NCBI GenBank assembly: GCA_964612105.1
Contig: CAZTEU010000001.1
Coordinates: 4,047 to 68,046, forward strand
Reading direction: 5' to 3'
Length of the DNA stretch: 64,000 nucleotides
From: an uncultured Gammaproteobacteria bacterium
GTDB taxonomy: Bacteria; Patescibacteriota; Patescibacteriia; Magasanikbacterales; UBA922
Shown here: positions 1-64,000 of the stretch, piece by piece
Layout of the letters: each line of letters opens with the position of its first letter
How positions within the stretch are numbered: the first letter of the stretch is position 1
Position numbers and translations under genes: made by a program
Notes under the pieces: generated by a model
Told to the model about the DNA's origin: nothing
The model's database searches: none
Seen by the model: only the letters and a program-made list of their open reading frames with translations

Positions 1-16
1 AGTTCCAGAAAAAGAT

Positions 17-1063
17 TTGCCAGTCATCCTTCCAGATGATGTGGATTTTAAGCCAACAGGGGAGTCACCACTAAATTATTCAAAAGATTATAACAAGGGG
101 GTAGAAAAGAAGTACGGAAAAGGTTGGAAGAGAGAACCAGACACACTGGATACGTTTATGTGTTCTAGTTGGTATTTCTTTAGGTATCTAGATCCAAATA
201 ACAATAAAGAGTTTGCATCTAAAGAGCAATTAAAAAAATGGATGCCTGTAGATTTTTACCTAGGTGGTGCAGAACATGTTAACGGACACTTATTGTATGC
301 TCGTTTCTTCACCAAAGTATTACATGATGCGGGTTATATAGATTTTGACGAGCCTTTTGCAGTTAATAGGCACCAGGGATTAATTCTTGGGGCAGATCAT
401 AAGAAAATGAGTAAGAGGTGGGGAAATGTTGTTAATCCAACAGACGTTGTAAATGAATATGGTGCAGACACTTGTAGGATGTATGAGATGTTTATGGGTC
501 CGCTAGAAGACGCAAAACCATGGGACACAAACGGAGTAAAGGGTGTAAGAAGGTTTTTGGAAAAGGTGTGGAAGTTGAGAGACAAGGTTGGAGGAGAGAC
601 AGATGAATCTGAAAAAGTATTGCATAAGACAGTAAAAAAAGTTACAGAAGATCTAGATAGGTTAAGTTACAATACTGCAATTGCAAAATTAATGGAGCTG
701 GTAAATGTGTGGGTAAAGCAAAAGAGTATTCCTAAGGATAGTTTTGGAACGTTTATAAAAATGCTTTCACCGTTTGCTCCTCATATGGCAGAGGAGTTGT
801 GGAGTGAGTTGGAAAATAAGAAGTCTATATCATCAGAAAAATGGCCAAAGTTTGATACTAAATTAATAAAAGAAGACATAATTACACTAGCTGTACAAGT
901 GAATGGGAAGGTGCGTGCGACAGTGGAAGTTCCAGCAGATATTTCTGAGAAAGATGCAGAGAAAGAGGCTTTATCTAATGATAATGTAAAAAAATGGTTG
1001 GAAGGAAAAAAACCAAAAAAAGTTATATACATAAAGGGTAAACTAGTTTCTATAGTTACATAG
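17..1063 (+). CDS. leuS: Leucyl-tRNA synthetase, C-terminal portion (5' end lies outside the window)
   Basis: The KMSKRWGNVVNP class-I KMSKS motif is followed by the anticodon-binding/C-terminal domain of LeuS. The ORF runs in from the window edge. Confidence 0.9.
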   Translation: MPVILPDDVDFKPTGESPLNYSKDYNKGVEKKYGKGWKREPDTLDTFMCSSWYFFRYLDPNNNKEFASKEQLKKWMPVDFYLGGAEHVNGHLLYARFFTKVLHDAGYIDFDEPFAVNRHQGLILGADHKKMSKRWGNVVNPTDVVNEYGADTCRMYEMFMGPLEDAKPWDTNGVKGVRRFLEKVWKLRDKVGGETDESEKVLHKTVKKVTEDLDRLSYNTAIAKLMELVNVWVKQKSIPKDSFGTFIKMLSPFAPHMAEELWSELENKKSISSEKWPKFDTKLIKEDIITLAVQVNGKVRATVEVPADISEKDAEKEALSNDNVKKWLEGKKPKKVIYIKGKLVSIVT

Positions 1064-1081
1064 CAATTAAAAGGAGGGGGT

Positions 1082-2527
1082 ATGTTGGAGGACATATTAA
1101 AATCAAAAAGCAAAAGATTCATAGTCTTTTGTTTTTGTTTTCTTTTGGGAGTTGCAATTGCCTCTCTTTTAGAAATTACAAATCGTACATATATCCTAAT
1201 ATGTTCTTTTATTTTTGTAACATTATTAATTGCATATTGGGATAATAAAAGAAAAATGTTTTTTGTTATTTGTCTGTTATTATTATTTCTAGGCATGTCT
1301 CGTTATACTATTTCTTTTCCAGAAAAGAGAATAAGGGAAACAAAAAAAGAGGTTGTTGGATATATTTCTGCAGAGCCAGATGTTCGTATGGATGGTGTGC
1401 GGTACATTGTTATGACAGAAGATATTGGGCGTGTTTATGTAAAATCCTTTTTATATCCAAGATACAATTATGGAGATACGTTAAAACTAAAATGCAATAT
1501 ACAAATACCAGAGCAGATAGAGGATTTTCGTTATGATATGTACCTAGCGCGTTATAAAGTGTTTGCAATTTGTGGAAATGGATTTATTACGGATATTGGA
1601 GAGATAGATGGGTCATTTATTTTAAGAAATATTTATTTGTTTAAGAATATAATAGCAAAGAAGATTAACTTGCTTTGGCACGAACCACACGCAAGTTTTA
1701 TGGCTGGACTTTTATACGGCTATCGTGGGGGATTGGGGAGTCTCAATGAATTATTTAGTAGAACAGGTGTTACACACATTGTGGCTATCTCTGGATATAA
1801 CATAACAATTATTTCTACGATCCTATCTAGCATATTAGTCCAATTATCTATTCCAAGAAAAAAAGCTTTTTATTTTATAGTTTCTGGGATTACTGTTTTT
1901 GTTATCTTTGCTGGACTAAGTGCATCTGTAGTAAGGGCAGGTGTAATGGGAATTGTTGTTCTAATGGCAAGGCAGTCAGGTAGATCTTCACGTGTAGGAA
2001 ATGTTCTTGTCCTTACTGCTGTAATTATGACAGTACAAAACCCATTAATACTAATGTGGGATGCTGGTTTCCAACTCTCTTTCATTTCTACTTTAGGTCT
2101 GGTGTATGTAAGCCCTTTGTTTTCTACTTCTTTTAAGAAGATTCCAGAGACTCTTGGGCTTCGTGAGTCTATAGAAGCTACGCTTTCCGCAACCATTGCA
2201 ACACTTCCACTTATACTTTTTCAGTTTAAAAGACTTTCTGTTGTGGCTGTAATAGTAAATGTTCTTATATTATGGATAATCCCACTTCTTATGTTGCTTG
2301 GATTTCTAGCTGTTGTAATGAGCTTCATTTTTATTCCACTTGCAAATATTATTGCATGGCTTGCTTGGGTTGGATTAAGTTATATTATTTTTATTGTGAA
2401 GTGGTTTGCCGGCCTTAGTTTTGCTGCGGTGGATATACAGATTCCGTGGTGGGGGATGGTAGTTTCTTATCTATTAATTATTTATATGTGCAAAAGACCA
2501 AACAAAAAAACACCTTTCGGTGTCTAG
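1082..2527 (+). CDS. comEC: ComEC/Rec2 competence channel, N-terminal membrane part (DUF4131 plus competence domain)
   Basis: Polytopic membrane protein with the ComEC N-terminal architecture. A strong SD (GGAGGGGG) lies 4 nt upstream of the ATG. It ends in a TAG that is followed by a GC-rich insert. Confidence 0.75.
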   Translation: MLEDILKSKSKRFIVFCFCFLLGVAIASLLEITNRTYILICSFIFVTLLIAYWDNKRKMFFVICLLLLFLGMSRYTISFPEKRIRETKKEVVGYISAEPDVRMDGVRYIVMTEDIGRVYVKSFLYPRYNYGDTLKLKCNIQIPEQIEDFRYDMYLARYKVFAICGNGFITDIGEIDGSFILRNIYLFKNIIAKKINLLWHEPHASFMAGLLYGYRGGLGSLNELFSRTGVTHIVAISGYNITIISTILSSILVQLSIPRKKAFYFIVSGITVFVIFAGLSASVVRAGVMGIVVLMARQSGRSSRVGNVLVLTAVIMTVQNPLILMWDAGFQLSFISTLGLVYVSPLFSTSFKKIPETLGLRESIEATLSATIATLPLILFQFKRLSVVAVIVNVLILWIIPLLMLLGFLAVVMSFIFIPLANIIAWLAWVGLSYIIFIVKWFAGLSFAAVDIQIPWWGMVVSYLLIIYMCKRPNKKTPFGV

Positions 2528-2854
2528 TTAATTATTTAGTTTTGACTCACCGGAGACCAACCTAGACGCGCGTTTGCGTTTTGGTTGGTCTCCGGTTCGT
2601 CAGAGTCTCCTTTCGTTGCGTGACAACTAGCTAGTGTCAGGGGCATAGCGGAGGTACATGATGTACTTTTGATGTCGTTACCGACTCTGGTGTGATAGCT
2701 CTACCCTACGGGAGGGTAAGAGTTATGTGCGCCAGGGGGTCACGCGACCCTTCATGCTGTTCTCCAGGTGTAGCATGGTTTGTGCACGCGGATGTGCTAT
2801 AGGCAAGCTTGGCTGGGAAAGTATAGCACAAAATAGTCGCTATGTCAAGGTCTT
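2528..2854 (+). ncRNA. GC-rich highly structured noncoding element (candidate ribozyme, intron or sRNA) between the two comEC halves
   Basis: 327 nt at roughly 55% GC against about 35% in the flanks. A 14-bp perfect stem CCGGAGACCAACC...GGTTGGTCTCCGG with a 20-nt loop. A long-range CAGAGTC/GACTCTG pairing. The GTACATgATGTAC and GGGTCacgcGACCC hairpins. An 8-bp GTGCTATA/TATAGCAC stem. No ORF. Confidence 0.4.
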
Positions 2855-3739
2855 ATGAGTGATAAAATAGAAAAAATAGCTTATTTTAGCCTAATTCTAC
2901 TAATTGTGGTTTTGGTCCTAATTTGGTTTATAAGGGAAAAACAGCCTGTGGATAACTCAAATATGCTAAAAATCACTTTTTTGGATATTGGACAGGGTGA
3001 TGCTACATTTATTGAATTTCCTAGCGGTGAACAGATGTTAATTGACTGTGCGATAGACGCTGTGGTTGTGGAAGCACTTGGTCGAACTATGGATTTTTAT
3101 GATAGGACAATTGATTATCTTGTTGTAACGCATCCAGACTTAGATCACTACGGTGGGTGTGCAGATGTTCTATATCGTTTTAATATTAAACATATTATTT
3201 ATAATGGTTTTCAGAAACCAAATAGTGGAGTGTGGAATGGATTTATGGATGCAGTAGAAAAAGAAATAGACCAGGGTGCCGAATATATAATTGCAGATAA
3301 TGTTTTTGATTTGAAAGTTGATGATGTGTACATTTCCTATTTGTTTCCAGACAGGCCTGTAGATGTGGAGGATACAAATAACAATACCTCAATTGTAATG
3401 CGTATAAGTTATGGCGAGCAGGATGTGTTATTAACTGCTGATGCTGAAAAAGAGTTAGAACAATATCTTGTCGATGTCTATGATAATGAGCTGGATGTCG
3501 AAATATTAAAAGTTGGACACCATGGCTCATTAACATCTAGTATTTTAGAATTCCTGGGAGTTACATCGCCAAAGGATGCGATAATATCTTCTGGTGAAGA
3601 AAATAATTTTGGACATCCATCTGCTCGTATTATTAAGAGAATTGAACGTAAAGGTGTAAACATTTGGCGAACAGACCAACAAGGTGATATAATAGCTGAG
3701 ATTTATCCACAATTATATACAATCAACTCAAGTAAATAA
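2855..3739 (+). CDS. comEC: ComEC C-terminal part: transmembrane helix plus metallo-beta-lactamase domain
   Basis: ITFLDIGQGDA and VVTHPDLDHYGG MBL motifs, as found in the ComEC C-terminal domain. Same reading frame as 1082..2527. Confidence 0.8.
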   Translation: MSDKIEKIAYFSLILLIVVLVLIWFIREKQPVDNSNMLKITFLDIGQGDATFIEFPSGEQMLIDCAIDAVVVEALGRTMDFYDRTIDYLVVTHPDLDHYGGCADVLYRFNIKHIIYNGFQKPNSGVWNGFMDAVEKEIDQGAEYIIADNVFDLKVDDVYISYLFPDRPVDVEDTNNNTSIVMRISYGEQDVLLTADAEKELEQYLVDVYDNELDVEILKVGHHGSLTSSILEFLGVTSPKDAIISSGEENNFGHPSARIIKRIERKGVNIWRTDQQGDIIAEIYPQLYTINSSK

Positions 3740-3741
3740 TT

Positions 3742-5148
3742 ATGAAAAAAGCATTATTTTTTGGAGTAGTCTTTTCGTTTCTTATTCTCATAGGTTCTGC
3801 TTCTGCTGAATCTTTTAATTTTTGGGTAAGTAACAACATACTCCTATCTCCAGGTGAGCATTTTGCCGGTGATACAGTAAACGTATACACTGTTGTTGTT
3901 AATAACAACTTTGATAATTTGACTTCTAAAGTGGAATTCCTAAACCATGGAAAAGTTATAGGTAGTACTTCTGTGTCTAATCTAAGTTTTGAAGAAGCAA
4001 AGCAAGTAAAAATAGGATATAAACTACCCGCAGGAAAACAGGAGTTTGCAGTACGCCTTTCTAATGTGCGTGTAGTAGAAGACAGCTCATCAAGATCTTT
4101 GTCATCTGAAGAGGTGGCAACATTTGATTCACAAGCAGTTTTTGATATAGATATTGACACAGATAATGACGATATTGGTGATAAGAAAGATCCTGATGAT
4201 GATAATGATGGGCTTAGTGACTCAGAAGAATATGAAATTGGATCTGACAAAAAGAAGGTAGACACAGATGGGGACACAATAAATGACAAGATTGAGGTAG
4301 ACAGAGGTCTAGATCCTACGAAATCAGATACAGATGGGGATGGTGTAAAGGATAATAAAGACCTGTTCCCAATCGACAAAGGAGAATGGGTTGATGCAGA
4401 TGGAGATGGAATTGGTGACAACAGCGATCCAGATGATGATAATGATGGATTAAGCGATAAAGATGAAAAGAAGTTGGGCAGTGATCCACACAAGGCAGAC
4501 ACAGATGGTGACGGGTTAAGCGACTCTGAAGAGAAAAAATATGGTAGCAGTCCTACAAAATCTGACACGGATGGTGATGGTATAGATGATAAGACGGAAG
4601 TTGCCAATAAGACAAATCCAGCAAATGCTGATTCAGACAATGATGGACTTAGTGACTCACAGGAAGTTCAATACAAGACAGATCCAAATAATAAGGATTC
4701 AGATGGTGATGGACTTAATGATGGAGAGGAGATAAAAAAAGGAACCAATCCTCTCAAAGAGGATTCAGATGGTGATGGTGTTCCAGATTTGACTGATATG
4801 TTTCCTTTAGATGAGAATGAGTCTGTCGATACAGACTTGGATGGAATAGGGAATAACGCAGATGAAGATGATGACAATGATGGACTAAGTGATAAAGAAG
4901 AGGAAGAGAAGGGGACAGATCCATTACTTTCAGATACAGATGATGATGGTGTTTCTGATGCTGATGAAGTGAAAGATGGGACAGACCCGCTAGAAGGGGA
5001 CACAGATGGAGATGGAACGAAGGACTCAAAAGATGATGATCCTTTGGTTCCTTCCAAGTTTAATAAAAAGCGTGCGGTCGGAATTGGGGCGTTAATCTCA
5101 TTTATACTAGCTGTTGGATTCTACGGAGCATATAGCGTTAAGAAATAA
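3742..5148 (+). CDS. Secreted Ca-binding protein with about 14 thrombospondin type-3-like repeats and a C-terminal TM anchor
   Basis: Signal peptide. Repeated DxDxDGxxDxxE / DTDGDG motifs. Ends in the hydrophobic helix AVGIGALISFILAVGFYGAYSVKK. Confidence 0.6.
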   Translation: MKKALFFGVVFSFLILIGSASAESFNFWVSNNILLSPGEHFAGDTVNVYTVVVNNNFDNLTSKVEFLNHGKVIGSTSVSNLSFEEAKQVKIGYKLPAGKQEFAVRLSNVRVVEDSSSRSLSSEEVATFDSQAVFDIDIDTDNDDIGDKKDPDDDNDGLSDSEEYEIGSDKKKVDTDGDTINDKIEVDRGLDPTKSDTDGDGVKDNKDLFPIDKGEWVDADGDGIGDNSDPDDDNDGLSDKDEKKLGSDPHKADTDGDGLSDSEEKKYGSSPTKSDTDGDGIDDKTEVANKTNPANADSDNDGLSDSQEVQYKTDPNNKDSDGDGLNDGEEIKKGTNPLKEDSDGDGVPDLTDMFPLDENESVDTDLDGIGNNADEDDDNDGLSDKEEEEKGTDPLLSDTDDDGVSDADEVKDGTDPLEGDTDGDGTKDSKDDDPLVPSKFNKKRAVGIGALISFILAVGFYGAYSVKK

Positions 5149-5150
5149 TT

Positions 5151-5840
5151 ATGAAAAAAAGGATTATAATTTCCGTAGGTGGTTCTATTGTTATTCCAAC
5201 AACAGGTTTTAATGTCTCTTTTCTAAAGAAATTTCGTCAATTAATAATAAAACATGTAAAAAAAGGGAATGAGTTTATCCTAGTAATAGGGGGTGGTTCT
5301 ACATGCAGGGACTATCAGCAGGCAGCAAAAAAGGTTCAACCAAAACTATCAGATAAGGACTTGGATTGGATAGGTATTCACACAACACGATTTAATGCAC
5401 AGTTTGTAAGATACCTATTTAAAGACATTTCTGCAGAGGAAATTATCACAGACCCACATAAGACAGTAAAAACAAAAAAACCTATAATCATAGGTGCTGG
5501 ATATGAGCCAGGACACTCAACAGATATGGATGCTGTATTGTTAGCCAAAAAATACAATGCTAAAACTGTAATTAATCTTTCTAATATAGATTACGTATTT
5601 ACAAAGGACCCTAGTAAATACAGAGACGCCAAAAAGATAAAAGAAATAGATTGGAAGACTTTTCGCAAAGATATTGTTGGAAATAAGTGGGATCCAGGAA
5701 AGAATGCACCTTTTGATCCTATAGCTAGTAGAGAGGCAGAGAAAATTGGTTTAACAGTATCAATTTTGCGTGGTACAAATCTTAAAGAGGTAGGCAATGC
5801 AATTTCTGGAAAAAACTTTAAAGGAACAATAATAAAATAA
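5151..5840 (+). CDS. pyrH: Amino-acid-kinase family protein, archaeal-type UMP kinase-like
   Basis: IISVGGSIV...LVIGGGSTCRDY...DWIGIHTTRFNAQF matches the archaeal UMPK pattern (GGSV...GGG.AR.Y...IGI..TRLNA). Confidence 0.55.
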   Translation: MKKRIIISVGGSIVIPTTGFNVSFLKKFRQLIIKHVKKGNEFILVIGGGSTCRDYQQAAKKVQPKLSDKDLDWIGIHTTRFNAQFVRYLFKDISAEEIITDPHKTVKTKKPIIIGAGYEPGHSTDMDAVLLAKKYNAKTVINLSNIDYVFTKDPSKYRDAKKIKEIDWKTFRKDIVGNKWDPGKNAPFDPIASREAEKIGLTVSILRGTNLKEVGNAISGKNFKGTIIK

Positions 5841-5876
5841 AAAAATTCCAGACTTATATCTGGGTTTTTAATATAG

Positions 5877-6578
5877 TTATAATTTTGTAAACCTAAGCTT
5901 AATAATAACCAGGAAGAATTCCACTATATCTTTTTTTGATAATTTTGACTTCCCCTCTTGTCTGTCTATGAAGGAAACTGGAACTTCACTTATTAAAAAA
6001 CCGGCTTTTTGGGTTCTATAGAGCATCTCTTCTTGAAATGCATAGCCATTACTCCTTATTTCATTTAGTTTGATACTTTCCAAAACTCTCCTCTTGTAAC
6101 ACCTAAAACCAGATGTAACATCCTTTGCCTTTAGACCAAGTAGTGTCCTTGAAAGCCACATGGCTCCATTACTCATGAATTTTCTTATCCAACCCCACCC
6201 AATTATTCTACCCCCCTCAATTTTCCGCGAACCTATCACTAAATCGTAATCATTTCCTGTCTTATACAGTAGGGGAATGTCATCTGGATCATGTGAAAAG
6301 TCTGCATCCATTTCAAATATATGAGTGGCTCCAATGTCTAGAGCACGTCTAAATCCAGCAATATATGCAGATCCGAGCCCAAACTTACCTTTACGCTCTA
6401 TTAAGGAAACTGGATACTGAGCCTGTAATGACTTAACAACATTAGCTGTACCATCTGGTGAGCTATCATCTACAACAATTATTTCAAGATTTTCAACTCC
6501 ATTAGAAAAAATTCTAGTAATCAGTTTACCTATATTGTCTCTTTCATTATAAGTTGGTATAACTATAATTGGCTTCAC
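5877..6578 (-). CDS. GT2-family polyprenyl-phosphate glycosyltransferase (Dpm1/GtrB-like)
   Basis: PTYNERDNIGKL...IIVVDDSSPDGT, a DxD glycosyltransferase-2 N-terminus. Confidence 0.75.
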   Translation of the reverse strand: MKPIIVIPTYNERDNIGKLITRIFSNGVENLEIIVVDDSSPDGTANVVKSLQAQYPVSLIERKGKFGLGSAYIAGFRRALDIGATHIFEMDADFSHDPDDIPLLYKTGNDYDLVIGSRKIEGGRIIGWGWIRKFMSNGAMWLSRTLLGLKAKDVTSGFRCYKRRVLESIKLNEIRSNGYAFQEEMLYRTQKAGFLISEVPVSFIDRQEGKSKLSKKDIVEFFLVIIKLRFTKL

Positions 6579-6632
6579 AACTATTGATAATTTAGCTAAA
6601 TTATGTAACTATAAACATAATTATTTTACCCC

Positions 6633-7772
6633 TTGGTCATGGACAAGTCAACATATAAAATCTACTCGCAGTCTGGGGAAGCATGGGATGCCATGTACGA
6701 CGAGATTGCGAAAGCTAAAAAATCAGTATACTGGGAGCTTTTTATTTTTGTAGATGACAAAGAGGGAAATAGGTTCTTCGATTTATTGCAGAATAAATCT
6801 AGAAATGGTGTGGATGTAAAAATAATTGTAGATTCTTTGGGTAGTTTTGGTCTTTCAAGGAAAACCGTTAATAAACTAAAAAAAACAGGGGTAGATATAA
6901 GATTCTTTCATGAAAGAAAAAATAGGTATAGAGGAATATGGAAGAAGATGATATCTCGTACTCACAGGAAGATTCTTGTTGTTGATGAAGAAGTTGGCTT
7001 CATTGGTGGGGTAAATATACAGGCTTCCATGAAGGAGTGGTTAGATATTCATGTAAGAATAGAAGGAAATCCTGTTCATTCACTACTTAGGGCGTTCGCA
7101 AAAATGTATATCATATGTGGTGGCCCAAAGAAAAACGTAAAACACCTACTAAAATATAAGTTTAGGGTAAAGCAAGATTTTGTAGATTTTATATATGATG
7201 ATGCTGGTACAAAAAAATCCCTTGCTAGGAAGAAATACACAGAAGCCCTACTAAAAGCTAGGGAGCGTGTAATACTATTCTCTCCCTACTACTTCCCAGA
7301 CAAGAAATTCATGCACGCGCTTTGGAAGGCCAGGAAGAGGGGGGTCAGGGTGGATTTGTTGATTCCATATCGTACAGATGTCCGTATTGCAACGTATGCT
7401 GGGTATGCATGGCTCTCCCTTATGAAGAAATTGGGAGTGAAAGTTCATATGACAGATAAAATGATGCATGGAAAAGGTGTTGTTATGGATGATGAATGGG
7501 CAATGGTAGGTAGTAGTAATATAGATCATGGCAGTTTTTTTGATAACTATGAAGCCAATATACACAGTAGTGATCACAATTTTGTATCTGACCTCAAAAA
7601 CACTATCCAAGGATGGATGTCGTTATCTAAAAAACTTGATGATATATTGTGGGAAAAAAGGGGTAGATTACAGAAATTTAAGGAATGGATAGCTGTAAAG
7701 TTATATACAATATGGTATCCAGATTTTGACTCTTCTAATATTAAAAATAGCAATAATAAAAAGAAGAAATAA
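6633..7772 (+). CDS. Phospholipase D / cardiolipin synthase-like protein with two HKD motifs
   Basis: HRKILVVDEEVGFIGGVNI and MHGKGVVMDDEWAMVGSSNID. Confidence 0.7.
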   Translation: MVMDKSTYKIYSQSGEAWDAMYDEIAKAKKSVYWELFIFVDDKEGNRFFDLLQNKSRNGVDVKIIVDSLGSFGLSRKTVNKLKKTGVDIRFFHERKNRYRGIWKKMISRTHRKILVVDEEVGFIGGVNIQASMKEWLDIHVRIEGNPVHSLLRAFAKMYIICGGPKKNVKHLLKYKFRVKQDFVDFIYDDAGTKKSLARKKYTEALLKARERVILFSPYYFPDKKFMHALWKARKRGVRVDLLIPYRTDVRIATYAGYAWLSLMKKLGVKVHMTDKMMHGKGVVMDDEWAMVGSSNIDHGSFFDNYEANIHSSDHNFVSDLKNTIQGWMSLSKKLDDILWEKRGRLQKFKEWIAVKLYTIWYPDFDSSNIKNSNNKKKK

Positions 7773-7854
7773 TTTTATCCACAAGCTTTAAGTTCAATAT
7801 CTACTGCTATAATGGTATAATCATTGCAGTAGATATTTTTTATCCAAAATATTT

Positions 7855-8289
7855 GTGTTAAACAAAAGAAAGAAGGACGAACTTCATTTTTCTGTTTCTG
7901 TTCCAACGCTTATCTCACTAGTGGCTTTGGTTGTTGTGTTGCTTGTGGCTTGGAAACTTTTTGATAATCCTAACAATTTAACTACAGACAATACAAGTAA
8001 AACTACTGTAGAAGAGAATATTCTCAAAGGTGATAGCTCAGACTATTTAGATATTGAAGCAACAGATTCTAATTCCAAGTCTATTGTAGAGGCAGTTTCA
8101 AAGCACATACTCCTTCCAAAGGGGAATATTGAAATACACACAATAAAAGATATTGATTTACTTAGAGAAAAAGGACCTACACTTTTTCAGTTCGCGAAGA
8201 ACGGCGATAAAATGCTAGTCAGCAAGAATAGAATAATAATTTTTGATCCGGAATTAGACAAGGTTGTAGATGTAATTAGACCACAATAA
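7855..8289 (+). CDS. Hypothetical membrane-anchored protein
   Basis: N-terminal TM helix; no recognisable motif. Confidence 0.4.
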   Translation: MLNKRKKDELHFSVSVPTLISLVALVVVLLVAWKLFDNPNNLTTDNTSKTTVEENILKGDSSDYLDIEATDSNSKSIVEAVSKHILLPKGNIEIHTIKDIDLLREKGPTLFQFAKNGDKMLVSKNRIIIFDPELDKVVDVIRPQ

Positions 8290-8331
8290 TACTAAATATT
8301 TTAATTAGTCATTAATTTAATATATATATAT

Positions 8332-9189
8332 ATGACATATCATAGAGCTTTATTGCAGAGAAGCTCAACAAAAGTATGGCTTGTTGCTGTACTTATAGCC
8401 TCTGCTTTAATTATGTTGCTACCTATGGCTTCTGCCTCAGCAGCAACAACAGTAGGAAACAATGTTTCTGTTGGTGGAACACTTGCCGCGACAGGTGCAA
8501 CAACACTAAACGGAGCTGTTACACTTGGTGATGCTACAGGAGATAGTATAACAGTAAGAGGAAGGTTAGCAGCGGATTTAGATCCAAATGCTGATAATAG
8601 TATTAACTTAGGTGCGTTTGGACTAGCATATTCAGACATATATGCATCTGGTACCATTTACCTATCATCAGTGAATGTACTGGAGAATGGAAATATTACA
8701 TTCGGAACAAGTACAAGTAACACAATCACTCCAACAGCAAGATTTGCAGGAGACTTAGACCCTAGCACAAACAACGCAAGAGACTTTGGTCTGTTTGGTA
8801 ATGCTTGGAATGATTTATTTGCCTCTGGTACAGTTTACGCTGGAGTATACGAGGGAGTTGCGACGTCCACATTCAACGAACAAAGTGGTGACTACGACTT
8901 TAGAGTAGAGTCAAACAATAAAACTCACGCATTATTTGTAGACGCAGGTAATGATCTTGTATCATTCGGTTCAACAACGCCAAACAGTGAATATGGTATA
9001 GACTTCCACAACAATGGAGCAACAAGTTCAATAGCAATCTCATCAGCTGGGTCGTACACAGGCGGATGTCTTGCAATTGAGATGGTTAATGGGGGATTCT
9101 TATTCCTGTACGCAGACGCAGGGGGTAGATTTGTAACATCGACTGGAATATTAGGAAGTGCAGAAGATTGTACTCAGGGAGACGAATAA
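8332..9189 (+). CDS. Secreted hypothetical protein with two roughly 60-aa internal repeats
   Basis: Signal peptide. Repeat units RGRLAADLDPNADNSINLGAFGLAYSDIYASGTIY and ARFAGDLDPSTNNARDFGLFGNAWNDLFASGTVY. A (TA)7 tract lies immediately upstream. Confidence 0.5.
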   Translation: MTYHRALLQRSSTKVWLVAVLIASALIMLLPMASASAATTVGNNVSVGGTLAATGATTLNGAVTLGDATGDSITVRGRLAADLDPNADNSINLGAFGLAYSDIYASGTIYLSSVNVLENGNITFGTSTSNTITPTARFAGDLDPSTNNARDFGLFGNAWNDLFASGTVYAGVYEGVATSTFNEQSGDYDFRVESNNKTHALFVDAGNDLVSFGSTTPNSEYGIDFHNNGATSSIAISSAGSYTGGCLAIEMVNGGFLFLYADAGGRFVTSTGILGSAEDCTQGDE

Positions 9190-9210
9190 TACAGAACGTA
9201 AACAACTACT

Positions 9211-10581
9211 ATGAAAAAAATATTAATCATTATAGCTGTTCTGTTGTTTACCCCATCCGCTGCTTTTGCATACAACACTGTTACTGCAGACGATAGCCTA
9301 ATGTCATTCTCTTTATCAGATACTGGAAATACATATACCTTAGGGCTGAATTCAAGAATAGACTCTTTCACTGTGAATAGTGGATCAATAGAACTTACTG
9401 CTGCAGCAAATTCAATGTTTGTTATTACATCCTCGGATAGGAATGATTTTTCCATAGGAGGAAGTAATTGTACTTTACAACAGAGAACCTGTTCTTCATC
9501 TGAATCATCAATTACTGTAGACTGTTTAGCTGATGTAGCAAGTCATACAATTACTATTACACCTTCTGGAACATGTTCTTCAGATGATGACGTAAATTTA
9601 CAAACAGCAGGCGGTGGAGGTTCTTCAGGTGGCGGTGGAGGTGGAGGAGGTTCTTCCTCAGGCTCTTCGGAGTCTTCAGATGAGCCGGCAGCACAGTCAG
9701 TTTCATTCAAGATAGGTTCACCGGTGATATTGAATTTAGCGCCTGGAGTTAGTCACAAAGCGACAGTATCATCCGCAACTGATTCAGAAGTGTCTCTAAC
9801 AATAGAATCAGATCCTATAGATTTGACCCTAGCAAAGAATGAGAGCAAGGATTTGGACACAGACAGTGATGGAAAAAATGATCTTAGGGTACTATATCAA
9901 GGTCTTGACAATGGTAAACCAAAACTTGTGTTTACAGTAATTGCTGTTGATAAGGATGGAGATGCAAAGCCGGTTCTTATCAAGAAGAAAGTGGATGGTT
10001 GTGCTCTAGACAAGGAAACAGCTTACAAGCACAGTAAATCAAGATCTGTTTACTACGTTACCAAGGACTGTACAAAAAGAGCGTTTAAGAATCCAAAAAT
10101 ATTCTTTACCTACTTTGATTCTTGGGGTGATGTAAAGGTGGCTGATAAAACAACACTTGAGGGTATTTCGGATGATGAGTTAGACTTCATGCCATGGGGA
10201 CCAAAATTTGATCCTCAGTACGGAGCACTTGTAAAGGTTACATCAGATCCAAAGGTTTACCTATTACTTGGTACAACAAGGTATTGGATAACTTCAGAAG
10301 ATGTATTTAACACACTAAAATACTCATGGAATTGGATTGAAGACATTGCTGACTCCCTTCTTGCTAAATACACAGAAGGAAGCGAGATAACAGATACAAC
10401 AAAGCATCCAGATCACACTTTGGTCAAGTATAAGAATGATCCAAAGACATATAAGCTTGAGGATGGAAAGAAAAGACATATTAAGGATGAGAAGGCTTTC
10501 GTGAAGCTTAAATACAGATGGGATCGCATTGTGACAATAGATGATAGTGAAACATATCCAGATGGAGAGCAGTTAGAATAG
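9211..10581 (+). CDS. Secreted protein with a Gly/Ser linker and three C-terminal roughly 50-aa repeats (the same repeat family as in 46650..48899)
   Basis: Signal peptide. GGGGSSGGGGGGGGSSSGSS linker. Repeats of the form PK(V/T)Y..G..R..I.....F..LKY.W..I..I. Confidence 0.55.
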   Translation: MKKILIIIAVLLFTPSAAFAYNTVTADDSLMSFSLSDTGNTYTLGLNSRIDSFTVNSGSIELTAAANSMFVITSSDRNDFSIGGSNCTLQQRTCSSSESSITVDCLADVASHTITITPSGTCSSDDDVNLQTAGGGGSSGGGGGGGGSSSGSSESSDEPAAQSVSFKIGSPVILNLAPGVSHKATVSSATDSEVSLTIESDPIDLTLAKNESKDLDTDSDGKNDLRVLYQGLDNGKPKLVFTVIAVDKDGDAKPVLIKKKVDGCALDKETAYKHSKSRSVYYVTKDCTKRAFKNPKIFFTYFDSWGDVKVADKTTLEGISDDELDFMPWGPKFDPQYGALVKVTSDPKVYLLLGTTRYWITSEDVFNTLKYSWNWIEDIADSLLAKYTEGSEITDTTKHPDHTLVKYKNDPKTYKLEDGKKRHIKDEKAFVKLKYRWDRIVTIDDSETYPDGEQLE

Positions 10582-10591
10582 TACAGACATT

Positions 10592-10622
10592 AAAAAGCCC
10601 CGAGAAATCGGGGCTTTTTTAA
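10592..10622. terminator. Bidirectional intrinsic terminator between convergent genes
   Basis: AAAAAGCCCCGAgaaaTCGGGGCTTTTTT. Confidence 0.6.
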
Positions 10623-10630
10623 TTGTATAT

Positions 10631-11074
10631 TTATGATATACCCTCTATTTTGAATTTCCTACTTTCTTTGTCAGAGTATTCGATGTGTATACGTATTACA
10701 TTTCTATTTGTTAACAGGCTACTTGGTACTTTTTCTGGCCACTCAATCAAGGTGATAGTATTCAATTTCCCAATATAATCTTCTATACCAACGTCAATTA
10801 ACTCTTTCTCTTCCTTTAATCTATATGTATCTATGTGTACTAGCCTCTCAACGCCCTTATTTTGGCCTGTAAGCTCGTATAACTGCATAATAGCAAACGT
10901 AGGACTTGTAATGTTTTCCTCAACCCCCAGAGCCTTTGCGAGCCCTTTAACAAAGGTTGTTTTTCCAGCTCCAAGTTCTCCATAAAGTAGAACAATATCA
11001 CCACCGTTTAGCTTATTTGCTACATCAGATGCAATTTCTGTCGTTGACTTTATAGAATTAGAAGTAATTTCCAT
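10631..11074 (-). CDS. tsaE: tRNA t6A biosynthesis ATPase TsaE (YjeE)
   Basis: GELGAGKTTFVKG P-loop; about 147 aa. Confidence 0.8.
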   Translation of the reverse strand: MEITSNSIKSTTEIASDVANKLNGGDIVLLYGELGAGKTTFVKGLAKALGVEENITSPTFAIMQLYELTGQNKGVERLVHIDTYRLKEEKELIDVGIEDYIGKLNTITLIEWPEKVPSSLLTNRNVIRIHIEYSDKESRKFKIEGIS

Positions 11075-11076
11075 AA

Positions 11077-12348
11077 TTAGTTAGGAAGAGGAAAGCTTTT
11101 GCTCATATCCTTTACTTCTTGATGTATTACTTCCAATTCCGAATCATTGTCTATATTATTTAATGCTCGGTCGATAAGACCTGCAATTACACGCATCTCA
11201 TCCTCTTTCATACCACGAGTTGTTAATGCAGGTGTTCCCATGCGTATCCCAGATGGGTCGAATGGTTTACGAGGATCAAAAGGAACAGTATTCTTATTTA
11301 CAGTAATTCCAGCTTTACCAAGCGCTTTTTCTCCCTGTTGTCCGGAAATGTTCTTGTTGTTTAGGTCTATAAGAAGAAGATGATTATCTGTTCCACCTGT
11401 CACAAGTTCGTAGCCTTTTTGTACAAGCTCTTGCTCCAGTGTTTTTGCATTTTTAATAATCTGACTTGCATATTCTTTAAACCCTGGTTGCATTGCTTCC
11501 TTTAGTGCAACAGCGATTGCAGCGGTCTGATGATTGTGTGGTCCACCTTGTAATCCAGGGATGATTGCCCTGTCAATTAGACTTGGGATATTTTCCTTTG
11601 TCTTTTCTACCTTTTTTAGAGGTGTTGATGGGTTTCCATTTGACATAATAAGGGCACCACGAGGACCACGTAGTGTTTTATGTGTAGTTGTAGTTATAAC
11701 ATCTGCAATTCCAGCAGGAGATGGATGAACACCTCCAACAATTAGTCCTGCGATGTGACTTATATCTGCAAGTAGATAAGCACCTACCTCATCTGCAATT
11801 TCCTTATACACTTCCCATTCGTAGATTCTAGGGTATGCTGTAGCACCTACAACAATAAGTTTTGGTTTATGCTCTTGTGCAAGCTTACGCATACCATCCA
11901 CATCAATATAGCCATCCTTACGTGCTGTGTATTGTACGCTTTTATAAACTGTTCCAGAAAAATTCACCTTCAATCCGTGGGTCATATGTCCACCATGGTA
12001 TAACTTTAGGCCCATAACTGTATCTCCTGGCTCCATGAGAGCATAATAAACAGCCATATTAGCAGGTGAACCAGAGTAAGCCTGCACATTAGCGTGTGTC
12101 ACACCAAAAAGCTCTTTTGCACGGTCACGTGCAAGATTTTCTACAACATCTACATTTTCGCATCCCCCATAATACCGTATTCCAGGGTATCCTTCTGAAT
12201 ATTTGTCTGTCAGTCTAGACCCTAGTGCTTCTAGAACAGCACCAGATGTGTGGTTTTCTGATGGTATCATCTCCAAGCCCTCAGCTTGTCGCAAGGCCTC
12301 TTTCTCTATTAGGTTGTAGATATCTGGATCTGATTGTTTTAGATTCAT
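11077..12348 (-). CDS. glyA: Serine hydroxymethyltransferase
   Basis: Full-length SHMT with the TTTTHKTLRGPRG PLP-lysine region. Confidence 0.95.
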   Translation of the reverse strand: MNLKQSDPDIYNLIEKEALRQAEGLEMIPSENHTSGAVLEALGSRLTDKYSEGYPGIRYYGGCENVDVVENLARDRAKELFGVTHANVQAYSGSPANMAVYYALMEPGDTVMGLKLYHGGHMTHGLKVNFSGTVYKSVQYTARKDGYIDVDGMRKLAQEHKPKLIVVGATAYPRIYEWEVYKEIADEVGAYLLADISHIAGLIVGGVHPSPAGIADVITTTTHKTLRGPRGALIMSNGNPSTPLKKVEKTKENIPSLIDRAIIPGLQGGPHNHQTAAIAVALKEAMQPGFKEYASQIIKNAKTLEQELVQKGYELVTGGTDNHLLLIDLNNKNISGQQGEKALGKAGITVNKNTVPFDPRKPFDPSGIRMGTPALTTRGMKEDEMRVIAGLIDRALNNIDNDSELEVIHQEVKDMSKSFPLPN

Positions 12349-12433
12349 AAAATATTAACTTTATTTGATGTATTTTAGTTGTGGTATAAATAGGATAGCA
12401 AAGTATTTGTGCTACATCAACAGTGAGTGGAAA

Positions 12434-14161
12434 TTACATCTCTTTTATTACATAAGTGCCCATTTTTTTGTAGCCAAATTTCTTATAATAATCACGTACT
12501 CCAACCCCGGATATTACAGCAAGTTTATTATATTCATTTTCCTTTGTAATCTTTTCTGCAGCCTCTATAAGCTTCTTCCCAAGCCCTTTATGTTGTGAAG
12601 CTAACTCACTACGATCTCCAACTCTTACTAAAGTTCCATAAACATGGAGTTCCCTAATAAATGCAACACCCTTAATTTCTGGAATTAGGTCAAATAGTTC
12701 TTGTGAGTATGTGCTGTCCGGTATTCTAAGCCTTAGAAAGCCATAAACAGCCCTGCGGTTCTTGTCCTCAAAACTAAGGAAATATTCCTCACCTCCATCT
12801 GTTTCATATCTATCCACAAATAGAACCGGTTCACTAGTAATGTCTATATTTTTTTCCTGTCTTCCAATTTCCCTACAACGCAGACAAAGACAGCGTTTTC
12901 CATCTCTTTCTAACTCTTTAGATAGTTCCTCACGTAAGTTTGTGATTGAGTTTCCAGCATAGATTTCATTTGTTGGTATATCACGTATTAAACGAGATAT
13001 TCTACAGTATCTTGGAGTTAGTAATTTCATTTCTATAAGAGCCTTAAATAGCTCCTTCTCATCGTATGGTTTATATTTTCCATCTTTCCACCATTGGTAT
13101 AATTCTGCTGATTCCAGCACAGTGTTAGGGTATATCTTAATCATATCCGGCTTTAATCCTGGGTCTTCGAAGATGGTTTTATACATCTCGATATCATGTT
13201 TTGGTGTACTTCCTGGAAGATCTGGCATAAAGTGTAAATCAACCTTAAAACCAGCATTACGCAGTAAGCGCATTGCTCTTTTAAACTCCCGTACTGTATG
13301 TCCTCGTTTTACTAATTTTAATATTTCATCATCTGGAGCTTGTAAGCCTAATTCTATTCTAGTACACCCCTGCTGACGCATGTGGTAAATTGTTTTTGGA
13401 GAGATGGAATCTGGACGTGTTTCTAAAGTAATTCCAATTATTCTGTATCTAGCAGTTTCATTTTTTGTCTGCTCCTTTTCAACAATTTCTTTAAGCTCTT
13501 CTAAAGATTTATTAACAAAATCTTCTTCACAACTTTCTCCAATTGGTATTTCTTGAGATAAATCATTGCACGCTTTAAATGATTCATATATAAACCAGTA
13601 TTGATATTTTATTGGATATGCATTCCACGTTCCACCTTTAACTATAAATTCAATCTTATCTGCCTCATGACCATTCCTTTCTAACATCTTAATTCTCCTT
13701 TGCATCTGTTGATATGGAGAAAAATCAAGCCCTAGAGCTCTTGCTGCTGCAGGCTCGCTTGCAAGATAACTTTTTGGCATCCTTGCCTCTGTGGGGCAGT
13801 AAACACACTGACCCGGACAGTCATATGGTTTTACTAGGGAAGTAATAATAGATACTCCAGATAGACTTCTAATTGATGATTTTTTAAGAAAACTCTCAAA
13901 CAGCTCATTCTTTACTATCCTTTTCTTTTTGAGTAAACTCTGGTAGGCTGAAATAAACTCACGATTAGCCGGGCGTTGCATCTTTCTCTTACCGCAAGAA
14001 CGTCTCGCTACACTATTAAAATCATTACGAGTCTTCGGATTCGTTTCTATAACCTCTAGAAGTATATCTTCTAAGGTTTCTAAATTTGTTGTGTTTTCAA
14101 ACATGGATAAAGATAATGTAAAACAACTTATACAAATGAATCGCACCACATACAATGACAT
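12434..14161 (-). CDS. Elp3-like radical SAM plus GNAT acetyltransferase (tRNA wobble-uridine modification family)
   Basis: CPGQCVYCP radical-SAM cysteine triad, then a C-terminal GNAT domain. Length 575 aa, typical of Elp3. Confidence 0.8.
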   Translation of the reverse strand: MSLYVVRFICISCFTLSLSMFENTTNLETLEDILLEVIETNPKTRNDFNSVARRSCGKRKMQRPANREFISAYQSLLKKKRIVKNELFESFLKKSSIRSLSGVSIITSLVKPYDCPGQCVYCPTEARMPKSYLASEPAAARALGLDFSPYQQMQRRIKMLERNGHEADKIEFIVKGGTWNAYPIKYQYWFIYESFKACNDLSQEIPIGESCEEDFVNKSLEELKEIVEKEQTKNETARYRIIGITLETRPDSISPKTIYHMRQQGCTRIELGLQAPDDEILKLVKRGHTVREFKRAMRLLRNAGFKVDLHFMPDLPGSTPKHDIEMYKTIFEDPGLKPDMIKIYPNTVLESAELYQWWKDGKYKPYDEKELFKALIEMKLLTPRYCRISRLIRDIPTNEIYAGNSITNLREELSKELERDGKRCLCLRCREIGRQEKNIDITSEPVLFVDRYETDGGEEYFLSFEDKNRRAVYGFLRLRIPDSTYSQELFDLIPEIKGVAFIRELHVYGTLVRVGDRSELASQHKGLGKKLIEAAEKITKENEYNKLAVISGVGVRDYYKKFGYKKMGTYVIKEM

Positions 14162-14801
14162 TGCGGATCAGTTTTCTGGTACACGTGATTATCTGTGGGA
14201 TGATTTGCAGGAATTGAGTAAGTTCATTGTACCAAACTCGCGTGTTTTAGACATAGGGTGTGGTAACGGGAGATTATACCAGCTTGCTGAGAAAAATCAA
14301 GCTAAGTTTGTTGGTGTTGATCAAAGTGAAAAACTGATTGAGTTTGCAATAGAAAAGTTCCCAAAAGCCGAATTTGTGGTATCAGAAATGAATTTTCTAC
14401 CATTTAAAGATAATTCTTTTGATTTAATACTTGCTATTGCTTCACTTCATCATATTCCTTCAGAAGAAATGAGACAAAAAGCACTTGAGGAAATGAAGCG
14501 TGTTATAACAAAAAAAGGTACAATAATACTCTTAAATTGGAATATGTTCGGGGATTGGGTACAGAACAAAGTGCAGAAAGGGGACTATAATGAGTTTGAA
14601 CCTGGAGAGTTTATAGTTCCATGGAGAGATGGATCCAAGAAAAACTATGGAGATAGGTATTACCATGGATTTACTCCGGAAGAAATAGAAAAACTTTGCA
14701 AAAAAGTAGGACTTACTATACAAGAGCAATATTTCACAAAAAGAGGGGAGAGGTCTGAGGGTAGAGATGGCGATAATATAATTTCTATTGTCCAGAAATA
14801 A
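14091..14801 (+). CDS. Class I SAM-dependent methyltransferase; the true start is probably an internal Met about 14136
   Basis: VLDIGCGNGRL motif I. The annotated 5' end overlaps the divergent Elp3-like gene by 70 nt. Confidence 0.75.
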   Translation: MFSNMDKDNVKQLIQMNRTTYNDIADQFSGTRDYLWDDLQELSKFIVPNSRVLDIGCGNGRLYQLAEKNQAKFVGVDQSEKLIEFAIEKFPKAEFVVSEMNFLPFKDNSFDLILAIASLHHIPSEEMRQKALEEMKRVITKKGTIILLNWNMFGDWVQNKVQKGDYNEFEPGEFIVPWRDGSKKNYGDRYYHGFTPEEIEKLCKKVGLTIQEQYFTKRGERSEGRDGDNIISIVQK

Positions 14802-15666
14802 CACACGCAACAGGACCATTGCACTTCCAACCGCTCTTAGTAGCCTTCATTATTCCAGCAATCCCAAGAGCACTGTTAGTAGAAATAGAAAGTTTTGTTG
14901 TTTCTCTTACAAGTTTTTGGGCTTTTCTTATTTCTTCATCATTTATTACCCAACCAGCACCACTGGTATTTTTTATTAGTCCAACAAGTGAGCTTTTCCT
15001 GTGTGCAACATTGTCTACAATTGCACCAGCAAGAGATTTGTCTGTTTTTTCAAAATTATTATCAAACTCTTCAGCAATAGGGTGACTTGCTGTGGTTTGT
15101 GCAATATGAATTTGAATTGGTTTTTCTAGGTCTACAAATGTCTTTGCAATTGCTTCAGCAGAAGTTCCTGATGATGTGGGAATAAATACAGCACATAGGT
15201 TAGGTATTTTTACTAACTCTTGTGCAAGTGGAATATATCCCTCTAAAGCAATATTATCAGTAGATTGTCGTAAAGACTTTGCAGAACCATCTTTATCTAT
15301 CTGAAACGCCATTTGTTTGGGCTTCTCGACCTGCTCTATAGTTATAGCATCTGTCTCTTTGGATTCTTTTAACTTCATCAACTTCCTATCCTCAATTTTA
15401 TTACCAACAAAAACCCTGAGTGTAATTCTCTTGTCTGGATTGTTTTTATTATGCTGTTCTGTTGCCATTATTCCAGCTAATCCAGCATTTCCAGACGAGG
15501 AAATAACAAAGTCACGTATACCCCCTTTAACATAATTCTTAATCATGAATGGTATAGATCTACCTTTGTGAGATTTAAACTTATGCAGGTCTTCTCTCTT
15601 GAGATATATTTCTGATAGCCCAAGTGCTTTTGCAAGTTGTGGATATGATTGTTGTGGGGTTTTCAT
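14785..15666 (-). CDS. PLP-dependent fold-type II enzyme (threonine synthase / cysteine synthase-like)
   Basis: YLKREDLHKFKSHKGRS resembles the LNPTGSFKDRG lysine motif. A Gly-rich loop SSSGNAGLAG is present. Confidence 0.55.
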   Translation of the reverse strand: MKTPQQSYPQLAKALGLSEIYLKREDLHKFKSHKGRSIPFMIKNYVKGGIRDFVISSSGNAGLAGIMATEQHNKNNPDKRITLRVFVGNKIEDRKLMKLKESKETDAITIEQVEKPKQMAFQIDKDGSAKSLRQSTDNIALEGYIPLAQELVKIPNLCAVFIPTSSGTSAEAIAKTFVDLEKPIQIHIAQTTASHPIAEEFDNNFEKTDKSLAGAIVDNVAHRKSSLVGLIKNTSGAGWVINDEEIRKAQKLVRETTKLSISTNSALGIAGIMKATKSGWKCNGPVACVISGQ

Positions 15667-15709
15667 AGGTAGTTGAAAGTTTTCTCATCTTAGTATACAC
15701 TGTATCTGT

Positions 15710-15874
15710 ATGAAACTTATTTGTCCAGAATGCAAAAATGATGTTGACCTATCACAGCACCCAGATTTAAAGGCAGAACAAGTAATTGAATGTCAGATGT
15801 GCGGAATAACCCTAGGTGTTACAAACATTAATGGAGATAATGTAGAGGTCGAAATCGTAGACGAGGGAAAATAA
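15710..15874 (+). CDS. 54-aa zinc-ribbon protein resembling the LysW/ArgW amino-group carrier protein; absent from the ORF track
   Basis: MKLICPECKNDVDLSQHPDLKAEQVIECQMCGITLGVTNINGDNVEVEIVDEGK. Shares the CPEC...CxxCG...LEV/LGV pattern and acidic tail of LysW, but ends in Lys rather than Glu. Confidence 0.4.
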   Translation: MKLICPECKNDVDLSQHPDLKAEQVIECQMCGITLGVTNINGDNVEVEIVDEGK

Positions 15875-15895
15875 TCTATACCCTCAGACTTTCCA

Positions 15896-15925
15896 TAAAA
15901 GCCGAAAACTCTTCCGGCTTTTTGT
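15896..15925. terminator. Bidirectional terminator hairpin
   Basis: AAAAGCCGaaaactcttcCGGCTTTTT. Confidence 0.5.
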
Positions 15926-15933
15926 ATTTCTTA

Positions 15934-17319
15934 TTAAGAAAGCTTATCCACAACCTGCTCAATCATATTCCTAAAGCTGTGAGAACCAAGGAAAACAACA
16001 ACATCTCCATCTTTTGTTGACTCTCTAATATATTTTACCAATTCTTCATCGCCATCAATATATTTTACATTTTTCTGAGTTTTAGAAATTATATCAGCTA
16101 GTTGCTCCCCATTCATTGGCTTATCAGAATCATTTGGGTCTACTTTTAATTTAGTAAGACGTGGGATTATTACTTCATCTGCATTTATAAATGCATCTGC
16201 ATACCCCTCTTCACTCTGAGATCTACGATTGCCTGTATTAGGCTCAAAGACAGCAACTACTCTTCCTTTATAAAGATTTTTTAAGGTTTTTAGTACTGCA
16301 GTAGCTTTGCTTGGTGAGTGTGCTATATCATCATACACATCAACAACACCTAAGCTTCTTTTCTGTAAACGACGCTTCATTCCTTTGAAAGTATTAATTG
16401 TGGATATAATATTTTCAGGTTTCATGCCAATCGTTATTGCCATTGCAAAGCACCCTGTAATATTATCTGCATTATATTCACCAATTATTGGAGATTCTAT
16501 ATTATATGTACTACCATTATTTATAATCTTAAAAGATAGTTTTTCTTTAGTCTGGACAACGTCTGTGTATTGGAAATCATTATCTTTCTCTTTTCCATAT
16601 GAAATATATGATCCAGATATTTTATCTCCAATTACAGATAGAGCTTTTTCTGAGATTACCATTACACCATCCTCATTTATTGAGTTTGCAAGTCCTATAA
16701 ATGCTTCTATGTATTTTTCTTCTGTTGGATATACATCTGCATGATCCCACACGATAGATGTAAGTAATAGATGAGAAGGGGAGTAGTGTGCAAATTTTGG
16801 ACTATTGTCCCACCTAGATGTTTTGTATTCATCTCCCTCAACAACGCTCCACTGTGAATCTTCTTGTATATTAGCTGGAGCAAGATCATTTATGCTTATT
16901 CCACCAAACATGTGATTAATCTTCTCGTTATTCTGAGTAAGAATCCATGTCATTAGAGTAGAGGTTGTAGATTTTCCATAAGTACCTGCACATACTATTG
17001 ATTTTTCTTTTATAAGAAACTCTGCAACAACCTCCGGATATGACTTGTACGGAATATTGTTTTCTTTTATATATAACAACTCTGGGTTTTTTGACCCTGC
17101 TACATTTCCTACAACTACTAAATCCGGTACACTTTCTGCTGTCATTTTTTCTGGATGCCAACCTGGATAGAAATTAATTCCAGCCTCTCTAAGATTATCC
17201 GAAACAGGAGGATAGAAACCTTTATCACTACCTGTCACTTTGTATCCCAACTTCTGGAATGCAATAGCAAGGGCACTCATTGCAACCCCGCATATTCCTA
17301 TGAAATGAATATGTTTCAT
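15934..17319 (-). CDS. Mur ligase family (MurC / Mpl-like UDP-N-acetylmuramate ligase)
   Basis: IGICGVAMSALA N-terminus, YPPVS, and the GTYGKSTTSTLM P-loop. Confidence 0.8.
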   Translation of the reverse strand: MKHIHFIGICGVAMSALAIAFQKLGYKVTGSDKGFYPPVSDNLREAGINFYPGWHPEKMTAESVPDLVVVGNVAGSKNPELLYIKENNIPYKSYPEVVAEFLIKEKSIVCAGTYGKSTTSTLMTWILTQNNEKINHMFGGISINDLAPANIQEDSQWSVVEGDEYKTSRWDNSPKFAHYSPSHLLLTSIVWDHADVYPTEEKYIEAFIGLANSINEDGVMVISEKALSVIGDKISGSYISYGKEKDNDFQYTDVVQTKEKLSFKIINNGSTYNIESPIIGEYNADNITGCFAMAITIGMKPENIISTINTFKGMKRRLQKRSLGVVDVYDDIAHSPSKATAVLKTLKNLYKGRVVAVFEPNTGNRRSQSEEGYADAFINADEVIIPRLTKLKVDPNDSDKPMNGEQLADIISKTQKNVKYIDGDEELVKYIRESTKDGDVVVFLGSHSFRNMIEQVVDKLS

Positions 17320-17963
17320 AGCTGTGCCTTTAGTTTGTCTAAATCTGTTTGCCAGTTTTCTCCATCAAACCATTCCAACCCCTTAAACTGCAATTTATAA
17401 GTATCTGTTGGTCTTTGGAATGAGCCTAAATAAATATATTCCTTACCTTTCTCCTTTGCATACTCAATTGCTTTTACCATCATGCTCATTCCAATATTTT
17501 TATTTTCATAATTGAGGTTGTAAAAAGGGTAGGAATAGTGGATTATTTTATCTGTTTCTTTTGCAATAGAATAACCTTGTGTTTTTTTGTCTGAAAAAAT
17601 AAATAGAAGATTGAAGTTATGTTCACCCTCTAGTAGTTCTTTCATTTTATTTGCGCTAAAAGTTCCCTCACCAAACTTTGTTTCGTAAAAATCTTTTCCT
17701 AGTTTTCCTATCTCCCAAGAATAATTGCTGTATGGAAGCGGGGAAATGGACATAGAAATCTCTTCTGTTTTTCTTAGCACCCTTTTATTCTCAGAAGAAA
17801 GTTCAAACTTATTCAAATCAACACGCACGCTCCTTGTTTGGTCCATTGCACCTTTGCTTTTGCGTGTAAAAACACAACCCTCGTTATATAGAGAGTTTAT
17901 ATTTTCATAAGAAAAATCAGTAATAATTTTTTCTTCATCATTGAAACGAAAGTAATCTGCCAT
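17316..17963 (-). CDS. ATE_C-domain aminoacyl-tRNA--protein transferase-like (Bpt-like)
   Basis: The C-terminal YIYLGSFQRPTDTYKLQFKGLEWFDGENW resembles the Bpt/ATE motif YVYLGYWI...NYK.RFRPLE..DG.W. The N-terminal Cys motif is absent. Confidence 0.5.
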   Translation of the reverse strand: MADYFRFNDEEKIITDFSYENINSLYNEGCVFTRKSKGAMDQTRSVRVDLNKFELSSENKRVLRKTEEISMSISPLPYSNYSWEIGKLGKDFYETKFGEGTFSANKMKELLEGEHNFNLLFIFSDKKTQGYSIAKETDKIIHYSYPFYNLNYENKNIGMSMMVKAIEYAKEKGKEYIYLGSFQRPTDTYKLQFKGLEWFDGENWQTDLDKLKAQL

Positions 17964-17969
17964 AAGAGA

Positions 17970-19139
17970 TTAGTATAGGGCTATCCAGATACCCAGTAAA
18001 ACTGCACCTGCGTGGATAATCCAAAAACGCATAACGGTTTTTTCTTCACTCCATCCACGAAGTTCAAAATGGTGGTGAATTGGAGCCATCTTAAATATTC
18101 TTCTTCCTAACAGATACCTACCAGCAAGTTGTATGATTACAGACAATAGCTCTACGTAGAAAATAAAACCAAGGAGGGGTAATAGTAACATCTTGTTTAT
18201 AACAATTGCATTTATTGCTAAAAGAGCTCCTAAACCAAGAGAACCAACATCTCCCATCTGGAAACGTGCAGGTTTTACATTAAAATATGTGTAAGTAAGC
18301 AACGCACCTGCTGTAGTAGAGTTTAGTACGGCTAGTTCCTGATAACCAAACAACCAACTAAGGAGAGTAAGTGCAGAGAAGGTTGTTATAAGAGCTCCAC
18401 CTGCAAGTCCATCCATACCGTCTGCAACGTTAACAGCATTTGCAGTAAACATAACAAACAGGATAATGAGAGGAATAATCCACCACCCTATATTTACAAA
18501 TCCATCGAAAGGAATATATATCTCACGCCAATGCTCTCCCAGCTTAAAATACACCCACCAAGCTGTAATAGCTCCGGCAACAAACTGCAATAATAGTTTT
18601 TCGTGCACATGTACTCCTTTTCCTGGGTGGGAACCCAACCAAAGAGATGTGCGCTTAAAGACAGACCATGGGAAGGTTATAACAAGCCAAACTCTCTGTT
18701 TCCAGTCCTTATGTACTTTAATTAGTTTAATTACCTGAGATACTTTCCTGTTTCTTCGTCTGTGACCGTAAATATGCAATATATCATCTAATCCTCCCAA
18801 GAGTGATGCTAACAGCATTACCCCGATAGGTACCCATGTAAAACTACGATCCCAATTGAATAGATATGTAATAACTGTCACAGTAACAATAACTAGAAGA
18901 CCTCCCATTATTGGAATTCCATGCTTATGAGAGCGTCCTTTTATAGATAGTGTGGGGTCAAACTCACTTCTACGTGTTATTTTATACCTATATAATATTT
19001 TGATAAGAAGAGGAGCCCACACGAAGGCAACAACACACGAAACAAGACCATATGTAATGGTCGTTAGAAGTGTATCTATTTGTGGGAGGAATTGCTCCAT
19101 AAACAGAGAGAATATAGCAGAAATTGGCGAAAAAAGCAA
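17970..19139 (-). CDS. mraY: Phospho-N-acetylmuramoyl-pentapeptide transferase
   Basis: NAVNVADGMDGLAGG and the MraY-specific PIHHHFE motif. Confidence 0.85.
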   Translation of the reverse strand: MLFSPISAIFSLFMEQFLPQIDTLLTTITYGLVSCVVAFVWAPLLIKILYRYKITRRSEFDPTLSIKGRSHKHGIPIMGGLLVIVTVTVITYLFNWDRSFTWVPIGVMLLASLLGGLDDILHIYGHRRRNRKVSQVIKLIKVHKDWKQRVWLVITFPWSVFKRTSLWLGSHPGKGVHVHEKLLLQFVAGAITAWWVYFKLGEHWREIYIPFDGFVNIGWWIIPLIILFVMFTANAVNVADGMDGLAGGALITTFSALTLLSWLFGYQELAVLNSTTAGALLTYTYFNVKPARFQMGDVGSLGLGALLAINAIVINKMLLLPLLGFIFYVELLSVIIQLAGRYLLGRRIFKMAPIHHHFELRGWSEEKTVMRFWIIHAGAVLLGIWIALY

Positions 19140-19165
19140 GAAATGTGGAAATATTTGTTACTTAC

Positions 19166-19194
19166 AGAAAATCGCTTGACTTTTGTATTTTAAT
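19166..19194 (+). promoter_or_regulatory. Sigma70-like promoter upstream of the GC-rich orphan gene
   Basis: TTGACT, a 17-nt spacer, TATAAT, all in AT-rich sequence. Confidence 0.45.
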
Positions 19195-19326
19195 AGTATA
19201 TAATCCCGCTCGTTCAAATAGGGGGGTGAACACTCGCCCTTTTCATATGCCTTAGTCCTGTAGAAGACAGGGCAAAGGCTTCACCCAGCACTCCACAAAG
19301 TGCTTTGACTAGAGGAAAAATACAGG

Positions 19327-20283
19327 ATGACTACCACCCAGCAAAGGTTTGAGTTCGGAAATGGAATTCAAGCAGACGTGCTCGCAAACGCACTCAGAGG
19401 CTCATCAGCGATGCTACTCGCAAGAAGCGGGGACACTATCGGAGCGCATGCAATCCATCGTCCAGACGGAGCAGGTCTGCAAGACCCGCCGTCGGACATC
19501 GAAGACTCCGTGCTCTTCTCCACCGGCCTGAGGTTCGTCCCGGGAGGAATCTCCCTCATCGGCTTCACGCCAACTGGCACAAACGGATTCGAAGCATGTC
19601 TCGACGCATTCGACGGCGAGCTCATCCGTCAGTTCGGGGACACGGAGGACACCATCCTCCAGCACTTCTTCACGGCGCCCACAAGGCTGATCACACGACG
19701 ACAGATTCGCGCCTATGCCACGGTTGATGGTAGCCGGAAGCAGATCTTCAAGAACGAGCGCATCACCTGTGGTGATATCGAGCAACAAGATGATGATCTG
19801 AATGCCGCATGCATCGCAATCAGCGACGGACGCAGTCGTCACCGCCTCCTGAAGGTCAATCCCATTACGGGACGAACCATCGAGGCTGCCGGCTTCGCCA
19901 GTGCGATCAAGCACGTCAAGATCAGCCCGAACGGGTTCGTCTACGTGACGCTCACAGACGGAACACTGCGAATCTGCGGTTTCTACCGCAATCGCGTTGA
20001 TTTCAACCGAGTCGGCTCGATTCACCACGTGCGCAAGGTCGTGTTGCTCAAGGGACAGCAACTCGCCATTCTGGGCTCTGGTCGCCATCTCCTCCGAATC
20101 CTGAGCTACGGCTCTCACATCAAGAGGATCTCACTCGAAATCCCGGGATGCATGTCTGAGGAAAACACTGTGGCTCTCGGCTTCAGCGGATGTCATCCGG
20201 TCATCGTCGATCGGTCCACCGGTGTGACAGCGTTCCTCCCGCCGATCTCGGACATCGTTCCTCTCAACTGTCATTCGAACTGA
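19327..20283 (+). CDS. Orphan 318-aa protein encoded in a GC-rich (about 57%) island; no recognisable domain
   Basis: A long ORF whose composition contrasts sharply with the flanks. The antisense ORF 19414..20118 is a GC artefact. No signal peptide. Confidence 0.5.
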   Translation: MTTTQQRFEFGNGIQADVLANALRGSSAMLLARSGDTIGAHAIHRPDGAGLQDPPSDIEDSVLFSTGLRFVPGGISLIGFTPTGTNGFEACLDAFDGELIRQFGDTEDTILQHFFTAPTRLITRRQIRAYATVDGSRKQIFKNERITCGDIEQQDDDLNAACIAISDGRSRHRLLKVNPITGRTIEAAGFASAIKHVKISPNGFVYVTLTDGTLRICGFYRNRVDFNRVGSIHHVRKVVLLKGQQLAILGSGRHLLRILSYGSHIKRISLEIPGCMSEENTVALGFSGCHPVIVDRSTGVTAFLPPISDIVPLNCHSN

Positions 20284-20501
20284 CCCTCGCTGGGTGGCCT
20301 GGCACCCCCGTCCTCGGTTTTGTGGCCTTGGATGGGGGTGCTGGGCGTATCTCTTAAACATACCAATATCCGATTTTATCGGATGAGGTTGTCTAGTGAT
20401 ACACCGGCTGTACCAAAGTACAGCCAGAATTCTGGATATATAACTATGTTGTATAACCAGAATTACCCTGTACATACAGTGTACAGGGTAATTATAACCA
20501 C

Positions 20502-20530
20502 TTGACAATTTGCTCCTTTATGATTATAAT
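20502..20530 (+). promoter_or_regulatory. Consensus sigma70 promoter for rpmG
   Basis: TTGACA, a 17-nt spacer, TATAAT. Confidence 0.55.
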
Positions 20531-20580
20531 GATGGAGCTTTTGAAATGAATATACTATGTCACAAGACAACATGATAAAA

Positions 20581-20712
20581 ATGGAGTGTAAGGATTGTAA
20601 ACGTACAAATTATTTTTCCAGAAAAAATAAGAAGGTGATTAAGGATCGCCTAGAACTTAAAAAGTTCTGTAAGTTCTGCAAAAAACATTCACTCCACAAA
20701 GAAACAAAGTAA
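20581..20712 (+). CDS. rpmG: 50S ribosomal protein L33 (43 aa, below the ORF-track cutoff)
   Basis: [43 protein letters not shown], a zinc-ribbon L33. Confidence 0.85.
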
Positions 20713-20736
20713 TCCCGTAAGCGGGATTTCTTTGTT
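20711..20736 (+). terminator. Intrinsic terminator after rpmG
   Basis: ATCCCGtaagCGGGAT then a T-tract. Confidence 0.5.
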
Positions 20737-20777
20737 AGCTTGATTGTATGGTATTTTGTGTGTAAAATAGTTTACAT

Positions 20778-20848
20778 GGGCGCGTCGTATAGTGGTAGTA
20801 CATGGGTCTCCAAAACCTATAGCGGGAGTTCGATTCTCTCCGCGCCTG
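20778..20848 (+). tRNA. tRNA-Trp (anticodon CCA)
   Basis: Cloverleaf with acceptor GGGCGCG/CGCGCCT, anticodon loop CTCCAAA, and T-loop GGGAGTTCGATTCTCTC. Confidence 0.85.
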
Positions 20849-20887
20849 CATAAAACCCAACATTAGTTGTGGTTTTTTGTAAACTAG

Positions 20888-21550
20888 CTACCACTCAATA
20901 GGTGCCTGTAGGGTAGAAATTAAATAGTCATTGGTTTTACTAAAATGCTTACATCCAAAGAATCCACGGTGTGCAGACAGGGGAGAGGGGTGTGGTGCTT
21001 CTAAGATGTAGTGTTTAATTCGGTCAATAATCTGACCTTTTTTTTGTGCATAAGAACCCCACAGCAAGAATACAACATTCTCTTTCTCGTCAGATATTTT
21101 CTTAATTACAGCATCTGTAAACTCTTCCCAACCTTTTCCTTGGTGAGAACCTGCACGGTGTGCTTGTACAGTTAATGTTGCATTAAGTAATAACACCCCT
21201 TGTTTAGTCCAACGATTTAGATTACCACTTGCAGGAGTCTCAATTCCTAAATCTTCCCCAATTTCTTTATACATGTTTCTAAGAGATGGTGGAATTTGTA
21301 CGTTTTCGTTTACAGAAAAGCATAGACCGTGTGCTTGTCCTGTTCCATGGTATGGGTCCTGCCCAAGTATTACCACTCTCACGTTATCAAAAGGGCATGC
21401 GTTAAAAGCATGAAATATCTGTTTTGGGGGTGGGTATACGGTTGTTCTTATGTACTCTCCTTTTACATAGGAACTCAAATCTTTGAAATATTGCTTTTCG
21501 AACTCATCATTTAACCTGCCTTTCCAAGATTCATGGATGTTTACACTCAT
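20888..21550 (-). CDS. ung: Uracil-DNA glycosylase (family 1)
   Basis: GQDPYHGTGQAHGLCFSV and HPSPLS motifs. Confidence 0.9.
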   Translation of the reverse strand: MSVNIHESWKGRLNDEFEKQYFKDLSSYVKGEYIRTTVYPPPKQIFHAFNACPFDNVRVVILGQDPYHGTGQAHGLCFSVNENVQIPPSLRNMYKEIGEDLGIETPASGNLNRWTKQGVLLLNATLTVQAHRAGSHQGKGWEEFTDAVIKKISDEKENVVFLLWGSYAQKKGQIIDRIKHYILEAPHPSPLSAHRGFFGCKHFSKTNDYLISTLQAPIEW

Positions 21551-21737
21551 ATTATTTGCATTATAGCAGGGATTTTACTCCGTGCAAGTACTAAAATGCA
21601 AAAAAGTAAACGATTTGTTTACTTTTATGTGTTTTTTGATGAGTCTATTAGACTGATTTTTGTTCCTAATACAAAATAATTGTGTATCTGCGCACAAGCC
21701 ATGTTGGTTTGTGACGACAGGTCGCCCCAAGGAGGGG

Positions 21738-22292
21738 ATGATGTTTGGGAAAAAAGTGTTTGTTCTGATGGTCGCATCTGCGCTGTTCGTTGGCTGTATG
21801 GCCGAGACCGAGGAAGATCTTCCTACCACGAAGCAGATTCAGGGCTCTGTCGCATACCAAGGTGTCGCGGTGGCAGGAGCTGAGGTGGTCGCGACAACCG
21901 GAGATGAGCCGGATTCGCCAAGCTTCGCAAGTGCATCGGATGATCTGGGCCACTTCTCGCTGGAGATGCCGAAAGATCTTCCGATCTGCAAAGTGCAGGC
22001 CGCTGTCGAACTCGATGGCAAGTTGCTTATTGGTGAAGCTCTGGATCCTGGCGAGTTGGACCCAATCGAGCTGAGGGAATTCACTGAGGAAGAGGCACAA
22101 GAAGCCCAGAAATCCTTCGATCTGGAGGTGGAAGGAGTCAGTACCTTTGTTGGGTACAAAGGGTGGGGTTGTGCGTGTCACAAGCAAGGCAAGTACTTCG
22201 GGAAGCTCTGCTGTGGCTACTACGAACTGAAAAAGCCTCAGAACGCAACCTTCTGCTCCATCCCACTACCGTTTGTCTGCTACTGGAAGTAG
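21738..22292 (+). CDS. GC-rich island lipoprotein with a Cys-rich C-terminus
   Basis: AAGGAGG SD, then MMFGKKVFVLMVASALFVGC (a lipobox). The C-terminal GWGCACHKQGKYFGKLCCGYYELKKPQNATFCSIPLPFVCYWK carries 8 Cys. I take the start at 21738, not the ORF-track 21660. Confidence 0.5.
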   Translation: MMFGKKVFVLMVASALFVGCMAETEEDLPTTKQIQGSVAYQGVAVAGAEVVATTGDEPDSPSFASASDDLGHFSLEMPKDLPICKVQAAVELDGKLLIGEALDPGELDPIELREFTEEEAQEAQKSFDLEVEGVSTFVGYKGWGCACHKQGKYFGKLCCGYYELKKPQNATFCSIPLPFVCYWK

Positions 22293-22309
22293 CATTCCAC
22301 TCTTTGATA

Positions 22310-22347
22310 GGGAGGGGTAGTAAAAACTACCCCTCCTTTCTTCTTTT
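22310..22347 (+). terminator. Intrinsic terminator after the lipoprotein gene
   Basis: GGGAGGGGTAGtaaaaaCTACCCCTCC then TTTCTTCTTTT. Confidence 0.6.
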
Positions 22348-22349
22348 AC

Positions 22350-22500
22350 TAACATAGCAAGCGCAGACCTACGTCGGATGAACCTATGTCTACAAAGGGA
22401 TACCTGTTCGGTAAGAGAACACAACGACCTCAAGGGAGTCGGTCCGCTTTCGAGCGGATTGACTCCTGGTCGTCGATTCACACACTACACGTGTGTTTTT
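22350..22500 (+). ncRNA. Candidate small structured RNA (GC-rich, nested stems, UUCG tetraloop, own terminator)
   Basis: CGACC..GGGAGTC[TCCGCTttcgAGCGGA]GACTCC.GGTCG nested helices. Ends with a CACACactacacGTGTG hairpin and T7. Confidence 0.3.
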
Positions 22501-22514
22501 TTATTAAGTAGTTT

Positions 22515-23906
22515 TTGATTTCATGGTATAATAATGCTATGACAAAACAAAAAACAAAAAAGCTTCCCAAAAAAGCCTATGTTCTTACGGTAGACATGGG
22601 TTATGGTCACCAACGTGCTGTACACCCATTAAAAGATATCGCTACAAATCCTGTGGGTTGGAAAGGTAATCCTATAATCTCGGCAAATAATTATCCGGGA
22701 ATTCCAAAGAGCGATCGTAAGAAATGGGAGGGAAGCAGAAAACTTTATGAAACAATTTCTAGAATGAAACACACTCCAATCATTGGTAATTGGATTTTTG
22801 GTGCGATGGACCATTTTCAGAAAATACAACCGTTTTACCCAAAGAGAGATTTATCAAAGCCAATAATGCAGGTAAAACAAATCTATAAAATGATTAGAAA
22901 GGGTTGGGGAAAAGCCCTTATAGATGAGCTTAATAAAAAACCTCTTCCACTTGTCACATCTTTTTTTGCAACAGCCTTTTTTGCAGAGGAGCATGGATAT
23001 AAGGGAGAAATATATTGTTTGTGCACTGACACGGATATTTCACGTGCTTGGGTTGCACTCAATCCTAAAAAAAGTAGAATAAAATATTTTGCACCAAACA
23101 AAAGAGTAAAAGAGCGTCTTGGTTTGTATGGAGTAAAAACAAGTAATATATATATAACTGGTTTTCCTCTACCAAAAGAAAATATTGGAGGAAGAAATCT
23201 GGAAATATTAAAGAGTTCTATTGGTTGTAGGATTAGCAATCTAGATCCAAATAATAGGTATCAGAGGAAATACGAAAAAACACTTAATCAATTTCTTGGG
23301 GCCCGTTATTGCAATATGCATGCAGACCATAAATTAACCATTACCTTTGCTGTTGGTGGTGCTGGAGCACAAAGAGAAATTGGAGCAGAGATTTTAGAAA
23401 GTTTGCATGATTATATAGACAAGGGAGAAGTTAACCTAAATCTTGTTGCTGGATCTCGTGCAGACGTGTACGAGTATTACTACAATGTTGTAAAAGATCT
23501 GCATTTAGAAAAAAAGCATGGGGGTAGTGTTAAAATAGTTTACAACGAGGATAAGTTAAAATATTTTGATGAGTTTAATGAGATTTTACTCACAACAGAT
23601 GTGCTTTGGACTAAACCAAGTGAACTGTCATTCTACTCTGGGCTTGGTATTCCTATTATTATGGCGCCAACAATTGGATCGCAAGAGGTGTTTAATCGTA
23701 CGTGGTTACATTCGATTGGTTCTGGTATGGAACAGGAAGATCCACGACACTGCAATGAATGGCTCTTCGATTGGTTGGAGTCTGGGTGGTTAGCGCAGGC
23801 AGCGATGGAAGGCTTCTTGGATGCGCCTAGAATGGGGGCATACCACATAGAGGACATTGTATTAAAAGGAAAAAAGAGTGAGATAGAAGATATGCATCTA
23901 ATGTAA
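22515..23906 (+). CDS. GT-B glycosyltransferase, MGDG-synthase/UgtP-like (GT28-like)
   Basis: The N-terminal VLTVDMGYGHQRA resembles the G.GH..A motif of MGDG synthase/UgtP. Length 463 aa. Confidence 0.45.
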   Translation: MISWYNNAMTKQKTKKLPKKAYVLTVDMGYGHQRAVHPLKDIATNPVGWKGNPIISANNYPGIPKSDRKKWEGSRKLYETISRMKHTPIIGNWIFGAMDHFQKIQPFYPKRDLSKPIMQVKQIYKMIRKGWGKALIDELNKKPLPLVTSFFATAFFAEEHGYKGEIYCLCTDTDISRAWVALNPKKSRIKYFAPNKRVKERLGLYGVKTSNIYITGFPLPKENIGGRNLEILKSSIGCRISNLDPNNRYQRKYEKTLNQFLGARYCNMHADHKLTITFAVGGAGAQREIGAEILESLHDYIDKGEVNLNLVAGSRADVYEYYYNVVKDLHLEKKHGGSVKIVYNEDKLKYFDEFNEILLTTDVLWTKPSELSFYSGLGIPIIMAPTIGSQEVFNRTWLHSIGSGMEQEDPRHCNEWLFDWLESGWLAQAAMEGFLDAPRMGAYHIEDIVLKGKKSEIEDMHLM

Positions 23907-23907
23907 T

Positions 23908-24816
23908 ATGTTTTGGTTTTTTATAGCAATTATAGGGTATACAGCGCAATCGCTTGTTTTTGTTTTAGACAAAATAATATTATCTAAATCTCTTGGTAAG
24001 CCGGTTGTTTATACTTTTTATTCAACTATATATTTCTTTGGAGCACTTTTAGCATTTCCGTTTGGAGTGGAATTGTTAAATAGTGGTTTTGATTGGTTTA
24101 TGGCACTTGTTTCTGGTCTGAGTTTTGGTCTAGCGCTTTGGACAATGTTTGTTGCAGTAAAGAAAGGGGAGGCAAGCCACATAAACCCATTTATTGGAGC
24201 TGTAATAACAATTGCGACCTATGGTATGTCTACCTTGTTCCTGTCTGAGAACTTGTCATCTGTACAAATTGCAGGCATGAGTATTCTGGTTTTCGCTTCG
24301 CTTCTTCTTTCTTTTGAAAAAAGTAAAAAATATTCTGGAGTCCACATTGGATTTTTGTGGGCAGTAATTTCTGGACTGTTTTTTGCACTTTCACATGTAA
24401 GTGCAAAGTATATTTATGATATATATCCATTTTTGACAGGGTTTGTATGGACACGTGCAACCACAGGGCTTTTGGGATTGTTTGTACTATTTTTTCCTTC
24501 TGTGCGTAAAGCACTTAGTCCAAAAAAGAAAAAAAGTAAGACTTTTGCAAAACGTCACAAACTAGGAATTATTGTTGTGGATAAGTTGCTTGCACTTGTG
24601 GCAATAGTTGCAATACAGTATGCGATTGCAATTGGAAGTGTGACCCTGGTAAATGCAATGAGTGGTCTGCAGTTTGCACTCATGTTTATTATTGTTTACT
24701 TGTCTACTCGTTTCGTGCCAAAAGTATTTAAAGAATATTTCACAAAGAAAGAACTAGCTGTGCAAACAATAGCTGTTATTCTTGTTGTGTTAGGTAGTGC
24801 TCTATTTGTATTATGA
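23908..24816 (+). CDS. DMT/EamA-like polytopic membrane protein (about 10 TM)
   Basis: Hydropathy. Overlaps neighbouring genes in an operon. Confidence 0.45.
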   Translation: MFWFFIAIIGYTAQSLVFVLDKIILSKSLGKPVVYTFYSTIYFFGALLAFPFGVELLNSGFDWFMALVSGLSFGLALWTMFVAVKKGEASHINPFIGAVITIATYGMSTLFLSENLSSVQIAGMSILVFASLLLSFEKSKKYSGVHIGFLWAVISGLFFALSHVSAKYIYDIYPFLTGFVWTRATTGLLGLFVLFFPSVRKALSPKKKKSKTFAKRHKLGIIVVDKLLALVAIVAIQYAIAIGSVTLVNAMSGLQFALMFIIVYLSTRFVPKVFKEYFTKKELAVQTIAVILVVLGSALFVL

Positions 24817-25805
24817 ATGTAATTTTTAAAATATTGTTGATTGTGGTTGGGGTTGTACTGTTTTTGTATATTATTTTTATATTGTTTAGTTTTAAAAAAT
24901 TTCCTGTTGAGTATGGTATTAGCTTTAATCAAAATCATGCATCTTCTCTTGGTCTAGACTGGAGAGAAACATATGATGCAATGTTGGGAGATCTAAAACC
25001 TAAACACGTTCGTATTGCAGCAATGTGGAGTGAGGTTGAAAAAACAAAATATGAATATAATTTTGATGATGTAGATTGGATGATTGGGAGGGCACACGAC
25101 GAGGGTGTAAAAGTTATACTAGTTGTTGGTCAGAAAGCACCACGGTGGCCAGAGTGTCATGTTCCTGACTGGATAGGGGAGTACACATCTAGTGGGGCAG
25201 CTGCTCATTTACGTGAGTATGTTAGAAGAACAGTTGAACGTTATAAGGATCATCCTGCTCTGGATATGTGGCAGATTGAGAACGAACCTTTTATAAGATT
25301 CACTTTTGGAGAATGTGCTGGTTATAAGAAAGATTTAATTTATGATGAGATAGGTATTGTACGTGATTTAGATCCAGATAGAAAAATTATCATTACAGAT
25401 AGTGGTGAGCTCAGTACATGGTGGAAATCTACACGCACAGGTGATATTTTTGGAACAACACTTTACAGAGTTGTACGGACTCCAAATGGACACATTTTTA
25501 CTTACGACTGGTTACCAGCTGGATTTTATAGATTGAAATCAAGAGCACTTGGAAGAAGTTATGATGAGTTTTTTGTTTCTGAGCTTCAAGCTGAGCCTTG
25601 GTTTAGTGACGCTAGTGCTCAAAATACCCCGATTGAGGAGCAGGAAAATACTATGAATCCAAAAAGGCTACAAAAGCACTTAGATGTTGCTTCAAAAGTT
25701 GGAGCTTCGCGGGTATATTTGTGGGGAGTAGAGTGGTGGTATTGGATGAAAAAAACTCAGAATAATTCTGAGTACTGGGATCTAATTAAAAATAGTATAA
25801 ATTAA
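24813..25805 (+). CDS. Membrane-anchored glycoside hydrolase, clan GH-A (GH5-like)
   Basis: N-terminal TM helix. WQIENEP acid/base Glu motif. Confidence 0.5.
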   Translation: MNVIFKILLIVVGVVLFLYIIFILFSFKKFPVEYGISFNQNHASSLGLDWRETYDAMLGDLKPKHVRIAAMWSEVEKTKYEYNFDDVDWMIGRAHDEGVKVILVVGQKAPRWPECHVPDWIGEYTSSGAAAHLREYVRRTVERYKDHPALDMWQIENEPFIRFTFGECAGYKKDLIYDEIGIVRDLDPDRKIIITDSGELSTWWKSTRTGDIFGTTLYRVVRTPNGHIFTYDWLPAGFYRLKSRALGRSYDEFFVSELQAEPWFSDASAQNTPIEEQENTMNPKRLQKHLDVASKVGASRVYLWGVEWWYWMKKTQNNSEYWDLIKNSIN

Positions 25806-25825
25806 AAAAAGTGCCGAGGCACTTG

Positions 25826-25899
25826 TGCACGCCAAGGGATTCGAACCCCTGACCCCCTCGGTGTAAACGAGGTGCTCTAACCAACTGAGCTAGGCGTGC
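25826..25899 (-). tRNA. tRNA-Val (anticodon TAC)
   Basis: Minus-strand read GCACGCCTAGCTCAGTTGGTTAGAGCACCTCGTTTACACCGAGGGGGTCAGGGGTTCGAATCCCTTGGCGTGCA. Perfect 7-bp acceptor stem. Confidence 0.85.
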
Positions 25900-25940
25900 A
25901 TGCGGAAAAGTATATCTAAAAACCAAAAATTTGTCAACAT

Positions 25941-27134
25941 ATGTTTGGATACAAATATAAGAGAGAAAAATACAACCCACAACTTGTAAAACATCATGGG
26001 ATTTTTCGTAGACAACTGTCTCTGTGGGAGGGAATGTCCTTAATACTAAGTGGTACCATTGGAGCAGGAATGTTAGCTATCCCATATGCTGTAGCTCAGG
26101 TAGGAATTGGGATAGGTTTAACTTATCTACTAGTAATAGGTCTTCTGATGATAGGACTCAATCTTATGATTGGAGAAGTGTCAGTAAGGACAAAAGCTCG
26201 GTTCCAAATCCCAGGTCTTGCAAGGAAATATCTTGGAAAGACAATGGGCAAATTCATGACACTCATCATTTTCTTCATGGTTTTTGGTGTGCAGGTTGTT
26301 TATATAATTGGAGTTGGAGAATCATTGGATGCGCTGGTTGGTGGTGGTGCGTTTAAGTGGGGAATAATATTCTTCCTGTTTGCAATGATTCCAATATATA
26401 TAGGATTACGTACCATAAAAATAGTGGAATTATTATTGATGGTATTAATACTTATTATAATTACATTTATTGCGGGATCAGCCATTCCAGAAATACATTT
26501 TGACTATTTTAAGCATGTTAGTTTTGCATCACTACTGTTGCCGTATGGTGTTATTTTGTTTGGTTATCATGGGGTCTCAGCTGTACCGGAAGCACATAGT
26601 TTACTGGTAAAAAAACCTGTTGTGTTTAAGAAAGCAATAATATACTCCGGATTGATTACGATGGTTATATACATGTTATTTTCTATTGTGGCTGTTGGTG
26701 TGATGGGAACTAGCACATCAGAAATTGCAACTATTGGTTTGGGGGAGAGGTTGGGTCCTCATATAATGTGGCTTGGAAACCTTTTTGCTTTACTTGCTAT
26801 GGGCACTAGCTTTTTAATGAACGGAGTTGCTGCACGAGACTCTTTCGTGTGGGATTATAAGGTGAATAAGTGGATTGCAAGTACAATAATAGGTATTGTT
26901 CCACTTACTCTATTTGTGTTTGGTCTAAGACAGTTTATAGAAGTACTAGATATAGTTGGAGGAGTTTTTGTTAGTACAGAAATGCTCTTATTGATAGTTA
27001 TTTATTGGAGAGCAAAACAAATTGGGGATTTGGATGTTGGAAAATACAAATTACACCATGTTGTTTTGTTAGCAGGTGTTCTTGTGGTAGCATTAACCAT
27101 TGGAGCTATATACAGTGTGATAAATATCTTCTAA
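25941..27134 (+). CDS. Amino acid permease (APC-superfamily transporter, about 11 TM)
   Basis: Polytopic hydropathy typical of the AAAP/APC fold. Confidence 0.6.
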   Translation: MFGYKYKREKYNPQLVKHHGIFRRQLSLWEGMSLILSGTIGAGMLAIPYAVAQVGIGIGLTYLLVIGLLMIGLNLMIGEVSVRTKARFQIPGLARKYLGKTMGKFMTLIIFFMVFGVQVVYIIGVGESLDALVGGGAFKWGIIFFLFAMIPIYIGLRTIKIVELLLMVLILIIITFIAGSAIPEIHFDYFKHVSFASLLLPYGVILFGYHGVSAVPEAHSLLVKKPVVFKKAIIYSGLITMVIYMLFSIVAVGVMGTSTSEIATIGLGERLGPHIMWLGNLFALLAMGTSFLMNGVAARDSFVWDYKVNKWIASTIIGIVPLTLFVFGLRQFIEVLDIVGGVFVSTEMLLLIVIYWRAKQIGDLDVGKYKLHHVVLLAGVLVVALTIGAIYSVINIF

Positions 27135-27136
27135 GG

Positions 27137-27165
27137 TTGACAAAAACCACTATTTGTTCTACAAT
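27137..27165 (+). promoter_or_regulatory. Sigma70-like promoter for metK
   Basis: TTGACA, a 17-nt spacer, TACAAT. Confidence 0.5.
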
Positions 27166-27182
27166 CAGTACAAATTAATTAA

Positions 27183-27336
27183 GTTCTCAGATGGTGTTCG
27201 TTGTTGGTTGGTCCTATACAGACTAGTAGGCATTTGCCTGTCTAATCCGCATTACTGCTCAACAACGTCCGACCCTGATCATTCAGGGCGTCTATCTTCG
27301 AGAACATCCCGTATTTTGGGATGATTTTTATTCTCT
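27183..27336 (+). promoter_or_regulatory. Structured metK leader: closing stem GTTCTC/GAGAAC, then an intrinsic terminator (riboswitch-like; possibly SAM-responsive, class undetermined)
   Basis: P1-like stem at 27183-27188 / 27300-27305 encloses about 110 nt with internal CGTTGTTGG/CTCAACAACG pairing. The ATCCCgtatttTGGGAT hairpin plus a T-tract lies immediately 5' of the metK ATG. Confidence 0.35.
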
Positions 27337-28545
27337 ATGGCAGAGAAACAGTTTTTTACCTCAGAATCTGTGACTGAGGGACACCCAGACAAAATCTGTG
27401 ATCAGATCTCAGATGCTGTTTTGGATGCAGTATTAAAAGATGATCCAGATGGAGCATGTTGCTGTGAGGTTTTCACTACAACTGGACTTGTTGTTGTTGG
27501 TGGGGAAATTACAACGAAAACATATGTAGATATTCCAGCTATTGTCCGTGGAACCCTAAAAGACATTGGATATGTAAATCCAGACTACGGTATAGACTAC
27601 AAGAGCTGTGGTGTTATGGTTGCTGTTGACGAACAAAGTCCAGACATAGCACAAGGAGAAAAAGAGACAGATGGAAGTCACAAAGCACAAGGGGCAGGGG
27701 ATCAGGGTATGATGTTTGGGTATGCATGTAAAGAAACCCCAGAACTTATGCCACTTCCAATAATGTTGGCACATGGAATTACAAAAAGACTTTCACGTGT
27801 TCGTAAGAAAGGCGAGATTCCTTATTTACGTCCAGATGGAAAGAGTCAGGTTACTGTTGAGTATGAGAATGGTCAGCCAAAGCGAGTAGATGCTGTTGTT
27901 GTTGCTGCTCAACACGATCCAGGCATAACATTAGAACAATTACGAGAGGATATTAAGAGGGATGTGATACAGCCTGTATGTGGTCAGTATGTTGACGAGA
28001 ATACAAAATACTATATAAACGAGACTGGTACATTTATCATTGGTGGACCACAGGGAGATACTGGGGTTACAGGTAGAAAGGTTATAGTAGATACATATGG
28101 TGGAATGGGTCGCCATGGTGGCGGGGCGTTTTCTGGAAAAGTTCCAAACAAACAGGATCGCTCTGGTGCATATATGGCACGTTATATTGCAAAGAATATT
28201 GTTGCAGCGGATCTAGCAGATCGCTGTGAAGTACAACTTTCATATGCAATTGGTTTTCCTGAACCTATTAGTGTATTAGTTGAGACGTTTGGAACAATAA
28301 AATGTGATGAGGACAAACTAGTAGAAGCTGTGCGATCTGTATTTGACCTAACACCAGCAGGAATAATTAAGCAATTAGACCTAAAACGTCCAATGTACAA
28401 AGAAACAGCTGCATATGGGCACTTTGGACGCGAAGAGTTTTCCTGGGAGAGAAAGGACAAAGTGGAAGCGCTCAAAGAAGCAGTATCTACAAGTGGGCCT
28501 ACATGCACCTGCAATGTTCCATCCCATACTGGGTCTCACACATAA
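27337..28545 (+). CDS. metK: S-adenosylmethionine synthetase
   Basis: [26 protein letters not shown], full length. Confidence 0.95.
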
Positions 28546-28556
28546 AAAACAATTAA

Positions 28557-28584
28557 AAAATCCCGATTTCTCGGGATTTTTTAA
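28557..28584. terminator. Bidirectional terminator after metK
   Basis: AAAAAATCCCGAtttcTCGGGATTTTTT. Confidence 0.65.
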
Positions 28585-28703
28585 TTTCTTCTTCTGCAAA
28601 TACATTTGCAAGAAAAGGAACGTATGCACATGGTGTACGTACGCCCCGCCCCCTCCGTTGGAGACTCGTCGTCCATGTGCATGCTGGTCACCCCCCTTTG
28701 ATG

Positions 28704-29231
28704 TCAGCGGTTGTCCGAGATGGTGTCCATCCACTCGATGTTCTTCGCTTTCGGCTTGATTGCTGGGTTCAGGCGAACCCGTAGCGTCTTCTTGTCGACC
28801 TTAGGAACCATCTGGCTGGTACGCTTGGTCTCGGGCTCCGCACATCTCTCAACCTGGGCAGGTGTCGGCTTCCTCCTCTCCCCAGTTTTGATGTTTCTTC
28901 TGTGCTGAAGGTCGAGCTGTTCTCGTTGTCTTCTTCTCTCGATTCTCCACACTAGGATTCCCAAGAGAAATACCACTAGAACGCCACCAAGCGTCATCAG
29001 GAAGAAATGGCTCTTGGTCTGCCCAAGTCTTCGCCAAATCCCACTGGATCCACCAAAGGCCAATGCCCAGTCACTGTAACCGAGCATCAGGAAGAAACAG
29101 ACTGTGACAATCAAGTCACGGATCCACTCCATTGTTCTCTGTGTCATTGCGCCCTCCTGCGCTGACCGCTGTACGGTCGGGTTTGTGTCCTTAGGACGCG
29201 TTTTTATATCATAAGTATGCCAATTTGTCAA
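28704..29231 (-). CDS. Small 2-TM membrane protein encoded in a GC-rich island; the start is probably an internal Met
   Basis: GC-rich ORF. Two hydrophobic helices. Arg-rich C-terminus. Confidence 0.4.
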   Translation of the reverse strand: MTNWHTYDIKTRPKDTNPTVQRSAQEGAMTQRTMEWIRDLIVTVCFFLMLGYSDWALAFGGSSGIWRRLGQTKSHFFLMTLGGVLVVFLLGILVWRIERRRQREQLDLQHRRNIKTGERRKPTPAQVERCAEPETKRTSQMVPKVDKKTLRVRLNPAIKPKAKNIEWMDTISDNR

Positions 29232-29283
29232 GCTTTGTCAAGTAAAAATCGCTCAAATGAGCAAAATATGATATAATCTGTAC

Positions 29284-30084
29284 ATGACAGTAATGCAAGC
29301 CTTAATACTAGGGATTATTCAAGGTCTAACAGAGTTTCTCCCAATATCGTCATCTGGGCACCTTGTTTTTGTACCAAAACTACTTGGATGGGCAGACCAA
29401 GGGCTTAGTTTTGATGTGGTAGTGCATGTAGGCTCTTTATTAGCTGTAATAGTGTATTTTAGAAGGAGATTATGGACTCTTACAAAAGGACTATTCGGAA
29501 GTAATAAAGCTACAAAAAAAGAGAGAAAACTTGCTTGGTATATTCTCCTTACAATCATTCCAGCAGGTATTGTAGGGTTTTTATTTGGTGATTGGATAGA
29601 ACTTAATTTACGATCCACAAGATTAATTGCTTTTGGGCTTATATTTTGGGGTGTCATGCTCGGTTTTGTAGACACAGTTTCTTCTAGGATTAAGAAGAAA
29701 AAAACGCTCGATGAAACAAGTTGGCAGACATCTCTATTTATTGGTCTTGCGCAAGCAATAGCACTAATCCCGGGAACAAGTAGGTCTGGAATAACAATGA
29801 CAGCAGGTCTTGCGGGTAAGATGAGCAAAGAGTCTGCTGCGGAATTTTCTTTTCTAATGTCAGTACCAATAATAGCACTAGCTGGAGCTCTTAAGATAAC
29901 AGAACTGATAAAGGTTGGATTAGAAGGCTTCTCTATCACAACCCTTTCTGTTGGGTTTGCTGCTTCTGCAGTATCTGGTTTTTTGGCTATAAAACTTTTG
30001 TTGGGGATAGTAAGGCGTTGGAATTTTATGCCTTTTGTTTTTTATAGAATTATTATTGGTTTGTTGATATTAATTTATGTATAA
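29284..30084 (+). CDS. uppP: Undecaprenyl-diphosphate phosphatase
   Basis: LTEFLPISSSGHL and SRSGITMT motifs. Confidence 0.9.
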   Translation: MTVMQALILGIIQGLTEFLPISSSGHLVFVPKLLGWADQGLSFDVVVHVGSLLAVIVYFRRRLWTLTKGLFGSNKATKKERKLAWYILLTIIPAGIVGFLFGDWIELNLRSTRLIAFGLIFWGVMLGFVDTVSSRIKKKKTLDETSWQTSLFIGLAQAIALIPGTSRSGITMTAGLAGKMSKESAAEFSFLMSVPIIALAGALKITELIKVGLEGFSITTLSVGFAASAVSGFLAIKLLLGIVRRWNFMPFVFYRIIIGLLILIYV

Positions 30085-31090
30085 GAACAAGAACAAACCA
30101 AAAGTTGTTACTGTACTAGGTGCTGGTAATTTTGGAACAGCAATTTCACAAGTACTAGCAGAGAATGGGCATCGTGTAAATTTATGGAATTGGGAGCAAG
30201 ATCACTTACCACTTAAGCAGATAGAAAAGTACCACGAGAACAAGAAATACATGCCTGGTATTAAGCTTTTGAAGAATATCGTTCCAATGTACAGGTTAGA
30301 TATGGCATTGCATGCTACAAATGCTGTATTTTTTGCTGTACCAAGTATGTCTATGGAGCATGTTGTCTCTTTTGCCTCTAGAAGTATTGAATCAAAAAGT
30401 ATATTAGTAAATTTATCAAAAGGACTGCATCCAGAGTTACATAAGCCAATGTCCTCAATTATAGGAAAACATGTTAGGCCTGCATTAAAAAAGAAAATAG
30501 TAACTATTTCAGGACCTGCAGTGGCTGAACAACTAATTCATCACCATGTTTCGATGATGAATATCGCTGGAAAAAACAGAGGTTCTGTAAATCAAGTTAA
30601 GAACATACTGGAAAATGATTTTGTAAAACTAGTACCTGTAAAAGATATGATAGGTATAGAAGTCGCTGGATCTTTCAAGAATGTATACGCAGTACTTATG
30701 GGCGTGTGTGATGGGATGAAGCATGGACTAAACACAAAAGCTGGTCTATTAGCTTTTGCTATGTCAGAAATTGGAGATGTTGTTCATGCGCTTGGTGGAA
30801 AAAGAAAAACAGCACATGAGCTTGCAGGATTAGGAGACCTCGTTGGAACTGCCTTTTCTCAGTACAGTAGAAATAGACAATTCGGTGAGTATATAGGAAA
30901 AGGTCTATCAAGGAAGAAAGCCCTCTCCAAGATGAAACAAACTGTAGAAGGTATAAATGCAACACACTGCCTTCATTCAATTGCCAAGAAAAATGGAATT
31001 AAGCTTCCTTTGGCGTCTCTGGTGTATTCAATGGTGTTTGGCAGAGGGGATGCTCGTAAAAAGATGCAAAATTTCCTAAAAAAACTATAA
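30077..31090 (+). CDS. gpsA: NAD(P)H-dependent glycerol-3-phosphate dehydrogenase
   Basis: VLGAGNFGTAI Rossmann fold; GpsA length. Confidence 0.85.
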   Translation: MYKNKNKPKVVTVLGAGNFGTAISQVLAENGHRVNLWNWEQDHLPLKQIEKYHENKKYMPGIKLLKNIVPMYRLDMALHATNAVFFAVPSMSMEHVVSFASRSIESKSILVNLSKGLHPELHKPMSSIIGKHVRPALKKKIVTISGPAVAEQLIHHHVSMMNIAGKNRGSVNQVKNILENDFVKLVPVKDMIGIEVAGSFKNVYAVLMGVCDGMKHGLNTKAGLLAFAMSEIGDVVHALGGKRKTAHELAGLGDLVGTAFSQYSRNRQFGEYIGKGLSRKKALSKMKQTVEGINATHCLHSIAKKNGIKLPLASLVYSMVFGRGDARKKMQNFLKKL

Positions 31091-31129
31091 TTGACAGGAC
31101 TTTGATTTGTGATAGTATAGCTGGCTAAT

Positions 31130-32614
31130 ATGGAAATAAAGAAACTATTCAAAACTATACAGAAAGTAAGCAAGAAAACATCTACCGATGTATATATTGT
31201 TGGTGGCTTTGTGAGGGATTTGCTTTTATTCGGAAAAAAGTATCAAGCAAAAGATATAGATTTTGTTGTTCTTGGTAGTGGATTAGAGTTTGCAAAGGAA
31301 TTTGACAGTGCAGTCAAGCAATCAGGCTCTTTAGTAGAGTTTGAGGATTTTGATACTGCTCGCTATGTCTTTGTAAAAGAGGATAAAAAAGGAAAAATTA
31401 TAGAAAAATTAGAAATAGAATTTGCAGGAGCTCGTAGTGAAGAATACAAGAAAATGTCACGTAAACCAAAAGTAGAACCAGCAACCCTAGAAAAAGATCT
31501 TTCACGTCGTGATTTTACAGTGAATGCAATGGCTCTTCCTATTTCTATATTTTCAAAAGGAGTTCCTTCAGATAAGGTAATAATGGAAAATCTAATAGAC
31601 CCATACGGCGGAACTAAAGACTTACAAAAAAAGGTAATCAAAACACCACTAAATCCAGATGAAACTTTTTCAGATGATCCACTAAGAATGCTACGAGCAG
31701 TTAGATTTGCATCTCAATTAGATTTCAAGATAGACAAAAAGACGTACAAATCAATAAAAGACTCTTCGTCCCGTCTTAGTATTATTTCTAAAGAAAGGGT
31801 GCAGGAAGAATTCTTTAAACTACTTGCAACAAAAAAACCTGTAGTTGGATTAGAGTTGTTACATGATAGTAAGCTATTCTTGGAGTTTATTCCAGAAATA
31901 AATGATCTAGAAGGAGTGGAAGAGGTAAAAGGCTACGCACATAAAGATAACCTATCACATACTTTCGCTGTGGTAGAAAATATATCACAATATACGGATA
32001 ATACTTTACTGAGGCTTGCAGGGCTTTTACATGACATTGCAAAGCCCAAAACAAAAAAACTAGAAAAAGGAAGAGGGTGGACCTTTGATATGCATGAGCA
32101 TCTTGGAAAGAAAATGGTAAGAGATATAGGAAAGAGGCTTAGAATGAAGAAAAGTGATACAGAGTATGTTGCAAATCTAGTTAGATGGCATCTGCAACCA
32201 ATATCCCTAATGGATGACGGAGTAACAGACAGTGCAGTCCGTCGCTTAGTTGTAAATTTAAAGGATGATTTAGATGATCTTCTACTACTGTGCAGGAGTG
32301 ATATAACTACAGGTAATCAGAAGAAAAAAAAGCGAAGACTAAAGAACTATGATGTATTAGAAAAAAGAATAGCTGAGGTGAATGAAAAGGATCAATTAAG
32401 GGCGTTTCAATCACCATTACGAGGCGAAGAGATAATGAAGCTTACAGGACTAAAACCAGGACCAACAGTAGGTAGAATTAAAAAAGCCATAGAAGAAGCT
32501 ATTCTAGATGGGGACATAAAGAATGAGTATAAAGCATCAAAAAAGTATTTCGAGAAGATAAAAGATAAGCTTATGAGAGATGTAGAGGGGTGGGAAATAG
32601 AAAAGAACAAATAA
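31130..32614 (+). CDS. cca: CCA-adding tRNA nucleotidyltransferase with HD domain
   Basis: IVGGFVRDLLL, HD motif HDIAKP. Confidence 0.85.
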   Translation: MEIKKLFKTIQKVSKKTSTDVYIVGGFVRDLLLFGKKYQAKDIDFVVLGSGLEFAKEFDSAVKQSGSLVEFEDFDTARYVFVKEDKKGKIIEKLEIEFAGARSEEYKKMSRKPKVEPATLEKDLSRRDFTVNAMALPISIFSKGVPSDKVIMENLIDPYGGTKDLQKKVIKTPLNPDETFSDDPLRMLRAVRFASQLDFKIDKKTYKSIKDSSSRLSIISKERVQEEFFKLLATKKPVVGLELLHDSKLFLEFIPEINDLEGVEEVKGYAHKDNLSHTFAVVENISQYTDNTLLRLAGLLHDIAKPKTKKLEKGRGWTFDMHEHLGKKMVRDIGKRLRMKKSDTEYVANLVRWHLQPISLMDDGVTDSAVRRLVVNLKDDLDDLLLLCRSDITTGNQKKKKRRLKNYDVLEKRIAEVNEKDQLRAFQSPLRGEEIMKLTGLKPGPTVGRIKKAIEEAILDGDIKNEYKASKKYFEKIKDKLMRDVEGWEIEKNK

Positions 32615-32640
32615 ATCCAGACCTACGTCTGGATTTTTGA
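32614..32640 (+). terminator. Terminator after cca
   Basis: AAATCCAGACctacgGTCTGGATTTTT. Confidence 0.6.
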
Positions 32641-32781
32641 TACAAAAAAATGGCTATTGCCATAACGTTTATTTTATTGAACCACGAGCCGGGACCATAC
32701 TACGCATTCGCAGTGATGATCCCGGCTCGGGTAACAGGCGCCAGATACCCCGCAGGTATCCTTGTGGTCGCCGGTCAGCGG

Positions 32782-32855
32782 TCGGGTGGGCTGGATTTGA
32801 ACCAGCGACCTTGAGCTTTGTAGGCTCACACTCTACCTGACTGAGCTACCCCCCG
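32782..32855 (-). tRNA. tRNA whose apparent anticodon is ACA (it would read Cys UGU); identity needs checking
   Basis: Minus-strand read CGGGGGGTAGCTCAGTCAGGTAGAGTGTGAGCCTACAAAGCTCAAGGTCGCTGGTTCAAATCCAGCCCACCCGA. Anticodon stem TGAGC/GCTCA, loop CTACAAA. T-arm GCTGGTTCAAATCCAGC. Confidence 0.7.
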
Positions 32856-32882
32856 AAAAAAGAACAAAGAACAATTAATCAA

Positions 32883-33063
32883 GCGGAACCCCCCAACCAG
32901 TGCGTCATCCGACTGTCCGCATGGAGGAGGGGTTCCGCTGTGCCAGCGGTGTTTTGCAAGCTACGGACTCCCGCAACCAGCCCTCAGGTGACTACCATGT
33001 GAGGCTACCGCTGGAACGAAGTGGTGGAGGGATTAGAACCCTTGTGCTTCGACGACTCACCAC
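32883..33063 (-). other. GC-rich structured flank of the tRNA: a 10-bp inverted repeat, and a tRNA-like minihelix with an acceptor-like stem and T-arm-like hairpin
   Basis: GCGGAACCCC...36 nt...GGGGTTCCGC at 32883-32938. GTGGTGG[AGGGattagaaCCCT]...TCACCAC at 33021-33063. On the minus strand the hairpin loop reads TTCTAAT, which is T-loop-like. Confidence 0.3.
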
Positions 33064-33179
33064 GGTACGAAGATTACGAAAATCATTTTACATTATGAAT
33101 ATAAAACTGTCAAACAGTATTTATTAACATATACACAATACATTGCTTTTGTGCGTAAAATCTAGTACAATATGCATAT

Positions 33180-33887
33180 ATGATAGAACTCTGGAATATA
33201 TACTTATACCAGCCTGTATTTAATTTGCTTATCTGGATTTATTCAAATTGGACAGATCAAAATCTAGGCTGGGCTATTGTTTATCTTACAGTGCTACTAC
33301 GTGGTGCGCTTCTACCTCTAACTGTAATTCAGCATATGAAGCAGGCAAGAAACGAGAGCTTGGGAGAAGATGTAATGAAACTCCAGAAGGAGTTGCACAA
33401 CGATGAAGTTCTAAAGAAACAGGAGATTAGGAAGCTACTTAAGAGAAAGAAAGTGAGTCCGTGGGCAAAGTTCGTGTCCTTAGGAATACAAGGTTTGGTA
33501 TTGTTACTACTTTATCAAGTATTCCTCAATGGAATAACAGGAGAGAAGCTTTTTAGTACGCTCTATTCATCTGTAGACTTTCCTGGTAAAATAAACGCAA
33601 TGTTCTACGGTTTTGATCTTGGAGTAAGGGATGTAATTTGGGCAGCTGTAGTGGGACTCTTGCTCTTTGCTGAGAATTACTATCACGCGATAAAAGCAAA
33701 GAGAATGTTTCAGAAAACAGACCTAAGTTATTTTGTGCTTTTTCCACTGGCTGTATTCGTAGCACTTTGGGCACTACCAATGGTTAAATCCTTGTTCGTA
33801 TTGACTTCAATGCTATTTTCCATTATTATTGGCTTGTTTTTATCACTACTTATTAAACCAATTAAACCAAAGAAAAAAACAGCCTAG
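33180..33887 (+). CDS. yidC: YidC/Oxa1-family membrane insertase (short form)
   Basis: Conserved N-terminal region LIWIYSNW...AIVYLTVLLRGALLPL. About 5 TM. Confidence 0.65.
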   Translation: MIELWNIYLYQPVFNLLIWIYSNWTDQNLGWAIVYLTVLLRGALLPLTVIQHMKQARNESLGEDVMKLQKELHNDEVLKKQEIRKLLKRKKVSPWAKFVSLGIQGLVLLLLYQVFLNGITGEKLFSTLYSSVDFPGKINAMFYGFDLGVRDVIWAAVVGLLLFAENYYHAIKAKRMFQKTDLSYFVLFPLAVFVALWALPMVKSLFVLTSMLFSIIIGLFLSLLIKPIKPKKKTA

Positions 33888-33899
33888 TAAAGTAAATAT

Positions 33900-34490
33900 A
33901 TGTCACAGTCCTTAGATAAATTAATGTATTCCTTCGTCATGGAGGATGTCCTAAAGGGAATATTTATATATGTTCCACCTGGATATGTTGCTTGTGTATA
34001 TGATCTTGGTAGGGGAGTACTAAAGAAAGTACTCACACCAGGACTACACTTCAAGATACCATTCTGGCAAAAAGCGAAGCTTTTTAACACACAGACCTTG
34101 GAATATAGTATTTCTCGGGATTTTAATCCAGAGAATGAAAAAGCGCTTGGAGATATTCCAATTGCAGCTGTAACACAGGATAATAAGAGAATCGGAGTTG
34201 AGGGTGCAATCCTACTAAGACTAGACATACACCAGATTCCAGCTATATGGCAGACAATCGGTGAAGACTTTATAGCTAAAATTATTAGACCAACCGTTAG
34301 AAGTAGGATAAGGATGGTTGCAAGTAGGTTCGATAACAAAGAAATTGTTGGTCCAAAAAGAGATGCTGTAGAAACAGAACTCAAGAACGAGCTTGAAAGG
34401 ATATTCTACTCCAGAGGAATTTATGTAGAAAATGTCCTCCTGAGCGAGGTAGCGAGTGTAGAGGAGTTTAAAAGAACAGCCAAAGAGTAA
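33900..34490 (+). CDS. SPFH/band-7 domain protein
   Basis: Band-7 core (IAAVTQDNKRIGVEGAILLRL). Confidence 0.65.
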   Translation: MSQSLDKLMYSFVMEDVLKGIFIYVPPGYVACVYDLGRGVLKKVLTPGLHFKIPFWQKAKLFNTQTLEYSISRDFNPENEKALGDIPIAAVTQDNKRIGVEGAILLRLDIHQIPAIWQTIGEDFIAKIIRPTVRSRIRMVASRFDNKEIVGPKRDAVETELKNELERIFYSRGIYVENVLLSEVASVEEFKRTAKE

Positions 34491-34492
34491 AT

Positions 34493-34527
34493 AAGAAAAA
34501 AATCCCTTAAATAAGGGGTTTTTTAGT
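34493..34527 (+). terminator. Intrinsic terminator
   Basis: AAAAAAATCCCTTAaataAGGGGTTTTTT. Confidence 0.55.
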
Positions 34528-34553
34528 TACAGAAAAGTAGTTATCCACAGTAT

Positions 34554-34607
34554 TTGACAGGTATTTGCACCCATGGTATATTATCACTCGTCAATCAAGA
34601 GTGATAA
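34554..34607 (+). promoter_or_regulatory. hrcA promoter (TTGACA-17-TATATT) with a CIRCE-like inverted repeat (34581..34607) as HrcA operator
   Basis: TTATCACTC-N9-GAGTGATAA against the CIRCE consensus TTAGCACTC-N9-GAGTGCTAA. Confidence 0.7.
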
Positions 34608-34608
34608 T

Positions 34609-35289
34609 ATGACAGAACGCCAGAAACAACTTCTACAACTAATAACAGAATATTATATTGAGACTGCAGAGCCGGTAGGTTCTCAGATGTTAGTTGAATC
34701 TAATATTTTAGATGTTAGTGGGGCAACTGTACGTAATGATATGAGAGCTCTAGAAGAAGCAGGTTTTTTGACTCATCCACATACTTCTGCTGGTCGTGTT
34801 CCGACTCCAATGGGATATGAGTTCTACTCAGAACACATAATGAATAAACCGGAAGTACACAAAGAGTTAAGTGATTTATGTACAGACATAGCAAGTAGGG
34901 CAGATAATGAGCATCATGCTCTTAAGCAAAGTGCCAAAGAAATTGCAGAAATTGCGAATACTGCTGTTATTATGAGTCTGGGAGAGCAGAGTGTGTATTA
35001 CACAGGACTATCTCTACTGTTTGCTCAACCAGAATTTGTAGATCGTTCAATGTCATTAAATGTATCTGCTATGTTTGATAGGTGTGAACAGATACTCCCA
35101 GAAATTTTTGAGAAAGTAAATGAAGAACCAACAATATTTATTGGAAAAAATAATCCACTTGGCGATATGTGTGGAACAGTTGTTGGAAAAATAGGAAAAA
35201 ACAACTTATGTGCAATTGTTGGACCAACTAGAATGGATTATGAAAAGAATAGTCATCTAATACATACCATTCAAAAAATATTTGAATAA
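34609..35289 (+). CDS. hrcA: Heat-inducible transcription repressor HrcA (start at MTERQKQ; the ORF-track start 34573 lies inside the operator)
   Basis: MTERQKQLLQLITEYYIETAEPVGSQ winged-helix N-terminus. Confidence 0.85.
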   Translation: MTERQKQLLQLITEYYIETAEPVGSQMLVESNILDVSGATVRNDMRALEEAGFLTHPHTSAGRVPTPMGYEFYSEHIMNKPEVHKELSDLCTDIASRADNEHHALKQSAKEIAEIANTAVIMSLGEQSVYYTGLSLLFAQPEFVDRSMSLNVSAMFDRCEQILPEIFEKVNEEPTIFIGKNNPLGDMCGTVVGKIGKNNLCAIVGPTRMDYEKNSHLIHTIQKIFE

Positions 35290-35291
35290 TT

Positions 35292-36173
35292 ATGAATAAA
35301 AAAGACAGAAAACTTCCTCGCGCAACAACAGGAATATATATAGTAAATAAGAATGGAGAAATCCTACTTGCTCGTTCCAGTAAATGGAATGATTTACTTG
35401 TTCCACCAGGTGGTCATATAGAATACGGTGAGCCAATTATAGATTGTGTTGTTAGAGAGGCCAAAGAGGAAACCGGACTAGATGTAAAAAATGCTTCACT
35501 GTTGACTGTAATAGACATGATTGAACCAGAGAACTTTAACGCGTATACCACCCACTTTGTAGGACTACAGTTCCGCGCAGAGGTGGATAATCATGAAGAT
35601 GTTGTACTTGAAGAGCGTGAGTTACAGGATTACGAGTGGCTATTGCCAGAAGAAATAGTAAAAAGAGATGACGTGGAAGATTTGTCCAAAAAAATAGTTC
35701 AAGAGTACTTTGTAGATAGTACTCCAGAAAAAATAGACTCATTAAAAATTCAGCTAAATGAATTCAAGGAAGGGTGGAAGAGAGCCCAGGCAGATTATCA
35801 AAATCTGCACAAAAGTGTGGAGGATAATAGGAGTGAACTTGTAAGATTAAGTGAGCTACAGATTCTAAATGAGTTTTTACCAATATTGGATAATTTTAAG
35901 AAGTGTTTTAACTCAGTACCAGAAGACGATAAGCAGTGGGAGAATTGGAAAAAGGGTGTTGAATATATAATGAAACAATTCTCAGACGTAATGAAAGCAC
36001 ATAATATAGAAGATATAAGTACAGTAGGAAAGAAGTTTGATCCAGAGCTACATGAAGCAGTAGGAGAAGAAGAATCAGAAGAAAAAGAGGGGGTTGTAAT
36101 AAGAGAGGTAGACGCTGGATATACAATGAAAGGAAAAGTAATAAAAGTGGCAAAAGTAATTGTATCTAAATAA
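35292..36173 (+). CDS. grpE: Nudix hydrolase domain fused to GrpE nucleotide-exchange factor
   Basis: N-terminal GGHIEYGEPIIDCVVREAKEETGL Nudix box (aa about 30-140). C-terminal GrpE coiled-coil and beta-domain (...GKKFDPELHEAV...VIREVDAGYTMKGKVIKVAKV). Confidence 0.75.
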   Translation: MNKKDRKLPRATTGIYIVNKNGEILLARSSKWNDLLVPPGGHIEYGEPIIDCVVREAKEETGLDVKNASLLTVIDMIEPENFNAYTTHFVGLQFRAEVDNHEDVVLEERELQDYEWLLPEEIVKRDDVEDLSKKIVQEYFVDSTPEKIDSLKIQLNEFKEGWKRAQADYQNLHKSVEDNRSELVRLSELQILNEFLPILDNFKKCFNSVPEDDKQWENWKKGVEYIMKQFSDVMKAHNIEDISTVGKKFDPELHEAVGEEESEEKEGVVIREVDAGYTMKGKVIKVAKVIVSK

Positions 36174-36189
36174 TCAATAATATATTCAT

Positions 36190-36615
36190 ATGACACTAGT
36201 AAGATATTCCCCCAATTGGGATCCGTTCGAAGAAATGGCGGAGCTAATGAGAGGTTCACACTCACGCTCATACATGCCAGCAATGGATATGTACGAAGAA
36301 AAAGATAGCATAGTTGTAAAAACACCACTTGCAGGAATTAATCCAGATAATGTGCAAGTAAGTGTGGAAAAAGGAGTGGTAACAATACAAGGAGAATCAA
36401 AAAAAGAACATGAGGTAGATGATAAGAACTATTACAGAAAAGAAATCAGAGGCGGTTCATTCTTTAGACAAGTAGTACTTCCAACTGCGGTAAAGGAAAA
36501 AGATGTAAAAGCGGAATTTGAGGATGGAGTACTAAAAATAACATGCCCGAAAAAAGAAGAAGAAAAAGCTAAACAAATTAATGTAAAAATAATCAAGAAA
36601 TCTAATAAAAAATAA
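36190..36615 (+). CDS. Hsp20/alpha-crystallin small heat-shock protein
   Basis: Alpha-crystallin domain; about 141 aa. Confidence 0.8.
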   Translation: MTLVRYSPNWDPFEEMAELMRGSHSRSYMPAMDMYEEKDSIVVKTPLAGINPDNVQVSVEKGVVTIQGESKKEHEVDDKNYYRKEIRGGSFFRQVVLPTAVKEKDVKAEFEDGVLKITCPKKEEEKAKQINVKIIKKSNKK

Positions 36616-36618
36616 TAT

Positions 36619-38580
36619 ATGTCAAAGATTCTAGGAATAGACCTTGGAACAACAAATAGCTGTATGGCTATAGTGGAGGGTGGACAACCAAAGGTATTAG
36701 AAAACAAAGAGGGGAACAGAACTACACCATCTATTGTGGCTGTATCAAAAACAGGAGAACGTCTGGTAGGTCAGCTAGCAAAAAGACAAGCTGTAACAAA
36801 TCCACAAAACACACTCCATTCTGTAAAGCGTCTTATCGGACGTAGAATTAATGATGCAGAGGTACAGGATGTGAAGAAACACGCACCGTACGAAATTTCT
36901 GCTGATGGCGAGCGTGTAAAAGTAAAAATAGGAGACAAGACTCACACACCACCAGAAATAGCTGCTATGGTATTGCAGAAACTAAAAGCAGATGCTGAAG
37001 AAAAAACAGGTGAAAAAATAGAAGAAGCGGTTATTACTGTTCCAGCGTACTTTGATGATTCACAGCGCCAAGCTACTAAAGCAGCTGGAGAAATAGCCGG
37101 ACTAAAAGTAAGTAGGATTATTAACGAACCTACAGCAGCAGCTTTTGCTTATGGTTTTGATAAGAAGAATGATCAGAAGATAGTGGTATATGATTTGGGA
37201 GGTGGAACTTTCGATGTTTCTGTATTGGAGATTTCACATGATAGTGAGGACAACGCTTCAACTGTAGAGGTTAAGGCTACAAGTGGTGATACACACCTTG
37301 GTGGTGACGACTTTGACAAGAAGATTATTGATTGGATATTGGATGAATTTAAGAAGGTAGAAGGAATTGACTTATCCTCAGACCCATTAAGTCTACAACG
37401 TGTAAAGGACGCCGCTGAGAAGGCAAAAATTGAGCTCTCAAGCACTCCGGAGACAGAAATCAATGAACCATTCATAACAAGCGGGGCAGAAGGTCCCAAG
37501 CACCTAAATCTAAAACTTTCCCGCGCTAAGCTAGAAGATCTTGTTGCGGAACTAACAGAAAAGACAATGCGTCCTGTAGAAAAGGCACTTGCAGACTCTG
37601 GATATAGTAAGTCAGAAATTGATGAAGTAATTCTGGTTGGTGGAATGACACGTATGCCATTGATTCAGAACAAAGTAGAAGAGTTTTTTGGTAAGAAACC
37701 AAATGTAAGTGTTAACCCAGACGAAGTAGTATCAATTGGTGCAGCAATACAAGCCGGACAGCTACAAGGTGACCTAGGGCAAGACATTCTTCTTCTAGAT
37801 GTTACTCCGCTTTCACTTGGGCTAGAAACATTGGGAAGTGTTTCTACAAAACTTATAGAAAAAAACACAACAATTCCAACAAGTAAATCACAAGTATTTT
37901 CTACTGCAGCAGATAGTCAACCAAGTGTAAAAGTACATGTGTTACAAGGAGAGCGTGAGATGGCAGCAGACAATAAGTCTCTCGGTAGATTTATTCTAGA
38001 CGGACTTCCACCTGCACCACGCGGAGTTCCTCAAATTGAAGTTACATTTGATATAGACGCTAATGGGATATTAAATGTTTCTGCCAAAGATAAAGGCACG
38101 GGAAAAGAGCAGAGTATTCGTATAGAGGCATCAAGTGGTCTTTCTGATGAAGAAATTGAAAAGATGAAAAAAGATGCGGAAGCTCACGCAGATGATGATA
38201 AAAAGAAACGTGAGTTAATAGATGTGCGTAACACAGCAGATACAATGGTGTATACTACAGAAAAAATGATGAAAGATGTGGAAGAGAAGAAAATAGAAAT
38301 TACAGATGAAGAAAAGAAAGCTGTAGAAGATGCTCTCACAAAGATGAAAGAATTAAAGGACGGAGAGGATTTAGAAGCTATCAAAAGTGCATCTGAAGAA
38401 CTCTCAAAAGCAGGTCAGGCAGTTGGTATGAAAATGTACCAGGCTGAACAAGCAAAAGCAGGGGAAGGTAATCCAGAAGCCCCAAAAGAAGGTGAGAATG
38501 AAGAAAAGAAAGAAGAGGCTGTAGAGGGTGAGGTAGTAGATGATTCATCTGCTGGTACAGATGAAGAAAAAAGTGCATAA
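36619..38580 (+). CDS. dnaK: Chaperone DnaK (Hsp70)
   Basis: [18 protein letters not shown], full length 653 aa. Confidence 0.97.
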
Positions 38581-38645
38581 TGATAAGACATGTTGCCTCA
38601 CAGTATAATGTGGGGCAAACGTTTTAACATTAAGACAAATATATT

Positions 38646-39218
38646 ATGTCAAACTCCGACAAAGGGAGAGGAACAGGGCCAAAACCAGACGTTGGCCACT
38701 TCGCATCAGTAGAACAAAGAGATTTAAAACAAAGAATCACAGAATTCCAAGCGCACTTTAGGTCTCTTATTGAAAAAGTAAAATCTGGGGAATTTGCAGA
38801 TAAACCAATCTTGGACTTAGAAAACATGATTGATAATCTAGGGGAAAAAGAATTAAAAGTATGGGAACAGTATGAAAGTATGCTTGTGGGGATTGTCCGT
38901 CGTTTTGAAGGCGTGGAGCAGAGCGAAGAAGAGAGAAGTAGAGGCCACAAGGTAGTTAATCCAGACACCAATCCGCTGTACGAACATATTCAGAATGGCA
39001 CCACTGGTAATTTTAAAGAATGGGCAAGGAATAGGTGGGGAACCACAAAGACATTGCTGTCTGGTTATAGAGAATCAGATGATCAACAAGAAAAAGAAGA
39101 AATAGCACAAGATTTACTAACAGAAGCAAGACGTTATTTAGACGAAGATTTATATAAAAGCCTGACAGAAGTAGAAGAAGTGGGGGTGGAGGAAATAAGT
39201 GGGGATAGTGAAGAGTAA
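38646..39218 (+). CDS. Acidic hypothetical protein inserted between dnaK and dnaJ
   Basis: 190 aa. No motif. Glu/Asp-rich C-terminus. Confidence 0.4.
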   Translation: MSNSDKGRGTGPKPDVGHFASVEQRDLKQRITEFQAHFRSLIEKVKSGEFADKPILDLENMIDNLGEKELKVWEQYESMLVGIVRRFEGVEQSEEERSRGHKVVNPDTNPLYEHIQNGTTGNFKEWARNRWGTTKTLLSGYRESDDQQEKEEIAQDLLTEARRYLDEDLYKSLTEVEEVGVEEISGDSEE

Positions 39219-39235
39219 TCCAACAGCTAACAATT

Positions 39236-39511
39236 ATGTCCAAAGACTATTACAAAATCTTAGGTGTAGAAAAAAGTGCATCTCAAAAAGATATAAAGAG
39301 TTCGTTCTATAGTCTTAAAAAAGGAGTAGATCCTGAAAGTGACCCATACAAAGACCTATATCAGGCCTATGTGGTAATTAGTAATCCTAAACTTAGAGAG
39401 AAGTATGATTTATATGGAGAAACGTATGAAGATAGGCCGAAGAAATTTTCTGACTGGCTGTACGGAACTGGAATATCAGAGCTTGGGGATATAATAGATT
39501 TATTAGATTAG
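39236..39511 (+). CDS. J-domain-like protein lacking the HPD motif, derived from a duplication of the dnaJ 5' end
   Basis: The first roughly 50 nt are about 85% identical to the dnaJ start ([13 protein letters not shown]). The HPD position reads KKGVDPESD. Confidence 0.55.
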
Positions 39512-39513
39512 AC

Positions 39514-40605
39514 ATGTCCAAAGACTACTATAAAATTTTAGGCGTAGAAAAAAAAGCAACTCAAGAAGAAATTAAAAAGACTTTCAGAAAACTGGCTCAC
39601 AAATATCATCCAGACAAAAAAACAGGTGATGAGGCAAAGTTCAAGGAAGTAAATGAGGCTTACCAAGTTCTTGGGGACGAAAAGAAGCGCCAGCAATACG
39701 ACCAGTTTGGATCTAACTTTGACCAACAAGGTGGTTTTGGTGGTGGAATGGGCTGGGATGACTTCATGCGTGCAACAAGAGGTGGAGGAGGCTTCTCTGG
39801 TAATTTTGGTGGTGTAGATTTAGGGGATATATTTGGTGATATATTTGGATTTGGTGGACGCTCACGTGGAAACCGTAAAGCAAGAGGTCGTGATATACAA
39901 GTGGATGTTGAGATAGATTTCAAAGATGCTGTGTATGGCACAGAAAAACAAATACATCTTGCAAAACACAATGCTTGTAATGACTGTAATGGAAGTGGTG
40001 GACAGCCAGGATCTGGAACAGAAACGTGTAAAGAATGTAATGGACAGGGGCAAGTTATGCGTGTTCAGAGGACAATACTTGGTGCCATGCAGACAGCAAG
40101 TGCCTGCACAAGCTGTAGCGGAAGAGGACAAATAATTAAAGAAAAATGCAAAAAGTGCAACGGGCATGGTGCATTACGAGAAAATACAGAGATAAGTATA
40201 AAGATTCCAGCAGGGATAGATGATGGACAGTCCATTAGACTATCAGGAAAAGGGGAGTACCCTGGACAAGGCGGTGTGGCTGGAGATTTATATGTGCAAA
40301 TTCATGTAAAGGCAGACAAAAAGTTTAAACGCGATGGTTATGATATATTAAGCGAAACGACAATTTCATATCCACAAGCTGTTTTGGGTGACCAGATAAA
40401 AATACAAACAGTAGATGGTGAAAAAACACTTGTCATTCCTGCAGGAACCCAATCTCATCAGAAGTTTAGACTAAAAGATCTTGGGGTGACACACCTAAAT
40501 GGAAGTAGTCGTGGTAGTCAGTACATTACAGTTGTAGTGGATGTGCCCAAGAAAGTAAATAAAAAGACAAGAAAGTTGATTGAGGAATTAAAAAAAGAAA
40601 TATAA
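39514..40605 (+). CDS. dnaJ: Chaperone DnaJ
   Basis: J domain with HPD, a G/F region, and four CxxCxGxG zinc-finger repeats. Confidence 0.95.
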
Positions 40606-40652
40606 ACAATAATTATTGGATTATCCACAGATGATACAGAATTTTAGCAGTT

Positions 40653-40680
40653 AAATGAGTGCAACTTCACTCATTTTTTG
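40653..40680 (+). terminator. Terminator after dnaJ
   Basis: AAATGAGTGcaacttCACTCATTTTTT. Confidence 0.55.
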
Positions 40681-40689
40681 ATAATATAA

Positions 40690-41040
40690 ATACAACTTCA
40701 ACCCATAACCGGAGACCTACTCCATGCCACCAGGACTAGTAAGAGACTACTCGTTCAGACCAACAGCAATGCACAGGAAGTGCATGATGCAGGGATGTCG
40801 AGGATCTCGAGGGGGGTGTGTGCATTGCAGACACACTGGCTTCAAGCTTTCAAAGTCGGAGATTCGAGAGATCGATAATTCCGAACGGAGAAGCAGAAGG
40901 CGGCGTCGAATGCGCTAGACCCATGGTTCCAGGCAAAAACAACTAGTGGGGTTGAAGATGCAAAAGGACATTGTTTCGACCCCGACCTTTTACTTTGATT
41001 ACTCAATGTAAAAGTTAGGGGATAGGTCGAAGCAAACATA
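40690..41040. other. About 350-nt noncoding region with moderately elevated GC and several hairpins; candidate ncRNA
   Basis: No convincing ORF; the 64-aa ORF 40724..40918 is Arg-rich and low-complexity. GTGTGTGcattgcagaCACACT and TCGAGgatcTCGA stems. Ends at the AAAGAACCCGGttGGGTTCTTTTTTT terminator (41041..41066). Confidence 0.25.
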
Positions 41041-41064
41041 AAAGAACCCGGTTGGGTTCTTTTT

Positions 41065-42567
41065 TTACATGAATTTTGGTAGCTTTAGTCTGTGGAACAC
41101 CCTGTACAGTATAGTTATGGTGCGATCGAATATATTTGGAGGTTTCATAATATATGTAGCAGAAAATACTACAAATAGTAGTCCAAACACGTGAAATAAT
41201 GCAGGTGCTGTAATGTTCATAACTAGAAAACTTACCAGCCCTGCCAATAAACCAACATAAAAATCATGGTAATCAGCAACAGACCTAGTTTTCTGTATTA
41301 ATTGAAAGGCTAGTAGTAGCAATATAACTATGTATGTTCCGGCACCAAGCAGTCCAAGTTCTGTCCACATTTCTAAATACCCCCAATCAAACTGATTTGT
41401 TTCTTTAAGCTCGAGTGTAGAAGGGTCTGTATACTTTACTGTTGCACCAAGTCCATGACCAAAGAAAGGTCTTTCTTCAATCTTTCTCAAGATTGGATCT
41501 AGTAGTGTCATGCGTATGTTAGAACTTGTCTCGATTGTTGGAGAGGAAATACTCAATAACCTTACCCCAAACAATTGCCAACCTGTAGAGGTAAGATTGC
41601 TAGCGACAAGGCTTATACATGTGAAAGAGGCAATAAGTAGAACTATTAAAAATGCACACTCTTTTATCCACTCAATGATCTTATGTTTCCATAATAGAAC
41701 TATAAGCCCAGCACCAAGAGCAAGGAAATAACCACGTGAAAGATTAAGTGCAAGTACTAACATGCAAGAGAACAGCAAATATCTCCACAATGTGTGGTGC
41801 TTTTCATCACGCATTAGTAGTGATGCTATGATTAGTGAGATAGGAACCATTAATAGATGTTCCGGTAGAACTACCCTAAAAAAACCATTACCCATATCTG
41901 TAATTTTACCCATTGATATGTTTCTCAACCATGCATAGAAATCACCATGTATAGAAGCTAAATCAGCTGAGAATGTTATAAATATTATAAGTGATAATAT
42001 AGCCGACCCAATGATGAATACAGTTAGTAATCTTACAAGATATTCATGTGAGTCTTCCTCCTGAAACAGATGATATGCTGGTAGTAATAAGATTAAATAC
42101 ATGTATGGAACAATGTCTTGCGCTATGTTAATGACATTGTGTCCATTCCAAAAACCAAGTCCAATAGCTACTATTAAAAATATGAAAAACGGAAACCCTA
42201 TATAATAAGCACTATTACGTATATGTAACCTCTCCCTGAGATTTTTATTTGCAAGTGTTTGTGATGCCCAAAGCATCAAAAATATAATTGTAAGTACACT
42301 CCTTAAAGATAGTCCCAATAAATCAAGAAAATGCCCAGCTCCACCAAGTAGTATTTCACCAATAAGGACGTACCAAGCCCACTTTGGATTTTCATAATAC
42401 AAAATTCCGAAAGCCATTATTACAAGGAACATGAGTATTCCCTGTGCAATAGGATGATCTACAATAAACCAGGATAGTAATCTTAACCCAAAAAAAGCAA
42501 AAAACAGCCAAAGCGTCTGCCTATCAAAAAAAATAGATTTGGATGTAAGCCTAAATTGATAAAACAT
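41065..42567 (-). CDS. O-antigen ligase / Wzy_C-like polytopic membrane protein
   Basis: 12 or more TM helices with a periplasmic loop FFGHGLGATVKY. Confidence 0.45.
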   Translation of the reverse strand: MFYQFRLTSKSIFFDRQTLWLFFAFFGLRLLSWFIVDHPIAQGILMFLVIMAFGILYYENPKWAWYVLIGEILLGGAGHFLDLLGLSLRSVLTIIFLMLWASQTLANKNLRERLHIRNSAYYIGFPFFIFLIVAIGLGFWNGHNVINIAQDIVPYMYLILLLPAYHLFQEEDSHEYLVRLLTVFIIGSAILSLIIFITFSADLASIHGDFYAWLRNISMGKITDMGNGFFRVVLPEHLLMVPISLIIASLLMRDEKHHTLWRYLLFSCMLVLALNLSRGYFLALGAGLIVLLWKHKIIEWIKECAFLIVLLIASFTCISLVASNLTSTGWQLFGVRLLSISSPTIETSSNIRMTLLDPILRKIEERPFFGHGLGATVKYTDPSTLELKETNQFDWGYLEMWTELGLLGAGTYIVILLLLAFQLIQKTRSVADYHDFYVGLLAGLVSFLVMNITAPALFHVFGLLFVVFSATYIMKPPNIFDRTITILYRVFHRLKLPKFM

Positions 42568-42576
42568 GTACGTGCA

Positions 42577-43494
42577 TTAAACTAAAACTGCACCATCAAA
42601 GTTTTTTATTCCATTAGCAAATGTTTCCGCATCCATTTTTGTTTTACCTTCAAGTTGTAACTTTTCAACAAGAATAGATCCATTTGCACAACCAATCTCT
42701 ATTGTACCATGTTTTACACTCACTGCGCCAGGTGAAATAGTCCTTTTTCCTGGTTTTATTTTAAGAAGTTTGATTCTTTTGTCATTCCAAGAAGTCCATA
42801 CTCCAGGCCATGGAGTCAGTGCACGATACTGATTATATATTTCTAAAGCATTTTTATTCCAATCAACTTTTCCGTCCTCACGCACAAATCGCTTACACAC
42901 CTTAGACTCACTGTCATTCTGTGGAATTCTGGTTAACTCACCTCCAATATATTTTAATAGAGTATTTGGTAGTATATTTATTGCTTCGGTTGCCAATTTA
43001 TTTTCTATATCCGAAAACATGTCATTTTCATCTATAGAAACCTTTGACTGCACCAGAATATCCCCGGTGTCCATTCCCTCATCCATAACCATAATTGTGA
43101 TGCCGGTTTCTTTTTCACCATTCAATATTGCTGATTGTATAGGCGATGCCCCTCGATATTTTGGCAATAGAGACGTGTGAACATTTACAACACCATGTTT
43201 TGGAGATTGTAGTATAGAAGTTGGAATCATCTGACCGTATTGCGCAAGTATTGCTATATCGAATTCAGTTGGAAGATTATAATTCTTAATTACTTTTGGC
43301 TGTTCCACTTTTATATTGTGCTTCTCTGCAAGTATTTTTATGGGTGGAGACTGTATTTCCTTTTTTCTTCCTACAGGTTTGTCTGGTTGTGTTATAACTA
43401 AACTAATATTAATTTCTGGACTGTCTATAAGTCCCTCTAAAATTTTTACTGCAAAATTGTGTGTTCCAATGAACACTGCATTTATCTTTCGCAT
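42577..43494 (-). CDS. fmt: Methionyl-tRNA formyltransferase (start probably at MRKINAVFIG)
   Basis: HTSLLPKYRGASPIQSAILNGEKETGITIM. Confidence 0.85.
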   Translation of the reverse strand: MRKINAVFIGTHNFAVKILEGLIDSPEINISLVITQPDKPVGRKKEIQSPPIKILAEKHNIKVEQPKVIKNYNLPTEFDIAILAQYGQMIPTSILQSPKHGVVNVHTSLLPKYRGASPIQSAILNGEKETGITIMVMDEGMDTGDILVQSKVSIDENDMFSDIENKLATEAINILPNTLLKYIGGELTRIPQNDSESKVCKRFVREDGKVDWNKNALEIYNQYRALTPWPGVWTSWNDKRIKLLKIKPGKRTISPGAVSVKHGTIEIGCANGSILVEKLQLEGKTKMDAETFANGIKNFDGAVLV

Positions 43495-43495
43495 A

Positions 43496-43999
43496 TTATA
43501 CAGATACAGCAGGCTTCTTATCTGACGGATCCACTGTGTACACATCCTTTGCTTTATCTACAAACAGAATTCCATCAAGGTGATCTACTTCATGTTGAAC
43601 AACTCTTGCAAAGAAGTTTTTTGCTACAAATGTAATCTCTTTTCCTTCTTTGTCTAGTGCACTCACTGTAATGTCTTTATATCTTTTTACTTTTCCATAA
43701 GTATATGGAACAGATAAGCAACCTTCGGCATCCCACACAGTTTTACGGCTGTTCTTCTCCCACACCGGATTAAATAAAACTAAATCTTTCTTTAGGCTTT
43801 TATCTGCCTCTTTTCCAATAATACACAATCTAATATTCTTTCCAACTTGTGGAGCAGCAAGACCAACGCCATCATCTTCATACATTGTTGGTATCATTTT
43901 AGAAATCAGTGTTTGTGTTTCATCAGACAACAAAAAATCACGATCTACCTCTATAGAACGCTCCCTAAGTGATTTTGTTGGTGATTTTAATATTTCCAT
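43496..43999 (-). CDS. def: Peptide deformylase
   Basis: GVGLAAPQVG, EGCLSVP, HEVDHLDG. Confidence 0.9.
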   Translation of the reverse strand: MEILKSPTKSLRERSIEVDRDFLLSDETQTLISKMIPTMYEDDGVGLAAPQVGKNIRLCIIGKEADKSLKKDLVLFNPVWEKNSRKTVWDAEGCLSVPYTYGKVKRYKDITVSALDKEGKEITFVAKNFFARVVQHEVDHLDGILFVDKAKDVYTVDPSDKKPAVSV

Positions 44000-44000
44000 T

Positions 44001-45854
44001 TTATCTGTTTAGTAATCCATTTGGGTGCGGATCCACTTTCCAGGCATCTGGTATCATTTCGTTTAGCCAGTTCAGATTACTCTTCCACAAAAGCGCATCC
44101 GATTTAACAACTATAGTATACCAAAACTTTCCTCTGTAGTAACCTGGGTGCATTTCTACAGGATGTAACATCTTAATACTTTTTTTCTCTTTTGTCAATG
44201 CTTGCGATATCTTTTGGTAAATCTTGTTGGTATGTTCTTTTGCTAATTTTGGATTTGCATTTCCATAAAAATATCTAACCAGGTAACTGTAAGGGGGGTA
44301 TAGCAGGGATCTTCTTAGGTTTAAATCTGTCCTATAGAACCTGTCAGGCTCATATATTGACCGGAATAGAATATGATCTGGAGAACTTGTTTGTATAATT
44401 AGTTGGGTATTACTTTTTTTATAATAAGAGAGTGTAGAAAGTATGTGCCAAGCATTTTCTGCTGAATAATACTCTGGAATATGTAATTGTTGGTCAATAT
44501 TCACAATAATAATAGCATCCAACTCATCTAACTTAATTTGAGAAAGTGCTGAGCCTGTCCCTACAAATATTATTGGATTGTCACTTTTTTTTATTTCAAC
44601 ATCTTTATCAACACAAACAACCTCTCTTAGGTCTCCTTTATTTTGTAATTCTCTAACTGTGTGAGCAACCTTCTCTATACCTACACCATGTAATTTCATA
44701 GTACCAAACGTACAGGATGGGCATGATGTATGTAAAGTAGAAATTGTCTTGCAGTAATTACATGAGACTTTTCCTGCTTTATAAAAAATCATGGGTAATT
44801 CACACTGCTTGCACCTGTGAGTGTAGCCACATTTATTACACTTCATAGACGTGGCATATCCCTTTCTATTCATGTACAGAAGTATATTCCCCTGTGTTTC
44901 TCTAATGATATTCTGTGCACGGTTTGAAAGAGGGGAGTAGTTTTGCCCAAATCTCTCAGCATTCATATCTTCCACCTGAGCATTTATGTTTCTAAGTTTT
45001 ATATCCTGCAACTTGTCAAAATACCCCTTATGAATTGCAAAGTATGACTCTAAACTCGGGGAGTAACTCATAAAATGCAGTTTTGCACCATATTCCTCAG
45101 ACAGTATTTTTACTACATCGTGTACATGAAATCTTGGTGCTTGGTCCCAATGCTTGTGCTCCCTGTCATGCTCATAATCAATCACAATGCTATTTATCTC
45201 CTGTAAAGGAAGGAATACAGCACTACGGGTTCCAATTATTACTGAATAATCATTATTCCTAATTCTTATCCAGTTTGTAAATTTGTCTTTTTGAGAAAGT
45301 TCTGAATGCCATAGAACAGTTCTACTTTGCTCTTCTTTTGTAAGTAGATTATATGCAGAGGAGATCTTAGAAATCTCTGGAACAAAAATCAATGTTTTGT
45401 TAGTAACTGTTTTAGAATAGGTAGTCCTGTGTTCATCTTCATCAACATACAGATGGTATGTTGGTAATTTATTTTCAATTAAGTTGTCCGCTGTGCTTTG
45501 AGGGCTATCTGTAATATCAATTTTGCCTAGCTTTCTTTTTTGTAATGGAGGTAGCATCATTCTAGTAATGACAGATGGTGACACTTTGTATAATTTGGAG
45601 AGTGTTTTTATTAGGTATAATTGTCTGACAGACAAAAGCGTACTTTCTTGAACTATACCTAAAATTTCTTTTGTATTATTACTACGCTCTTTCTCTGCAA
45701 AGTCAAAAACAAGTCCTAATATTTGGGACTTGCGAAATGGTATATTTACCAGCTGTCCTTTTTTTATTTTGTTCCTCAGGCTATCTGGAACTCTGTAATC
45801 AAAAAAACTTATGGACGCAGGCAGGCGACGAATTGGAATTACTTGGACAACCAT
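44001..45854 (-). CDS. priA: Primosomal protein N' (PriA) homolog with degenerate helicase ATPase motifs
   Basis: N-terminal 3'-DNA-binding domain (VVQVIPIRRLPASISFFDYRVP). CxxC...CxxC zinc ribbon. Walker A GVTGSGKTEVY is replaced by YVDEDEHRTTY, and the DEEH box by DYEH. Confidence 0.7.
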   Translation of the reverse strand: MVVQVIPIRRLPASISFFDYRVPDSLRNKIKKGQLVNIPFRKSQILGLVFDFAEKERSNNTKEILGIVQESTLLSVRQLYLIKTLSKLYKVSPSVITRMMLPPLQKRKLGKIDITDSPQSTADNLIENKLPTYHLYVDEDEHRTTYSKTVTNKTLIFVPEISKISSAYNLLTKEEQSRTVLWHSELSQKDKFTNWIRIRNNDYSVIIGTRSAVFLPLQEINSIVIDYEHDREHKHWDQAPRFHVHDVVKILSEEYGAKLHFMSYSPSLESYFAIHKGYFDKLQDIKLRNINAQVEDMNAERFGQNYSPLSNRAQNIIRETQGNILLYMNRKGYATSMKCNKCGYTHRCKQCELPMIFYKAGKVSCNYCKTISTLHTSCPSCTFGTMKLHGVGIEKVAHTVRELQNKGDLREVVCVDKDVEIKKSDNPIIFVGTGSALSQIKLDELDAIIIVNIDQQLHIPEYYSAENAWHILSTLSYYKKSNTQLIIQTSSPDHILFRSIYEPDRFYRTDLNLRRSLLYPPYSYLVRYFYGNANPKLAKEHTNKIYQKISQALTKEKKSIKMLHPVEMHPGYYRGKFWYTIVVKSDALLWKSNLNWLNEMIPDAWKVDPHPNGLLNR

Positions 45855-45855
45855 G

Positions 45856-46647
45856 TTAGAAAACGAACTGTCCTGTAAGATAACCAACCCCAAATGGATG
45901 TTCGTAACACAACAGCTCAAATTTATGGTTCATGTTATGTAGTATGCCAGAACCGATTAGCATGGTGCGATATCCAGTCTGATCTGCATTCTTTATAACA
46001 GATGGCTTTATTAACAGAAGATCTTCTAGCTTGCTTGTCTGCAATGCTTCTATAACAGCCTCATCGAATACCTCACCATCTTCATGATAGCCACCCGGAG
46101 CATCCTCTGTCAATGTGTGAGATAGTACGCTGGAGATTATTACAGCTATTCTTTTTTCAGATGACAGTATTGATTCCTTCAATAATTTACCAAATTTTAC
46201 GTGTTCTTCAGGTGATAAATCACTAAATCCAATGGGTAAAACATGTACATCACTCATTTCTGACGCTAAAAGATGTAGTGGAACAGAACAACCTAAACAT
46301 AGAGGATCTTGAGAATCTAGTTGTACTTTTACATCGTGCTCACTTGCTTCATGAGCTATTTTTGATGCCAGTACAGGCTCTCCTTTCCAACTCTCTGAAA
46401 CATTTACATTACCAAACGAGGAAAAGTCTGTGCTAAACTCTTCATGAGCATTTATTGTAAATGAATTCTCATGTAATCCAGCATGTGGTGATAGCACAAC
46501 AATAACATCTGGCTTAGAAGCTTCTAATTTTTCCTTAAGTGCTGTAATTGCTTCGTGTGTTTTTGTAAGTTTTTCTTGTTGCTCCTTTCCAATTTCTGGA
46601 ATAAGAAGAGGGGAGTGTGGTATTACTGCTGTGAATACAAGTGACAT
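45856..46647 (-). CDS. LigB-family (class III extradiol dioxygenase / Memo-like) protein
   Basis: AVIPHSPLLIP and VLSPHAG His motifs. Confidence 0.4.
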   Translation of the reverse strand: MSLVFTAVIPHSPLLIPEIGKEQQEKLTKTHEAITALKEKLEASKPDVIVVLSPHAGLHENSFTINAHEEFSTDFSSFGNVNVSESWKGEPVLASKIAHEASEHDVKVQLDSQDPLCLGCSVPLHLLASEMSDVHVLPIGFSDLSPEEHVKFGKLLKESILSSEKRIAVIISSVLSHTLTEDAPGGYHEDGEVFDEAVIEALQTSKLEDLLLIKPSVIKNADQTGYRTMLIGSGILHNMNHKFELLCYEHPFGVGYLTGQFVF

Positions 46648-46649
46648 AA

Positions 46650-48899
46650 TTAGAAATTGTTTACTGCCCAGCGTGCTATGTTTTCTGGTTCATTAAATCT
46701 TATTGAATAATTTGGATTTCCCATAGTAATTATTATAAACTTCTTACCATCTCTATTTCTTTCTACTAGCATCACCAATCCTGCGCCAGCTTCGTCTAGA
46801 TATCCTGTTTTACTTGCGAGAATATTAAATGGCAATCCTGATTTCTTTGTTAATTTGTTACTATTTGTGTCGTAGTGATTTTTTCTTTTATCACTCTCTG
46901 TATATACCTTTTCATATGCGTAGGATGTTGTTCCAAGGTATTTTTTAACATCCGCATTCTTAACAGCCTTTCTAAATATTGTAACGTAATCTCTGGCTGT
47001 AGACTTTGTCTCTAAGCTTTCTCCTGTAACATCTGAGAAGGTTGTGTTGTCTAGCCCCCAATCATCTGCCTGCTTGTTCATTCTCTCTATAAATGCGTTT
47101 CGGTTTGGCTCTACGCTAGACACAGCCATATTTACAGGTGTATTTAGTGACGAAACGAGCATAGCAGAGAGTAGATCTTTGTTCAAGACCTGGTCTCCAA
47201 CACCTATGTTGTATCTGTGATATGTCGCTTTATGCTTGTTTGGGCTATAGCTTACAGAGCTTTGTAACATTAGACCCTCTTTAAAGAGTCTATAAGCTGT
47301 CATAACTTTAGTAAATGATGCAATTGGTCTTACGTCATCTACATTTTTTCCAGCCAATATTTCTCCGGTCTCATAGTCGGCTATAGCATAATTGTTTATC
47401 TGTGTTTCATACTTATTTCCAATATATTTCACTTCTTTTGGGGGAGTACTCCACATCTTTCCATTCTCCACTCTTTCATATGTAATGTTTGATTCTACTT
47501 GTGCAATTTCTGCAGAAGGTACATTTGTATTAATAACCGGACGTTTTAGGTATACTGGTTGACCTGTTTCATGAGCCATTCCTGCAAAGGTATTTATCCA
47601 CACAATATTGTCCCATTTAAATCCTAGACCTGTGAACACGTCTTCAGAAACGATATGCCTCTTTTTACCATGCTCAACAACATATATGCTATTCTCTCCC
47701 TCAATTCCAAATAATGTACCATCTTTTAATAGAACTTTTGGTCCGGAGATAAGTGTTCCTAATGTAATAGCGGAAGCTACCTCAGTCTGCAGTTGTGGGT
47801 AATTTACACTGGCTATACGCTCATCGTAGACTGGGAAGTATTGGTTATCCTTTATGTAATAAAGAGACTGGTTTTCTTTAACACGAACAAGACGACCTTG
47901 TGGATTTGTTGTTGCTGTGATAACTGGACCTTTTGAGTAGTGAGAAATATCTGAGTAGGTTACAGATATAATTTCATCTGGATGATATCCTAACTGACGA
48001 ACCGTATCATTAGACTGGAATGGACGTAACATGTCATCATCTAGTAAATAGTATTTACTACCTTGTTTTAACACTGCATAGTTTGGTAAAGAAATATTTC
48101 TACCTGTCTCATAATTACTTAATTCACTTGTAGGAACCTCAATAATAAGATTCGGATTAAACCTACTTGTTAAGGCAGACATGTTCTTAAATGGATATTT
48201 TATCTTATCCTTTACAAGATAAACAACAGAGTCACCGGTAGCTTTCATAAGAGTCCCATCTGGATACACCTGGTCAAACCACCTCTGCCACAAAGTCCAA
48301 AAATTCTTGTTACCTTGTATATGAGGAGTGTATGTGTATAGGAAAGCTGTGGCATGATTTGCCGGCTGTACAGTATTACCATCTATGGAATATGCAATAT
48401 TAGCTCTCTTTATCCACTTTTCCCTAGTATAGTTATCATAATACCAGCGTATAATTGCTGCCGCACTGTCCACCTGCGTACCCAACCCCCTGTGTTTTTG
48501 TAAACTAGGATCGTTCATGCTACAGCTATCACATATTCCATAACCTGTAGCCCAATCTAATTGTTTTTGTGTAGGAGAATTTTCTGTAACAAGACTCTGC
48601 TCCTTCTGTAGTTTTACAAGAAGATACTTGGGATTAATCCTATGCTCCTTAGATGCTCTAGAAATAATATCTGGGATGTCACGGACATCTCCATCCTTAT
48701 CCGGAACCTTTAGTGTACTAATCGCCCCTCCTTTATCATCCAAAAATGCCTCAATGTCCTCACGATTCATCGAATTATATGCTGTCATCTCTTCATCCGA
48801 GATAAGATAATTGGGATTAAAATCCTCTTCACCAAGAGTAAGAGAGGGAGACAGAACGAGTCCCAAAACCAGAATACTTAAAAAATATTTTGAATTCAT
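46650..48899 (-). CDS. Secreted D-Ala-D-Ala carboxypeptidase (S11 / PBP5-like) C-terminal domain fused to four N-terminal roughly 55-aa repeats
   Basis: ASFTKVMT (SxxK), SSLN (SxN) and KTGY motifs. N-terminal repeats such as SIYVVEHGKKRHIVSEDVFTGLGFKWDNIVWIN. Confidence 0.7.
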   Translation of the reverse strand: MNSKYFLSILVLGLVLSPSLTLGEEDFNPNYLISDEEMTAYNSMNREDIEAFLDDKGGAISTLKVPDKDGDVRDIPDIISRASKEHRINPKYLLVKLQKEQSLVTENSPTQKQLDWATGYGICDSCSMNDPSLQKHRGLGTQVDSAAAIIRWYYDNYTREKWIKRANIAYSIDGNTVQPANHATAFLYTYTPHIQGNKNFWTLWQRWFDQVYPDGTLMKATGDSVVYLVKDKIKYPFKNMSALTSRFNPNLIIEVPTSELSNYETGRNISLPNYAVLKQGSKYYLLDDDMLRPFQSNDTVRQLGYHPDEIISVTYSDISHYSKGPVITATTNPQGRLVRVKENQSLYYIKDNQYFPVYDERIASVNYPQLQTEVASAITLGTLISGPKVLLKDGTLFGIEGENSIYVVEHGKKRHIVSEDVFTGLGFKWDNIVWINTFAGMAHETGQPVYLKRPVINTNVPSAEIAQVESNITYERVENGKMWSTPPKEVKYIGNKYETQINNYAIADYETGEILAGKNVDDVRPIASFTKVMTAYRLFKEGLMLQSSVSYSPNKHKATYHRYNIGVGDQVLNKDLLSAMLVSSLNTPVNMAVSSVEPNRNAFIERMNKQADDWGLDNTTFSDVTGESLETKSTARDYVTIFRKAVKNADVKKYLGTTSYAYEKVYTESDKRKNHYDTNSNKLTKKSGLPFNILASKTGYLDEAGAGLVMLVERNRDGKKFIIITMGNPNYSIRFNEPENIARWAVNNF

Positions 48900-49071
48900 A
48901 ACAAAATTTATTTGTATTAATTATACCATATTATAATAAATAACATTAACTGGATAAAATAACTATTATTTAACTTTGTCCACGACAAGCTATGTGCTAT
49001 CCTTGTAGTAGGAAACGAACAGCTCTCATTAAGGATATGGGGGTGATACACAACCAAAACAGGGGGAACCG

Positions 49072-49422
49072 ATGGGACATAAAAAACCTGAGTCAGACTT
49101 CGACCTTCATTTTGTAACAGCCTCTCCATTTCAAAAGTGGCTGGACAAGATAAACCCAGAAACTGCATTGTTGTTGGCAACCTTTTGGAACTGTATGATG
49201 GTAGTCATCTTATCTGCACCTCTCATCTGGGTAACCACTGACATGGATATGAGCTCTTCCATCGTATACGTTGCGGAGTATTGGTCTGAGTTTGCCCTCT
49301 TTATGATTGCGGCATTGGCACAACTCGCTATTCTCCTCATAGCAATGATTTCGTCTGTTCTGGCCTTCTCTGGACTTCTTTATCTGCTCGATAGGGTGTG
49401 CATGCGCTGTTCCAAATCCTGA
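49072..49422 (+). CDS. Small 3-TM membrane protein in a GC-elevated islet
   Basis: ORF in a region of about 48% GC, followed by a terminator near 49505..49540. Confidence 0.3.
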   Translation: MGHKKPESDFDLHFVTASPFQKWLDKINPETALLLATFWNCMMVVILSAPLIWVTTDMDMSSSIVYVAEYWSEFALFMIAALAQLAILLIAMISSVLAFSGLLYLLDRVCMRCSKS

Positions 49423-49588
49423 GTCCTCTCCGACCTACGGTCGTTGTACGCCGAACTGATTCGCTTCATGCGACAGCCAAGCGTCATGCGTGGGTCGGAA
49501 CAGTTCAAAAAAACACCAACAATGGTGTTTTTTTGTTTTATGCTCGTATTTACTTGATTTTTTAGCCAAATTTGTTACTATTAGTACT

Positions 49589-50260
49589 ATGAGTAAAGCA
49601 ATATTCTACATCGTAGCAACACCAATAGGTAATTTGGGAGATATGAGTCTCAGGGGAGTTGAGGTTCTTAAAGAAGTAGACACCGTGCTATGTGAAGACA
49701 CACGTGTAACAAAAAAGCTGTTAGCTTATTATAATATAGGAACAAAAACGTTGAGTTACCACCAGCATAGCTCAGAAAAGAAGATGGGAGAAATTGTGGA
49801 CTTACTTAATGGTGGAAACTCTCTAGCATTGGTTACAGATGCAGGTACACCAGGTATTAGTGATCCTGGTGGTGTGTTGATTGAATACATAGTAAAGAAT
49901 GCTCCAGATATAGACATTGTTCCAGTTCCAGGAGCTTCTGCTGTAGTTACAGCACTCAGTGTATCTGGTTTTCCTACAGACAAGTTTTTGTTTCTAGGTT
50001 TTCCTCCTCATAAGAACAAGAGAAAGAAGTTTTTTGAAGAAGTTGCTGAGTCAAAACATACGGTTGCATTTTATGAATCTAATCATAGGATAAAGAAAGC
50101 ATTAAAGGAATTGAGCGATATGTTAGGTGGTGATAGGAAAGTATGTGTTTGTAGGGAGCTTACAAAGAAGTTTGAAAGCACATACAGAGGAACAATAGAA
50201 GAGATTATGGAAATGGATATACCAGAAAAAGGGGAATTCGTTGTAGTTATAAGAAGATAA
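49589..50260 (+). CDS. rsmI: 16S rRNA (cytidine1402-2'-O)-methyltransferase RsmI
   Basis: IFYIVATPIGNLGDMSLRGVEVLKEVDTVLCEDTR, a tetrapyrrole-methylase fold. Start taken at MSKAIFY. Confidence 0.85.
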   Translation: MSKAIFYIVATPIGNLGDMSLRGVEVLKEVDTVLCEDTRVTKKLLAYYNIGTKTLSYHQHSSEKKMGEIVDLLNGGNSLALVTDAGTPGISDPGGVLIEYIVKNAPDIDIVPVPGASAVVTALSVSGFPTDKFLFLGFPPHKNKRKKFFEEVAESKHTVAFYESNHRIKKALKELSDMLGGDRKVCVCRELTKKFESTYRGTIEEIMEMDIPEKGEFVVVIRR

Positions 50261-50269
50261 ACAATTAAT

Positions 50270-51769
50270 ATGAACAAGTATTACATAACAACCACACTTC
50301 CATATGTGAATGCAGAGCCTCACATTGGTTTTGCGTTGGAAATTATTCAGGCAGATGTTATAGCACGCTACCAGAGGCTTTTGGGTAAGGAAGTAGTTTT
50401 TAATACAGGTACTGATGAACACGGATTAAAGATTTACAGAAACGCAAAAGAAGTTGGAATTGATACTCAAGAATATGCAGATATAAACGCAAAGAAATTT
50501 GATAACCTAAAAGAAGCCCTTAACTTGAGTTATACAAGTTTTATCCGTACTACAGATGAACACCATGTAAAATCTGCACAGGAATTTTGGAAACTCTGTG
50601 AAAAAAATGGAGATATTTATAAGAAGAAGTACCAGGTTAAGTATTGTGTTGGTTGTGAGTTGGAAAAGACAGACTCAGAATTGGAAAATGATAAATGTCC
50701 AATTCATCCAACATACGAATTGGAATTAATTGATGAGGAAAACTATTTTTTTAAGTTTTCTAATTATCAAGAGAAGTTGTTAGAACTCTATGATAGCAAT
50801 AAAGATTTTGTAATACCGGAACACAGATTAAATGAGATAAAAGCATTTACAGAAAGAGGGTTGCAAGACTTTAGTATTTCTAGGCTAAAAGAAAAATTAC
50901 CGTGGGGGGTACCAGTACCAGGCGATGAAGAACACGTCATGTATGTATGGTTTGATGCGCTTACAAATTATATTTCTACACTAGGTTGGCCAGAAGATGG
51001 GAAGAATTTTAAAGATTTCTGGCCAGGCGTGCAGGTTGCTGGAAAAGATAATCTAAGGCAACAGTCTGCTATGTGGCAAGCAATGTTGCTATCTGCAGGT
51101 CTTCCAACATCTAAACAGGTGTTTATACACGGATTTATTACTTCTGAAGGACAGAAAATGAGTAAAAGTGTTGGAAATGTAGTAGACCCTATGCAAAAAG
51201 TAGAGGAGTACGGAACAGATGCTGTACGATTCTACTTGCTTGGGGCATTACCAAGTTATGATGATGGTGATTTCTCAAAGAAACGTTTTGAGGAGTTTTA
51301 TACAGCTCACCTAGTGAATGGAATAGGTAACCTAACATCTAGGATTCTTACAATGGCAGAAAAATATTCAGATAAAATTGCAGAAAATGCTGATGATATT
51401 TTTGATACAAAAACATTCTGGAAGAATTATGAAGATGCTATAAATGTTTTTGATTTTGAAAAAGCTGTGCGTACAGTTAATGACTTAGTTTCTGTATGTG
51501 ATCAGGAGATATCTAAGGAGAAACCATGGGAGAAAGAAAAGGCTGGAGAGGATATATCTGAATTTATATACCAACTTATAGAATGCTTAAGACATATTGG
51601 TTTAGGTTTACTTCCTATTGTTCCAAAGGCAGGGGAATCTATCTTGAACCAACTTGGAATTAATCCAGATGAGTTGTCTACACTGGACAAGGAAAAAGTG
51701 TGGGGTAAAACACAGAAAAGTGCTATACTAAAAAAAGGAGAACAACTATTTCCAAGATTAACAAAATAA
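50270..51769 (+). CDS. metG: Methionyl-tRNA synthetase
   Basis: PYVNAEPHIGF (HIGH region) and KMSKSVGN. Confidence 0.95.
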   Translation: MNKYYITTTLPYVNAEPHIGFALEIIQADVIARYQRLLGKEVVFNTGTDEHGLKIYRNAKEVGIDTQEYADINAKKFDNLKEALNLSYTSFIRTTDEHHVKSAQEFWKLCEKNGDIYKKKYQVKYCVGCELEKTDSELENDKCPIHPTYELELIDEENYFFKFSNYQEKLLELYDSNKDFVIPEHRLNEIKAFTERGLQDFSISRLKEKLPWGVPVPGDEEHVMYVWFDALTNYISTLGWPEDGKNFKDFWPGVQVAGKDNLRQQSAMWQAMLLSAGLPTSKQVFIHGFITSEGQKMSKSVGNVVDPMQKVEEYGTDAVRFYLLGALPSYDDGDFSKKRFEEFYTAHLVNGIGNLTSRILTMAEKYSDKIAENADDIFDTKTFWKNYEDAINVFDFEKAVRTVNDLVSVCDQEISKEKPWEKEKAGEDISEFIYQLIECLRHIGLGLLPIVPKAGESILNQLGINPDELSTLDKEKVWGKTQKSAILKKGEQLFPRLTK

Positions 51770-51770
51770 T

Positions 51771-52316
51771 ATGGGCATCTTTGACGTTACTTTGCTAACC
51801 ATCATAGCAGGCTTTGGCTTGTTTGGATTGTGGTTTGGGCTAATACACACAATTGGCTCCCTAATAGGAACACTATTAGGAGCATTCCTTGCTGGTAGGT
51901 ATTATGAACCAATGGCAGATTGGCTTGCTGGGGTTACTGGTTGGGAAGGAAATGTACCAGAGGTTGTAATGTTTATTGTTGCGTTTATTGTAATTAATAG
52001 GCTAGTTGGATTTGCCTTCTGGATAATAGATAGAATGTTTAAGGTTGTTACAATTTTACCATTCATGAATTCCTTAAACAGAATTTTAGGTGCTATTGCT
52101 GGTGTTTTTGAGGGAGTAATAACACTTGGTTTAATTCTTTACTTCATAGAAAGATTTCCTTTATCTGAAAAAGTAATGGAAATGATGGCAACATCTGTGG
52201 TTTCCCCAATACTTGTAACAGTTGCTGGAGTTCTTCTACCGCTTCTGCCTGAGGCGCTAAAAGCACTACAGTCTAGTGTTGATTACATAGAAAATATTGT
52301 TCTTGAGCAGATATGA
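51771..52316 (+). CDS. CvpA-family membrane protein
   Basis: Four TM helices with a CvpA-like N-terminus. Confidence 0.5.
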   Translation: MGIFDVTLLTIIAGFGLFGLWFGLIHTIGSLIGTLLGAFLAGRYYEPMADWLAGVTGWEGNVPEVVMFIVAFIVINRLVGFAFWIIDRMFKVVTILPFMNSLNRILGAIAGVFEGVITLGLILYFIERFPLSEKVMEMMATSVVSPILVTVAGVLLPLLPEALKALQSSVDYIENIVLEQI

Positions 52317-54139
52317 GCATAAGGTTGTTAGGTATCCTATTGTCTGTACTATTAATAAATGGGTGTGGTTTTTCACCTTTTTATTTTTCTCAAAGTGCAG
52401 AATTTAATTTGGAATTTAGTAAAGAAAAAGAATACCAGTATGCCGGACCTTGGGATACAGAAATATATGAAGTGTCGTACAAGCGTGCAGAGAGAATAGA
52501 ACCTCTAGCTATCAAAGAAGAAATTAAAGGTGGAATTGTACCTCACCATCTAATGTCAGGACACTCAATTGCGGAGTTTTTTGAAACAATAAAAAAAGAT
52601 AGCCCATCGACAATTGTATTAATTGGTCCTAATCATTTCATGAGAGGGCAATCTTCTATAATTACAACAATGTTAGATTGGAAAACTCCATATGGTGATA
52701 TTAGAACAGACAAGAAAATTACTAATAAATTAGTAAAAGATGGTGTGCTAAAAGTAGATGAGGAAGTTATTAAAGAAGAACATAGTGTTTACTCATTAAC
52801 TAGCTTTATAGCAAGGTCTGTCCCAAAAGCAAGGGTTGTTTCTATAATTATAAAGGAAGACGCAAAAGACGATGAACTAAATAGACTAGTAGACTCCCTG
52901 AAGGAATATTCACCAAAAGATACAGTTTTTGTTGGCTCTATCGACTTCTCACATTATCAGACACCGGAGGTGGCTCAGTTTCATGATGACCTCTCGATTA
53001 ATGTAATTAAAAGTTTTGATTACCCCAGAATTAATAGTACAGAGATAGATTCACATAAGACTCTATACACAATATTAAAATTAATGGAATTAGGAGGGAA
53101 TCAGCGAATAGTAGCAGAAAGACATACAAATTCTGCGCTTGTTGTTGGTGACAAGGGTGGTAAAAATACAACTTCGCATTATATTCCATATTTTGCAAAA
53201 GGCGAGCCAGAAACAGAGAAATCAATTAGCCTCTTATTTTTTGGGGACATGATGCTGGATAGAAATGTAAAGAACAGGATAGATAAAAATGAGGGTGGAG
53301 ACTATCTTTTTAGGGAGCTTGCTGGGATAGAGAATAGGTTTTTTACAGGGATGGACCTAGTTCATGCAAATCTAGAGGGTCCTTTTGCTAATTACAGACG
53401 AGAAACAACAAAAGAAATTGCTTTTCGATTCAATCCAACATTACTTCCAACATTAAAAAAATATAATTTTGATATATTTACTTTAGCCAACAATCATTCA
53501 TTAGATATGGGTCATGCTGGCTTTGCTGAAGGGAAGAAAAATCTAGAAGAATATGGTTTTGATTATTATGGTGAGCAATTAAAAGTTAGTGAAGACAGTT
53601 TACTTACAAAAGAGATTGCTGGAAAGAAGATAGGATTTATTGGACTTAATGATACAAACACTCCGATTAATGAAACTAAAGTTAAAGCTCTTATTAAAGA
53701 CACAAAAGAGAAGGTGGATTATGTAATTATAAATGTACACTGGGGAGCAGAGTATATCCCAACCTCGCAAAAAAGAAGCAAGTATCTAGCACACTTATTT
53801 GTGGATGCCGGAGCAGATGTAATTATTGGGCACCACCCTCATGTTGTGCAAGAAATGGAAATATATAAAGACAAGCCAATATTCTATTCCTTAGGAAATT
53901 TTGTTTTTGATCAGTATTTTTCTATCCCAACTCAACAGTCAATCGGAGTTGGATTAATTCTAAAAAATGAAGATACTTCCGTGTACGTTTTCCCTTTCGA
54001 AGGGGAAGAAAGCCAAATTAGACAAATGCCATATGAAAAAGGTGAGAAATTCATGCAAGATTTTATTGACAAAAGCCGTCTAGATGGATATAATTTCAAT
54101 GATTTTTCACTAAAAATAAACAAATATGAGCAAAAATAA
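52313..54139 (+). CDS. Fusion of Memo-like (AmmeMemoRadiSam system protein B-like) domain with CapA-type metallophosphatase domain
   Basis: GGIVPHHLMSGH...LIGPNHF (Memo-like). LLFFGDMMLDRNV, ANNHSLDMGHAGF and GHHPHVVQE...YSLGNF (CapA/PGA_cap). Confidence 0.55.
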   Translation: MSIRLLGILLSVLLINGCGFSPFYFSQSAEFNLEFSKEKEYQYAGPWDTEIYEVSYKRAERIEPLAIKEEIKGGIVPHHLMSGHSIAEFFETIKKDSPSTIVLIGPNHFMRGQSSIITTMLDWKTPYGDIRTDKKITNKLVKDGVLKVDEEVIKEEHSVYSLTSFIARSVPKARVVSIIIKEDAKDDELNRLVDSLKEYSPKDTVFVGSIDFSHYQTPEVAQFHDDLSINVIKSFDYPRINSTEIDSHKTLYTILKLMELGGNQRIVAERHTNSALVVGDKGGKNTTSHYIPYFAKGEPETEKSISLLFFGDMMLDRNVKNRIDKNEGGDYLFRELAGIENRFFTGMDLVHANLEGPFANYRRETTKEIAFRFNPTLLPTLKKYNFDIFTLANNHSLDMGHAGFAEGKKNLEEYGFDYYGEQLKVSEDSLLTKEIAGKKIGFIGLNDTNTPINETKVKALIKDTKEKVDYVIINVHWGAEYIPTSQKRSKYLAHLFVDAGADVIIGHHPHVVQEMEIYKDKPIFYSLGNFVFDQYFSIPTQQSIGVGLILKNEDTSVYVFPFEGEESQIRQMPYEKGEKFMQDFIDKSRLDGYNFNDFSLKINKYEQK

Positions 54140-56237
54140 ATGGAAAGGTTTTTTAGATATAATTAACGGACAGAGTGATAAGTTAGTTACCTATATCTTT
54201 GCATTTAGTATAGTATTCGTAGTGATTATTTATGCATTGGTAATCCTTGGTATAACTATTGGTAAAACTACAATAAAATTACATTATTTAAAGGATACAA
54301 AGGTTTCTACAGATGATTCTAAAACTTACAATGACGAAGGGGTGGTATTTGATCAATATGCGCTTGAAAATGCAGGAACTCCAAAATATCTTGATTACCT
54401 GAATAATAATAACTCTGGAAAAATATATACAGTAGGCCCACCTATGAGAGGTCAGAATGTTCTTGGTGAGTGGACAGCAAACGAGAATGAGTATAGAGAA
54501 TATACTTTAAAAAGTGATGTTACAGGCACAAGGCTTTCTATTAAAATAGATTGGGAGAAATATGGTAAACCACTCTCAAAGAGGAATATAAATAAAGTTA
54601 TAGAAAAGGTTGGTGGCATTTCTGAGGAAGGTCAGAAGTATCTAGATAATCTAGATACAGAATACGGTGATTGCTATTACGACGAGTTCTTCGTACCAGA
54701 AGACGAAAAGGAGAAAATTAGATGTGGAATAAGAATATGGGAGGCGGGTACAGTTACAGCGCCAGACAAGATTGCTGGAAGCAAAGTATACTATATTGGT
54801 TATACAGTACCAGGGATGGGGGTATTCGAGGAAGTTACTACTGCCTTTTTAAGTGAGGATCTTAATAAATTTGTCTTCTTAAAACAAGGTGGTACGGGAG
54901 AATACGATGCTAACGGGCTAACATACAATATCGCAGCGGCAGAACTTTTTGATGGATATATAACATATAATGCTGAGGAATATTACGACACTCCAGAGAA
55001 AATATTAATTCCCAATACAAACTCCCACCTAAAATACTATGGACAAAGAACATCTCCTTGGGATGTTTTGGCAAAAGATAATGGAAATGACAAGAAAGTT
55101 TTTACAGATTTTGAAGCTGGAGATGTTATGTTTGATGGAAGTTCACACTACACGTACAAGTCAAACGGCAATTCATTCAATTATATATTTGTTCCTCCAT
55201 TTCTTAGTCATGAAGATTATAATGAAAAAGATTTTTATAGAGCAGGATATGTAAGTGATATAGTTTGGAGCAAAAAGGGTGAGAGTAATGCAGAATTATT
55301 TCAGATTGGAGGAGATATTACATATGGCGGATGTTCATCAGGGATAGACTCACTTGACTCAAATATTGTAAATGGAAAGAAATGGTTTGATGAGTCTTAT
55401 TTAGAAGAAGTTGGAAAGACAAAATATGGTGGTGGAATATACGAGTTTGCAGAAAAGTACAGAAAAACTAGTGAGATATATGATGATTTATATAAATTTG
55501 GGATGACAGCTAGGATGTACAGAGAATTAGATCCAGACTTTGAGGACATATCAGAATCAAAAAAACGAGTACTCTTCCAAGAAGACACTCCAATAATATT
55601 CTGGAAGGATTATTTGGGCAACTGGAGATCCTATTACAAAGACACATATCAGACAGCTGCAGAATGTGGGAAACCCGTGATCTATCTTTACCCGGAAGAA
55701 ATAACAGATGTGCGTGTGCAAGTGGAACCAAATGGAGGTTTGACATACGTAGACCCGGCGTATCCAGAGGATGGTTGGTTTGTGCGTGCAGAGCCTAATG
55801 GAACAATATACAATTATGAAAATGACACAGAATATCCATATTTATTCTGGGAGGGTCATGCGGACGGAATAAGTGTCCCAGAAGAAGGATTTGTAATGTC
55901 TAATGAGGAGGTACCAGTGCAGATGAGAGATTTATTAGTGGAGGCAGGGCTTAACAGCGTAGAAACAGAAGATTTTATGGATTTTTGGGAGGATTATCTA
56001 ATGGTAAAACCATACGTGTTTGTTACCTTCGTTTCTCAACGCGAATTTGATATTGCTGTACCACTAAATGTAGAACCAAAACCAGACTATGTACACAGAC
56101 TATTCATGTACTACGAACCACTTGATAGACCTAAAGAAGTAGAACCATTAAGAATTAGTGTCCCAGAGCGCCACGGCTTCTCTGTAATAGAATGGGGTGG
56201 AGGTACTCATCATATAGATATACAAGATGCTCGTTGA
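54126..56237 (+). CDS. Large membrane-anchored hypothetical protein (703 aa)
   Basis: One N-terminal TM helix, then a large extracytoplasmic domain with no recognised motif. Confidence 0.4.
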   Translation: MSKNKWKGFLDIINGQSDKLVTYIFAFSIVFVVIIYALVILGITIGKTTIKLHYLKDTKVSTDDSKTYNDEGVVFDQYALENAGTPKYLDYLNNNNSGKIYTVGPPMRGQNVLGEWTANENEYREYTLKSDVTGTRLSIKIDWEKYGKPLSKRNINKVIEKVGGISEEGQKYLDNLDTEYGDCYYDEFFVPEDEKEKIRCGIRIWEAGTVTAPDKIAGSKVYYIGYTVPGMGVFEEVTTAFLSEDLNKFVFLKQGGTGEYDANGLTYNIAAAELFDGYITYNAEEYYDTPEKILIPNTNSHLKYYGQRTSPWDVLAKDNGNDKKVFTDFEAGDVMFDGSSHYTYKSNGNSFNYIFVPPFLSHEDYNEKDFYRAGYVSDIVWSKKGESNAELFQIGGDITYGGCSSGIDSLDSNIVNGKKWFDESYLEEVGKTKYGGGIYEFAEKYRKTSEIYDDLYKFGMTARMYRELDPDFEDISESKKRVLFQEDTPIIFWKDYLGNWRSYYKDTYQTAAECGKPVIYLYPEEITDVRVQVEPNGGLTYVDPAYPEDGWFVRAEPNGTIYNYENDTEYPYLFWEGHADGISVPEEGFVMSNEEVPVQMRDLLVEAGLNSVETEDFMDFWEDYLMVKPYVFVTFVSQREFDIAVPLNVEPKPDYVHRLFMYYEPLDRPKEVEPLRISVPERHGFSVIEWGGGTHHIDIQDAR

Positions 56238-57072
56238 TTCACATTGCCACATTCAATTTAAGGCTTTTAACAATGACCGTAATGAGGTCATTGTTAAGTG
56301 TGCAGAAAATAATATAGTAATGAATGTGGTGGGGACACAGGCGGATACCAGTAAATTAGCAGTGGAACTTGCTGAGAAATATGACAATATATATGCAACC
56401 GTTGGGCTTCATCCGATACAGAAGTATGTAATTCCTGTAAAAGAAGAAGATACAAGTTTTACAGCCAGAGGTGAAGACTTTGATTTTGATTTCTATGATA
56501 ATCTGATTAAAAGTTCTAAAAAAGTAATAGCTGTAGGGGAGACAGGTCTGGATAAGTATCATATTCCAAAAGATAAAACCTCAGAAGAAATCTTTGAAAA
56601 ACAAAAAGAAACTTTTCTTCAACATTACAAACTTGCAGAGAAAAACAATTTACCACTTGTTATTCATGTGCGCGATGCACACGAAGAAATGCTTTCTGTA
56701 ATTGAAGAGCTTCCAAAACCTGTAAGAGGTACAATTCATTGCTTTTCTGGAAATAGGGAGCAGGCAGAGCGATATGTCGACGCAGGACTTTATCTAGGTT
56801 TTACTGGAGTTATAACATTCCCTCCTAAAAAAACTAATCCAAAACCTCAGAATGATTTGATTGATGTTATAAAAAACATGCCATTGGATAAAATATTAAT
56901 AGAAACAGATGCCCCATATCTTGCTCCACAGGCATATAGAGGAAAAAGATGCGAACCTTGGATGGTTGGAGAGTGTGCGAAAAAGGTAGTAGAGATTCGC
57001 GGTATAAAAGAAGAGGAGGTAGAAAAAATTACAGTGGAAAACACAAAGAGGTTATTTTCTAAAATTAAGTAA
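56227..57072 (+). CDS. tatD: TatD-family metal-dependent hydrolase
   Basis: MLVDSHCHIQF plus later His/Asp/Glu motifs (IHVRDAHEE, ETDAPYL). Confidence 0.8.
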   Translation: MLVDSHCHIQFKAFNNDRNEVIVKCAENNIVMNVVGTQADTSKLAVELAEKYDNIYATVGLHPIQKYVIPVKEEDTSFTARGEDFDFDFYDNLIKSSKKVIAVGETGLDKYHIPKDKTSEEIFEKQKETFLQHYKLAEKNNLPLVIHVRDAHEEMLSVIEELPKPVRGTIHCFSGNREQAERYVDAGLYLGFTGVITFPPKKTNPKPQNDLIDVIKNMPLDKILIETDAPYLAPQAYRGKRCEPWMVGECAKKVVEIRGIKEEEVEKITVENTKRLFSKIK

Positions 57073-57083
57073 TACAACAATTC

Positions 57084-57353
57084 ATGCCAATACTTCCAGA
57101 AGATCCAAAAGATAGGAAATATGCAATACTTGGAATAAAGATAGCAGGGGATTTTGGTGCAACCTTAGCTGTCCCAATAGTGGTTTTTGTGGTGGTGGCT
57201 CAGTGGCTCGCTCAGAAGTATGGTTTAGGGTTGTGGATAACTATTTTAGCTTTTGTGCTAGCAGCCTCACTTTCTGCTAGTATTATTGTAAGGAAGGCAA
57301 AGATGTACGGAAAACAGTATCAGGATTTAGATACAGATACCAAAGAAAACTAG
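57084..57353 (+). CDS. Small 2-TM protein preceding F0 set 1 (AtpZ/AtpI/AtpR-like accessory subunit)
   Basis: 89 aa, two hydrophobic helices, placed immediately upstream of atpB. Confidence 0.35.
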   Translation: MPILPEDPKDRKYAILGIKIAGDFGATLAVPIVVFVVVAQWLAQKYGLGLWITILAFVLAASLSASIIVRKAKMYGKQYQDLDTDTKEN

Positions 57354-57354
57354 T

Positions 57355-58134
57355 ATGGAGATACATATCCCAACATTAGCTCCTGAGGTTATATTTAATC
57401 TGGGGCCTATTGCCATAACAAATACTTTGATTAATACATGGATAGCAATTATTTTGTTCCTTCTCTTGGCATATGCGCTTAGAGGGAAGATTAAAATGAA
57501 GCCCGGTAAACTACAGAATGCTTGTGAACATGTCCTAGAATTGTTATTTCCTTATTTTGATCAGGTAACAGGTGATAGGAAGAAAACAATTAGGTTTTTA
57601 CCTGTAGTGGGCTCTATCTTCTTTTTTATATTACTGTCTAATTGGTTGGGGTTAATTCCAGGTACAGGCAGTATTAGTGTTGGGCACAACTTCTTACTAC
57701 GACCTGCTAATTCAGATTTAAACCTAACTGTGGCAATGGCACTAGTTGCAGTAATCTCCTCACACCTATTTGGTTTTATTACAATTGGGGTATTTACACA
57801 TGTAGGCAAATTTTTACAATTTGGTGGATTTATTAAAAGTCTTAAAAAAGGGCCGATTGCAATATTTACAGCAATAATAGAATTTGGTGTAGGTATTCTA
57901 GAGATTATTAGTGAGATTGCAAAAATATTATCTTTGTCTCTACGTTTGTTTGGAAATATATTTGCTGGCGAAGTGCTAATTTCTGTAATAGGTGCACTAG
58001 TAGCTTTTCTGGTTCCAACTCCTTTTATGCTTTTAGAGCTACTTGTTGGCTTGATACAAGCATCCGTATTTGCTATGTTAACTTTGGTGTATTTAACGGT
58101 TGCAAGTGAAATGCCCCATGGTTCGCATGATTAA
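57355..58134 (+). CDS. atpB: ATP synthase F0 subunit a, copy 1
   Basis: LSLSLRLFGNIFAGEVL with the conserved Arg. Confidence 0.9.
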   Translation: MEIHIPTLAPEVIFNLGPIAITNTLINTWIAIILFLLLAYALRGKIKMKPGKLQNACEHVLELLFPYFDQVTGDRKKTIRFLPVVGSIFFFILLSNWLGLIPGTGSISVGHNFLLRPANSDLNLTVAMALVAVISSHLFGFITIGVFTHVGKFLQFGGFIKSLKKGPIAIFTAIIEFGVGILEIISEIAKILSLSLRLFGNIFAGEVLISVIGALVAFLVPTPFMLLELLVGLIQASVFAMLTLVYLTVASEMPHGSHD

Positions 58135-58215
58135 TTATTGTATTTATTAAGATTCCATCCGCGAGGTTAAAAATCATTCCCACTCGGCCGGCTCTGGAGT
58201 TATAACAAAAACCGT

Positions 58216-58449
58216 ATGTTTCAAGGACTAGATCACGCATCCGTAGTGGTGCTAGCGAAGGCATTTACTATTGGTATTGGTAGTATAGGGCCTGCCTTTG
58301 CTATTGGAAGACTTGTGGCCAAGGCAATGGAAGCTATTGGTAGAAATCCAGGAGCAGCTGGAAAAGTATTCGTTCCCATGCTTCTTGGGGCTGCTTTTGC
58401 AGAGGCAATTGCAATTTATGCACTTGTTGTTGTGTTTACACTTAAATAA
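58216..58449 (+). CDS. atpE: ATP synthase F0 subunit c, copy 1 (H+-type ion site)
   Basis: Hairpin c-subunit. Ion site AFAEAIAIY with no Ser/Thr after Glu, and no Gln/Glu in helix 1. Confidence 0.85.
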   Translation: MFQGLDHASVVVLAKAFTIGIGSIGPAFAIGRLVAKAMEAIGRNPGAAGKVFVPMLLGAAFAEAIAIYALVVVFTLK

Positions 58450-58452
58450 TTC

Positions 58453-59061
58453 TTGTCGCAAGACACTAAAAGTCTGAATATGGCGACAGAAATACACATT
58501 GATGAACATGTAGCTGAAGATGGAGTAGAGGTTCATACTACAGTGGAATCTCATGGCGCTGCAGCTGATGAAGGTGTTTTAGCATCACTTGGACTAAATG
58601 CCCAGTTGTTTGGTTTTCAGGTGCTCAATTTTGCAATAGTGGTGCTTGTACTATGGTTTTTAATACTAAAACCTCTTGTAAAGCAGATGGAAGAGAGAAA
58701 AACTCTTGTAGATGAGAGTATAGACAATGCAAAAGAGGCAGAAGTTAACCTAGAAATGAGCAAAAAGAAGTATGAAGAGTCCTTAGATAAAGCTAAAACC
58801 GAGGCAAATAAGATTGTAGAAAAAGCTCATGATGATGCAAGACAGCACGCAGAAGGTGTAAAAACGAGAGCTAAGGAAGAGATAGAGCAGTTAATTGACA
58901 AAGCAAAGAATGATATTAGGGATCAAAGGGTACACATGGTCGATGAAATAAAAGAGGAGACTCTAGGCCTTGTTGTAAGGATATCTGAGAAATTCTTAGC
59001 AACAAAGGTAGATAAAGAGTCAGATACTAAGATAATTGAAGAAATTGTAAAGAATATATAA
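58453..59061 (+). CDS. atpF: ATP synthase F0 subunit b, copy 1
   Basis: N-terminal TM helix, then a long charged coiled coil. Confidence 0.8.
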   Translation: MSQDTKSLNMATEIHIDEHVAEDGVEVHTTVESHGAAADEGVLASLGLNAQLFGFQVLNFAIVVLVLWFLILKPLVKQMEERKTLVDESIDNAKEAEVNLEMSKKKYEESLDKAKTEANKIVEKAHDDARQHAEGVKTRAKEEIEQLIDKAKNDIRDQRVHMVDEIKEETLGLVVRISEKFLATKVDKESDTKIIEEIVKNI

Positions 59062-59133
59062 TATAACTAGATTTGAGCTAAGATAAGATACATTTTACCT
59101 GCTACACTTATACACAAAAATTAAAAAAAACAT

Positions 59134-59161
59134 TGACAAAATTGCGCAACTTCTATATAAT
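59134..59161 (+). promoter_or_regulatory. Sigma70-like promoter between F0 set 1 and set 2
   Basis: TTGACA, a 16-nt spacer, TATAAT. Confidence 0.45.
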
Positions 59162-59177
59162 AGTTGCGCTTTTATTT

Positions 59178-59471
59178 ATGACAGATAGTAAATTAGAACA
59201 AAAAAGAGAGGAACTGAGGCATAAGACATTTAAGCTTATGTTGAGGGTCCTTATTATATTTGGAATACCAGCTATTATTGCTTATTTTGCAGGTAATCAT
59301 CTAGATAGTACATACAATATGCGTCCATACGGCTCATTAATAGCAATTATGGTTGCACTAACAATATCGTGGATTATTACTTTTAGGATGTATGTAAAAT
59401 TAAATAGAGAGTTTCGTAGTCTAAGATCAGCTCAGGAGAAAGAAATTGAGGAGGAAGAGAAATCAATATAA
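59178..59471 (+). CDS. Small 2-TM protein preceding F0 set 2 (AtpI/AtpR-like); start taken at the internal ATG downstream of the promoter
   Basis: Two hydrophobic helices. Same position relative to atpB as in set 1. Confidence 0.35.
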   Translation: MTDSKLEQKREELRHKTFKLMLRVLIIFGIPAIIAYFAGNHLDSTYNMRPYGSLIAIMVALTISWIITFRMYVKLNREFRSLRSAQEKEIEEEEKSI

Positions 59472-59473
59472 AT

Positions 59474-60253
59474 ATGTTATTTAGTGTAAAAGCAGAACAA
59501 GCACCCATAAGACCAGAGACAATTTTTAATATCGGATCTCTAGATATAACAAACGCAATGATTTTGGGTGTAATAATAACAATTGGTTTTACATTTTTTT
59601 CCCTGTACATAAGAAAAAGAAGAAAACTTGTACCATCAAAATTTCAGACTATATTAGAAATTACAGTACAAAGCTTTCTCAATTTATTAGAACAGATTGC
59701 TGGATCAAAAAAAGCAGCAAGGACACTTCTTCCACTTGTAGGGACAATATTCTTGTTTTTTGGTGTTTCAAACCTTATAGGATTAATTCCGGGTGTTACA
59801 GCTTTCACATACAATGGAGCACCTTTGCTTAGAACACCTACAAATGATTTCAACATGACATTTAGTATTGCTCTTGCTATGATTATACTTACACAGGTTG
59901 TGAGTATTAAGGAATTTGGACTTTTTGGGCACCTTGGTAAGTTTATTAAAGTGAAAGAAGTTATAGTTGGGTTTAGGCATGGGTTTAAAAGTGGAATAAT
60001 GTCTATTGTAGATTTTGTTCTAGGGTTACTGGATATAATTTCAGAAATTGCAAAAGTGTTCTCACTTTCGCTAAGGCTGTTTGGAAATATGTATGCTGGA
60101 GAAGTGTTGATGGTTGTTCTACTGGGAGCATTTGCAGTTGCTGTGCCAAGTATTTGGTTAGCTATGAACCTACTTGTGGGAGTATTGCAGGCAATGGTAT
60201 TTGGAGCACTTACAGCTGCGTATTATGGACTGGCTGTACAAAAAATGGAGTAA
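59474..60253 (+). CDS. atpB: ATP synthase F0 subunit a, copy 2
   Basis: FSLSLRLFGNMYAGEVL. Confidence 0.85.
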   Translation: MLFSVKAEQAPIRPETIFNIGSLDITNAMILGVIITIGFTFFSLYIRKRRKLVPSKFQTILEITVQSFLNLLEQIAGSKKAARTLLPLVGTIFLFFGVSNLIGLIPGVTAFTYNGAPLLRTPTNDFNMTFSIALAMIILTQVVSIKEFGLFGHLGKFIKVKEVIVGFRHGFKSGIMSIVDFVLGLLDIISEIAKVFSLSLRLFGNMYAGEVLMVVLLGAFAVAVPSIWLAMNLLVGVLQAMVFGALTAAYYGLAVQKME

Positions 60254-60284
60254 ATAAATTTAACTTAATTAATAATATAAATAT

Positions 60285-60500
60285 ATGGAAGTAGAAGCAG
60301 CACACCTTATCGCAAAAGGGCTTTGTACAATTACCATGGGAGGTTCTGGTATTGGTGAGGGATACCTCATAGGAAAGGCTTTAGAAGCTATTGGACGAAA
60401 CCCTAAAGTAGAGGGTAATATATTTCCAAAGATGTTTATTGGAGTTGCATTAGCAGAGTCCACTGCTATTTACGCTCTAGTTGCATTCTTTATTATCTAA
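60285..60500 (+). CDS. atpE: ATP synthase F0 subunit c, copy 2 (Na+-type ion site)
   Basis: GIGEGYLIGKALEAIGRNP...ALAESTAIYALV. The E-S-T...Y signature matches Na+-binding c-subunits (for example I. tartaricus AESTGIYSLV), with Glu in place of the helix-1 Gln. Confidence 0.85.
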   Translation: MEVEAAHLIAKGLCTITMGGSGIGEGYLIGKALEAIGRNPKVEGNIFPKMFIGVALAESTAIYALVAFFII

Positions 60501-60557
60501 AGTAGATTGTGTAGCCCTGGCGCTCAGGGCCACATAGATGTATAGTAGATAATCAAT

Positions 60558-61061
60558 ATGCAGTTTATATTAGAAAACTTAGGAAAAATAGGATTTGAGT
60601 GGAAAATGGCTCTTTTTAACCTTGTAAACTTCCTTATTCTTTTTTGGATACTTAAGAGGTATTTCTTCAAGCCAATTGTTGCTACAATAGACGAAAGACA
60701 GGCAAAGGCTAAAGAGAGTATGGATAATTTCCAAAGAGCCAAGACAGAACTTCAGTTAGCTGAGAAGAGGGCACAAGATATTGTAGATGAGGCAAAAGTC
60801 GAATCGAACAAGATAATTTCCAAATCACATGATGATGGAAAAGAACTTGGTCAGAATTTGCGTTTGCGTGCTAAAGAGGAGATTGAAAAGGTGATTGATC
60901 AGGCTAAACAAAATATAGAGGTAGATAGAAAGAAAATGAGAGAGGAGCTAAAAAAAGAGACTGCTGGACTTGTGGTTTCTGCTGTAGAAAAAGTAATTGA
61001 TACAAAATTAGATAAAAAAAGTGATGAAAAGATTGTAAAAGAAGCAATAGTGCAACTATAA
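60558..61061 (+). CDS. atpF: ATP synthase F0 subunit b, copy 2
   Basis: TM helix plus coiled coil. Confidence 0.75.
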   Translation: MQFILENLGKIGFEWKMALFNLVNFLILFWILKRYFFKPIVATIDERQAKAKESMDNFQRAKTELQLAEKRAQDIVDEAKVESNKIISKSHDDGKELGQNLRLRAKEEIEKVIDQAKQNIEVDRKKMREELKKETAGLVVSAVEKVIDTKLDKKSDEKIVKEAIVQL

Positions 61062-61062
61062 T

Positions 61063-61452
61063 ATGCCAAAGTTAATCCCCCAACAATATGCTAAACTACT
61101 GTATGGACTAACCAAAGGTCTTGAGGGGAAGAAACTGGATAGTGCTGTGAGGGTTTTTGCGGACTACCTTAAAAAGGAACAGTCATTATCTAAAGTGGAT
61201 TACATCTTAAAACACTTTGAATCTTACGCAAAAGAAAAGGAAGGAATAACTCAGATTAGTATTACAGGAGCTAGGAAATTGTCTACTGAATCAGTTGATG
61301 AAATTAAAAAATCGTTTGGAAAGAACGTAGAAACTGTTACCGGCACCGATAAATCGTTAATAGGTGGAGTTATAGTCAGAACAAAAAACACTATTTTAGA
61401 TGGAAGTATAAGAACCCAATTACAAAATCTTAAAAGAAAAATGTCTAAATAA
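61063..61452 (+). CDS. atpH: ATP synthase F1 subunit delta (OSCP), short form
   Basis: Position between b and alpha. 129 aa with the helical OSCP N-domain. Confidence 0.65.
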
Positions 61453-62948
61453 TGCATATGTCATATACAGATACAGTGATCAGCGCACTTAAAAAGCACA
61501 TAGACGAATTTAAAAGCGACGTGAATATAGAGGAAGTAGGTACAGTCATGGAAGTTAAGGATGGTATTGCAAGAGTAGATGGACTAACAAGTTGTCAATC
61601 GCAAGAAATGCTAGAGTTTCCGGGAGGGACGCACGGAATTGCTCTTAACCTAGAGGAAGAAACAGTTGGTGCTGTTATATTAGGACCTTTTTCACACATT
61701 AAAGAAGGGGACACAGTAAAAAGAACGAAGAAAATCATGTCTGTACCTGTTGGAGACGCTTTAATTGGAAGGGTTGTTAACTCACTTGGACAGGCTATAG
61801 ATGGGGAGGGTGATATAAAAACAAACGAATCCGCACCAATTGAAAAAGTTGCTCCTGGTGTAATGACACGTGAACCTGTTAATCGTCCATTACAGACCGG
61901 TGTTAAAGCAATCGATGCTCTAATTCCAATTGGACGAGGACAACGTGAACTTATTATTGGGGATCGTCAGACAGGAAAAACAGCGATTGCAATAGATACA
62001 ATTCTTAATCAAAAAGGACAAGATGTAATTTGTATATATGTTGCTGTAGGTCAGAAAGAGTCTAAGGTTGCTCGCCTTGTTGCTAAACTAAAAGAGGGTG
62101 GAGCCATGGATTACACGACAGTTGTTGTTGCAGGTGCATCAGAACCAGCCCCTATGAGTTATATTGCTCCATATTCTGGTGTTACAATGGCAGAATACTT
62201 CTCAGGAAAAGGAAAAGATGTATTAATAATTTATGATGATTTAACACGTCAGGCATGGGCATATCGTGAAATGTCATTACTATTACGTCGTCCACCAGGA
62301 CGTGAGGCATATCCAGGTGATGTTTTTTATCTTCACTCTAGACTTTTAGAACGTGCATGTAACCTAAATGAAGAAAATGGTGGTGGTTCTATTACAGCTC
62401 TACCTATTATAGAAACACAGGGTGGTGATATTTCTGCATATATTCCTACAAACGTAATTTCCATTACAGACGGACAAATCTTTCTAGAAACAGACCTATT
62501 CTATCGTGGAATTAGACCAGCGCTAAATGTTGGACTTTCTGTGTCTCGTGTTGGTGGTTCTGCTCAGATTAAGCCAATGAAAAAAGTAGCTGGAAGTATG
62601 AAACTTGCACTAGCTCAGTTTAGAGAATTAGAAGCATTTGCTCAGTTTGCAAGTGATTTGGATGCAGAAACTAAGTCACAGATTGACAGGGGGCGTAGAA
62701 TTACAGAGATGTTAAAACAGCCACAGTACGAACCATTACCTGTAGAACAGCAGGTTGCTTCAATTTTTGCTGTAGATAGGGGCTACTTTGATGATATAGA
62801 TGTTAATGATGTAACAAAGAAAGAGGCTGAGTTTATTTCATTTATGACAAAAAGCAAAGGAAAACTACTAGAGAAAATTTCCTCTGGAGAATGGGATGAG
62901 AAAGTGGAGACAGAACTTAAATCAGCCTGTGAAGAATTCAAGAAATAG
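61452..62948 (+). CDS. atpA: ATP synthase F1 subunit alpha
   Basis: GDRQTGKTA Walker A; full length. Confidence 0.97.
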
Positions 62949-62960
62949 CCTTTCTTAATT

Positions 62961-63920
62961 ATGGCAGTTAATACAAAAGCAATTAAGAGACGTATAAAAT
63001 CTGTTACAAACACCAAGAAAATTACAAAGGCTATGGAGATGGTGTCAGCAGCAAAAATGCGTAAATCAGTAGACGCAACACTCAATACTAGAGTGTATGC
63101 AATGCTTGGTCGTGAGCTTTTGGAAAAACTATCTGGACTGCACGGAGGCGGAAATGCACCACTTCTAGAGGTGCGCTCTGTACAAAATGTTCTCGTTGTT
63201 GTAATAACATCAAACAGAGGACTTTGTGGGAGTTTTAACACAAATGTTACAAAGAGGGCGCAGAAATTAATATCTGAAATAAAAGATTTTGCTGCGCAGA
63301 CAACTGAAGATGGTGAGACGCTAGAACCCAAAGGAAAAATAAATGTAAAAGTAGTAGGTCTTGGAAAGAAAAGTGTGGGATTTGCAAAAAGAAATGAGCT
63401 AGAGCTTGTTGGTGTTTTTGATGAACTCAGAGAGAAGCCGGACTTTGATGATATCTTACCTATCACAAAAATAATGATGGATGGCTATAAGGAAGGCACA
63501 TACGACAAGGTTTTTGTTGTATATACGGACTATGTTTCAAGTATTGTACAGGAAACTAAAATTAGACAACTATTACCACTAAAAAAGCAACATATTGATG
63601 AGATGATTAAAGAACTCGGTAAAAACGAGGAGGAAAAGGAAATTCTTGATGACTTTCATATTGACACAGCAATATTAGAGCCAAGAATAGACGATATTAT
63701 AAATATTGTTATACCAAGATTGGTTGAGATACAGTTATACCAATCAATATTGGAAAGCGCAGCTAGTGAACACAGTGCTCGTATGCTTGCTATGAAAAGC
63801 GCAAGCGAAGCTGCAGAAGAAATGATAGACTCACTAACACTAACATACAACAAAGGTCGACAAGCAGCAATTACACAGGAAATTGCAGAAATAGCTGGTG
63901 GGGCAGCTGCTCTAGAATAA
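62961..63920 (+). CDS. atpG: ATP synthase F1 subunit gamma
   Basis: N- and C-terminal conserved gamma helices (ITKAMEMVSAAKMRK...AAITQEIAEIAGGAAAL). Confidence 0.9.
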   Translation: MAVNTKAIKRRIKSVTNTKKITKAMEMVSAAKMRKSVDATLNTRVYAMLGRELLEKLSGLHGGGNAPLLEVRSVQNVLVVVITSNRGLCGSFNTNVTKRAQKLISEIKDFAAQTTEDGETLEPKGKINVKVVGLGKKSVGFAKRNELELVGVFDELREKPDFDDILPITKIMMDGYKEGTYDKVFVVYTDYVSSIVQETKIRQLLPLKKQHIDEMIKELGKNEEEKEILDDFHIDTAILEPRIDDIINIVIPRLVEIQLYQSILESAASEHSARMLAMKSASEAAEEMIDSLTLTYNKGRQAAITQEIAEIAGGAAALE

Positions 63921-64000
63921 TTTGGCGCTTGACACCTGGTAAATTTTATCAGATGTTAATCGCTAAAATGTTAAATAATAATGATTATGAATAAAGGAAA

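Follow-up and report, generated by a model that had tools for sequence, protein, structure and literature searches.

The 327-nt GC-rich spacer between comEC-N and the gene for its MBL-fold partner is best read, with moderate confidence, as a self-contained, lineage-specific insertion that would be transcribed on the minus strand as a separate unit convergent to comEC-N. This reading is built on predicted signals in the DNA. The window, meaning the whole 64-kb stretch that was analysed, has the following features at and around the spacer.

1082..2527, plus strand: comEC-N gene, 481 aa, with Pfam domains DUF4131 and Competence (Competence 5.8e-48)
2500..2525, minus strand: predicted intrinsic terminator, a stem-loop (2525->2508) followed by the T-tract TTTTGTTT (2507->2500)
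2544..2607, strand not assigned: long hairpin with a perfect 14-bp stem, a 20-nt loop and an outer 5-bp closure
2608..2813, minus strand: GC-rich body of the predicted RNA, about 205 nt, with no ORF longer than 28 aa and no codon periodicity
2820..2848, minus strand: predicted sigma-70-type promoter, 11/12 match, with an extended -10
2855..3739, plus strand: MBL-fold (Lactamase_B) gene, 294 aa, with its own N-terminal transmembrane helix

The genes around the spacer encode LeuRS, ComEC, an amino-acid-kinase-family (UMP-kinase-like) protein, MetK and a Mur ligase. As described in an earlier note on this DNA, the two ORFs at 1082..2527 and 2855..3739 exist, are 327 nt apart and have their reading frame in common; the stop codon of the comEC-N ORF is at 2525-2527 and the MBL ORF starts at 2855. 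The GC excess of the spacer is also real, about 51-55% compared with about 35%. In 200-nt windows the GC content is 0.465-0.53 in the spacer and 0.29-0.40 in the flanks, and the maximum in 150-nt windows is 0.553 compared with a mean of 0.376 for the 64-kb window.

The common frame had been taken as a sign of an in-frame insert, but such a match has a chance of one in three and gives no information. In the window it is regarded as a coincidence of that order because in the closest relatives the two genes overlap without fusion and lie in different frames. Frame 0 of the spacer, which is the frame common to both ORFs, contains nine stop codons. The 10-mer ACCGGAGACC, which is common to the element and to position 40708 in the region 40690..41040, is likewise no more than chance would give: 36 of the 10-mers in the element are found again at other places in the window, compared with 34 for the shuffled element.

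The earlier note had regarded the two ORFs as the membrane part and the MBL part of one split comEC. This does not agree with the comparison with relatives, in which the best ComEC-N homologues (120 of 120) are 440-525 aa long and contain DUF4131 and Competence but no MBL domain. Loci were fetched from species-representative genomes (80) and from metagenomes (80), and both genes were visible in 127 of them. In none of these 127 related loci are comEC-N and MBL fused. They overlap or abut in 41 of the 127, typically by 4, 17 or 22 nt, and are separated by a short gap in 12, while at least 44 have a gene for a SAM-dependent methyltransferase of about 200 aa between them. The MBL gene is the partner of comEC-N throughout the lineage. 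The gene is thus uninterrupted here, and ComEC-N and MBL are separate genes across Candidatus Magasanikbacteria; two genes are present everywhere in the loci checked for a split, which largely refutes the idea of a gene broken at this point. For annotation, this means that separate ComEC-N and MBL genes, often with the SAM methyltransferase between them, should be treated as the normal state in Magasanikbacteria and not as a disrupted gene. No description of a split comEC or of GC-rich cassettes in Patescibacteria was found in the literature.

The element is extra DNA relative to the nearest relatives. The closest of these by ComEC-N identity are L086 (69%), L001 (68%) and the P0003 contig (66%), and all of them lack the spacer; comEC-N and MBL overlap by 22 nt in different frames in L086 and L001, and by about 50 nt in the P0003 contig. 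The C-terminus of comEC-N was compared with those of L086, L001, L004, L007 and L008. The last six or so codons of comEC-N in the window (TPFGV*) come from the terminator hairpin of the cassette and are missing in the relatives.

A self-splicing intron, a ribozyme or another intervening element that breaks a once-continuous comEC had also been suggested, and is extremely improbable. The length of the spacer, a multiple of three, and its GC-rich and foldable sequence would fit such an element. However, each ORF is complete, the first with its own stop codon and the second with its own start, the shared frame is closed by its nine stops, fusion of the genes is seen in none of the relatives, the overlap in the closest of them puts the genes in different frames, and there is no exon continuity to restore. 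The Rfam scan proposed earlier for finding an intron or a ribozyme (cmscan on 2300-3100, both strands, permissive filters) gave no family at E <= 10, group I introns, group II introns and small ribozymes included. There was no covariance-model match to the P3-P8 core of the group I intron (RF00028) at the spacer or window-wide, and no Rfam match to Domain V of group II introns (RF00029, RF02001 and related); the one long hairpin of the element, a perfect 14-bp stem, has no bulge, unlike Domain V. Hammerhead, twister, HDV-like, pistol and hatchet ribozymes had no match at E <= 10. RNase P RNA, tmRNA, 6S and SRP RNA had no Rfam match either, and scans of the whole window gave three tRNAs only. 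ARAGORN found no tmRNA and no tRNA-like part in the element. Rfam searches, at permissive thresholds, of the analogous gaps in L011, L060, L061, L027, L043, L030, L034, L009, L017 and L031 gave nothing beyond tRNAs.

Support for the favoured reading comes from the predicted promoter and terminator, which bracket the GC-rich block exactly and are both on the strand opposite comEC. The promoter has a -35 box TTGACA (2848->2843), a 17-nt spacer and an extended -10 TGcTATACT (-10 at 2825->2820). A distance of 7 nt separates its -35 box from the MBL start codon, and the RNA start is predicted near 2813. The terminator has the core ACACC-GAAA-GGTGT and overlaps the 3' end of comEC-N. Each of the two is the only site of its kind in 2200-3200, and no plus-strand promoter for MBL was found in that scan. 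Promoter sites with a match of at least 11/12 are more frequent in the 64-kb window than expected, 10 compared with 2.9 +/- 1.5 in shuffles, and all ten (10/10), when read against the lists of ORFs and tRNAs, are found upstream of a gene or an RNA. The tRNA-Val promoter (25937->25909) is identical to that of the element in hexamers and spacing, and the tRNA-Cys unit and the gene for ribosomal protein L33 likewise lie behind sites of at least 11/12.

The spacer had been described as heavily base-paired, and this is true of the spacer as a whole, for which folding compared with shuffles gives z = -6.3 (plus strand) and z = -6.4 (minus strand), with energies of -139.7 and -110.8 kcal/mol respectively. 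The excess structure is, however, mostly one long hairpin. Its arms at 2549-2562 and 2583-2596 form the perfect 14-bp stem, the 20-nt loop contains a 4-bp inner stem, and the outer closure is made by GACTC and GAGTC at 2544-2548 and 2603-2607. The 14-bp stem reported earlier is real, and no inverted repeat of 14 bp was found in 100 shuffles. The hairpin region 2527-2612 alone has z = -8.8 on the plus strand and z = -7.7 on the minus strand, whereas the rest of the body has z = -3.6 on the plus strand (2610-2854) and z = -1.9 on the minus strand (2610-2813). Besides the 14-bp stem there are two 8-mer inverted repeats compared with 0.5 expected, and seven 7-mers compared with 2.2 expected. The 8-bp and 7-bp helices that were part of the earlier description are therefore only weakly above chance, and those of long range could form only on the plus strand, since their 3' partners sit in the minus-strand promoter.

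In the direction of the predicted transcript, the order is the hairpin, the 17 nt that separate it from the comEC-N stop, and the minus-strand terminator. This 14-bp 3'-proximal hairpin is the only strongly supported structural feature of the predicted RNA of about 310 nt. Outside it, the structure of the body on the minus strand hardly exceeds chance (z = -1.9), an observation that counts against the favoured reading. The body, 2608..2813, contains several hairpins of 4-6 bp, one of them with a GUAA tetraloop.

Six-frame translation gave no protein-coding frame in the element, with stops in all six frames. There are at least three stops per frame in about 68 codons, and the element body has no GC3 periodicity. 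The longest ORFs past the predicted minus-strand start are 10, 17 and 28 aa, none of them hydrophobic. An SD-like GGAG is found in the body 6 nt ahead of an AUG, and it opens an ORF of 10 codons only.

No conserved homologue of the element was found in the comparison with relatives, a result that, together with the lack of any spacer in the closest of them, largely refutes the earlier idea of an intervening element in comEC. The lack of a homologue also weighs against the favoured reading. In nhmmer and blastn searches of about 170 related loci, in which the relatives were represented by loci of about 9 kb only, and of the remaining window, the element matched only itself. There was no blastn match among 50,697 phage and 72,556 plasmid records. 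Exact 14-mers and 15-mers of the element had 118 and 7 matches respectively in viral contigs, and these are ascribed to chance because the database is large and no match extends past about 20 nt. The 14-bp hairpin, with its loop left free, was also looked for in metagenomes and had no match, but the collection is missing even the source contig and its samples, and this zero carries no information. Copies from the same population (at least 10 assemblies from JGI, ENA and Logan) are 100% identical in the element and so give no covariation, with flanking differences that are indels only, and the JGI contig Ga0104999_1000091 matches the window exactly.

A GC-enriched unit on the minus strand, with its terminator at the comEC-N stop, is found at the comEC-N/MBL junction in five other lineages, and the units are as follows.

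L011, comEC-N/MBL junction, minus strand: promoter TTGACA-17-TTTAAT and terminator, no ORF
L261, comEC-N/MBL junction, minus strand: promoter TTGACC-17-TATTAT, AGGAGG, 66-aa ORF, 13-bp hairpin and terminator
L027 and L264, comEC-N/MBL junction, minus strand: 11/12 promoter, 71-aa two-helix ORF, 11-bp hairpin and terminator
L043, comEC-N/MBL junction, minus strand: 11/12 promoter (by eye), 71-aa ORF, 11-bp hairpin and terminator

The L011 unit has a GC content of 52% compared with 37% and a fold z of -8.6. In L261 the 66-aa ORF has a GC3 of 0.81 and the 13-bp hairpin has a 22-nt loop. L027 and L264, which are 93% identical in ComEC-N, have kept their ORF open by in-frame indels, and a search with the L027 71-aa peptide among 5.8 billion proteins found only its sister; the small proteins of these units are orphans. 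The ComEC-N of L043 is about 72% identical to that of L027/L264. The 71-aa ORFs of L043 and L027/L264 have no recognisable similarity; the units have an 11-bp 3' hairpin module in common and show compensatory changes in the terminator stem. In these coding cassettes the hairpin has a position analogous to that of the element's hairpin (13 bp with a 22-nt loop in L261, 11 bp in L027 and L043).

No sequence in common could be detected between the element and the L011, L261, L027/L264 and L043 units. Homology to the L011 gap was considered and rejected, as MAFFT alignment on either strand is unconvincing and the shared GGAGAAC..AUG and UCGCGUG are 7-mers at chance level. In L060 the junction holds a palindromic insert of 125 nt with 64% GC. 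A cassette at the comEC-N/MBL junction was found in about 6 of 145 loci. This frequency, about 4%, is below the cassette density of the window (about 8 in 64 kb), and the junction is thus not regarded as a hot spot for insertion, a point that also tells against the favoured reading.

The window contains about seven more GC-rich cassettes, and the islands share a common build with an AT-rich promoter of host type, a GC-rich body, a long hairpin and a terminator. They include the following.

19176-20446: cassette with a 318-aa ORF, GC3 0.67
21738-22510: cassette with a lipoprotein-like ORF and a 3' UTR with z = -7.5
29231-28560, minus strand: cassette encoding a membrane protein
33113-32617: cassette with tRNA-Cys within a GC-rich leader and trailer
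40695-41067: cassette without ORF, z = -6
49072-49545: cassette with an ORF followed by a hairpin

GC3 is 0.60-0.83 in the cassette ORFs compared with about 0.25 in host genes. The coding bodies fold near chance, with z = 0 to -2.9, and the non-coding parts with z = -4 to -8. The islands have no sequence in common apart from matches of 11-15 nt, most of which are T-runs of terminators. Searches of the island ORFs against Pfam, PHROGs and NCBIfam gave no match except a sub-threshold Spo0M hit (Pfam, E = 0.0065) for a 210-aa ORF, and the 318-aa ORF had only a self match among 5.8 billion proteins.

On the favoured reading, the near-consensus sigma-70 promoter (2848->2820) would start an RNA near 2813. 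The RNA would cross about 205 nt of GC-rich sequence without an ORF and then the 14-bp hairpin, and would end at the terminator (2525->2508 and its T-tract) over the last codons of comEC-N, giving a non-coding product of about 310 nt. We infer from the DNA sequence that the promoter fires and that the RNA accumulates. Convergent transcription and a perfectly complementary antisense RNA might then interfere with read-through from comEC-N, and transcription that continues into MBL would meet polymerase collision and duplex formation. Read-through from comEC-N appears to be the sole route to MBL transcription because the ancestral translational coupling, with overlaps of 4-22 nt, is lost. With no promoter detected for MBL on its own strand, the cell would seem to pay a price for a strong convergent promoter, which counts against the favoured reading. 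The most plausible main effect of the unit would be in cis, and a trans-acting role for the predicted RNA is no more than a bare possibility. Of the three options given in the earlier note, a small RNA lodged between the genes comes nearest to this, except that the signals are on the strand opposite comEC.

The element could instead be the relic of a small-protein cassette that has lost an orphan ORF of 66-71 aa and makes a functionless RNA from signals that have not yet decayed. This is unlikely, although the layout and size of the element match those of the coding cassettes at the junction (L261, L027/L264, L043), the SD-like GGAG 6 nt ahead of an AUG is followed by a 10-codon ORF only, and the body with its z of -1.9 is no more structured than the coding bodies of other cassettes (+0.1 to -3.6). 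Any former frame would have decayed long ago, given the stops in every frame (at least three in about 68 codons) and the lack of residual GC3 periodicity, whereas the promoter (11/12, extended -10), the perfect 14-bp stem and the terminator are all intact. Searches gave no similarity in sequence between the element and a coding cassette, and the L011 unit is also without an ORF and very strongly structured (z = -8.6). It is quite improbable that the spacer acts on the plus strand as a cis element of the comEC-N-MBL transcript, uncoupling the genes by termination or attenuation, or by RNase processing or stability. The plus strand is G+U-rich and folds better (-139.7 vs -110.8 kcal/mol, and body z of -3.6 vs -1.9), the long-range helices of the earlier description are possible there only, and the hairpin starts 17 nt past the comEC-N stop and is followed by the moderately U-rich tail UCCUUUCGUU. 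The lower energy of a G+U-rich strand is, however, expected from composition alone, and the terminator scan found no plus-strand terminator at this place. A plus-strand role is also at odds with closest relatives that have no spacer at all, and it leaves unexplained both the minus-strand signals and the layouts in L011, L261, L027 and L043.

Very little probability is given to the spacer being inert foreign or mobile DNA, of the MITE, REP or GC-cluster-like kind or a horizontally acquired scrap, with fortuitous signals. The lack of the element in the closest relatives and a GC content far from that of the host would suit such an origin, as would the foreign codon usage of other GC-rich islands (GC3 0.61-0.67 vs about 0.25) and the 125-nt palindromic insert with 64% GC in L060. 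Against it, the element is single-copy, searches of the window, of about 170 related loci and of the phage and plasmid collections having turned up no other copy, and the absence of terminal inverted repeats disagrees with a MITE or REP. Since there are 10 such promoters in 128 kb of strand, a promoter and a terminator are unlikely to fall by chance at both edges of the block and on one strand.

The wider pattern is of more interest than the 327 nt themselves: an AT-rich, reduced genome of Patescibacteria with many GC-rich cassettes that have a promoter and a terminator and either foreign codon usage or no ORF, one of them antisense inside a DNA-uptake operon. If expressed, the cassettes would supply small proteins and RNAs specific to the lineage, in organisms whose way of life depends on the uptake of foreign DNA, and the origin of the cassettes, in host DNA, in phages or de novo, would then be worth tracing; this is a lead and not a finding. 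A more far-reaching and doubtful version holds that the element is a functional member, without an ORF, of an undescribed population of GC-rich cassettes and that its antisense RNA gates MBL. If this were true, cassettes at about one per 8 kb would give rise to structured RNAs or to orphan proteins that are secreted or sit in the membrane, and an antisense RNA of about 310 nt would control MBL, the DNA-uptake nuclease partner of ComEC.

The element can be compared with several known systems. Like group I and group II introns, it is GC-rich, can fold and lies between two pieces that form a single protein in the canonical ComEC of other phyla. Unlike such introns, it has no core motifs and no Rfam match, its flanking ORFs are complete genes, and the split is ancestral to the lineage, usually without a spacer.

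Type I toxin-antitoxin loci of Firmicutes, such as txpA/ratA and bsrG/SR4, are convergent antisense pairs with overlapping 3' ends. The predicted unit of the element, too, converges on its neighbour and overlaps it at the 3' ends, and the products of the L027 and L043 cassettes are small membrane peptides of two helices, from units with a structured 3' UTR. The element differs in that it has no toxin-like ORF and its overlap partner is not a small RNA but the large, housekeeping-type comEC-N. A type I toxin-antitoxin locus was rejected because no small hydrophobic ORF with an SD is present in the element (longest 10, 17 and 28 aa).

Lineage-specific small RNA genes of bacteria have a sigma-70 promoter, a structured body and a Rho-independent terminator. 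The element resembles them in its predicted stand-alone promoter and intrinsic terminator, its length of about 310 nt and its non-coding, GC-enriched and intergenic nature. It differs in having no homologue, in showing no seed or target region and in a body that, apart from one hairpin, is barely above chance in structure on the strand predicted to be transcribed.

Phage morons are autonomous extra genes in phage and prophage genomes with their own promoter and terminator and a deviant GC content; they are inserted between conserved neighbours, and different units can occupy one site (PMC2920897). Similarly, the element lies between genes that are contiguous in relatives, with a predicted promoter and terminator of its own and a GC content of 0.51-0.55 compared with 0.376, and different units are found at the comEC-N/MBL junction in different genomes. 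Unlike morons, the element is located in a chromosome of Patescibacteria, has no ORF and was negative in the phage BLAST search; no copy was found in other genomes, and its mobility is a candidate property only. The element may thus be placed, on its sequence features, as a probable variant of a moron-like or orphan-sRNA-like cassette.

GC-rich units are found in the window both with and without open reading frames:

19176-20446, 21738-22510, 28560-29231 and 49072-49545, GC-rich coding cassettes
32617-33113, minus strand, GC-rich unit of about 450 nt with an embedded tRNA-Cys (32780-32855)
40695-41067, plus strand, GC-rich unit of about 350 nt without an ORF, about 49% GC

Each of the four coding cassettes combines a promoter of the host type with a terminator and a long 3' hairpin. 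Their GC content at third codon positions is 0.61-0.67 in three of them and 0.50 in 49072-49545, compared with about 0.25 in the host. Searches in Pfam, PHROGs and NCBIfam rendered no significant match for the cassette ORFs, and the only match to the 318-aa ORF among 5.8 billion proteins was the ORF itself. The cassette proteins are orphans, and they resemble a lipoprotein and membrane proteins.

The tRNA-Cys unit is driven by a predicted promoter (33113 to 33085, minus strand, 11 of 12 positions matching the sigma-70 hexamers) and has no space for a second promoter dedicated to the tRNA. The tRNA is flanked by a leader of about 220 nt and a trailer of about 140 nt, the latter with a 20-bp hairpin (z = -6.5). 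The ORF-less unit at 40695-41067 has a folding z of -6.0, a stem ACUUCAACCC/GGGGUUGAAG enclosing a domain of about 250 nt, and a strong terminator at 41040-41067. Nothing significant was found for it in Rfam; the sole sub-threshold hit was ncr1015 (33.3 bits, E = 0.63) across the terminator region. It is the second ORF-less GC-rich unit in the window and may be another unknown RNA gene.

Leucyl-tRNA synthetase is 785 aa in the window and lacks Abhydrolase and Methyltransferase domains, whereas it is about 1000 aa in the closest relatives, locus L086 (1-1984) and the P0003 contig, where extra Pfam domains of one or the other kind sit inside it. Immediately downstream of the MBL gene, a position kept in close relatives, is the following gene:

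3742-5148, plus strand, 468-aa protein with a signal peptide and a C-terminal membrane anchor

This protein has many Asp-rich repeats of the DxDxDG type, which by their sequence appear calcium-binding-like; no Pfam hit was recorded for it.

The comEC-N junction is occupied differently in other related loci:

L027 4137-4530, L264 2341-2729 and L043 2242-2700, minus strand, units with a 71-aa two-helix ORF
L060 1210-1334, GC-rich insertion of about 125 nt, 64% GC in a genome of 39% GC

The 71-aa ORFs run convergent with comEC-N. Those of L027 and L264 share about 67-75% identity with in-frame indels, and that of L043 bears no recognisable resemblance to them, but the 3' hairpin module CGCTTCTCGGT/ACCGAGAAGCG is nevertheless conserved in L043. 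The terminator stem of these units shows compensatory changes (TTCGCC/GGCGAA versus ACAC/GTGT). The L060 insertion lies between comEC-N and MBL, as does the window element; it has a closing 10-bp inverted repeat (CACGTCATCC / GGATGACGTG) and resembles a palindromic insertion element.

Among 127 related loci, at least 44 (L002, L003, L009, L019, L040, L062 and at least 38 others) have comEC-N and MBL separated by a conserved gene for a class I SAM-dependent methyltransferase of about 200 aa with the motif LDVGAGTGRL. This recurrence suggests that comEC-N, the methyltransferase and MBL form a three-gene module in many Magasanikbacteria.

Follow-up and report, generated by a model that had tools for sequence, protein, structure and literature searches.

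What are the short GC-rich patches found in the AT-rich genome of a Magasanikbacteria-like CPR bacterium, and how did they come to lie among its housekeeping operons? The window analysed here comprises 64 kb of this genome. The GC scan proposed in the initial annotation, carried out in 300-nt sliding windows (median 0.370, robust sd 0.040), reaches the cut-off of median+0.10 solely at seven stretches, exactly the six GC-rich positions and the weaker seventh at 40690..41040 named there, and designated islets I1–I7 below (Table 1). In 200 mononucleotide shuffles of the window the top 300-nt GC was 0.475 on average and at most 0.517; the five islets I1–I5 lie above every shuffle, and the weak pair at 40.7 kb and 49.2 kb above the shuffle mean only. 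The same scan of about 110 unrelated loci longer than 8 kb found mostly none or one such patch in each, compared with seven in the window and with five and three, each per 21 kb, in the relatives L167 and L169; as judged from these control loci, the pattern is clade-specific.

Chimeric assembly or binning contamination, placing GC-rich reads into an AT-rich contig, has nothing in its favour except the composition jump itself, and its probability is negligible. The window sequence recurs at at least 99.96% identity, with the same junctions, in independent JGI, ENA, and Logan assemblies of many samples and in contigs of up to 372 kb, and because of this recurrence the islets are not assembly chimeras. 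Moreover, the pattern is also present in relatives from other environments, and promoters and terminators are sensibly positioned at the islet junctions. Many independent assemblies show the sampled population to be clonal, and for this reason it displays no presence/absence polymorphism of the islets.

Table 1. GC-rich stretches in the window (peak GC from the 300-nt scan) and the features predicted within the islets; z, folding z-score; p, coding periodicity
Feature	Position	Strand	Description
I1 GC stretch	~2451-2900		peak GC 0.53
I1 promoter	2820..2848	-	TTGACA-17-TATACT, extended -10 TG; 11/12, only such site in 2300-3000
I1 transcript (predicted)	2505..2813	-	~310 nt, GC ~0.50
I1 intrinsic terminator	2508..2525	-	hairpin + T-run; overlaps final codons of comEC ORF
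I2 GC stretch	~19157-20527		peak GC 0.61
I2 promoter	19176..19204	+	TTGACT-17-TATAAT; 11/12; GC-rich sequence from the very next base
I2 ORF	19327..20283	+	318 aa, soluble, TGA stop, GC 0.57, GC3 0.67
I2 3' region	20284..20500	+	GC-rich hairpin, then several perfect AT-richer hairpins; z -7.1 and -9.7
I3 GC stretch	~21602-22512		peak GC 0.57
I3 ORF	21738..22292	+	184 aa, GC3 0.61, p=2e-5
I3 terminator	22309..22338	+	13-bp GC-rich hairpin, then T-rich sequence
I3 structured GC-rich tail	22340..22505		between I3 terminator and second terminator (22480-22496); z -6.4 on +, -4.6 on -
I4 GC stretch	~28397-29283		peak GC 0.58
I4 promoter	29214..29241	-	TTGACA-16-CATACT with TG; divergent from bacA
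I4 ORF	28704..29147	-	147 aa, GC3 0.64, TGA stop, p=0.001
I4 3' UTR	28587..28703	-	own GC-rich hairpin, then TTTTCTT; adjoins bidirectional metK terminator (28551-28586)
I5 GC stretch	~32542-33182		peak GC 0.58
I5 promoter	33085..33113	-	TTGACA-17-TAAAAT; 11/12
I5 leader	32856..33078	-	223 nt, GC 0.55, noncoding, structured, z -4.1
I5 tRNA gene	32782..32855	-	anticodon ACA, 64.6 bits
I5 trailer	32613..32781	-	GC 0.50, strongly folded, z -6.8
I6 GC stretch	~49136-49558		peak GC 0.50
I6 ORF	49072..49422	+	116 aa, TGA stop, GC 0.45, GC3 0.50
I6 structured 3' UTR and terminator	49423..49535	+	13-bp terminator (49506-49535); z -6.3
I7 GC stretch	~40633-41073		peak GC 0.50
I7, weak island	40690..41063	+	~370 nt, dnaJ terminator to end of Wzy-like gene; z -6.5

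All islets are located between operons, at transcription-unit boundaries, and none within an operon; the earlier description of insertions scattered through housekeeping operons is thus right about the neighbourhood but not about the position. Promoters and terminators predict that each islet is its own, self-contained transcription unit. Near-consensus sigma-70 promoters of the host type (10-11/12) abut the GC-rich block in I1, I2, I4, and I5, and two of the five best promoters within 18.9-33.4 kb drive islets; for I3, I6, and I7 the promoter is weak or was not found. Terminators follow I1, I3, I5, I6, and I7, and the coding islets carry their own Shine-Dalgarno sequence (AGGAGGGG in I3). In four units the GC-rich block begins a few bases from the predicted transcription start and stops at the terminator, and the UTRs of the coding islets are structured and GC-rich to the same degree as the ORFs. 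Each islet is one unit, 0.3-1.3 kb in length, and there are seven in 64 kb; their noncoding parts are strongly folded (z -3 to -10). The initial remark that several are noncoding but highly structured applies to I1, the I5 flanks, and possibly I7, and the UTRs of the coding islets are folded as well.

Codon usage sets the coding islets apart from their host. The GC3 values of I2–I4 (0.61-0.67) and I6 (0.50) compare with 0.22-0.37 in 58 host ORFs, and islet RSCU correlates negatively with that of host genes (r=-0.33) and positively with that of the relatives' islets (+0.5 to +0.7). Islet ORFs end with TGA or TAG, never with TAA, which terminates 45 of the 58 host ORFs. By these sequence measures I2, I3, and I4 are predicted to be real genes with foreign codon usage. 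Pooled position-specific GC, compared in the manner of the amelioration regression reportedly due to Lawrence and Ochman (1997), gives an islet GC3 not below the value predicted from GC1 and GC2, and therefore no sign of amelioration.

Considered one by one, the islets carry very different cargo. I1 lies between two comEC ORFs of the same frame, the Competence-domain one (1082-2527) and the Lactamase_B one (2855-3739), which are 327 nt apart; its promoter, at 7 nt from the Lactamase_B start, points away from that ORF. The predicted transcript has ORFs of at most 43 aa, lacks codon periodicity, is strongly folded (z -6.5; z -7.9 on the + strand), matches nothing in Rfam, and is a candidate ncRNA or decayed remnant. 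The I2 product (coding periodicity p=3e-7) is weakly predicted to be beta-rich and WD40-propeller-like, a fold not resolved by AF2 because of a pLDDT of 35; the region 3' of the ORF runs up to the rpmG promoter (20502-20530). The I3 protein has a lipoprotein-type signal (…ALFVGC, with Cys20 at its end), an acidic middle, and a Cys-rich C-terminus, the I4 protein consists of hydrophobic, membrane-type segments followed by an Arg-rich stretch and a charged tail, and the I6 protein has long hydrophobic segments of the membrane type. The claim that several islands encode orphan secreted or membrane proteins thus holds for these three, as judged by eye from the translations, I6 being the least deviant coding islet and a weaker case (periodicity p=0.18). 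In I5 the leader comprises a tRNA-like acceptor/T-arm minihelix at ~33018-33060, judged from sequence, and the trailer ends in a terminator (32613-32636) common to the end of the CCA-adding enzyme gene. The I5 tRNA, with anticodon ACA, has a C1-G72 pair, a mismatch in the acceptor stem, and the discriminator A73; a canonical tRNA-Cys it is not. As regards the two islands said to adjoin tRNA genes, I5 contains one, but I2 is ~430 bp from tRNA-Trp, with rpmG in between. I7, ending at a bidirectional terminator (41040-41063), includes a doubtful 64-aa Cys/Arg-rich ORF (40724-40918) that lacks periodicity and is absent from the protein collection; the islet may be either an ncRNA or a gene for a small zinc-knuckle-like protein.

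Searches for kin linked the islets neither to one another nor to a donor. The all-versus-all alignment suggested initially, run on both strands with blastn (word 7) and tblastx, gave zero similarity and no common termini, and the islets have no sequence in common with those of the relatives. Not one of them matches Rfam even at E<=10, and Pfam, PHROG, and PADLOC likewise give no family. I2 matches nothing but itself in 5.8 billion clusters and 1.84 billion representative proteins; viral contigs searched for I2 and I3, phage records searched for I2, and plasmids searched for I2–I4 yielded nothing. Genes for an integrase, a transposase, or phage structural proteins are absent from the entire 64 kb, and at the islets there are no att sites, target duplications, or flanking repeats beyond chance. 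Two observations had been named as speaking against the initial proposals, of which one, the lack of similarity between islands, was made, but the other, best hits within the same lineage, has no counterpart, as there are no such hits at all.

The surroundings of the islets are conserved. The backbone order DUF6938-EamA-GH-permease-metK-slot-bacA-gpsA-CCA-slot-yidC-band7-hrcA-grpE-hsp20-dnaK is kept in L007, L167, L168, L169, and L179, and also in L181–L183 within contig reach; the metK leader in addition contains a separate conserved RNA motif, apparently undescribed. Proteins flanking the slots are 50-93% identical, and the relatives' slots each hold GC-rich patches with non-homologous ORFs. 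In every relative with a sequence, these same inter-operon slots are occupied by material that is rich in GC and changes quickly. The CCA/yidC slot of relatives contains odd accessory tRNAs (UCA, a second CCA, CAU), and the slots of L169, a genome of 46% GC, contain an OPT transporter (GC3 0.84) and hydrolases (GC3 0.77) that look like clear high-GC imports within the clade. The noncoding parts of the window islets display no conservation in relatives.

In ten genomes the metK/bacA slot is occupied by a minus-strand GC-rich gene of one general kind (GC3 0.48-0.72, with hosts at 0.25-0.44, synonymous sites being saturated at such divergences). In the window, L007, L167, and L179 the encoded proteins are small, have two hydrophobic segments and a stretch rich in Arg, and are not significantly similar in pairwise BLASTP; in L168, L181, L182, and L183 the gene encodes stand-alone receiver domains, 23-41% identical among themselves. 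The promoter, TTGACAAATTGGCATACTTATGATATAA in the window and TTGACAAATTGGCTTAACCATGCTATAT in L168, is kept in relatives including bases of the spacer (TGTATAGTTATG is common to L167 and L179); with ~32 of 40 bases identical, those of the window and L167 are orthologous. In L168 it drives a receiver-like protein, in the window a membrane protein, and as one conserved promoter serves different folds, at least some of the cargo has evidently been replaced. Between the I4 3' UTR and those of L007 and L167 there are short colinear matches (p ~0.007 each; weak). Beyond what the initial annotation had noticed, slots are thus conserved clade-wide, and at least one keeps its promoter while the cargo is swapped.

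The seven patches are independent, mutually unrelated accessory islets at housekeeping-operon boundaries. Their cargo, all of it orphan, is predicted to comprise four proteins (one soluble and WD40-like, one lipoprotein, and two small membrane proteins), an aberrant tRNA flanked by long structured stretches, and structured transcripts without coding capacity, one or two in number. We regard them, with a confidence evenly balanced between acceptance and doubt, as replacement-type flexible islets behind fixed promoters, drawn from an unsampled GC-richer gene pool. The contents of a slot would be exchanged by recombination through conserved flanks, namely the slot promoter with bacA on one side and the metK terminator on the other, in an organism predicted to encode the ComEC DNA-uptake channel. 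The cargo, ultimately from a gene pool of roughly 50-58% GC, would be expressed at once, since the resident promoters appear strong. Its products, being mostly predicted exported or membrane proteins, probably act at the cell surface and plausibly serve interaction with a host or partner. Repeated acquisition from a high-GC donor, as proposed initially, is supported in part, by the foreign codon usage and the differing same-slot content among relatives, but no donor, integrase, flanking repeat, or shared terminus accompanies it. The recurrence of GC-rich genes of the same kind in the metK/bacA slot would be unexpected under simple import followed by amelioration; it favours resident, fast-evolving units or else calls for continual re-import.

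Such resident units would be vertically inherited, not recently imported, and would evolve very fast, their high GC being actively kept up as a local compositional equilibrium of their own. What maintains it would be GC-biased gene conversion at hot spots of recombination, or else selection favouring RNAs that are stable, structured, and GC-rich. This explanation, which we consider tentative, accommodates the ten metK/bacA genes, the promoter orthologous with that of L167, the 3'-UTR matches, the extent of the GC-rich block from predicted start to terminator in four units with UTRs as GC-rich as the ORFs, the absence of an amelioration signature, and the lack of a donor among 1.8-5.8 billion proteins. 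It is opposed by the different folds behind one promoter in the window and L168, by the ordinary enzymes and transporters of L169 (GC3 0.77-0.84), which resemble plain imports, and by rpmG and metK, which have equally strong promoters yet are not GC-rich. The hydrophobic helix followed by arginines is, moreover, a common architecture owing to the positive-inside rule, and pairwise similarity is not significant. The GC3 jump from 0.27 to 0.67 also far exceeds any effect of gene conversion known for bacteria, reportedly treated by Lassalle et al. in 2015. Direct insertion from a phage, a plasmid, or the host organism of an episymbiont, leaving integrative islands or prophage remnants, is unlikely: the foreign composition, the tRNA in I5 and tRNA-Trp near I2, the relatives' odd tRNAs, reminiscent of phage tRNA sets, and the moron-like organisation are compatible with it, but PHROG, PADLOC, and the viral-contig, phage, and plasmid searches lend such a donor no direct support, mobility and phage structural genes and flanking repeats are missing, and the islets are single small units instead of multi-gene elements. 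The GC content of phages and plasmids reportedly tends to be below that of their hosts (abstract of 10.64898/2026.07.20.739530), and the islets are GC-richer. Still less credible is a single family of GC-rich elements, be it structured RNAs, MITE-like repeats, or cassettes of the integron type that share one recombination site. Strong folding of the noncoding parts, and a conserved promoter, swappable ORFan, and structured 3' end superficially recalling integron Pc/attI with a cassette and attC, suggest it; it is largely refuted by the dissimilarity of any two islets, the chance level of the recurrent GACCTACG motif (reached in 28 of 100 shuffles), and the lack of arrays, of an integrase, and of anything conserved in relatives. 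The RNA-family version put forward initially fails since the islets share no sequence, termini, repeats, or database family, and I2–I4 are coding, with three-base periodicity.

Several known systems resemble the islets in part. In the GC-IGR approach of the Breaker laboratory (reportedly Meyer et al. in 2009 and Stav et al. in 2019, among others), GC-rich intergenic regions of AT-rich genomes signal structured ncRNAs; I1, the I5 flanks, and I7 are similarly GC-rich, ORF-poor, and strongly folded, with their own promoter or terminator, but most GC-rich sequence of the window is coding, and no RNA family is claimable because no relative shows conservation or covariation. Hot spots of GC-biased gene conversion, such as mouse Fxy in the pseudoautosomal region, likewise combine very rapid sequence change with GC elevated at third codon positions and in adjoining noncoding sequence, but the magnitude in the islets is far above any known for bacteria. 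tRNA-linked genomic islands and integrative elements also have deviant composition and accessory cargo, and two islets lie near or contain tRNA genes; unlike these elements, the islets lack an integrase, direct repeats, and multi-gene structure, and the I5 tRNA forms part of the unit's cargo and is no target of integration. Integron cassettes likewise combine a conserved promoter with a swappable, promoterless-looking ORFan of foreign composition and a structured 3' end, but the islets have no integrase, array, or obvious RYYYAAC/GTTRRRY core sites (by eye), and are dispersed singly at many loci, several with their own promoter on the strand opposite to their neighbours. Phage morons, reportedly described in 2000 by Juhala et al. 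and Hendrix et al., are single genes of deviant composition between functional units, with their own sigma-70 promoter and intrinsic terminator, and their products are often exported or membrane proteins; the islets differ in lying outside any prophage, among housekeeping operons, with no nearby phage genes and no PHROG match. Replacement-type flexible genomic islands, reportedly described by Rodriguez-Valera and colleagues and exemplified by O-antigen or surface-protein loci whose content varies from strain to strain at one chromosomal position, likewise occupy a fixed slot between core genes, carry non-homologous, deviant, mostly surface-related cargo without dedicated mobility genes, and are presumed to be exchanged via conserved flanks. 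In contrast to them, the islets are tiny (one gene or RNA each) and numerous, are GC-rich and not AT-rich relative to the host, vary visibly between genera or families and not strains because the sampled population is clonal, and have a conserved resident promoter in at least one slot.

Exactly seven stretches, I1–I7, reach the median plus 0.10 in a 300-nt sliding scan of GC content (median 0.370, robust standard deviation 0.040; overall GC of the window 37.6%), and no others do so in the window. They coincide with the regions named in the initial annotation, whose picture of GC-rich patches in an AT-rich background is borne out by the scan. GC within the islands ranges from 0.45 to 0.58 against 0.37 in the background; the maximum in 200 shuffles was at most 0.517, with five islands lying above all shuffles and two being marginal. 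At least 99.96% identical sequence is present in JGI, ENA and Logan assemblies of many samples, in contigs of up to 372 kb, and since the same sequence recurs across independent assemblies, assembly chimerism is excluded. About 110 unrelated control loci subjected to the same scan contain mostly no or one GC patch, against 2–5 per 20 kb in the Magasanikbacteria-like lineage; the 80 loci from a UDG-based metagenome scan, which represent many phyla at 60–68% identity and include no close relatives, serve as composition controls only. The deviation extends to codon usage: GC3 is 0.67 in the gene of I2, 0.61 in I3, 0.64 in I4 and 0.50 in I6, versus 0.22–0.37 in 58 host ORFs, the relative synonymous codon usage of the islets correlates with that of host genes at r = −0.33, and the islet genes end in TGA (three) or TAG (two), while TAA closes 45 of the 58 host ORFs.

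By its MetK the organism belongs among CPR genomes labelled Candidatus Magasanikbacteria or Parcubacteria: the best relative is 88% identical, and identity falls from 100% straight to this value with no relatives in between; other phyla reach at most 66%. Within the species neither strain-level presence or absence nor allelic replacement of the islets was seen, as all 15 contigs are at least 99.96% identical across them. An apparent polymorphism of the I2 slot, a "different gene" of 224 aa in the same-species contig L170, was the same DNA with an antisense ORF called. The flanks consist of housekeeping genes: a class I aminoacyl-tRNA synthetase fragment, comEC, a GT4-family (MraY-like) glycosyltransferase, a Mur ligase, SHMT, TsaE, rpmG, UDG, metK, bacA, gpsA, the CCA-adding enzyme, yidC, hrcA-grpE-dnaK-dnaJ, fmt, priA, a D-Ala-D-Ala carboxypeptidase, a TP_methylase-family (RsmI-like) methyltransferase and metG; the genes at the 3' end of the window resemble those of ATP synthase subunits, to judge from their translations. 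Pfam scans of the ORFs in the islands and of about 35 ORFs beside them, together with precomputed Pfam tables for 9.3–30.3 kb, gave housekeeping families only, with no integrase, transposase or phage gene among them. All islands lie between transcription units, and no operon is interrupted.

By its predicted signals each island appears to be an autonomous unit. Two of the five best promoters in the 18.9–33.4 kb interval belong to islets, the other three being those of rpmG, tRNA-Val and metK, and in I1, I2 and I4 no more than a few bases separate the −10 box from the start of the GC-rich sequence. Several peculiarities of the neighbourhood can be listed here. comEC is divided into a DUF4131 plus Competence ORF and a Lactamase_B ORF, with I1 occupying the gap between them; the halves are in the same reading frame, the gap is exactly 327 nt (109 codons), and no plus-strand promoter is predicted for the Lactamase_B ORF, so that an ancestral single gene may have been split by I1. 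Just 3' of the comEC halves a 468-aa secreted protein with eight TSP3_bac (bacterial thrombospondin type-3) calcium-binding repeats is encoded. bacA looks leaderless, having a TATAAT about 6 nt 5' of its ATG and no Shine-Dalgarno sequence. Directly 5' of the full-length dnaJ lies a 91-aa J-domain-only ORF with the same 13-residue N-terminus, which suggests a partial tandem duplication.

Positions and predicted signals of the GC-rich islands and of other features of the window (W) and of related metK-neighbourhood loci (L numbers); CCA in slot names denotes the gene of the CCA-adding enzyme
Feature	Position	Strand	Peak GC	Setting	Promoter	Terminator or 3' end	ORF (3-base GC periodicity)
I1	~2.5–2.9 kb		0.53	antisense insert between co-directional genes	2848–2820, minus, 11/12 with TG	2525–2508	
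I2	19.2–20.5 kb		0.61	divergent gap	19176–19204, 11/12	none flagged by scan	318 aa (p = 3e-7)
I3	21.6–22.5 kb		0.57	divergent gap	none found	22309–22338	184 aa (p = 2e-5)
I4	28.4–29.3 kb		0.58	antisense insert between co-directional genes	29241–29214, minus, 10/12 with TG	none flagged by scan; GC-rich hairpin and TTTTCTT at ~28600–28640, read from sequence	147 aa (p = 1e-3)
I5	32.5–33.2 kb		0.58	antisense insert between co-directional genes	33113–33085, minus, 11/12	32636–32613	
I6	49.1–49.6 kb		0.50	divergent gap	none found	49506–49535	116 aa (p = 0.18, weak)
I7	40.6–41.1 kb		0.50	convergent gap	none found	41040–41063	64 aa (none)
comEC, DUF4131 + Competence ORF	W 1082–2527						
comEC, Lactamase_B ORF	W 2855–3739						
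TSP3_bac-repeat protein	W 3742–5148						468 aa
Hairpin-rich segment	W 20361–20500			between I2 and rpmG promoter			
bacA start region	W 29269–29286						
J-domain-only ORF	W 39236–39511						91 aa
dnaJ	W 39514–40605						
tRNA of I5	W 32782–32855	−					
Minihelix in I5 leader	W 33018–33060	−					
tRNAs of CCA–yidC slot	L179 15479–15661	−					
tRNAs of CCA–yidC slot	L167 16848–17245	−					
Palindrome-rich 3' UTR	W 28600–28690			metK–bacA slot			
Palindrome-rich 3' UTR	L007 11270–11330			metK–bacA slot			
Palindrome-rich 3' UTR	L167 11225–11265			metK–bacA slot			
metK leader RNA	W 27183–27303	+		between metK promoter and start (27337)	27137–27165		
metK leader RNA	L167 9867–9975						
metK leader RNA	L179 8992–9100						
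metK leader RNA	L169 9976–10082						
metK leader RNA	L007 9873–9978						
metK leader RNA	L168 9548–9666						

Three-base GC periodicity supports the ORFs of I2, I3 and I4, and is absent from I1 and from the flanks of I5, as well as from the short ORF of I7. Decayed pseudogenes were considered for I1, I7 and the I5 flanks; these retain no such periodicity and may still have that origin. The I2 protein is predicted to be soluble and beta-rich and is only weakly WD40-like, and its AlphaFold model, computed without an alignment, has a pLDDT of 35. As read from the translations, the I3 protein would carry a lipoprotein-type signal, the I4 protein an Arg-rich stretch and a charged tail after its hydrophobic segments, and the I6 protein would be small and of membrane type.

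The noncoding parts are strongly folded relative to dinucleotide shuffles, with z of −6.5 (minus strand) and −7.9 (plus strand) for I1, −4.1 for the leader and −6.8 for the trailer of I5, −6.5 for I7 and −2.5 to −9.7 for the UTRs, versus +0.9 to −1.4 for the coding parts of I2, I3 and I6 and −3.6 for that of I4. The strongest fold signal of the window (z −9.7) comes from the AT-richer segment between I2 and the rpmG promoter, in which several perfect hairpins, e.g., CCAGAATTACCCTGTACA…TGTACAGGGTAATT, are found. In an Rfam 15 scan only three tRNAs reach threshold, and targeted searches of I1 and I5 at E ≤ 10 gave noise; hidden RNase P, tmRNA, 6S, SRP and group I or II intron RNAs were discarded, as Rfam (gathering score and E ≤ 10) returned tRNAs only. 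The approximately 100 calls of ARAGORN at relaxed thresholds are spurious. Neither blastn nor nhmmer gave a match for any noncoding island segment in the loci searched, among them the relatives L007 and L167–L169, which cover three of the slots; conservation with compensatory changes was not seen.

I5 is a tRNA operon. Its tRNA (64.6 bits), which sits within a 480-nt GC-rich predicted transcript, has the anticodon ACA, A73, the pair C1-G72 and one acceptor-stem mismatch. Canonical bacterial tRNA-Cys has a GCA anticodon and, by the E. coli identity rules, the discriminator U73; owing to the anticodon ACA, A73 and the acceptor-stem mismatch, the I5 molecule is not a normal tRNA-Cys. ACA anticodons are rare in bacteria because of A34, and if A34 were edited to inosine, this tRNA could read UGU, UGC and UGA. 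TGA serves as a stop codon in the window (four host and three islet ORFs), in which no in-frame TGA occurs. Unusual tRNAs are found in the same CCA–yidC slot across the clade, with the anticodons ACA, UCA, a second CCA and CAU. In L179 a UCA (opal-reading) tRNA lies beside a second CCA tRNA with C33, and in L167 tRNA-Met(CAU) is accompanied by two tRNA-like genes with long insertions; three of the anticodons, ACA of the window included, are of the form NCA, corresponding to the UGN codon box. It is also worth noting that the leader of I5 contains a tRNA-like minihelix, GTGGTGAG…AGGGTTCTAATCCCTCCACCAC, with an acceptor-like stem and a T-arm and with neither a D nor an anticodon arm.

A conserved, structured three-helix RNA lies in the 5' leader of metK. 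It is made up of an outer helix (AGATGG…CTATCT) and two hairpins, one long (GTTCGTTGTTGG…CTCAACAACG) and the other variable; terminator hairpins and a T-run come after it. For five sequences the RNAalifold prediction contains 36 pairs, 14 of them with compensatory changes. A covariance model of this leader matches 5' of metK in all six clade members that possess a leader (E 4e-16 to 2e-27), among them L168, which was not in the training set; it matches none of the 79 metK loci of other phyla, and the RNA itself has no match in Rfam at E ≤ 10. The motif, conserved and unannotated, is a candidate for a new SAM-responsive riboswitch or attenuator and is open to testing.

In seeking the source of the GC-rich sequence, the initial annotation had considered a family of structured RNA elements and repeated acquisition from a high-GC donor, namely a host organism, a phage or a plasmid. 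A family of RNA elements is contradicted by the all-versus-all comparison (blastn with word size 7, and tblastx), in which no two islands have sequence in common, and by the lack of an Rfam match; shared termini did not appear in the alignment either. Hairpins resembling GACCTACG in three islands were rejected as a shared motif, since 28 of 100 shuffles reach the same count, as expected by chance. The best flanking direct repeats, sought as att sites or target-site duplications, measure 8–13 nt, none beyond chance; a 13-mer at the border of I3 has p ~0.05, uncorrected for seven tests. The islet proteins have no matches in Pfam, PHROGs, NCBIfam or PADLOC. For I2 there is only the self match among 5.8 billion 90% clusters, and two weak matches, to WD40 giants at E 7e-5 or worse, among 1.84 billion representatives; the 90% clusters of I3, I4 and I6 hold only start-codon variants from the same population, and the evidence for the orphan status of I3, I4, I6 and I7 is weaker. 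Searches of viral contigs (for I2 and I3), of phage records (for I2) and of plasmids (for I2–I4) gave no relatives. The composition of the islets is foreign, and no donor was found in these searches. The acquisition account survives in part: the islets are compositionally foreign and acquisition-like, but the phage, plasmid and host donors proposed for them are unsupported (I2 in phages, I2–I4 in plasmids).

The arrangement of the islands is best appreciated from the metK neighbourhoods of relatives, for which L007, L167 (a 1.23-Mb genome), L168 (identical to L180), L169, L179, L181, L182 and L183 were compared. The backbone DUF6938-EamA-GH-permease-metK-[slot]-bacA-gpsA-CCA-[slot]-yidC-band7-hrcA-grpE-hsp20-dnaK is conserved, with flanking proteins 50–93% identical (mean ~70% in L167, the closest relative), and GC-rich patches occur in the same gaps in every genome compared. 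Slots at conserved positions lie 5' of rpmG, 5' of DUF6938, between metK and bacA and between the CCA gene and yidC. All four have counterparts in L167, where they contain, respectively, a GC-rich block, a GC-rich lipoprotein gene with its own 11/12 promoter, two GC-rich membrane-protein genes, and a GC-rich tRNA operon with a secreted-protein gene; homology of this cargo to that of the window is not detectable, and 3' of I2 homology between the two starts only at rpmG. Nor do same-slot ORFs of different genomes show significant BLAST similarity. Homology among the small membrane proteins of one slot was not upheld, as the 17–24% identity in a four-way alignment is inseparable from shared architecture, and no orthology of the I3- and I5-slot promoters was seen between the window and L167.

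The metK–bacA slot is the most informative. In ten genomes it holds a minus-strand gene GC-richer than its host (GC3 0.48–0.72 versus 0.25–0.44). In the window, L007, L167 and L179 it encodes a small protein that combines two hydrophobic segments with an Arg-rich stretch, and in L168, L181, L182 and L183 a stand-alone receiver domain, the receiver domains being mutually 23–41% identical. The promoter is kept beyond functional need: it reads TTGACAAATTGGCATACTTATGATATAA in the window, TTGACAAATTGGCTTAACCATGCTATAT in L168, TTGACAAAGGTGTATAGTTATGGTATAA in L167 and TTGACAAAACTGTATAGTTATGTTACAA in L179. Since a membrane protein is encoded behind the window promoter and a receiver-like protein behind its near-identical L168 counterpart, at least some of the cargo has been swapped behind a resident promoter. 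Palindromes of alternating purines and pyrimidines (ACGTACGTAC, CATGTGCATGC, GTGTATGCA…ACGTGTACGCAT) abound in the 3' UTRs of this slot; in the window, ATGCACATGG has its exact reverse complement, CCATGTGCAT, 45 nt downstream inside the terminator hairpin.

Import of cargo into fixed slots is the explanation that we favour, and we would give it an even chance of being right. Slot cargo would be replaced behind the resident promoter and exchanged through the conserved flanks; ComEC, a channel for DNA uptake, is encoded by the organism. High-GC imports do land in such slots, as seen in L169, a genome of 46% GC, whose slots carry ordinary genes of extreme GC3, an OPT transporter (0.84) and hydrolases (0.77). 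These imports and the swapped folds fit import. Less likely in our view, a local force holds the units GC-rich, be it gene conversion in hot spots of recombination or selection acting on the stability and structure of the RNA. Such a force would fit the tendency of the GC-rich block to match the extent of the transcript with its UTRs, and the recurrence of GC-rich genes of the same kind in one slot at divergences where synonymous sites are saturated. Cargo long resident in genomes with a GC3 of ~0.27 should ameliorate, and the pooled islet genes carry no signature of amelioration, a point which also speaks for maintenance; frequent import or re-import from a GC-richer pool is a possible alternative to it.

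In its most far-reaching form, which we find doubtful, active maintenance would make the islets strongly promoted, fast-evolving accessory units, such as exported proteins, receiver domains, odd tRNAs and ncRNAs, located at fixed inter-operon "expression sites" with a compositional equilibrium of their own (GC3 0.5–0.7 versus ~0.27 for the genome). The cause might be GC-biased gene conversion at hot spots of recombination driven by transformation, or else selection favouring transcripts that are GC-rich, structured and stable. Locus-specific evolution of base composition on this scale would be far larger than any that we know of in bacteria.

CPR bacteria, or Patescibacteria, whose genomes are tiny and streamlined, are believed to live on other cells, and the variation of their surface and interaction repertoires is poorly understood. 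The window suggests a simple architecture for such variation: conserved operons alternate with many single-gene slots, of which at least one lies behind a strong and conserved promoter, and each relative fills the slots with its own set of RNAs and of orphan proteins, exported or membrane-located. GC-rich cargo throughout a family-level AT-rich clade may point to an unsampled donor pool, a possible clue to the partner organism, or alternatively to an unusual local mutational or selective regime. In practical terms, a scan for GC jumps is a cheap finder of accessory or interaction genes and candidate ncRNAs in genomes of this kind.

General reports on horizontal gene transfer and genomic islands in Patescibacteria exist (PMC12455944), and our literature search yielded only such reports and none on small GC-rich single-gene islets. 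Compared with known systems, the islets have the deviant composition and codon usage of a classical genomic island, but neither a mobility gene nor flanking repeats. As to integron cassettes, no integrase was found in the 64 kb, an inspection by eye showed no obvious attC core sites, and the units are single and dispersed. With phage morons they share deviant composition and a promoter (I1, I2, I4, I5) or terminator (I1, I3, I5–I7) of their own, but they are not in a prophage: the window lacks phage genes, and PHROGs gave no match. With replacement-type flexible islands they share a fixed slot with different cargo, though no strain-level polymorphism is seen here. Replacement flexible islands and phage morons are the closest known concepts.

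Follow-up and report, generated by a model that had tools for sequence, protein, structure and literature searches.

Island A, a GC-rich stretch of ~1.1 kb in an AT-rich genome of the candidate phyla radiation (CPR), is probably a recently acquired, self-contained and foreign accessory cassette that codes for a protein and has the layout of a phage moron. It occupies the intergenic space between mraY and rpmG in the window, the whole stretch of 64,000 nucleotides analysed here. Foreign composition, coding periodicity, stable integration in a natural population, orphan status and a set of sequence signals mark island A. If this reading is correct, the island represents a clean natural case in which a streamlined CPR genome has very recently gained a gene from a source outside its phylum. 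In a survey of Patescibacteria, unique recent transfers from outside the phylum were rare or undetected; both horizontal gene transfer (HGT), mostly within the phylum, and genomic islands have been recorded for these bacteria, and HGT islands cover up to 13% of genome length (PMC12455944).

Composition and boundaries of island A

The GC content of island A is ~57%, compared with ~37% around it, and the cumulative GC curve changes course at 19204 and 20347. In a 200-nt sliding profile, GC climbs from 0.36-0.39 to 0.54-0.60 over ~19200-20400 and then drops to 0.31-0.34. The initial annotation had described a GC-rich block with abrupt edges in an AT-rich genome; the change points confirm this description, and all the features that it named were found in place. 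The 318-codon ORF has a GC content of 0.571 (window mean, 0.376; nine native genes, 0.33-0.42), with 0.58, 0.46 and 0.67 at the first, second and third codon positions, respectively. The excess thus peaks at third positions, for which native genes have a GC content (GC3) of only 0.23-0.31. Codon choice follows the same pattern: the RSCU of the ORF correlates negatively with that of native genes (r=-0.47; native genes versus their own pool, 0.73-0.94), and CTC accounts for 18 of its 28 Leu codons, whereas native genes prefer TTA/CTT/CTA. A GC3 opposite to that of native genes, an equally inverted codon preference and abrupt boundaries together argue for a recent, un-ameliorated horizontal acquisition.

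Table 1. Features of island A and of other units in the window, with coordinates.
Feature	Coordinates	Strand	Remarks
Candidate sigma-70-type promoter of island A	19176..19204	+	TTGACT-17-TATAAT; 11/12 consensus match
5′ leader	19205..19326	+	~115 nt; three predicted hairpins and SD-like motif
Leader hairpins	19220-19243, 19249-19279, 19281-19308	+	predicted fold
SD-like GAGGA	19312-19316	+	10 nt before ATG
318-aa orphan ORF	19327..20283	+	periodicity, codon usage, ORF length versus shuffles
234-aa antisense ORF	19414..20118	-	codon-antiparallel frame; called as gene by several public pipelines (224-/234-aa forms)
Hairpin H1	20297..20346	+	GC-rich, 17-bp stem; starts 14 nt past stop; closes GC-rich block
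Hairpin H2	20347-20402		near-perfect, AT-rich, native-like
Hairpin H3	20406-20425		near-perfect, AT-rich, native-like
Hairpin H4	20429-20463		near-perfect, AT-rich, native-like
Hairpin H5	20461-20493		near-perfect, AT-rich, native-like
rpmG promoter	20502-20530		12/12 match
Cassette B	21661..22511	+	SD AAGGAGGGG; 184-aa ORF; 213-nt multi-hairpin 3′ region
Island B ORF	21738-22292	+	184 aa; GC 0.535; lipoprotein-like by eye
Cassette C	28546..29231	-	own promoter; 147-aa ORF; 159-nt multi-hairpin 3′ region
Island C ORF	29147-28704	-	147 aa; GC 0.52; membrane segments
Promoter abutting island C	29231-29203	-	TTGACA-17-TATAAA
Promoter abutting island D	33113-33085		at least 11/12 consensus match
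Promoter abutting GC-rich unit	2848-2820		at least 11/12 consensus match
comEC-like ORFs	1082-3739

Expression signals flanking the ORF

A consensus promoter upstream of the ORF, as proposed by the initial annotation, is present; the last base of its -10 box coincides with the change point in composition at 19204. Transcription would accordingly be expected to start at ~19211. The earlier description of this promoter as native-looking is not established; its origin can be assigned neither to host nor to donor, because the sigma-70 consensus is AT-rich in any genome and mraY is only ~65 nt away from the boundary. Sites that match the consensus at 11 or more of 12 positions number 11 in the window, compared with 3.5 expected from block shuffles, and several are placed immediately next to GC-rich segments, in the matching orientation (Table 1). 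tRNA-Val is also located directly behind a site of this quality, and the units D and E are structured, GC-rich RNA genes that likewise follow consensus promoters.

The leader (19210-19326) is predicted to fold more stably than its shuffled counterparts (minimum free energy (MFE) -41.2 versus -30.8, z -3.05) and carries an SD-like motif ahead of the start codon. Such a motif at positions -20 to -4 occurs in merely 2 of 49 native ORFs, the chance level being ~8%. In seven of the 49, a TATAAT-like box precedes the ATG by 4-14 nt, an arrangement suggestive of leaderless mRNAs. As SD motifs are rare in native ORFs, the translation signals of the island genes are atypical for the host. Judged from the consensus matches of promoter and SD motif, island A may be expressed, with the structured leader of 115 nt preceding the GC-rich ORF of 318 codons on the putative transcript.

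Downstream of the stop codon, hairpin H1 resembles a terminator, albeit without a clear U-tract. Together with H2 to H5 it forms an array of five hairpins (20297-20494), which occurs once in the window and represents its most extreme intergenic fold on the + strand. The MFE of the region 20280-20505 is -114.9 versus -64.0 (z -11.95), whereas ordinary intergenic regions of the window range from z -3.6 to +1.8. The array stops 8 nt before the rpmG promoter. Judged from these predicted folds, H2 to H5 probably serve as a terminator and insulator or as a stabiliser of the 3′ untranslated region. In our model, the GC-rich hairpin and the four that follow would terminate the transcript or make it more stable, and the array would insulate the essential rpmG-tRNA-Trp unit downstream.

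Genomic context and origin

The flanking genes are housekeeping genes: mpl, an ATE-like gene, mraY, rpmG, tRNA-Trp, udg and metK. The host, a Patescibacterium, is placed near Ca. Magasanikbacteria, its closest MraY sequences (62-73% identical) being encoded in metagenome-assembled genomes (MAGs) of Ca. Magasanikbacteria and other Patescibacteria. On the mraY-ate-mpl side, gene order is shared with the nearest relatives. Upstream of mraY, these relatives carry murB, an ATP-grasp-like gene and a conserved 'PYFNN' protein, whereas island A, rpmG and tRNA-Trp are found here; island A therefore lies at a synteny breakpoint. A search for the empty site through MraY relatives at up to 73% identity, in species-representative genomes and metagenomes, recovered none.

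The borders were inspected for traces of the insertion. No integrase or transposase Pfam family is encoded within +/-10 kb, direct repeats and terminal inverted repeats at the borders of island A are at chance level, and no att-type copy of the tRNA-Trp 3′ end was found elsewhere. Horizontal acquisition, one of the sources considered in the initial annotation, is backed by the foreign composition and codon usage, but the high-GC host or phage that had been suggested as donor was not found: comparisons of island A, and in part of islands B and C, with viral contigs, phage genomes and plasmids at the protein and DNA level gave no match. That no collection holds a donor or homologue is odd given the size of the databases and counts against a recent transfer. 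Open reading frames resembling comEC are present in the window (Table 1), and DNA uptake by natural transformation, followed by illegitimate recombination, is a plausible route by which the island could have entered the genome.

In the contigs recovered, which stem from at least 10 samples, island A is fixed throughout. The only substitutions in it among these contigs, 19326 G>C and 20326 C>A, leave the ORF free of polymorphism and hence without a dN/dS-type signal of purifying selection. An L33 exact-match look-up for further strains returned the same population only.

The acquired DNA might be a neutral passenger, its ORF intact for lack of time to decay and encoding no functional protein. 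We regard this as unlikely. In its favour are an orphan without family and with low AF2 confidence, a fully un-ameliorated composition, an SD-type signal in a host largely devoid of SD motifs and the missing selection signal. Against it stand the 11/12 promoter, the predicted structure of the leader and the elaborate set of hairpins on the 3′ side, as well as fixation across the samples; moreover, a streamlined CPR genome is expected to shed useless DNA.

Improbable to a further degree is a native or ancestral gene whose high local GC is kept by selection on mRNA or protein, or by a bias in mutation or repair. Such a gene would not be expected to show a GC3 of 0.67, an inverted codon choice, sharp edges and an SD motif unlike those of native genes, nor would its homologues be missing from every other Patescibacterium searched. 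The failure to find a donor and the absence of mobility signatures at the borders speak for this explanation, and other GC-rich units of the genome (the tRNAs, D and E) are native RNA genes with similar promoters. On balance, we favour recent acquisition of an accessory cassette.

Coding capacity and choice of strand

The ORF of 318 codons is present on the + strand as initially annotated, and its coding character is supported by the distribution of bases over codon positions (p=2.7e-13), each third of the ORF being significant alone. Native genes behave similarly in this test, whereas the leader, the 3′ flank and the units D and E yield p>0.1. The stop-free run of 324 codons in island A exceeds the longest run in 2000 shuffles of the island (277 codons). 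RNA-folding z scores within the ORF are unremarkable (-2.3 to +0.9). Covariance models of Rfam 15 matched only tRNAs in the whole window, and in 19100-20560 a permissive search (E<=5) yielded microRNA models at best (E=0.6), with no family near its gathering score. The ordinary folding of the ORF and the missing Rfam match indicate that island A is not a structured-RNA gene.

A long non-coding RNA, with the ORF arising incidentally, is therefore very improbable. This possibility was raised by the GC-rich segments behind consensus promoters, which include tRNA-Val and the units D and E, and by the strong structure of leader and 3′ flank; disagreement of gene callers on the strand and the lack of protein homologues point in the same direction. 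Yet precisely the elements that are RNA genes or untranslated regions here lack the periodicity of the ORF, and an incidental frame would hardly outrun every shuffle.

On the opposite strand, the frame of 234 codons that had been noted earlier as spurious is present as well. It is called as a gene in 11 public contigs, and identical DNA has been annotated on either strand by public pipelines. As a consequence, orphan entries of both kinds, the 318-aa sense and the 224/234-aa antisense product, now reside in protein databases. The split of gene callers between the strands counts against the favoured reading of island A. Since the sense ORF contains just four TTA/CTA/TCA codons (positions 26, 27, 30 and 269), the exactly codon-antiparallel frame remains open. 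With the sense protein held fixed, permutation gives a probability of 0.03-0.05 for an antisense run of at least 234 codons, which places the observed frame in the upper tail of the expectation yet is compatible with a spurious origin from sense codon usage. A symmetric codon-permutation test for the choice of strand was only partly informative.

The antisense product is acidic (pI 4.15, D+E 21%), and G occupies 47% of its first codon positions, a composition typical of an artefact. Ahead of the antisense ORF, neither a promoter nor an SD motif was detected, and no family in Pfam, NCBIfam, PHROGs or PADLOC matches its product. The sense ORF overhangs it by 29 and 55 codons at the two ends and fills island A. 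Taken together, the antisense ORF has probably arisen as a side effect of the codons used on the sense strand, and the idea that it represents the real gene of the island is scarcely credible, despite the public calls and its length. We therefore take the coding strand of island A to be +.

Integrity of the assembly

Support for the junctions of island A comes from no fewer than 24 contigs, which three pipelines (ENA with two study prefixes, Logan and JGI) assembled from at least 10 samples; the longest contig measures 372 kb. All loci fetched match the window at 99.8-100% identity over the island and both junctions. The 318-aa product is encoded in exact form on 17 contigs, and MraY and UDG, the products of flanking genes, are each found on at least 24. 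The view that the island is integrated and not mis-assembled is thereby borne out. An assembly chimera or contaminating fragment, the alternative that the initial annotation had named and that an abrupt change of composition in a metagenome-assembled genome might suggest, is rejected as practically negligible, because the same junctions were obtained independently from both ENA studies, Logan and JGI.

The 318-residue protein

The protein is an orphan, in agreement with the initial annotation. Among 5.8 billion clusters it is matched by itself alone, and neither Pfam, NCBIfam, PHROGs nor PADLOC holds a family for it. An exhaustive phmmer search of 1.84 billion representatives returned, besides the protein itself, two sequences with E values of 7e-5 and 5e-4. 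Both are giant WD40-repeat proteins (1876 and 1712 aa), and all of their aligned stretches fall on query residues ~173-284. Their apparent significance arises from one region of the query being summed over many blades. A blade HMM built from these giant proteins matches residues 193-217, with 1 of 200 shuffles scoring equally well. Using hhalign, a WD40-like blade was detected at residues 189-226 with 64% probability, and a second one, at 230-271, is weak. In a phmmer search of the PDB, WDR5 was matched at E ~0.06 or weaker; a match to a designer PPR protein was discarded as compositional. The statement that the protein has no recognisable domain is thus accurate with respect to families but has to be amended for the one weak blade at residues 189-226.

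By eye, the N terminus displays no signal peptide, as previously stated, and the protein has no membrane segment. Single-sequence AF2 models reach a pLDDT of 35 for the full length and 43 for residues 147-318 and thus provide no reliable fold; they predict mostly beta-strands for the C-terminal half. From its sequence, the protein appears to be a soluble orphan with one weak WD40-like beta-repeat motif. Its length would possibly accommodate a propeller of seven blades, and it may function as a beta-repeat scaffold. In the proposed mechanism, the product would be soluble and rich in beta structure, would contain one or more WD40-like blades and would most likely mediate protein-protein interactions as a scaffold.

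Islands B and C

Two further GC-rich islands, B and C, were identified, both within 10 kb. Their ORFs show coding periodicity (p=3.8e-6 for B and p=2.9e-5 for C), and their 3′ regions fold with z -6.9 and z -6.1, respectively. The proteins encoded by B and C are also orphans and were matched only by themselves. Common to A, B and C is a layout composed of an SD motif, a GC-rich ORF and a long 3′ region with multiple hairpins; a consensus promoter is present in A and C. Comparison of the three revealed no shared sequence, and their codon usage correlates weakly (r 0.14-0.37), so that a single donor is not indicated. The genome seems to accumulate such cassettes. The repeated combination of a strong promoter, an SD motif in an SD-poor host and a hairpin array suggests how foreign genes may be made expressible and at the same time insulated in genomes of this kind.

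These parallels permit a more far-reaching, speculative and rather doubtful interpretation, in which A, B and C belong to an undescribed class of CPR accessory cassettes defined by promoter, SD leader, GC-rich orphan ORF and hairpin array. They would derive from an unsampled gene pool, for example the host of the organism or CPR-specific viruses, would lack recombinase signatures and would perhaps enter by competence. Their products would then act as factors of symbiosis or host interaction, namely a beta-repeat protein in the cytoplasm for A, a lipoprotein for B and a small membrane protein for C.

Comparison with known systems

Phage morons, as described for lambdoid phages, are units of promoter, ORF and terminator with atypical composition that are inserted between genes. 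Island A resembles them in that a single ORF is equipped with its own predicted sigma-70-type promoter and hairpin region downstream, in its composition unlike that of both neighbours, and in its intergenic position between intact genes. Unlike morons, it is situated outside a prophage among housekeeping genes and has no match to PHROGs, viral contigs or phages, and in place of a simple terminator it carries a five-hairpin array without a clear U-tract.

With HGT islets and ORFans, island A shares atypical GC and codon usage, sharp edges and restriction to one lineage. In contrast to genomic islets, it comprises one gene and is devoid of an integrase, a tRNA-att site and flanking direct repeats. 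Bacterial ORFans are typically AT-richer than their host, whereas island A is GC-richer. Its host phylum is known for HGT islands, but most transfers recorded there took place between Patescibacteria (PMC12455944), while island A has neither donor nor homologue.

The encoded protein was compared with WD40 proteins (PF00400). Residues 189-226 align to their blades, including a GH-like start and the motifs 'SPNG' and 'DGTLRI', and residues 230-271 do so weakly; the predicted all-beta C-terminal half and the length of 318 aa, which fits ~7 blades, are consistent with this family. Unlike genuine members, which usually have 6-8 blades of ~40 aa, it shows one blade with modest support, no match to the Pfam WD40 model even at E<=1 and no confident propeller model. 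An integron gene cassette was considered and judged unlikely: no integrase is encoded within +/-10 kb, the ORF has its own predicted promoter, and the other islands, which share no sequence, lack copies of its hairpins. Equally, retron reverse transcriptases (RT), IS110 bridge-RNA recombinases and TnpB/omega-RNA elements were dismissed, as RT, DEDD/RuvC and TnpB catalytic domains are missing from the ORF (Pfam, NCBIfam and PADLOC, E<=1).

On the basis of these comparisons, the kind of event is common, and island A can be classed as an ORFan islet of foreign composition that is organised like a moron. Less ordinary are the contrast between its SD motif and the leaderless type suggested for native genes, the array of five hairpins and the fact that three islands repeat the layout.

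Island A and the genes upstream of mraY

Synteny with relatives breaks directly upstream of mraY, as judged by comparing window positions 19101-20556 with the public contig loci L007, L008/L090, L087 and L088. The relatives' genes at this place are murB, an ATP-grasp-like gene and one for a conserved protein with a 'PYFNN' motif; this genome instead has the GC-rich island A, with its 318-aa ORF, together with rpmG-tRNA-Trp. At several loci whose DNA is identical to the window, JGI and ENA annotations choose an antisense ORF of 224 or 234 aa over the 318-aa ORF. Because identical DNA is annotated on either strand, public protein collections list both the sense product (protein entry P0001, 318 aa) and the antisense products (P0009/P0010, 224/234 aa), as orphans with no relation to each other.

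GC-rich and structured features of the window
Feature	Position (nt)	Strand	Description
Antisense ORF as called at L168, L172-L174 and L176-L178	19414-20118	-	
Island B	21661-22511		GC-rich, single gene; 184-aa lipoprotein-like orphan; perfect SD motif
Island C	28546-29231		GC-rich, single gene; 147-aa membrane orphan; own consensus promoter
GC-rich non-coding unit	2515-2848	-	~290 nt; flanked by comEC-like and MBL-fold genes
Island D	32617-33113	-	Consensus promoter at 33113-33085
Hairpin array	20297-20494		Five successive near-perfect hairpins, after the stop codon of the island A ORF and before the rpmG promoter

Other GC-rich units

The products of islands B and C matched only themselves among 5.8 billion clusters, and the 3' ends of both islands are structured (folding z-scores of -6.9 and -6.1, respectively). 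Among four further intergenic regions of unusual appearance, 21551-21737, upstream of island B, and 27135-27336, upstream of metK, are also structured (z -5.8 and -3.7/-5.1, respectively).

The non-coding unit next to the MBL-fold gene has its own promoter (TTGACA-17-TATACT at 2848-2820), folds with a z-score of -6.8 and bears two terminal hairpins. It lacks codon periodicity, Rfam returned zero matches at E<=1, and we regard it as a candidate unclassified structured RNA. In island D, which contains no ORF of at least 90 aa, the promoter is followed by a ~200-nt structured RNA ending in a U-run (z -3.6), a tRNA, a strongly structured ~140-nt stretch (z -10.7) and, finally, a terminator. According to ARAGORN, this tRNA (32780-32855) is of the Cys type and its anticodon, ACA, is unusual; Rfam matches in this island are confined to the tRNA.

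GC is moderately elevated in the other two of these intergenic regions, the long spacers 40606-41064 and 48900-49588, the latter holding a 116-aa ORF (49072-49422, GC3 0.50).

Expression signals of native genes and the island A terminus

Across the whole window, an SD motif precedes only 2 of 49 native ORFs. Several native genes, including udg, uppP, the DUF6938 gene and mraY, display a TATAAT-like box 4-14 nt upstream of ATG, which suggests that leaderless translation is widespread. An exception is the comEC-like ORF at 1082, which is of native composition and has a strong AAGGAGGGGG.

The array downstream of the island A gene has a folding z-score of about -12 on either strand; nothing in Rfam matches it, and it occurs only once in the window. 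Native terminators in the window are single hairpins of the A-tract/GC-stem/T-tract type (for example, 10592-10619 and 28551-28586), which this five-hairpin array exceeds in elaborateness.

Follow-up and report, generated by a model that had tools for sequence, protein, structure and literature searches.

A putative lipoprotein cassette of persistently deviant GC content in a Patescibacteria genome

Described systems resembling the locus

Patescibacteria live attached to other cells, and to our knowledge the surface molecules behind this attachment are almost entirely uncharacterised. We analysed a GC-rich block (island B) in a window, i.e. the whole 64,000-nt stretch of DNA under study, and compared it with the closest described systems. 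Genomic islands linked to tRNA genes have a deviant composition and orphan cargo, with a tRNA gene at <1 kb, as at island B. By contrast, there is no integrase and no tRNA 3'-end repeat here, the tRNA adjoins neither island B nor the nearby island A, and the slot is defined by a DUF6938 gene, not by the tRNA. Phage morons (PMC3594210) are, like island B, single genes with their own translation signals and a factor-independent terminator, inserted between unrelated genes, with a GC content unlike that of their neighbours and often with a surface protein or lipoprotein as product. However, island B is not in a prophage (it is flanked by ung and envelope genes), has no phage matches and contains no recognisable promoter (none of sigma-70 type was found for the lipoprotein gene), and diverged genomes retain its homologues in one and the same chromosomal slot. 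In an integron comparison, island B is a single cassette, the window holds no repeated hairpin family, and the attC ends R''(RYYYAAC)/R'(GTTRRRY) are absent at the ends of the hairpins at 22309–22338 and 22424–22473.

Two further systems are related by composition. In Borrelia vlsE/vls, a surface lipoprotein gene of ~50% GC lies in a genome of ~30–38% GC, as is the case for island B (PMC11499132); the vls cassettes have 49% versus 28.6% GC, and selection tied to gene conversion is believed to keep their GC content at this level (PMC11499132). Island B differs in having no silent array, strong G skew, sequence homology or within-population variation. For bacterial GC-biased gene conversion, the reported effect is a shift in mean GC3 that sets core genes with recombination apart from those without (PMC4450053). 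Under this hypothesis GC3 is raised more than GC1 and GC2, as in island B, and the likeness extends to an effect that is independent of optimal codons and includes untranslated flanks, and to a roughly constant logit-scale offset across genomes of different base composition. The magnitude in the island B family (+0.31 to +0.54 GC3) nevertheless appears far larger, and the borders are sharp.

Anatomy of island B and its predicted lipoprotein

Positions 21689–22496 form a sharply bounded block of 54% GC in a Patescibacteria genome of 37.6% GC, which is also the window mean. At the left edge (21689), GC rises from 20–27% to 50–63% within ~10 nt, and it reverts at 22496; the 30-nt profile goes from 0.23 to 0.47–0.63 at 21689 and from 0.43 to 0.23 near 22496, and the 200-nt profile gives 0.48–0.585 in island B versus ~0.33–0.39 in its flanks. 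The block contains one lipoprotein gene, a strong terminator, a structured spacer of ~130 nt and a second hairpin followed by T7. Together with island A (19205–20440) it flanks rpmG, tRNA-Trp and ung, as the original prediction had described; the neighbours around the two islands are MraY, an orphan, L33, Ung, DUF6938 and EamA. The features are as follows.

21689..22496, no strand assigned: GC-rich block (island B) with sharp borders (30-nt and 200-nt GC profiles)
21729..21737, + strand: Shine–Dalgarno (SD) site AAGGAGGGG, closing the ~50-nt GC-rich 5' untranslated stretch at 21689–21737 (sequence)
21738..22292, + strand: lipoprotein gene, 184 aa from ATG 21738, stop included (ORF, GC1/2/3, homologues, alignment)
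21738..21797, + strand: signal peptide and lipobox, MMFGKKVFVLMVASALFVG followed by C, with predicted lipidated Cys20 (PROSITE-type lipobox pattern)
21828..22079, + strand: predicted prealbumin-like (CarboxypepD_reg-like) beta-sandwich, residues 31–114 (AF2, Foldseek, sub-threshold Pfam)
22155..22289, + strand: Cys-rich module, residues 140–184, YKGWG-C-A-C-H-x9-CC-G-Y-Y-x11-C-x7-C-YWK, 6 Cys and 1 His (family alignment)
22309..22348, + strand: terminator 1, 13-bp stem AGGGAGGGGTAGT/ACTACCCCTCCTT, loop AAAA, tail TCTTCTTTTA (top-ranked site in the terminator scan)
22349..22479, + strand: structured GC-rich spacer, the 'RNA-like segment' (folds; unique in the window; no Rfam match; absent from orthologous loci)
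22480..22503, + strand: terminator 2, hairpin ACACAC-TACAC-GTGTGT then T7, right border of the GC-rich block (terminator scan, GC profile)
22524..22532, + strand: extended -10 TGGTATAAT belonging to the DUF6938 gene that follows (ATG 22539), outside the island (sequence)

Our preferred reading, in which we place slightly more trust than doubt, is that island B is a self-contained cassette (a short GC-rich 5' UTR with a strong ribosome-binding site, the gene, a terminator and an untranslated tail) for a lineage-restricted surface lipoprotein, and that it is long-standing in a variable envelope slot and not a recent tRNA-targeted insertion.

The island does hold a genuine gene for a predicted lipoprotein. 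GC1/GC2/GC3 are 0.60/0.39/0.61, and this GC3 compares with 0.22–0.37 in ~60 other genes of the window (0.26–0.31 in the neighbours), which indicates that the frame is genuinely coding and that its codon usage looks foreign. The strong SD and the lipobox FVGC that had been noted earlier are both present: AAGGAGGGG lies upstream of the start, and LMVASALFVGC fits the PROSITE-type pattern. The likelier start is ATG 21741, 5 nt past the GGAGG core of the SD. Sites of the AAGGGAGGGA type occur upstream of all family genes; a conserved 5' UTR structure was not found across the family (RNAalifold -2.4 kcal/mol, nothing convincing). The lipobox search (PROSITE PS51257-type) asked for a charged n-region, a hydrophobic h-region and [LIVMFWSTAG](2)-[LIVMFYSTAGCQ]-[AGS]-C within the first ~40 residues. 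The match in the window protein ends at Cys20 with two Lys ahead, and all of the family members match (6/6).

The lipoprotein family is unannotated and consists of six members among ~15 billion proteins. A representative search returned five homologues (E 1.8e-21 to 3.9e-6), a profile search returned known members only and a viral scan nothing; one candidate from a metagenome scan was rejected as a false positive (GDP-mannose dehydratase locus). All six members have the lipobox and the predicted prealbumin-like beta-sandwich, and they carry a C-x-C-H...CC-G-x-Y...C...C module that is partly lost in member P0006. As to the refuting condition set with the original prediction (a match to a common housekeeping family of similar GC in relatives), the protein does have relatives, but none is a housekeeping protein, and within their own genomes they stand out as GC-rich.

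AF2 models most of residues 31–114 with pLDDT 85–92, and the best Foldseek matches of this sandwich in PDB are transthyretin/prealbumin-like (E ~4e-3, TM 0.3–0.57), which are generic. The N-terminal domain appears to be of the same fold class as CarboxypepD_reg (PF13620, a seven-stranded prealbumin-like beta-sandwich), DUF4198 and NikL-type lipoproteins, has the start motif G-x-V-x-x-x-G-x-P-[IV]-x-x-A-x-V in common with them and, like the island B protein, these are often lipid-anchored or periplasmic. By contrast, the scores are far under the cut-offs: CarboxypepD_reg reaches 13.6 bits (E 0.092; gathering threshold 32.3 bits), the DUF4198 match to the sandwich region is also sub-threshold, and the precomputed CarboxypepD_reg hits of family members P0003 and P0005 are graded 'faint' or 'weak'. 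The NikL-type model (NF058648, NCBIfam) matches three of the six members weakly (best E 1.4e-4) and does not match the window protein; unlike in NikL systems, no nickel/cobalt transporter genes (ECF/Nik) are adjacent to island B. The Cys-rich C-terminal module is absent from the CarboxypepD_reg, DUF4198 and NikL-type families.

The last 45 residues contain six cysteines, not eight as first counted; eight is the number for the whole precursor. Their order, C-C-CC-C-C, is conserved in five of the six members, which share GCxCH...CCGxY...C...P..C, and P0006 is without exactly Cys1, Cys4 and the His. This co-loss suggests a C1–C4 pairing, and because the two cysteines were dropped together, the module may be read as a disulfide-bonded knob. 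Alternatively, it could bind metal through CxCH instead of forming disulfides; the haem site of c-type cytochromes (CXXCH) is absent, the motif in all five members that have it being C-A-C-H, in which a single residue separates the cysteines. Structure prediction of the tail is of low confidence (AF2 pLDDT 33–62; 52.7 for the module modelled alone), in contrast to the confidently modelled sandwich, and the module has no sequence match in Pfam or PDB.

C-C-CC-C-C is the framework of inhibitor cystine knots (knottins). The island B tail has the same number (six) and order of cysteines, and the C1–C4 bond of this framework is compatible with the paired loss in P0006; the loops, however, are atypical compared with canonical knottins (C1-x1-C2 and C4-x13-C5), a His is conserved after Cys2, and there is no sequence or structural match. 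Of the original idea of a disulfide-knotted or toxin-like tail, the conserved Cys-rich module is upheld, and similarity to toxins or knottins was not found. An effector of toxin or bacteriocin type, secreted or tethered at the surface and with the tail as its active knotted peptide, would accord with the cysteine framework, with C1–C4 bonding and with the fast evolution of the protein. We consider it very unlikely, because Pfam, NCBIfam, PHROGs and PDB give no toxin, knottin or bacteriocin similarity, the loop lengths differ from those of canonical knottins, an immunity or export partner was not found nearby, and the tail is joined to a lipid-anchored stalk and not preceded by a cleavage site.

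In the reading that we favour, the gene encodes a surface lipoprotein of a Magasanikbacteria-like member of Patescibacteria. The precursor would undergo Sec export and lipidation at Cys20, be tethered to the cell membrane's outer leaflet, and display a prealbumin-like beta-sandwich stalk with a small C-terminal knob carrying three disulfides. The most likely role would be to bind a partner on the envelope or on a host cell. Such a clade-restricted, fast-evolving, predicted disulfide-rich lipoprotein beside envelope-glycan genes is a concrete candidate for the attachment interface.

Terminators and the structured tail

Both predicted terminators were recovered. Terminator 1 ranks first in a scan that gave 13 sites versus 3.6 expected; its stem (22309–22338) has 7 GC pairs in 13 bp and is followed by a U-rich tail, and its 3' arm CCCCTCCTT (22330–22338) complements the gene's SD exactly. 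A comparable G-rich hairpin lies 10–20 nt past the stop in all family genes. The second hairpin (22480–22496) and its T7 close the segment downstream.

The GC-rich stretch between them was likewise found to contain nested helices around a UUCG hairpin. Region 22340–22505 folds at -59.0 kcal/mol (z = -5.25 versus dinucleotide shuffles), and its long hairpin (22424–22473) has an inner stem at 22434–22448 / 22453–22467 with the loop UUCG at 22449–22452; TCCGCTttcgAGCGGA (22443–22458) lies inside it. The reverse strand folds almost equally (z = -5.10), and two adjacent G.U pairs of the long hairpin on the + strand become A.C mismatches on the - strand.

An independent small RNA had been proposed here. 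In this explanation, 22349–22503 would be an sRNA gene or a processed 3'UTR-derived sRNA with a UUCG-capped helix and its own terminator, in keeping with a structure far beyond that of shuffled sequences, the canonical hairpin and T7 at its end in + strand orientation, the tandem G.U pairs on the + strand only, and a GC content far over the intergenic background. We nevertheless regard it as distinctly unlikely and the proposal as not supported. There is no promoter-like site between terminators 1 and 2, and Rfam 15 gives no match in 22340–22505 at E<=10 and nothing at gathering thresholds (the nearest hit, HSUR at 22482–22603, has E 1.3 and 30 bits, the threshold being 50 bits). An equally good fold is obtained for the reverse strand, no counterpart was found in the orthologous intergenic regions of the relatives L030, L031 and L005, and the segment is single-copy in the window, without relatives in viral, phage or plasmid collections. 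Moreover, similar structured 3' regions trail islands A (z -11.5) and C (z -4.9). All copies of the segment in available sequences are identical.

Most likely, the segment is the untranslated 3' tail of the gene, with tandem terminators. Its stable hairpin and terminator 2 may block read-through into the almost leaderless DUF6938 promoter. Terminator 1 looks efficient, so the tail may rarely be transcribed, and it might be functionless carried-along DNA.

Three other identities were considered and rejected: (i) a degenerate gene copy (a tblastn hit at 22342–22485 has E 2.7, and nucleotide alignment is at chance, with 126/300 shuffles equal); (ii) a DUF6938 leader or riboswitch, as the extended -10 at 22524..22532 is conserved (the same TTTTTGGTATAAT / TTTTTTTGGTATACT stands just ahead of the DUF6938 start in L030 and L031) and places the segment upstream of that promoter, and the segment is absent in relatives; and (iii) a repeated palindromic element, as the segment is unique in the window and its GC-rich non-coding stretches share no motif.

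The slot and its persistent GC-richness

The cassette slot is variable and lies directly upstream of an envelope-glycan cluster (DUF6938 glycosyltransferase-like, EamA transporter, glycosidase-like). In relatives, the same slot is filled either by a homologue that has diverged or by a GC-rich lipoprotein gene of an unrelated kind. The homologues P0002 (L030) and P0003 (L031) occupy the same slot upstream of the DUF6938–EamA–glycosidase-like cluster as in the window, and their position relative to the DUF6938 gene is the same whether the upstream neighbour is ung or pyrD. The flanking proteins are 70–84% identical, compared with 34–46% for the lipoprotein, and the adjoining DUF6938 gene is saturated at its four-fold sites (same third base 0.33–0.39 versus 0.27–0.35 expected). 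Yet the lipoprotein gene is GC3-rich relative to its flanks in all five family members with DNA context (+0.31 to +0.54): 0.61 versus 0.28 in the window, 0.55 versus 0.18 in L030, 0.85 versus 0.47 in L031, 0.56 versus 0.25 in L035 and 0.89 versus 0.35 in L032.

We call the site flanked by mraY and rpmG slot A, the one upstream of DUF6938 slot B and the one after metK slot C. Slot B contains unrelated GC3-rich lipoprotein or membrane-protein genes in L005, L013 (and L012) and L022. The window genes in slots A and B show no detectable homology to those of L005, nor do the ones in slot C to those of L011; when the other island proteins were searched against Pfam, PHROGs and NCBIfam, nothing was found.

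These observations bear on how the block arose. Recent horizontal transfer would mean that GC-rich donor DNA (an orphan gene and downstream intergenic sequence) arrived near tRNA-Trp and is still unameliorated, islands A and B being two events at a tRNA-linked hotspot. The sharp composition borders, the foreign codon usage and the orphan status of the island genes fit such a history, as do the unrelated GC-rich genes in the same slots of the closest genome (L005) and the empty slot A of L030, and Patescibacteria have been reported to carry many genomic islands (PMC12455944). We hold it to be unlikely, since the same-slot homologues in L030 and L031 are still GC3-rich by ~+0.35 despite saturated flanking synonymous sites, and the family was not found in GC-rich contexts (~15 billion proteins) or in phage, plasmid and viral sets; the island itself has no phage, plasmid or IMG/VR relatives. 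The proposed role of tRNA-Trp as an integration hotspot is not supported either. This gene is separated from islands A and B by intact genes, the slot lies ~4.5 kb from it in L030, it is absent from the 11.8 kb of L031, and in P0002 and P0003 the slot tracks DUF6938 instead. No integrase and no tRNA-derived, att-like or other significant flanking repeats were found near the island; a 13-nt direct repeat, TGTGTTTTTTGAT (21628) versus TGTGTTTTTTTAT (22492), was rejected as a target-site duplication (12/13 match, equalled by 39/500 shuffles). With tRNA-Trp not the anchor and integrase and att repeats lacking, the evidence points to a long-standing cassette in a variable slot.

An antigenic-variation or diversity-generating locus, i.e. 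vls-like gene conversion or the target of a diversity-generating retroelement (DGR), could also raise GC; a surface lipoprotein gene that is rich in GC although its genome is AT-rich is reminiscent of the Borrelia vls cassettes, and a DGR lies 4 kb from the L031 homologue. This reading is largely refuted, and we rate it as extremely improbable: there are no silent cassettes or gene repeats within 64 kb, the GC skew (+0.14) is near that of host genes and far from the 0.52 of vls, the L031 template/variable repeat pair (1–75 / 515–589) belongs to another gene, and the population copies are identical. The abrupt change in composition might alternatively reflect an assembly chimera or contaminant DNA fused to a Patescibacteria contig, an explanation of negligible probability. 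It is refuted by the junctions of island B, which are 100% identical in four independently assembled JGI contigs, and by the island A gene, which is present on 17 contigs (JGI, ENA, Logan, NCBI), and independent relatives display the same pattern. The organism occurs in JGI 3300009375, 3300009106, 3300007508 and 3300009008.

Deviant GC is routinely taken as a sign of newly acquired foreign DNA. Here, homologous genes at one and the same chromosomal position retain it, in genomes whose neutral sites are saturated. From this, the GC-richness is probably an old, locus-bound property and no leftover of a recent tRNA-targeted insertion. It would most likely be kept up by repeated recombinational exchange of cassettes with GC-biased repair, and selection on the whole transcript is another candidate; all copies of the island B locus from this population are identical, so that they give no direct indication of either recombination or diversification. 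Wholesale replacement accounts better than gradual biased conversion for the very sharp borders and for the occurrence of unrelated genes in one slot. If the persistence of the deviation is upheld, composition-based island detection misreads such loci, and these tiny genomes would hold spots under a very different mutation, repair or selection regime.

A broader idea, which we put forward tentatively and think rather doubtful, is that slots A, B and C in this Patescibacteria clade hold self-contained envelope-protein cassettes whose synonymous GC is actively held 30–50 points above the genome across lineages saturated at ordinary synonymous sites, with proteins diverging beyond recognition. 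If true, this would call for a locus-specific GC-raising process, such as very strong recombination-linked biased conversion or a dedicated cassette-exchange system supplied by an unsampled GC-rich pool, and ordinary horizontal transfer followed by amelioration would not be the cause. The known effect of GC-biased conversion appears far smaller than the +30–50 points seen here. On the logit scale, the GC3 shifts of the five family genes with DNA context are 1.3–1.9, with one of 2.7, and gene GC3 correlates with host GC3 at r = 0.85 (n = 5), which is the sample on which the constant-offset argument is based.

Composition and anatomy of the GC-rich block

The window belongs to a Magasanikbacteria-like patescibacterium; nearly all of the 25 related loci matched by its DUF6938 protein are Patescibacteria MAGs. 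The predicted compositional island is confirmed as a sharp block at 21689-22496 (hereafter island B), with a GC content of 50–63% against a window mean of 37.6%, and the rise and drop each occur within ~10 nt. Four JGI contigs, 100% identical across stretches of as much as 6.2 kb, rule out an assembly artefact at its junctions. Two other GC-rich blocks are referred to as islands A and C. The genes concerned are:

21738..22292, + strand: lipoprotein gene, 184 aa, the sole gene in island B
19327-20283: island A gene, GC3 0.67
28704-29231, minus strand: gene of the third island (C), GC3 0.62

The island B gene is real and encodes a predicted lipoprotein, with a leader that fits the lipobox rule; its likelier start is ATG 21741, 5 nt past the GGAGG core of AAGGAGGGG. 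The GC content by codon position is 0.60/0.39/0.61, whereas GC3 is 0.22-0.37 in ~60 other window genes, and only islands A and C are other clear GC3 outliers. Elevated GC extends into the untranslated flanks of the island B gene. Elsewhere, a 116-aa ORF at 49072-49422 (GC3 0.50, without a Pfam match) is possibly a fourth outlier in composition, though a weaker one.

A small lipoprotein family and its genomic slot

A word-indexed search with the lipoprotein returned only the self-match. Searching 1.84 billion representatives exhaustively with HMMER recovered five relatives (i.e. P0002, P0003, P0005, P0006 and P0007; E 1.8e-21 to 3.9e-6), together with two unrelated repeat proteins that match the sandwich domain only. 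A profile search added no further members. The gene thus represents a lipoprotein family that is new and very small, unnamed in Pfam, NCBIfam and PHROGs.

A lipobox is present in all six members, and five share the pattern G-C-x-C-H ... C-C-G-x-Y ... C ... P-x-x-C near the C-terminus. In P0006, precisely Cys1, Cys4 and the histidine have been lost, as would be expected if the two cysteines formed a disulphide. The original prediction counted eight cysteines in the last 45 residues; six lie there, eight being the number in the whole precursor. The Cys-rich lipoprotein itself stands, and it is probably disulphide-bonded. The C-C-CC-C-C order of the tail is that of inhibitor cystine knots, but the loop lengths differ. 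AlphaFold2, run on the six-sequence alignment, models residues 31-114 as a confident beta-sandwich (pLDDT 85-92) and the Cys module unreliably (pLDDT 33-57); modelling the tail alone brought no improvement (pLDDT 52.7). A Foldseek search of the PDB gave nothing beyond generic prealbumin-like sandwiches (E ~4e-3), in agreement with family matches to CarboxypepD_reg, DUF4198 and NikL, all sub-threshold. For the Cys-rich tail, neither Pfam nor the PDB gave a sequence match.

The genes for P0002 (locus L030) and P0003 (locus L031) lie directly upstream of a DUF6938-EamA-glycosidase-like cluster, as in the window, and follow pyrD and ung, respectively. Flanking proteins in these loci are 70-84% identical to those of the window, the lipoproteins 34-46%. 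In L005, the closest genome (DUF6938 84% identical), the slot upstream of the DUF6938 gene holds a different 150-aa lipoprotein without detectable homology to the window protein, and in L013 (and L012) and L022 it is taken by further GC-rich genes, for lipoproteins or membrane proteins. The P0005 and P0007 genes are placed elsewhere, after M23-peptidase or FtsEX genes. The slot is defined by the envelope gene cluster and not by the tRNA. The suggestion that tRNA-Trp served as an integration hotspot fails, since it adjoins neither island A nor island B, no integrase gene was found near island B and no border repeat is significant; moreover, tRNA-Trp is inverted in L005, ~4.5 kb from the slot in L030 and absent from 11.8 kb of L031 sequence.

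L031 also contains a diversity-generating retroelement (bAvd and reverse transcriptase, 1-2009), whose template and variable repeats (515-589 and 1-75) are 84% identical and differ at template adenines. The lipoprotein homologue, 4 kb away, was considered and rejected as its target.

Terminators and the RNA-like segment

The hairpin at 22309-22338 (terminator 1) is the strongest terminator in a 4-kb scan, which also found the hairpin at 22480-22496 with its T7, so that both predicted elements hold. A strong G-rich hairpin of GGGAGGG or GTGGGTGG type occurs 10-20 nt past the stop in all family genes; terminator 1 is accordingly part of the cassette (i.e. the lipoprotein gene with its untranslated ends). 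The ~150 nt beyond it are specific to this genome: in the orthologous spacers of L030 (120 nt) and L031 (93 nt) there is nothing besides the hairpin and the DUF6938 promoter, and that of L005 contains three unrelated hairpins.

The stretch between the hairpins is far more stably folded than shuffled sequences (z = -5.25), but the opposite strand is nearly equal (z = -5.10). Tandem G.U pairs of the long helix occur on the + strand only, a weak hint that the structure matters in RNA. The segment has no Rfam match at E<=10 and no promoter-like site. It occurs once in the window, has no counterpart in phages, plasmids or IMG/VR, and resembles neither the lipoprotein gene nor other GC-rich non-coding stretches. 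All of this speaks against an independent function; the proposed small RNA is unsupported, and we regard it as improbable. Islands A and C, too, are trailed by strongly structured tails. A DUF6938 leader was rejected because the conserved extended -10 of that gene (TGGTATAAT, 22524-22532) comes only after the segment. The segment would instead form the untranslated tail of the cassette, with a stable hairpin; its back-up terminator may shield the next promoter.

The 3' arm of terminator 1 (CCCCTCCTT, 22330-22338) is the exact reverse complement of the lipoprotein gene's Shine-Dalgarno sequence (AAGGAGGGG, 21729-21737) and thus identical in sense to an anti-Shine-Dalgarno; the L032 homologue has the same kind of match (GGGAGGG / CCCTCCC). 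Such a match may allow 5'-3' pairing or ribosome competition. From the end of the extended -10 to the ATG of the DUF6938 gene there are 6 nt in the window (22524-22541) and 9-10 nt in L030 (6730-6760) and L031 (5875-5900). No Shine-Dalgarno is present, and the gene appears nearly leaderless.

Persistence of GC-richness and further GC-rich slots

Wherever DNA is available, the family gene stands out by its GC3 within the host genome (n = 5).

GC3 of family genes and their flanks
Window lipoprotein gene: 0.61 vs 0.28
L030 homologue: 0.55 vs 0.18
L031 homologue: 0.85 vs 0.47
L035 homologue: 0.56 vs 0.25
L032 homologue: 0.89 vs 0.35

The shifts are 1.3-1.9 on a logit scale, with one of 2.7, and family-gene GC3 follows host GC3 (r = 0.85, n = 5). 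Between these genomes, four-fold sites of the flanking DUF6938 gene share the same third base at 0.33-0.39 vs 0.27-0.35 expected and are essentially randomised, so a vertically inherited gene should long since match host composition. Two options follow. A diverged copy may have entered this slot anew in each lineage from a GC-rich pool, but no member of such a pool was found among ~15 billion proteins or in the sets of phage, plasmid and viral sequences. The alternative is a force specific to the locus that keeps cassette GC high; codon selection alone is insufficient, because the untranslated flanks are also GC-rich. None of the known parallels fits fully: phage morons (PMC3594210) differ in that no prophage is found at island B, Borrelia GC-rich vls lipoprotein cassettes (PMC11499132) in that island B has neither silent cassettes nor G skew, and recombination-linked GC enrichment (PMC4450053) in that the effect at island B appears much larger than described. 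A better description of island B is a fast-evolving cassette of long standing, placed in a variable envelope slot and kept GC-rich by some process. This persistence is the interesting residue, resting on few genomes.

In L032, a GC-rich block (730-2982) between host-like genes (GC3 0.33-0.37) covers three genes:

orphan 171-aa gene, GC3 0.85
M23 peptidase gene, GC3 0.64
lipoprotein homologue, GC3 0.89

The pattern seen at island B recurs at two further slots, mraY|rpmG and after metK. The former holds unrelated GC-rich genes in the window (island A, an orphan of 318 aa; GC3 0.67) and L005 (432 aa; GC3 0.91), and is empty in L030. Within the island A region (19176-20500), a near-perfect sigma-70 promoter (TTGACT-17-TATAAT, 19176-19204) precedes the gene, the GC-rich block begins straight after the -10, and the very structured tail of 273 nt (z = -11.5) has a perfect 14-bp palindrome at its end (20461-20493). 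The latter slot holds:

28611-29231, minus strand: island C, a single-gene island encoding a small membrane protein, GC3 0.62

Its tail is strongly structured (z = -4.9), and in the matching place, on the same strand, L011 (12780-13250) carries a 51-67% GC island that encodes an unrelated two-TM protein of 105 aa.

A tRNA-Cys with the unusual anticodon ACA lies in a ~450-nt GC-rich unit (32640-33115, - strand) with its own TTGACA-17-TAAAAT promoter and hairpin+U7 terminator; both its leader of 225 nt (z -3.97) and its trailer of 142 nt (z -5.36) are strongly structured, and neither matches an Rfam family. Two GC-rich (44-50%) non-coding stretches, 2528-2854 and 40606-41064, are also strongly structured (z -6.2 and -5.0) with no convincing Rfam match, and may be undescribed RNAs. 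At 4190-4968, within a gene for a 468-aa secreted protein (3742-5148), a 41-nt repeat occurs seven times and encodes Asp-rich DxDxDG-type motifs, by sequence a calcium-binding repeat-like array. A 62-nt segment encoding a DnaJ-type N-terminus opens two adjacent genes (39236-39297 and 39514-39575; 84% identical), a 91-aa truncated J-domain gene adjoining a full dnaJ.
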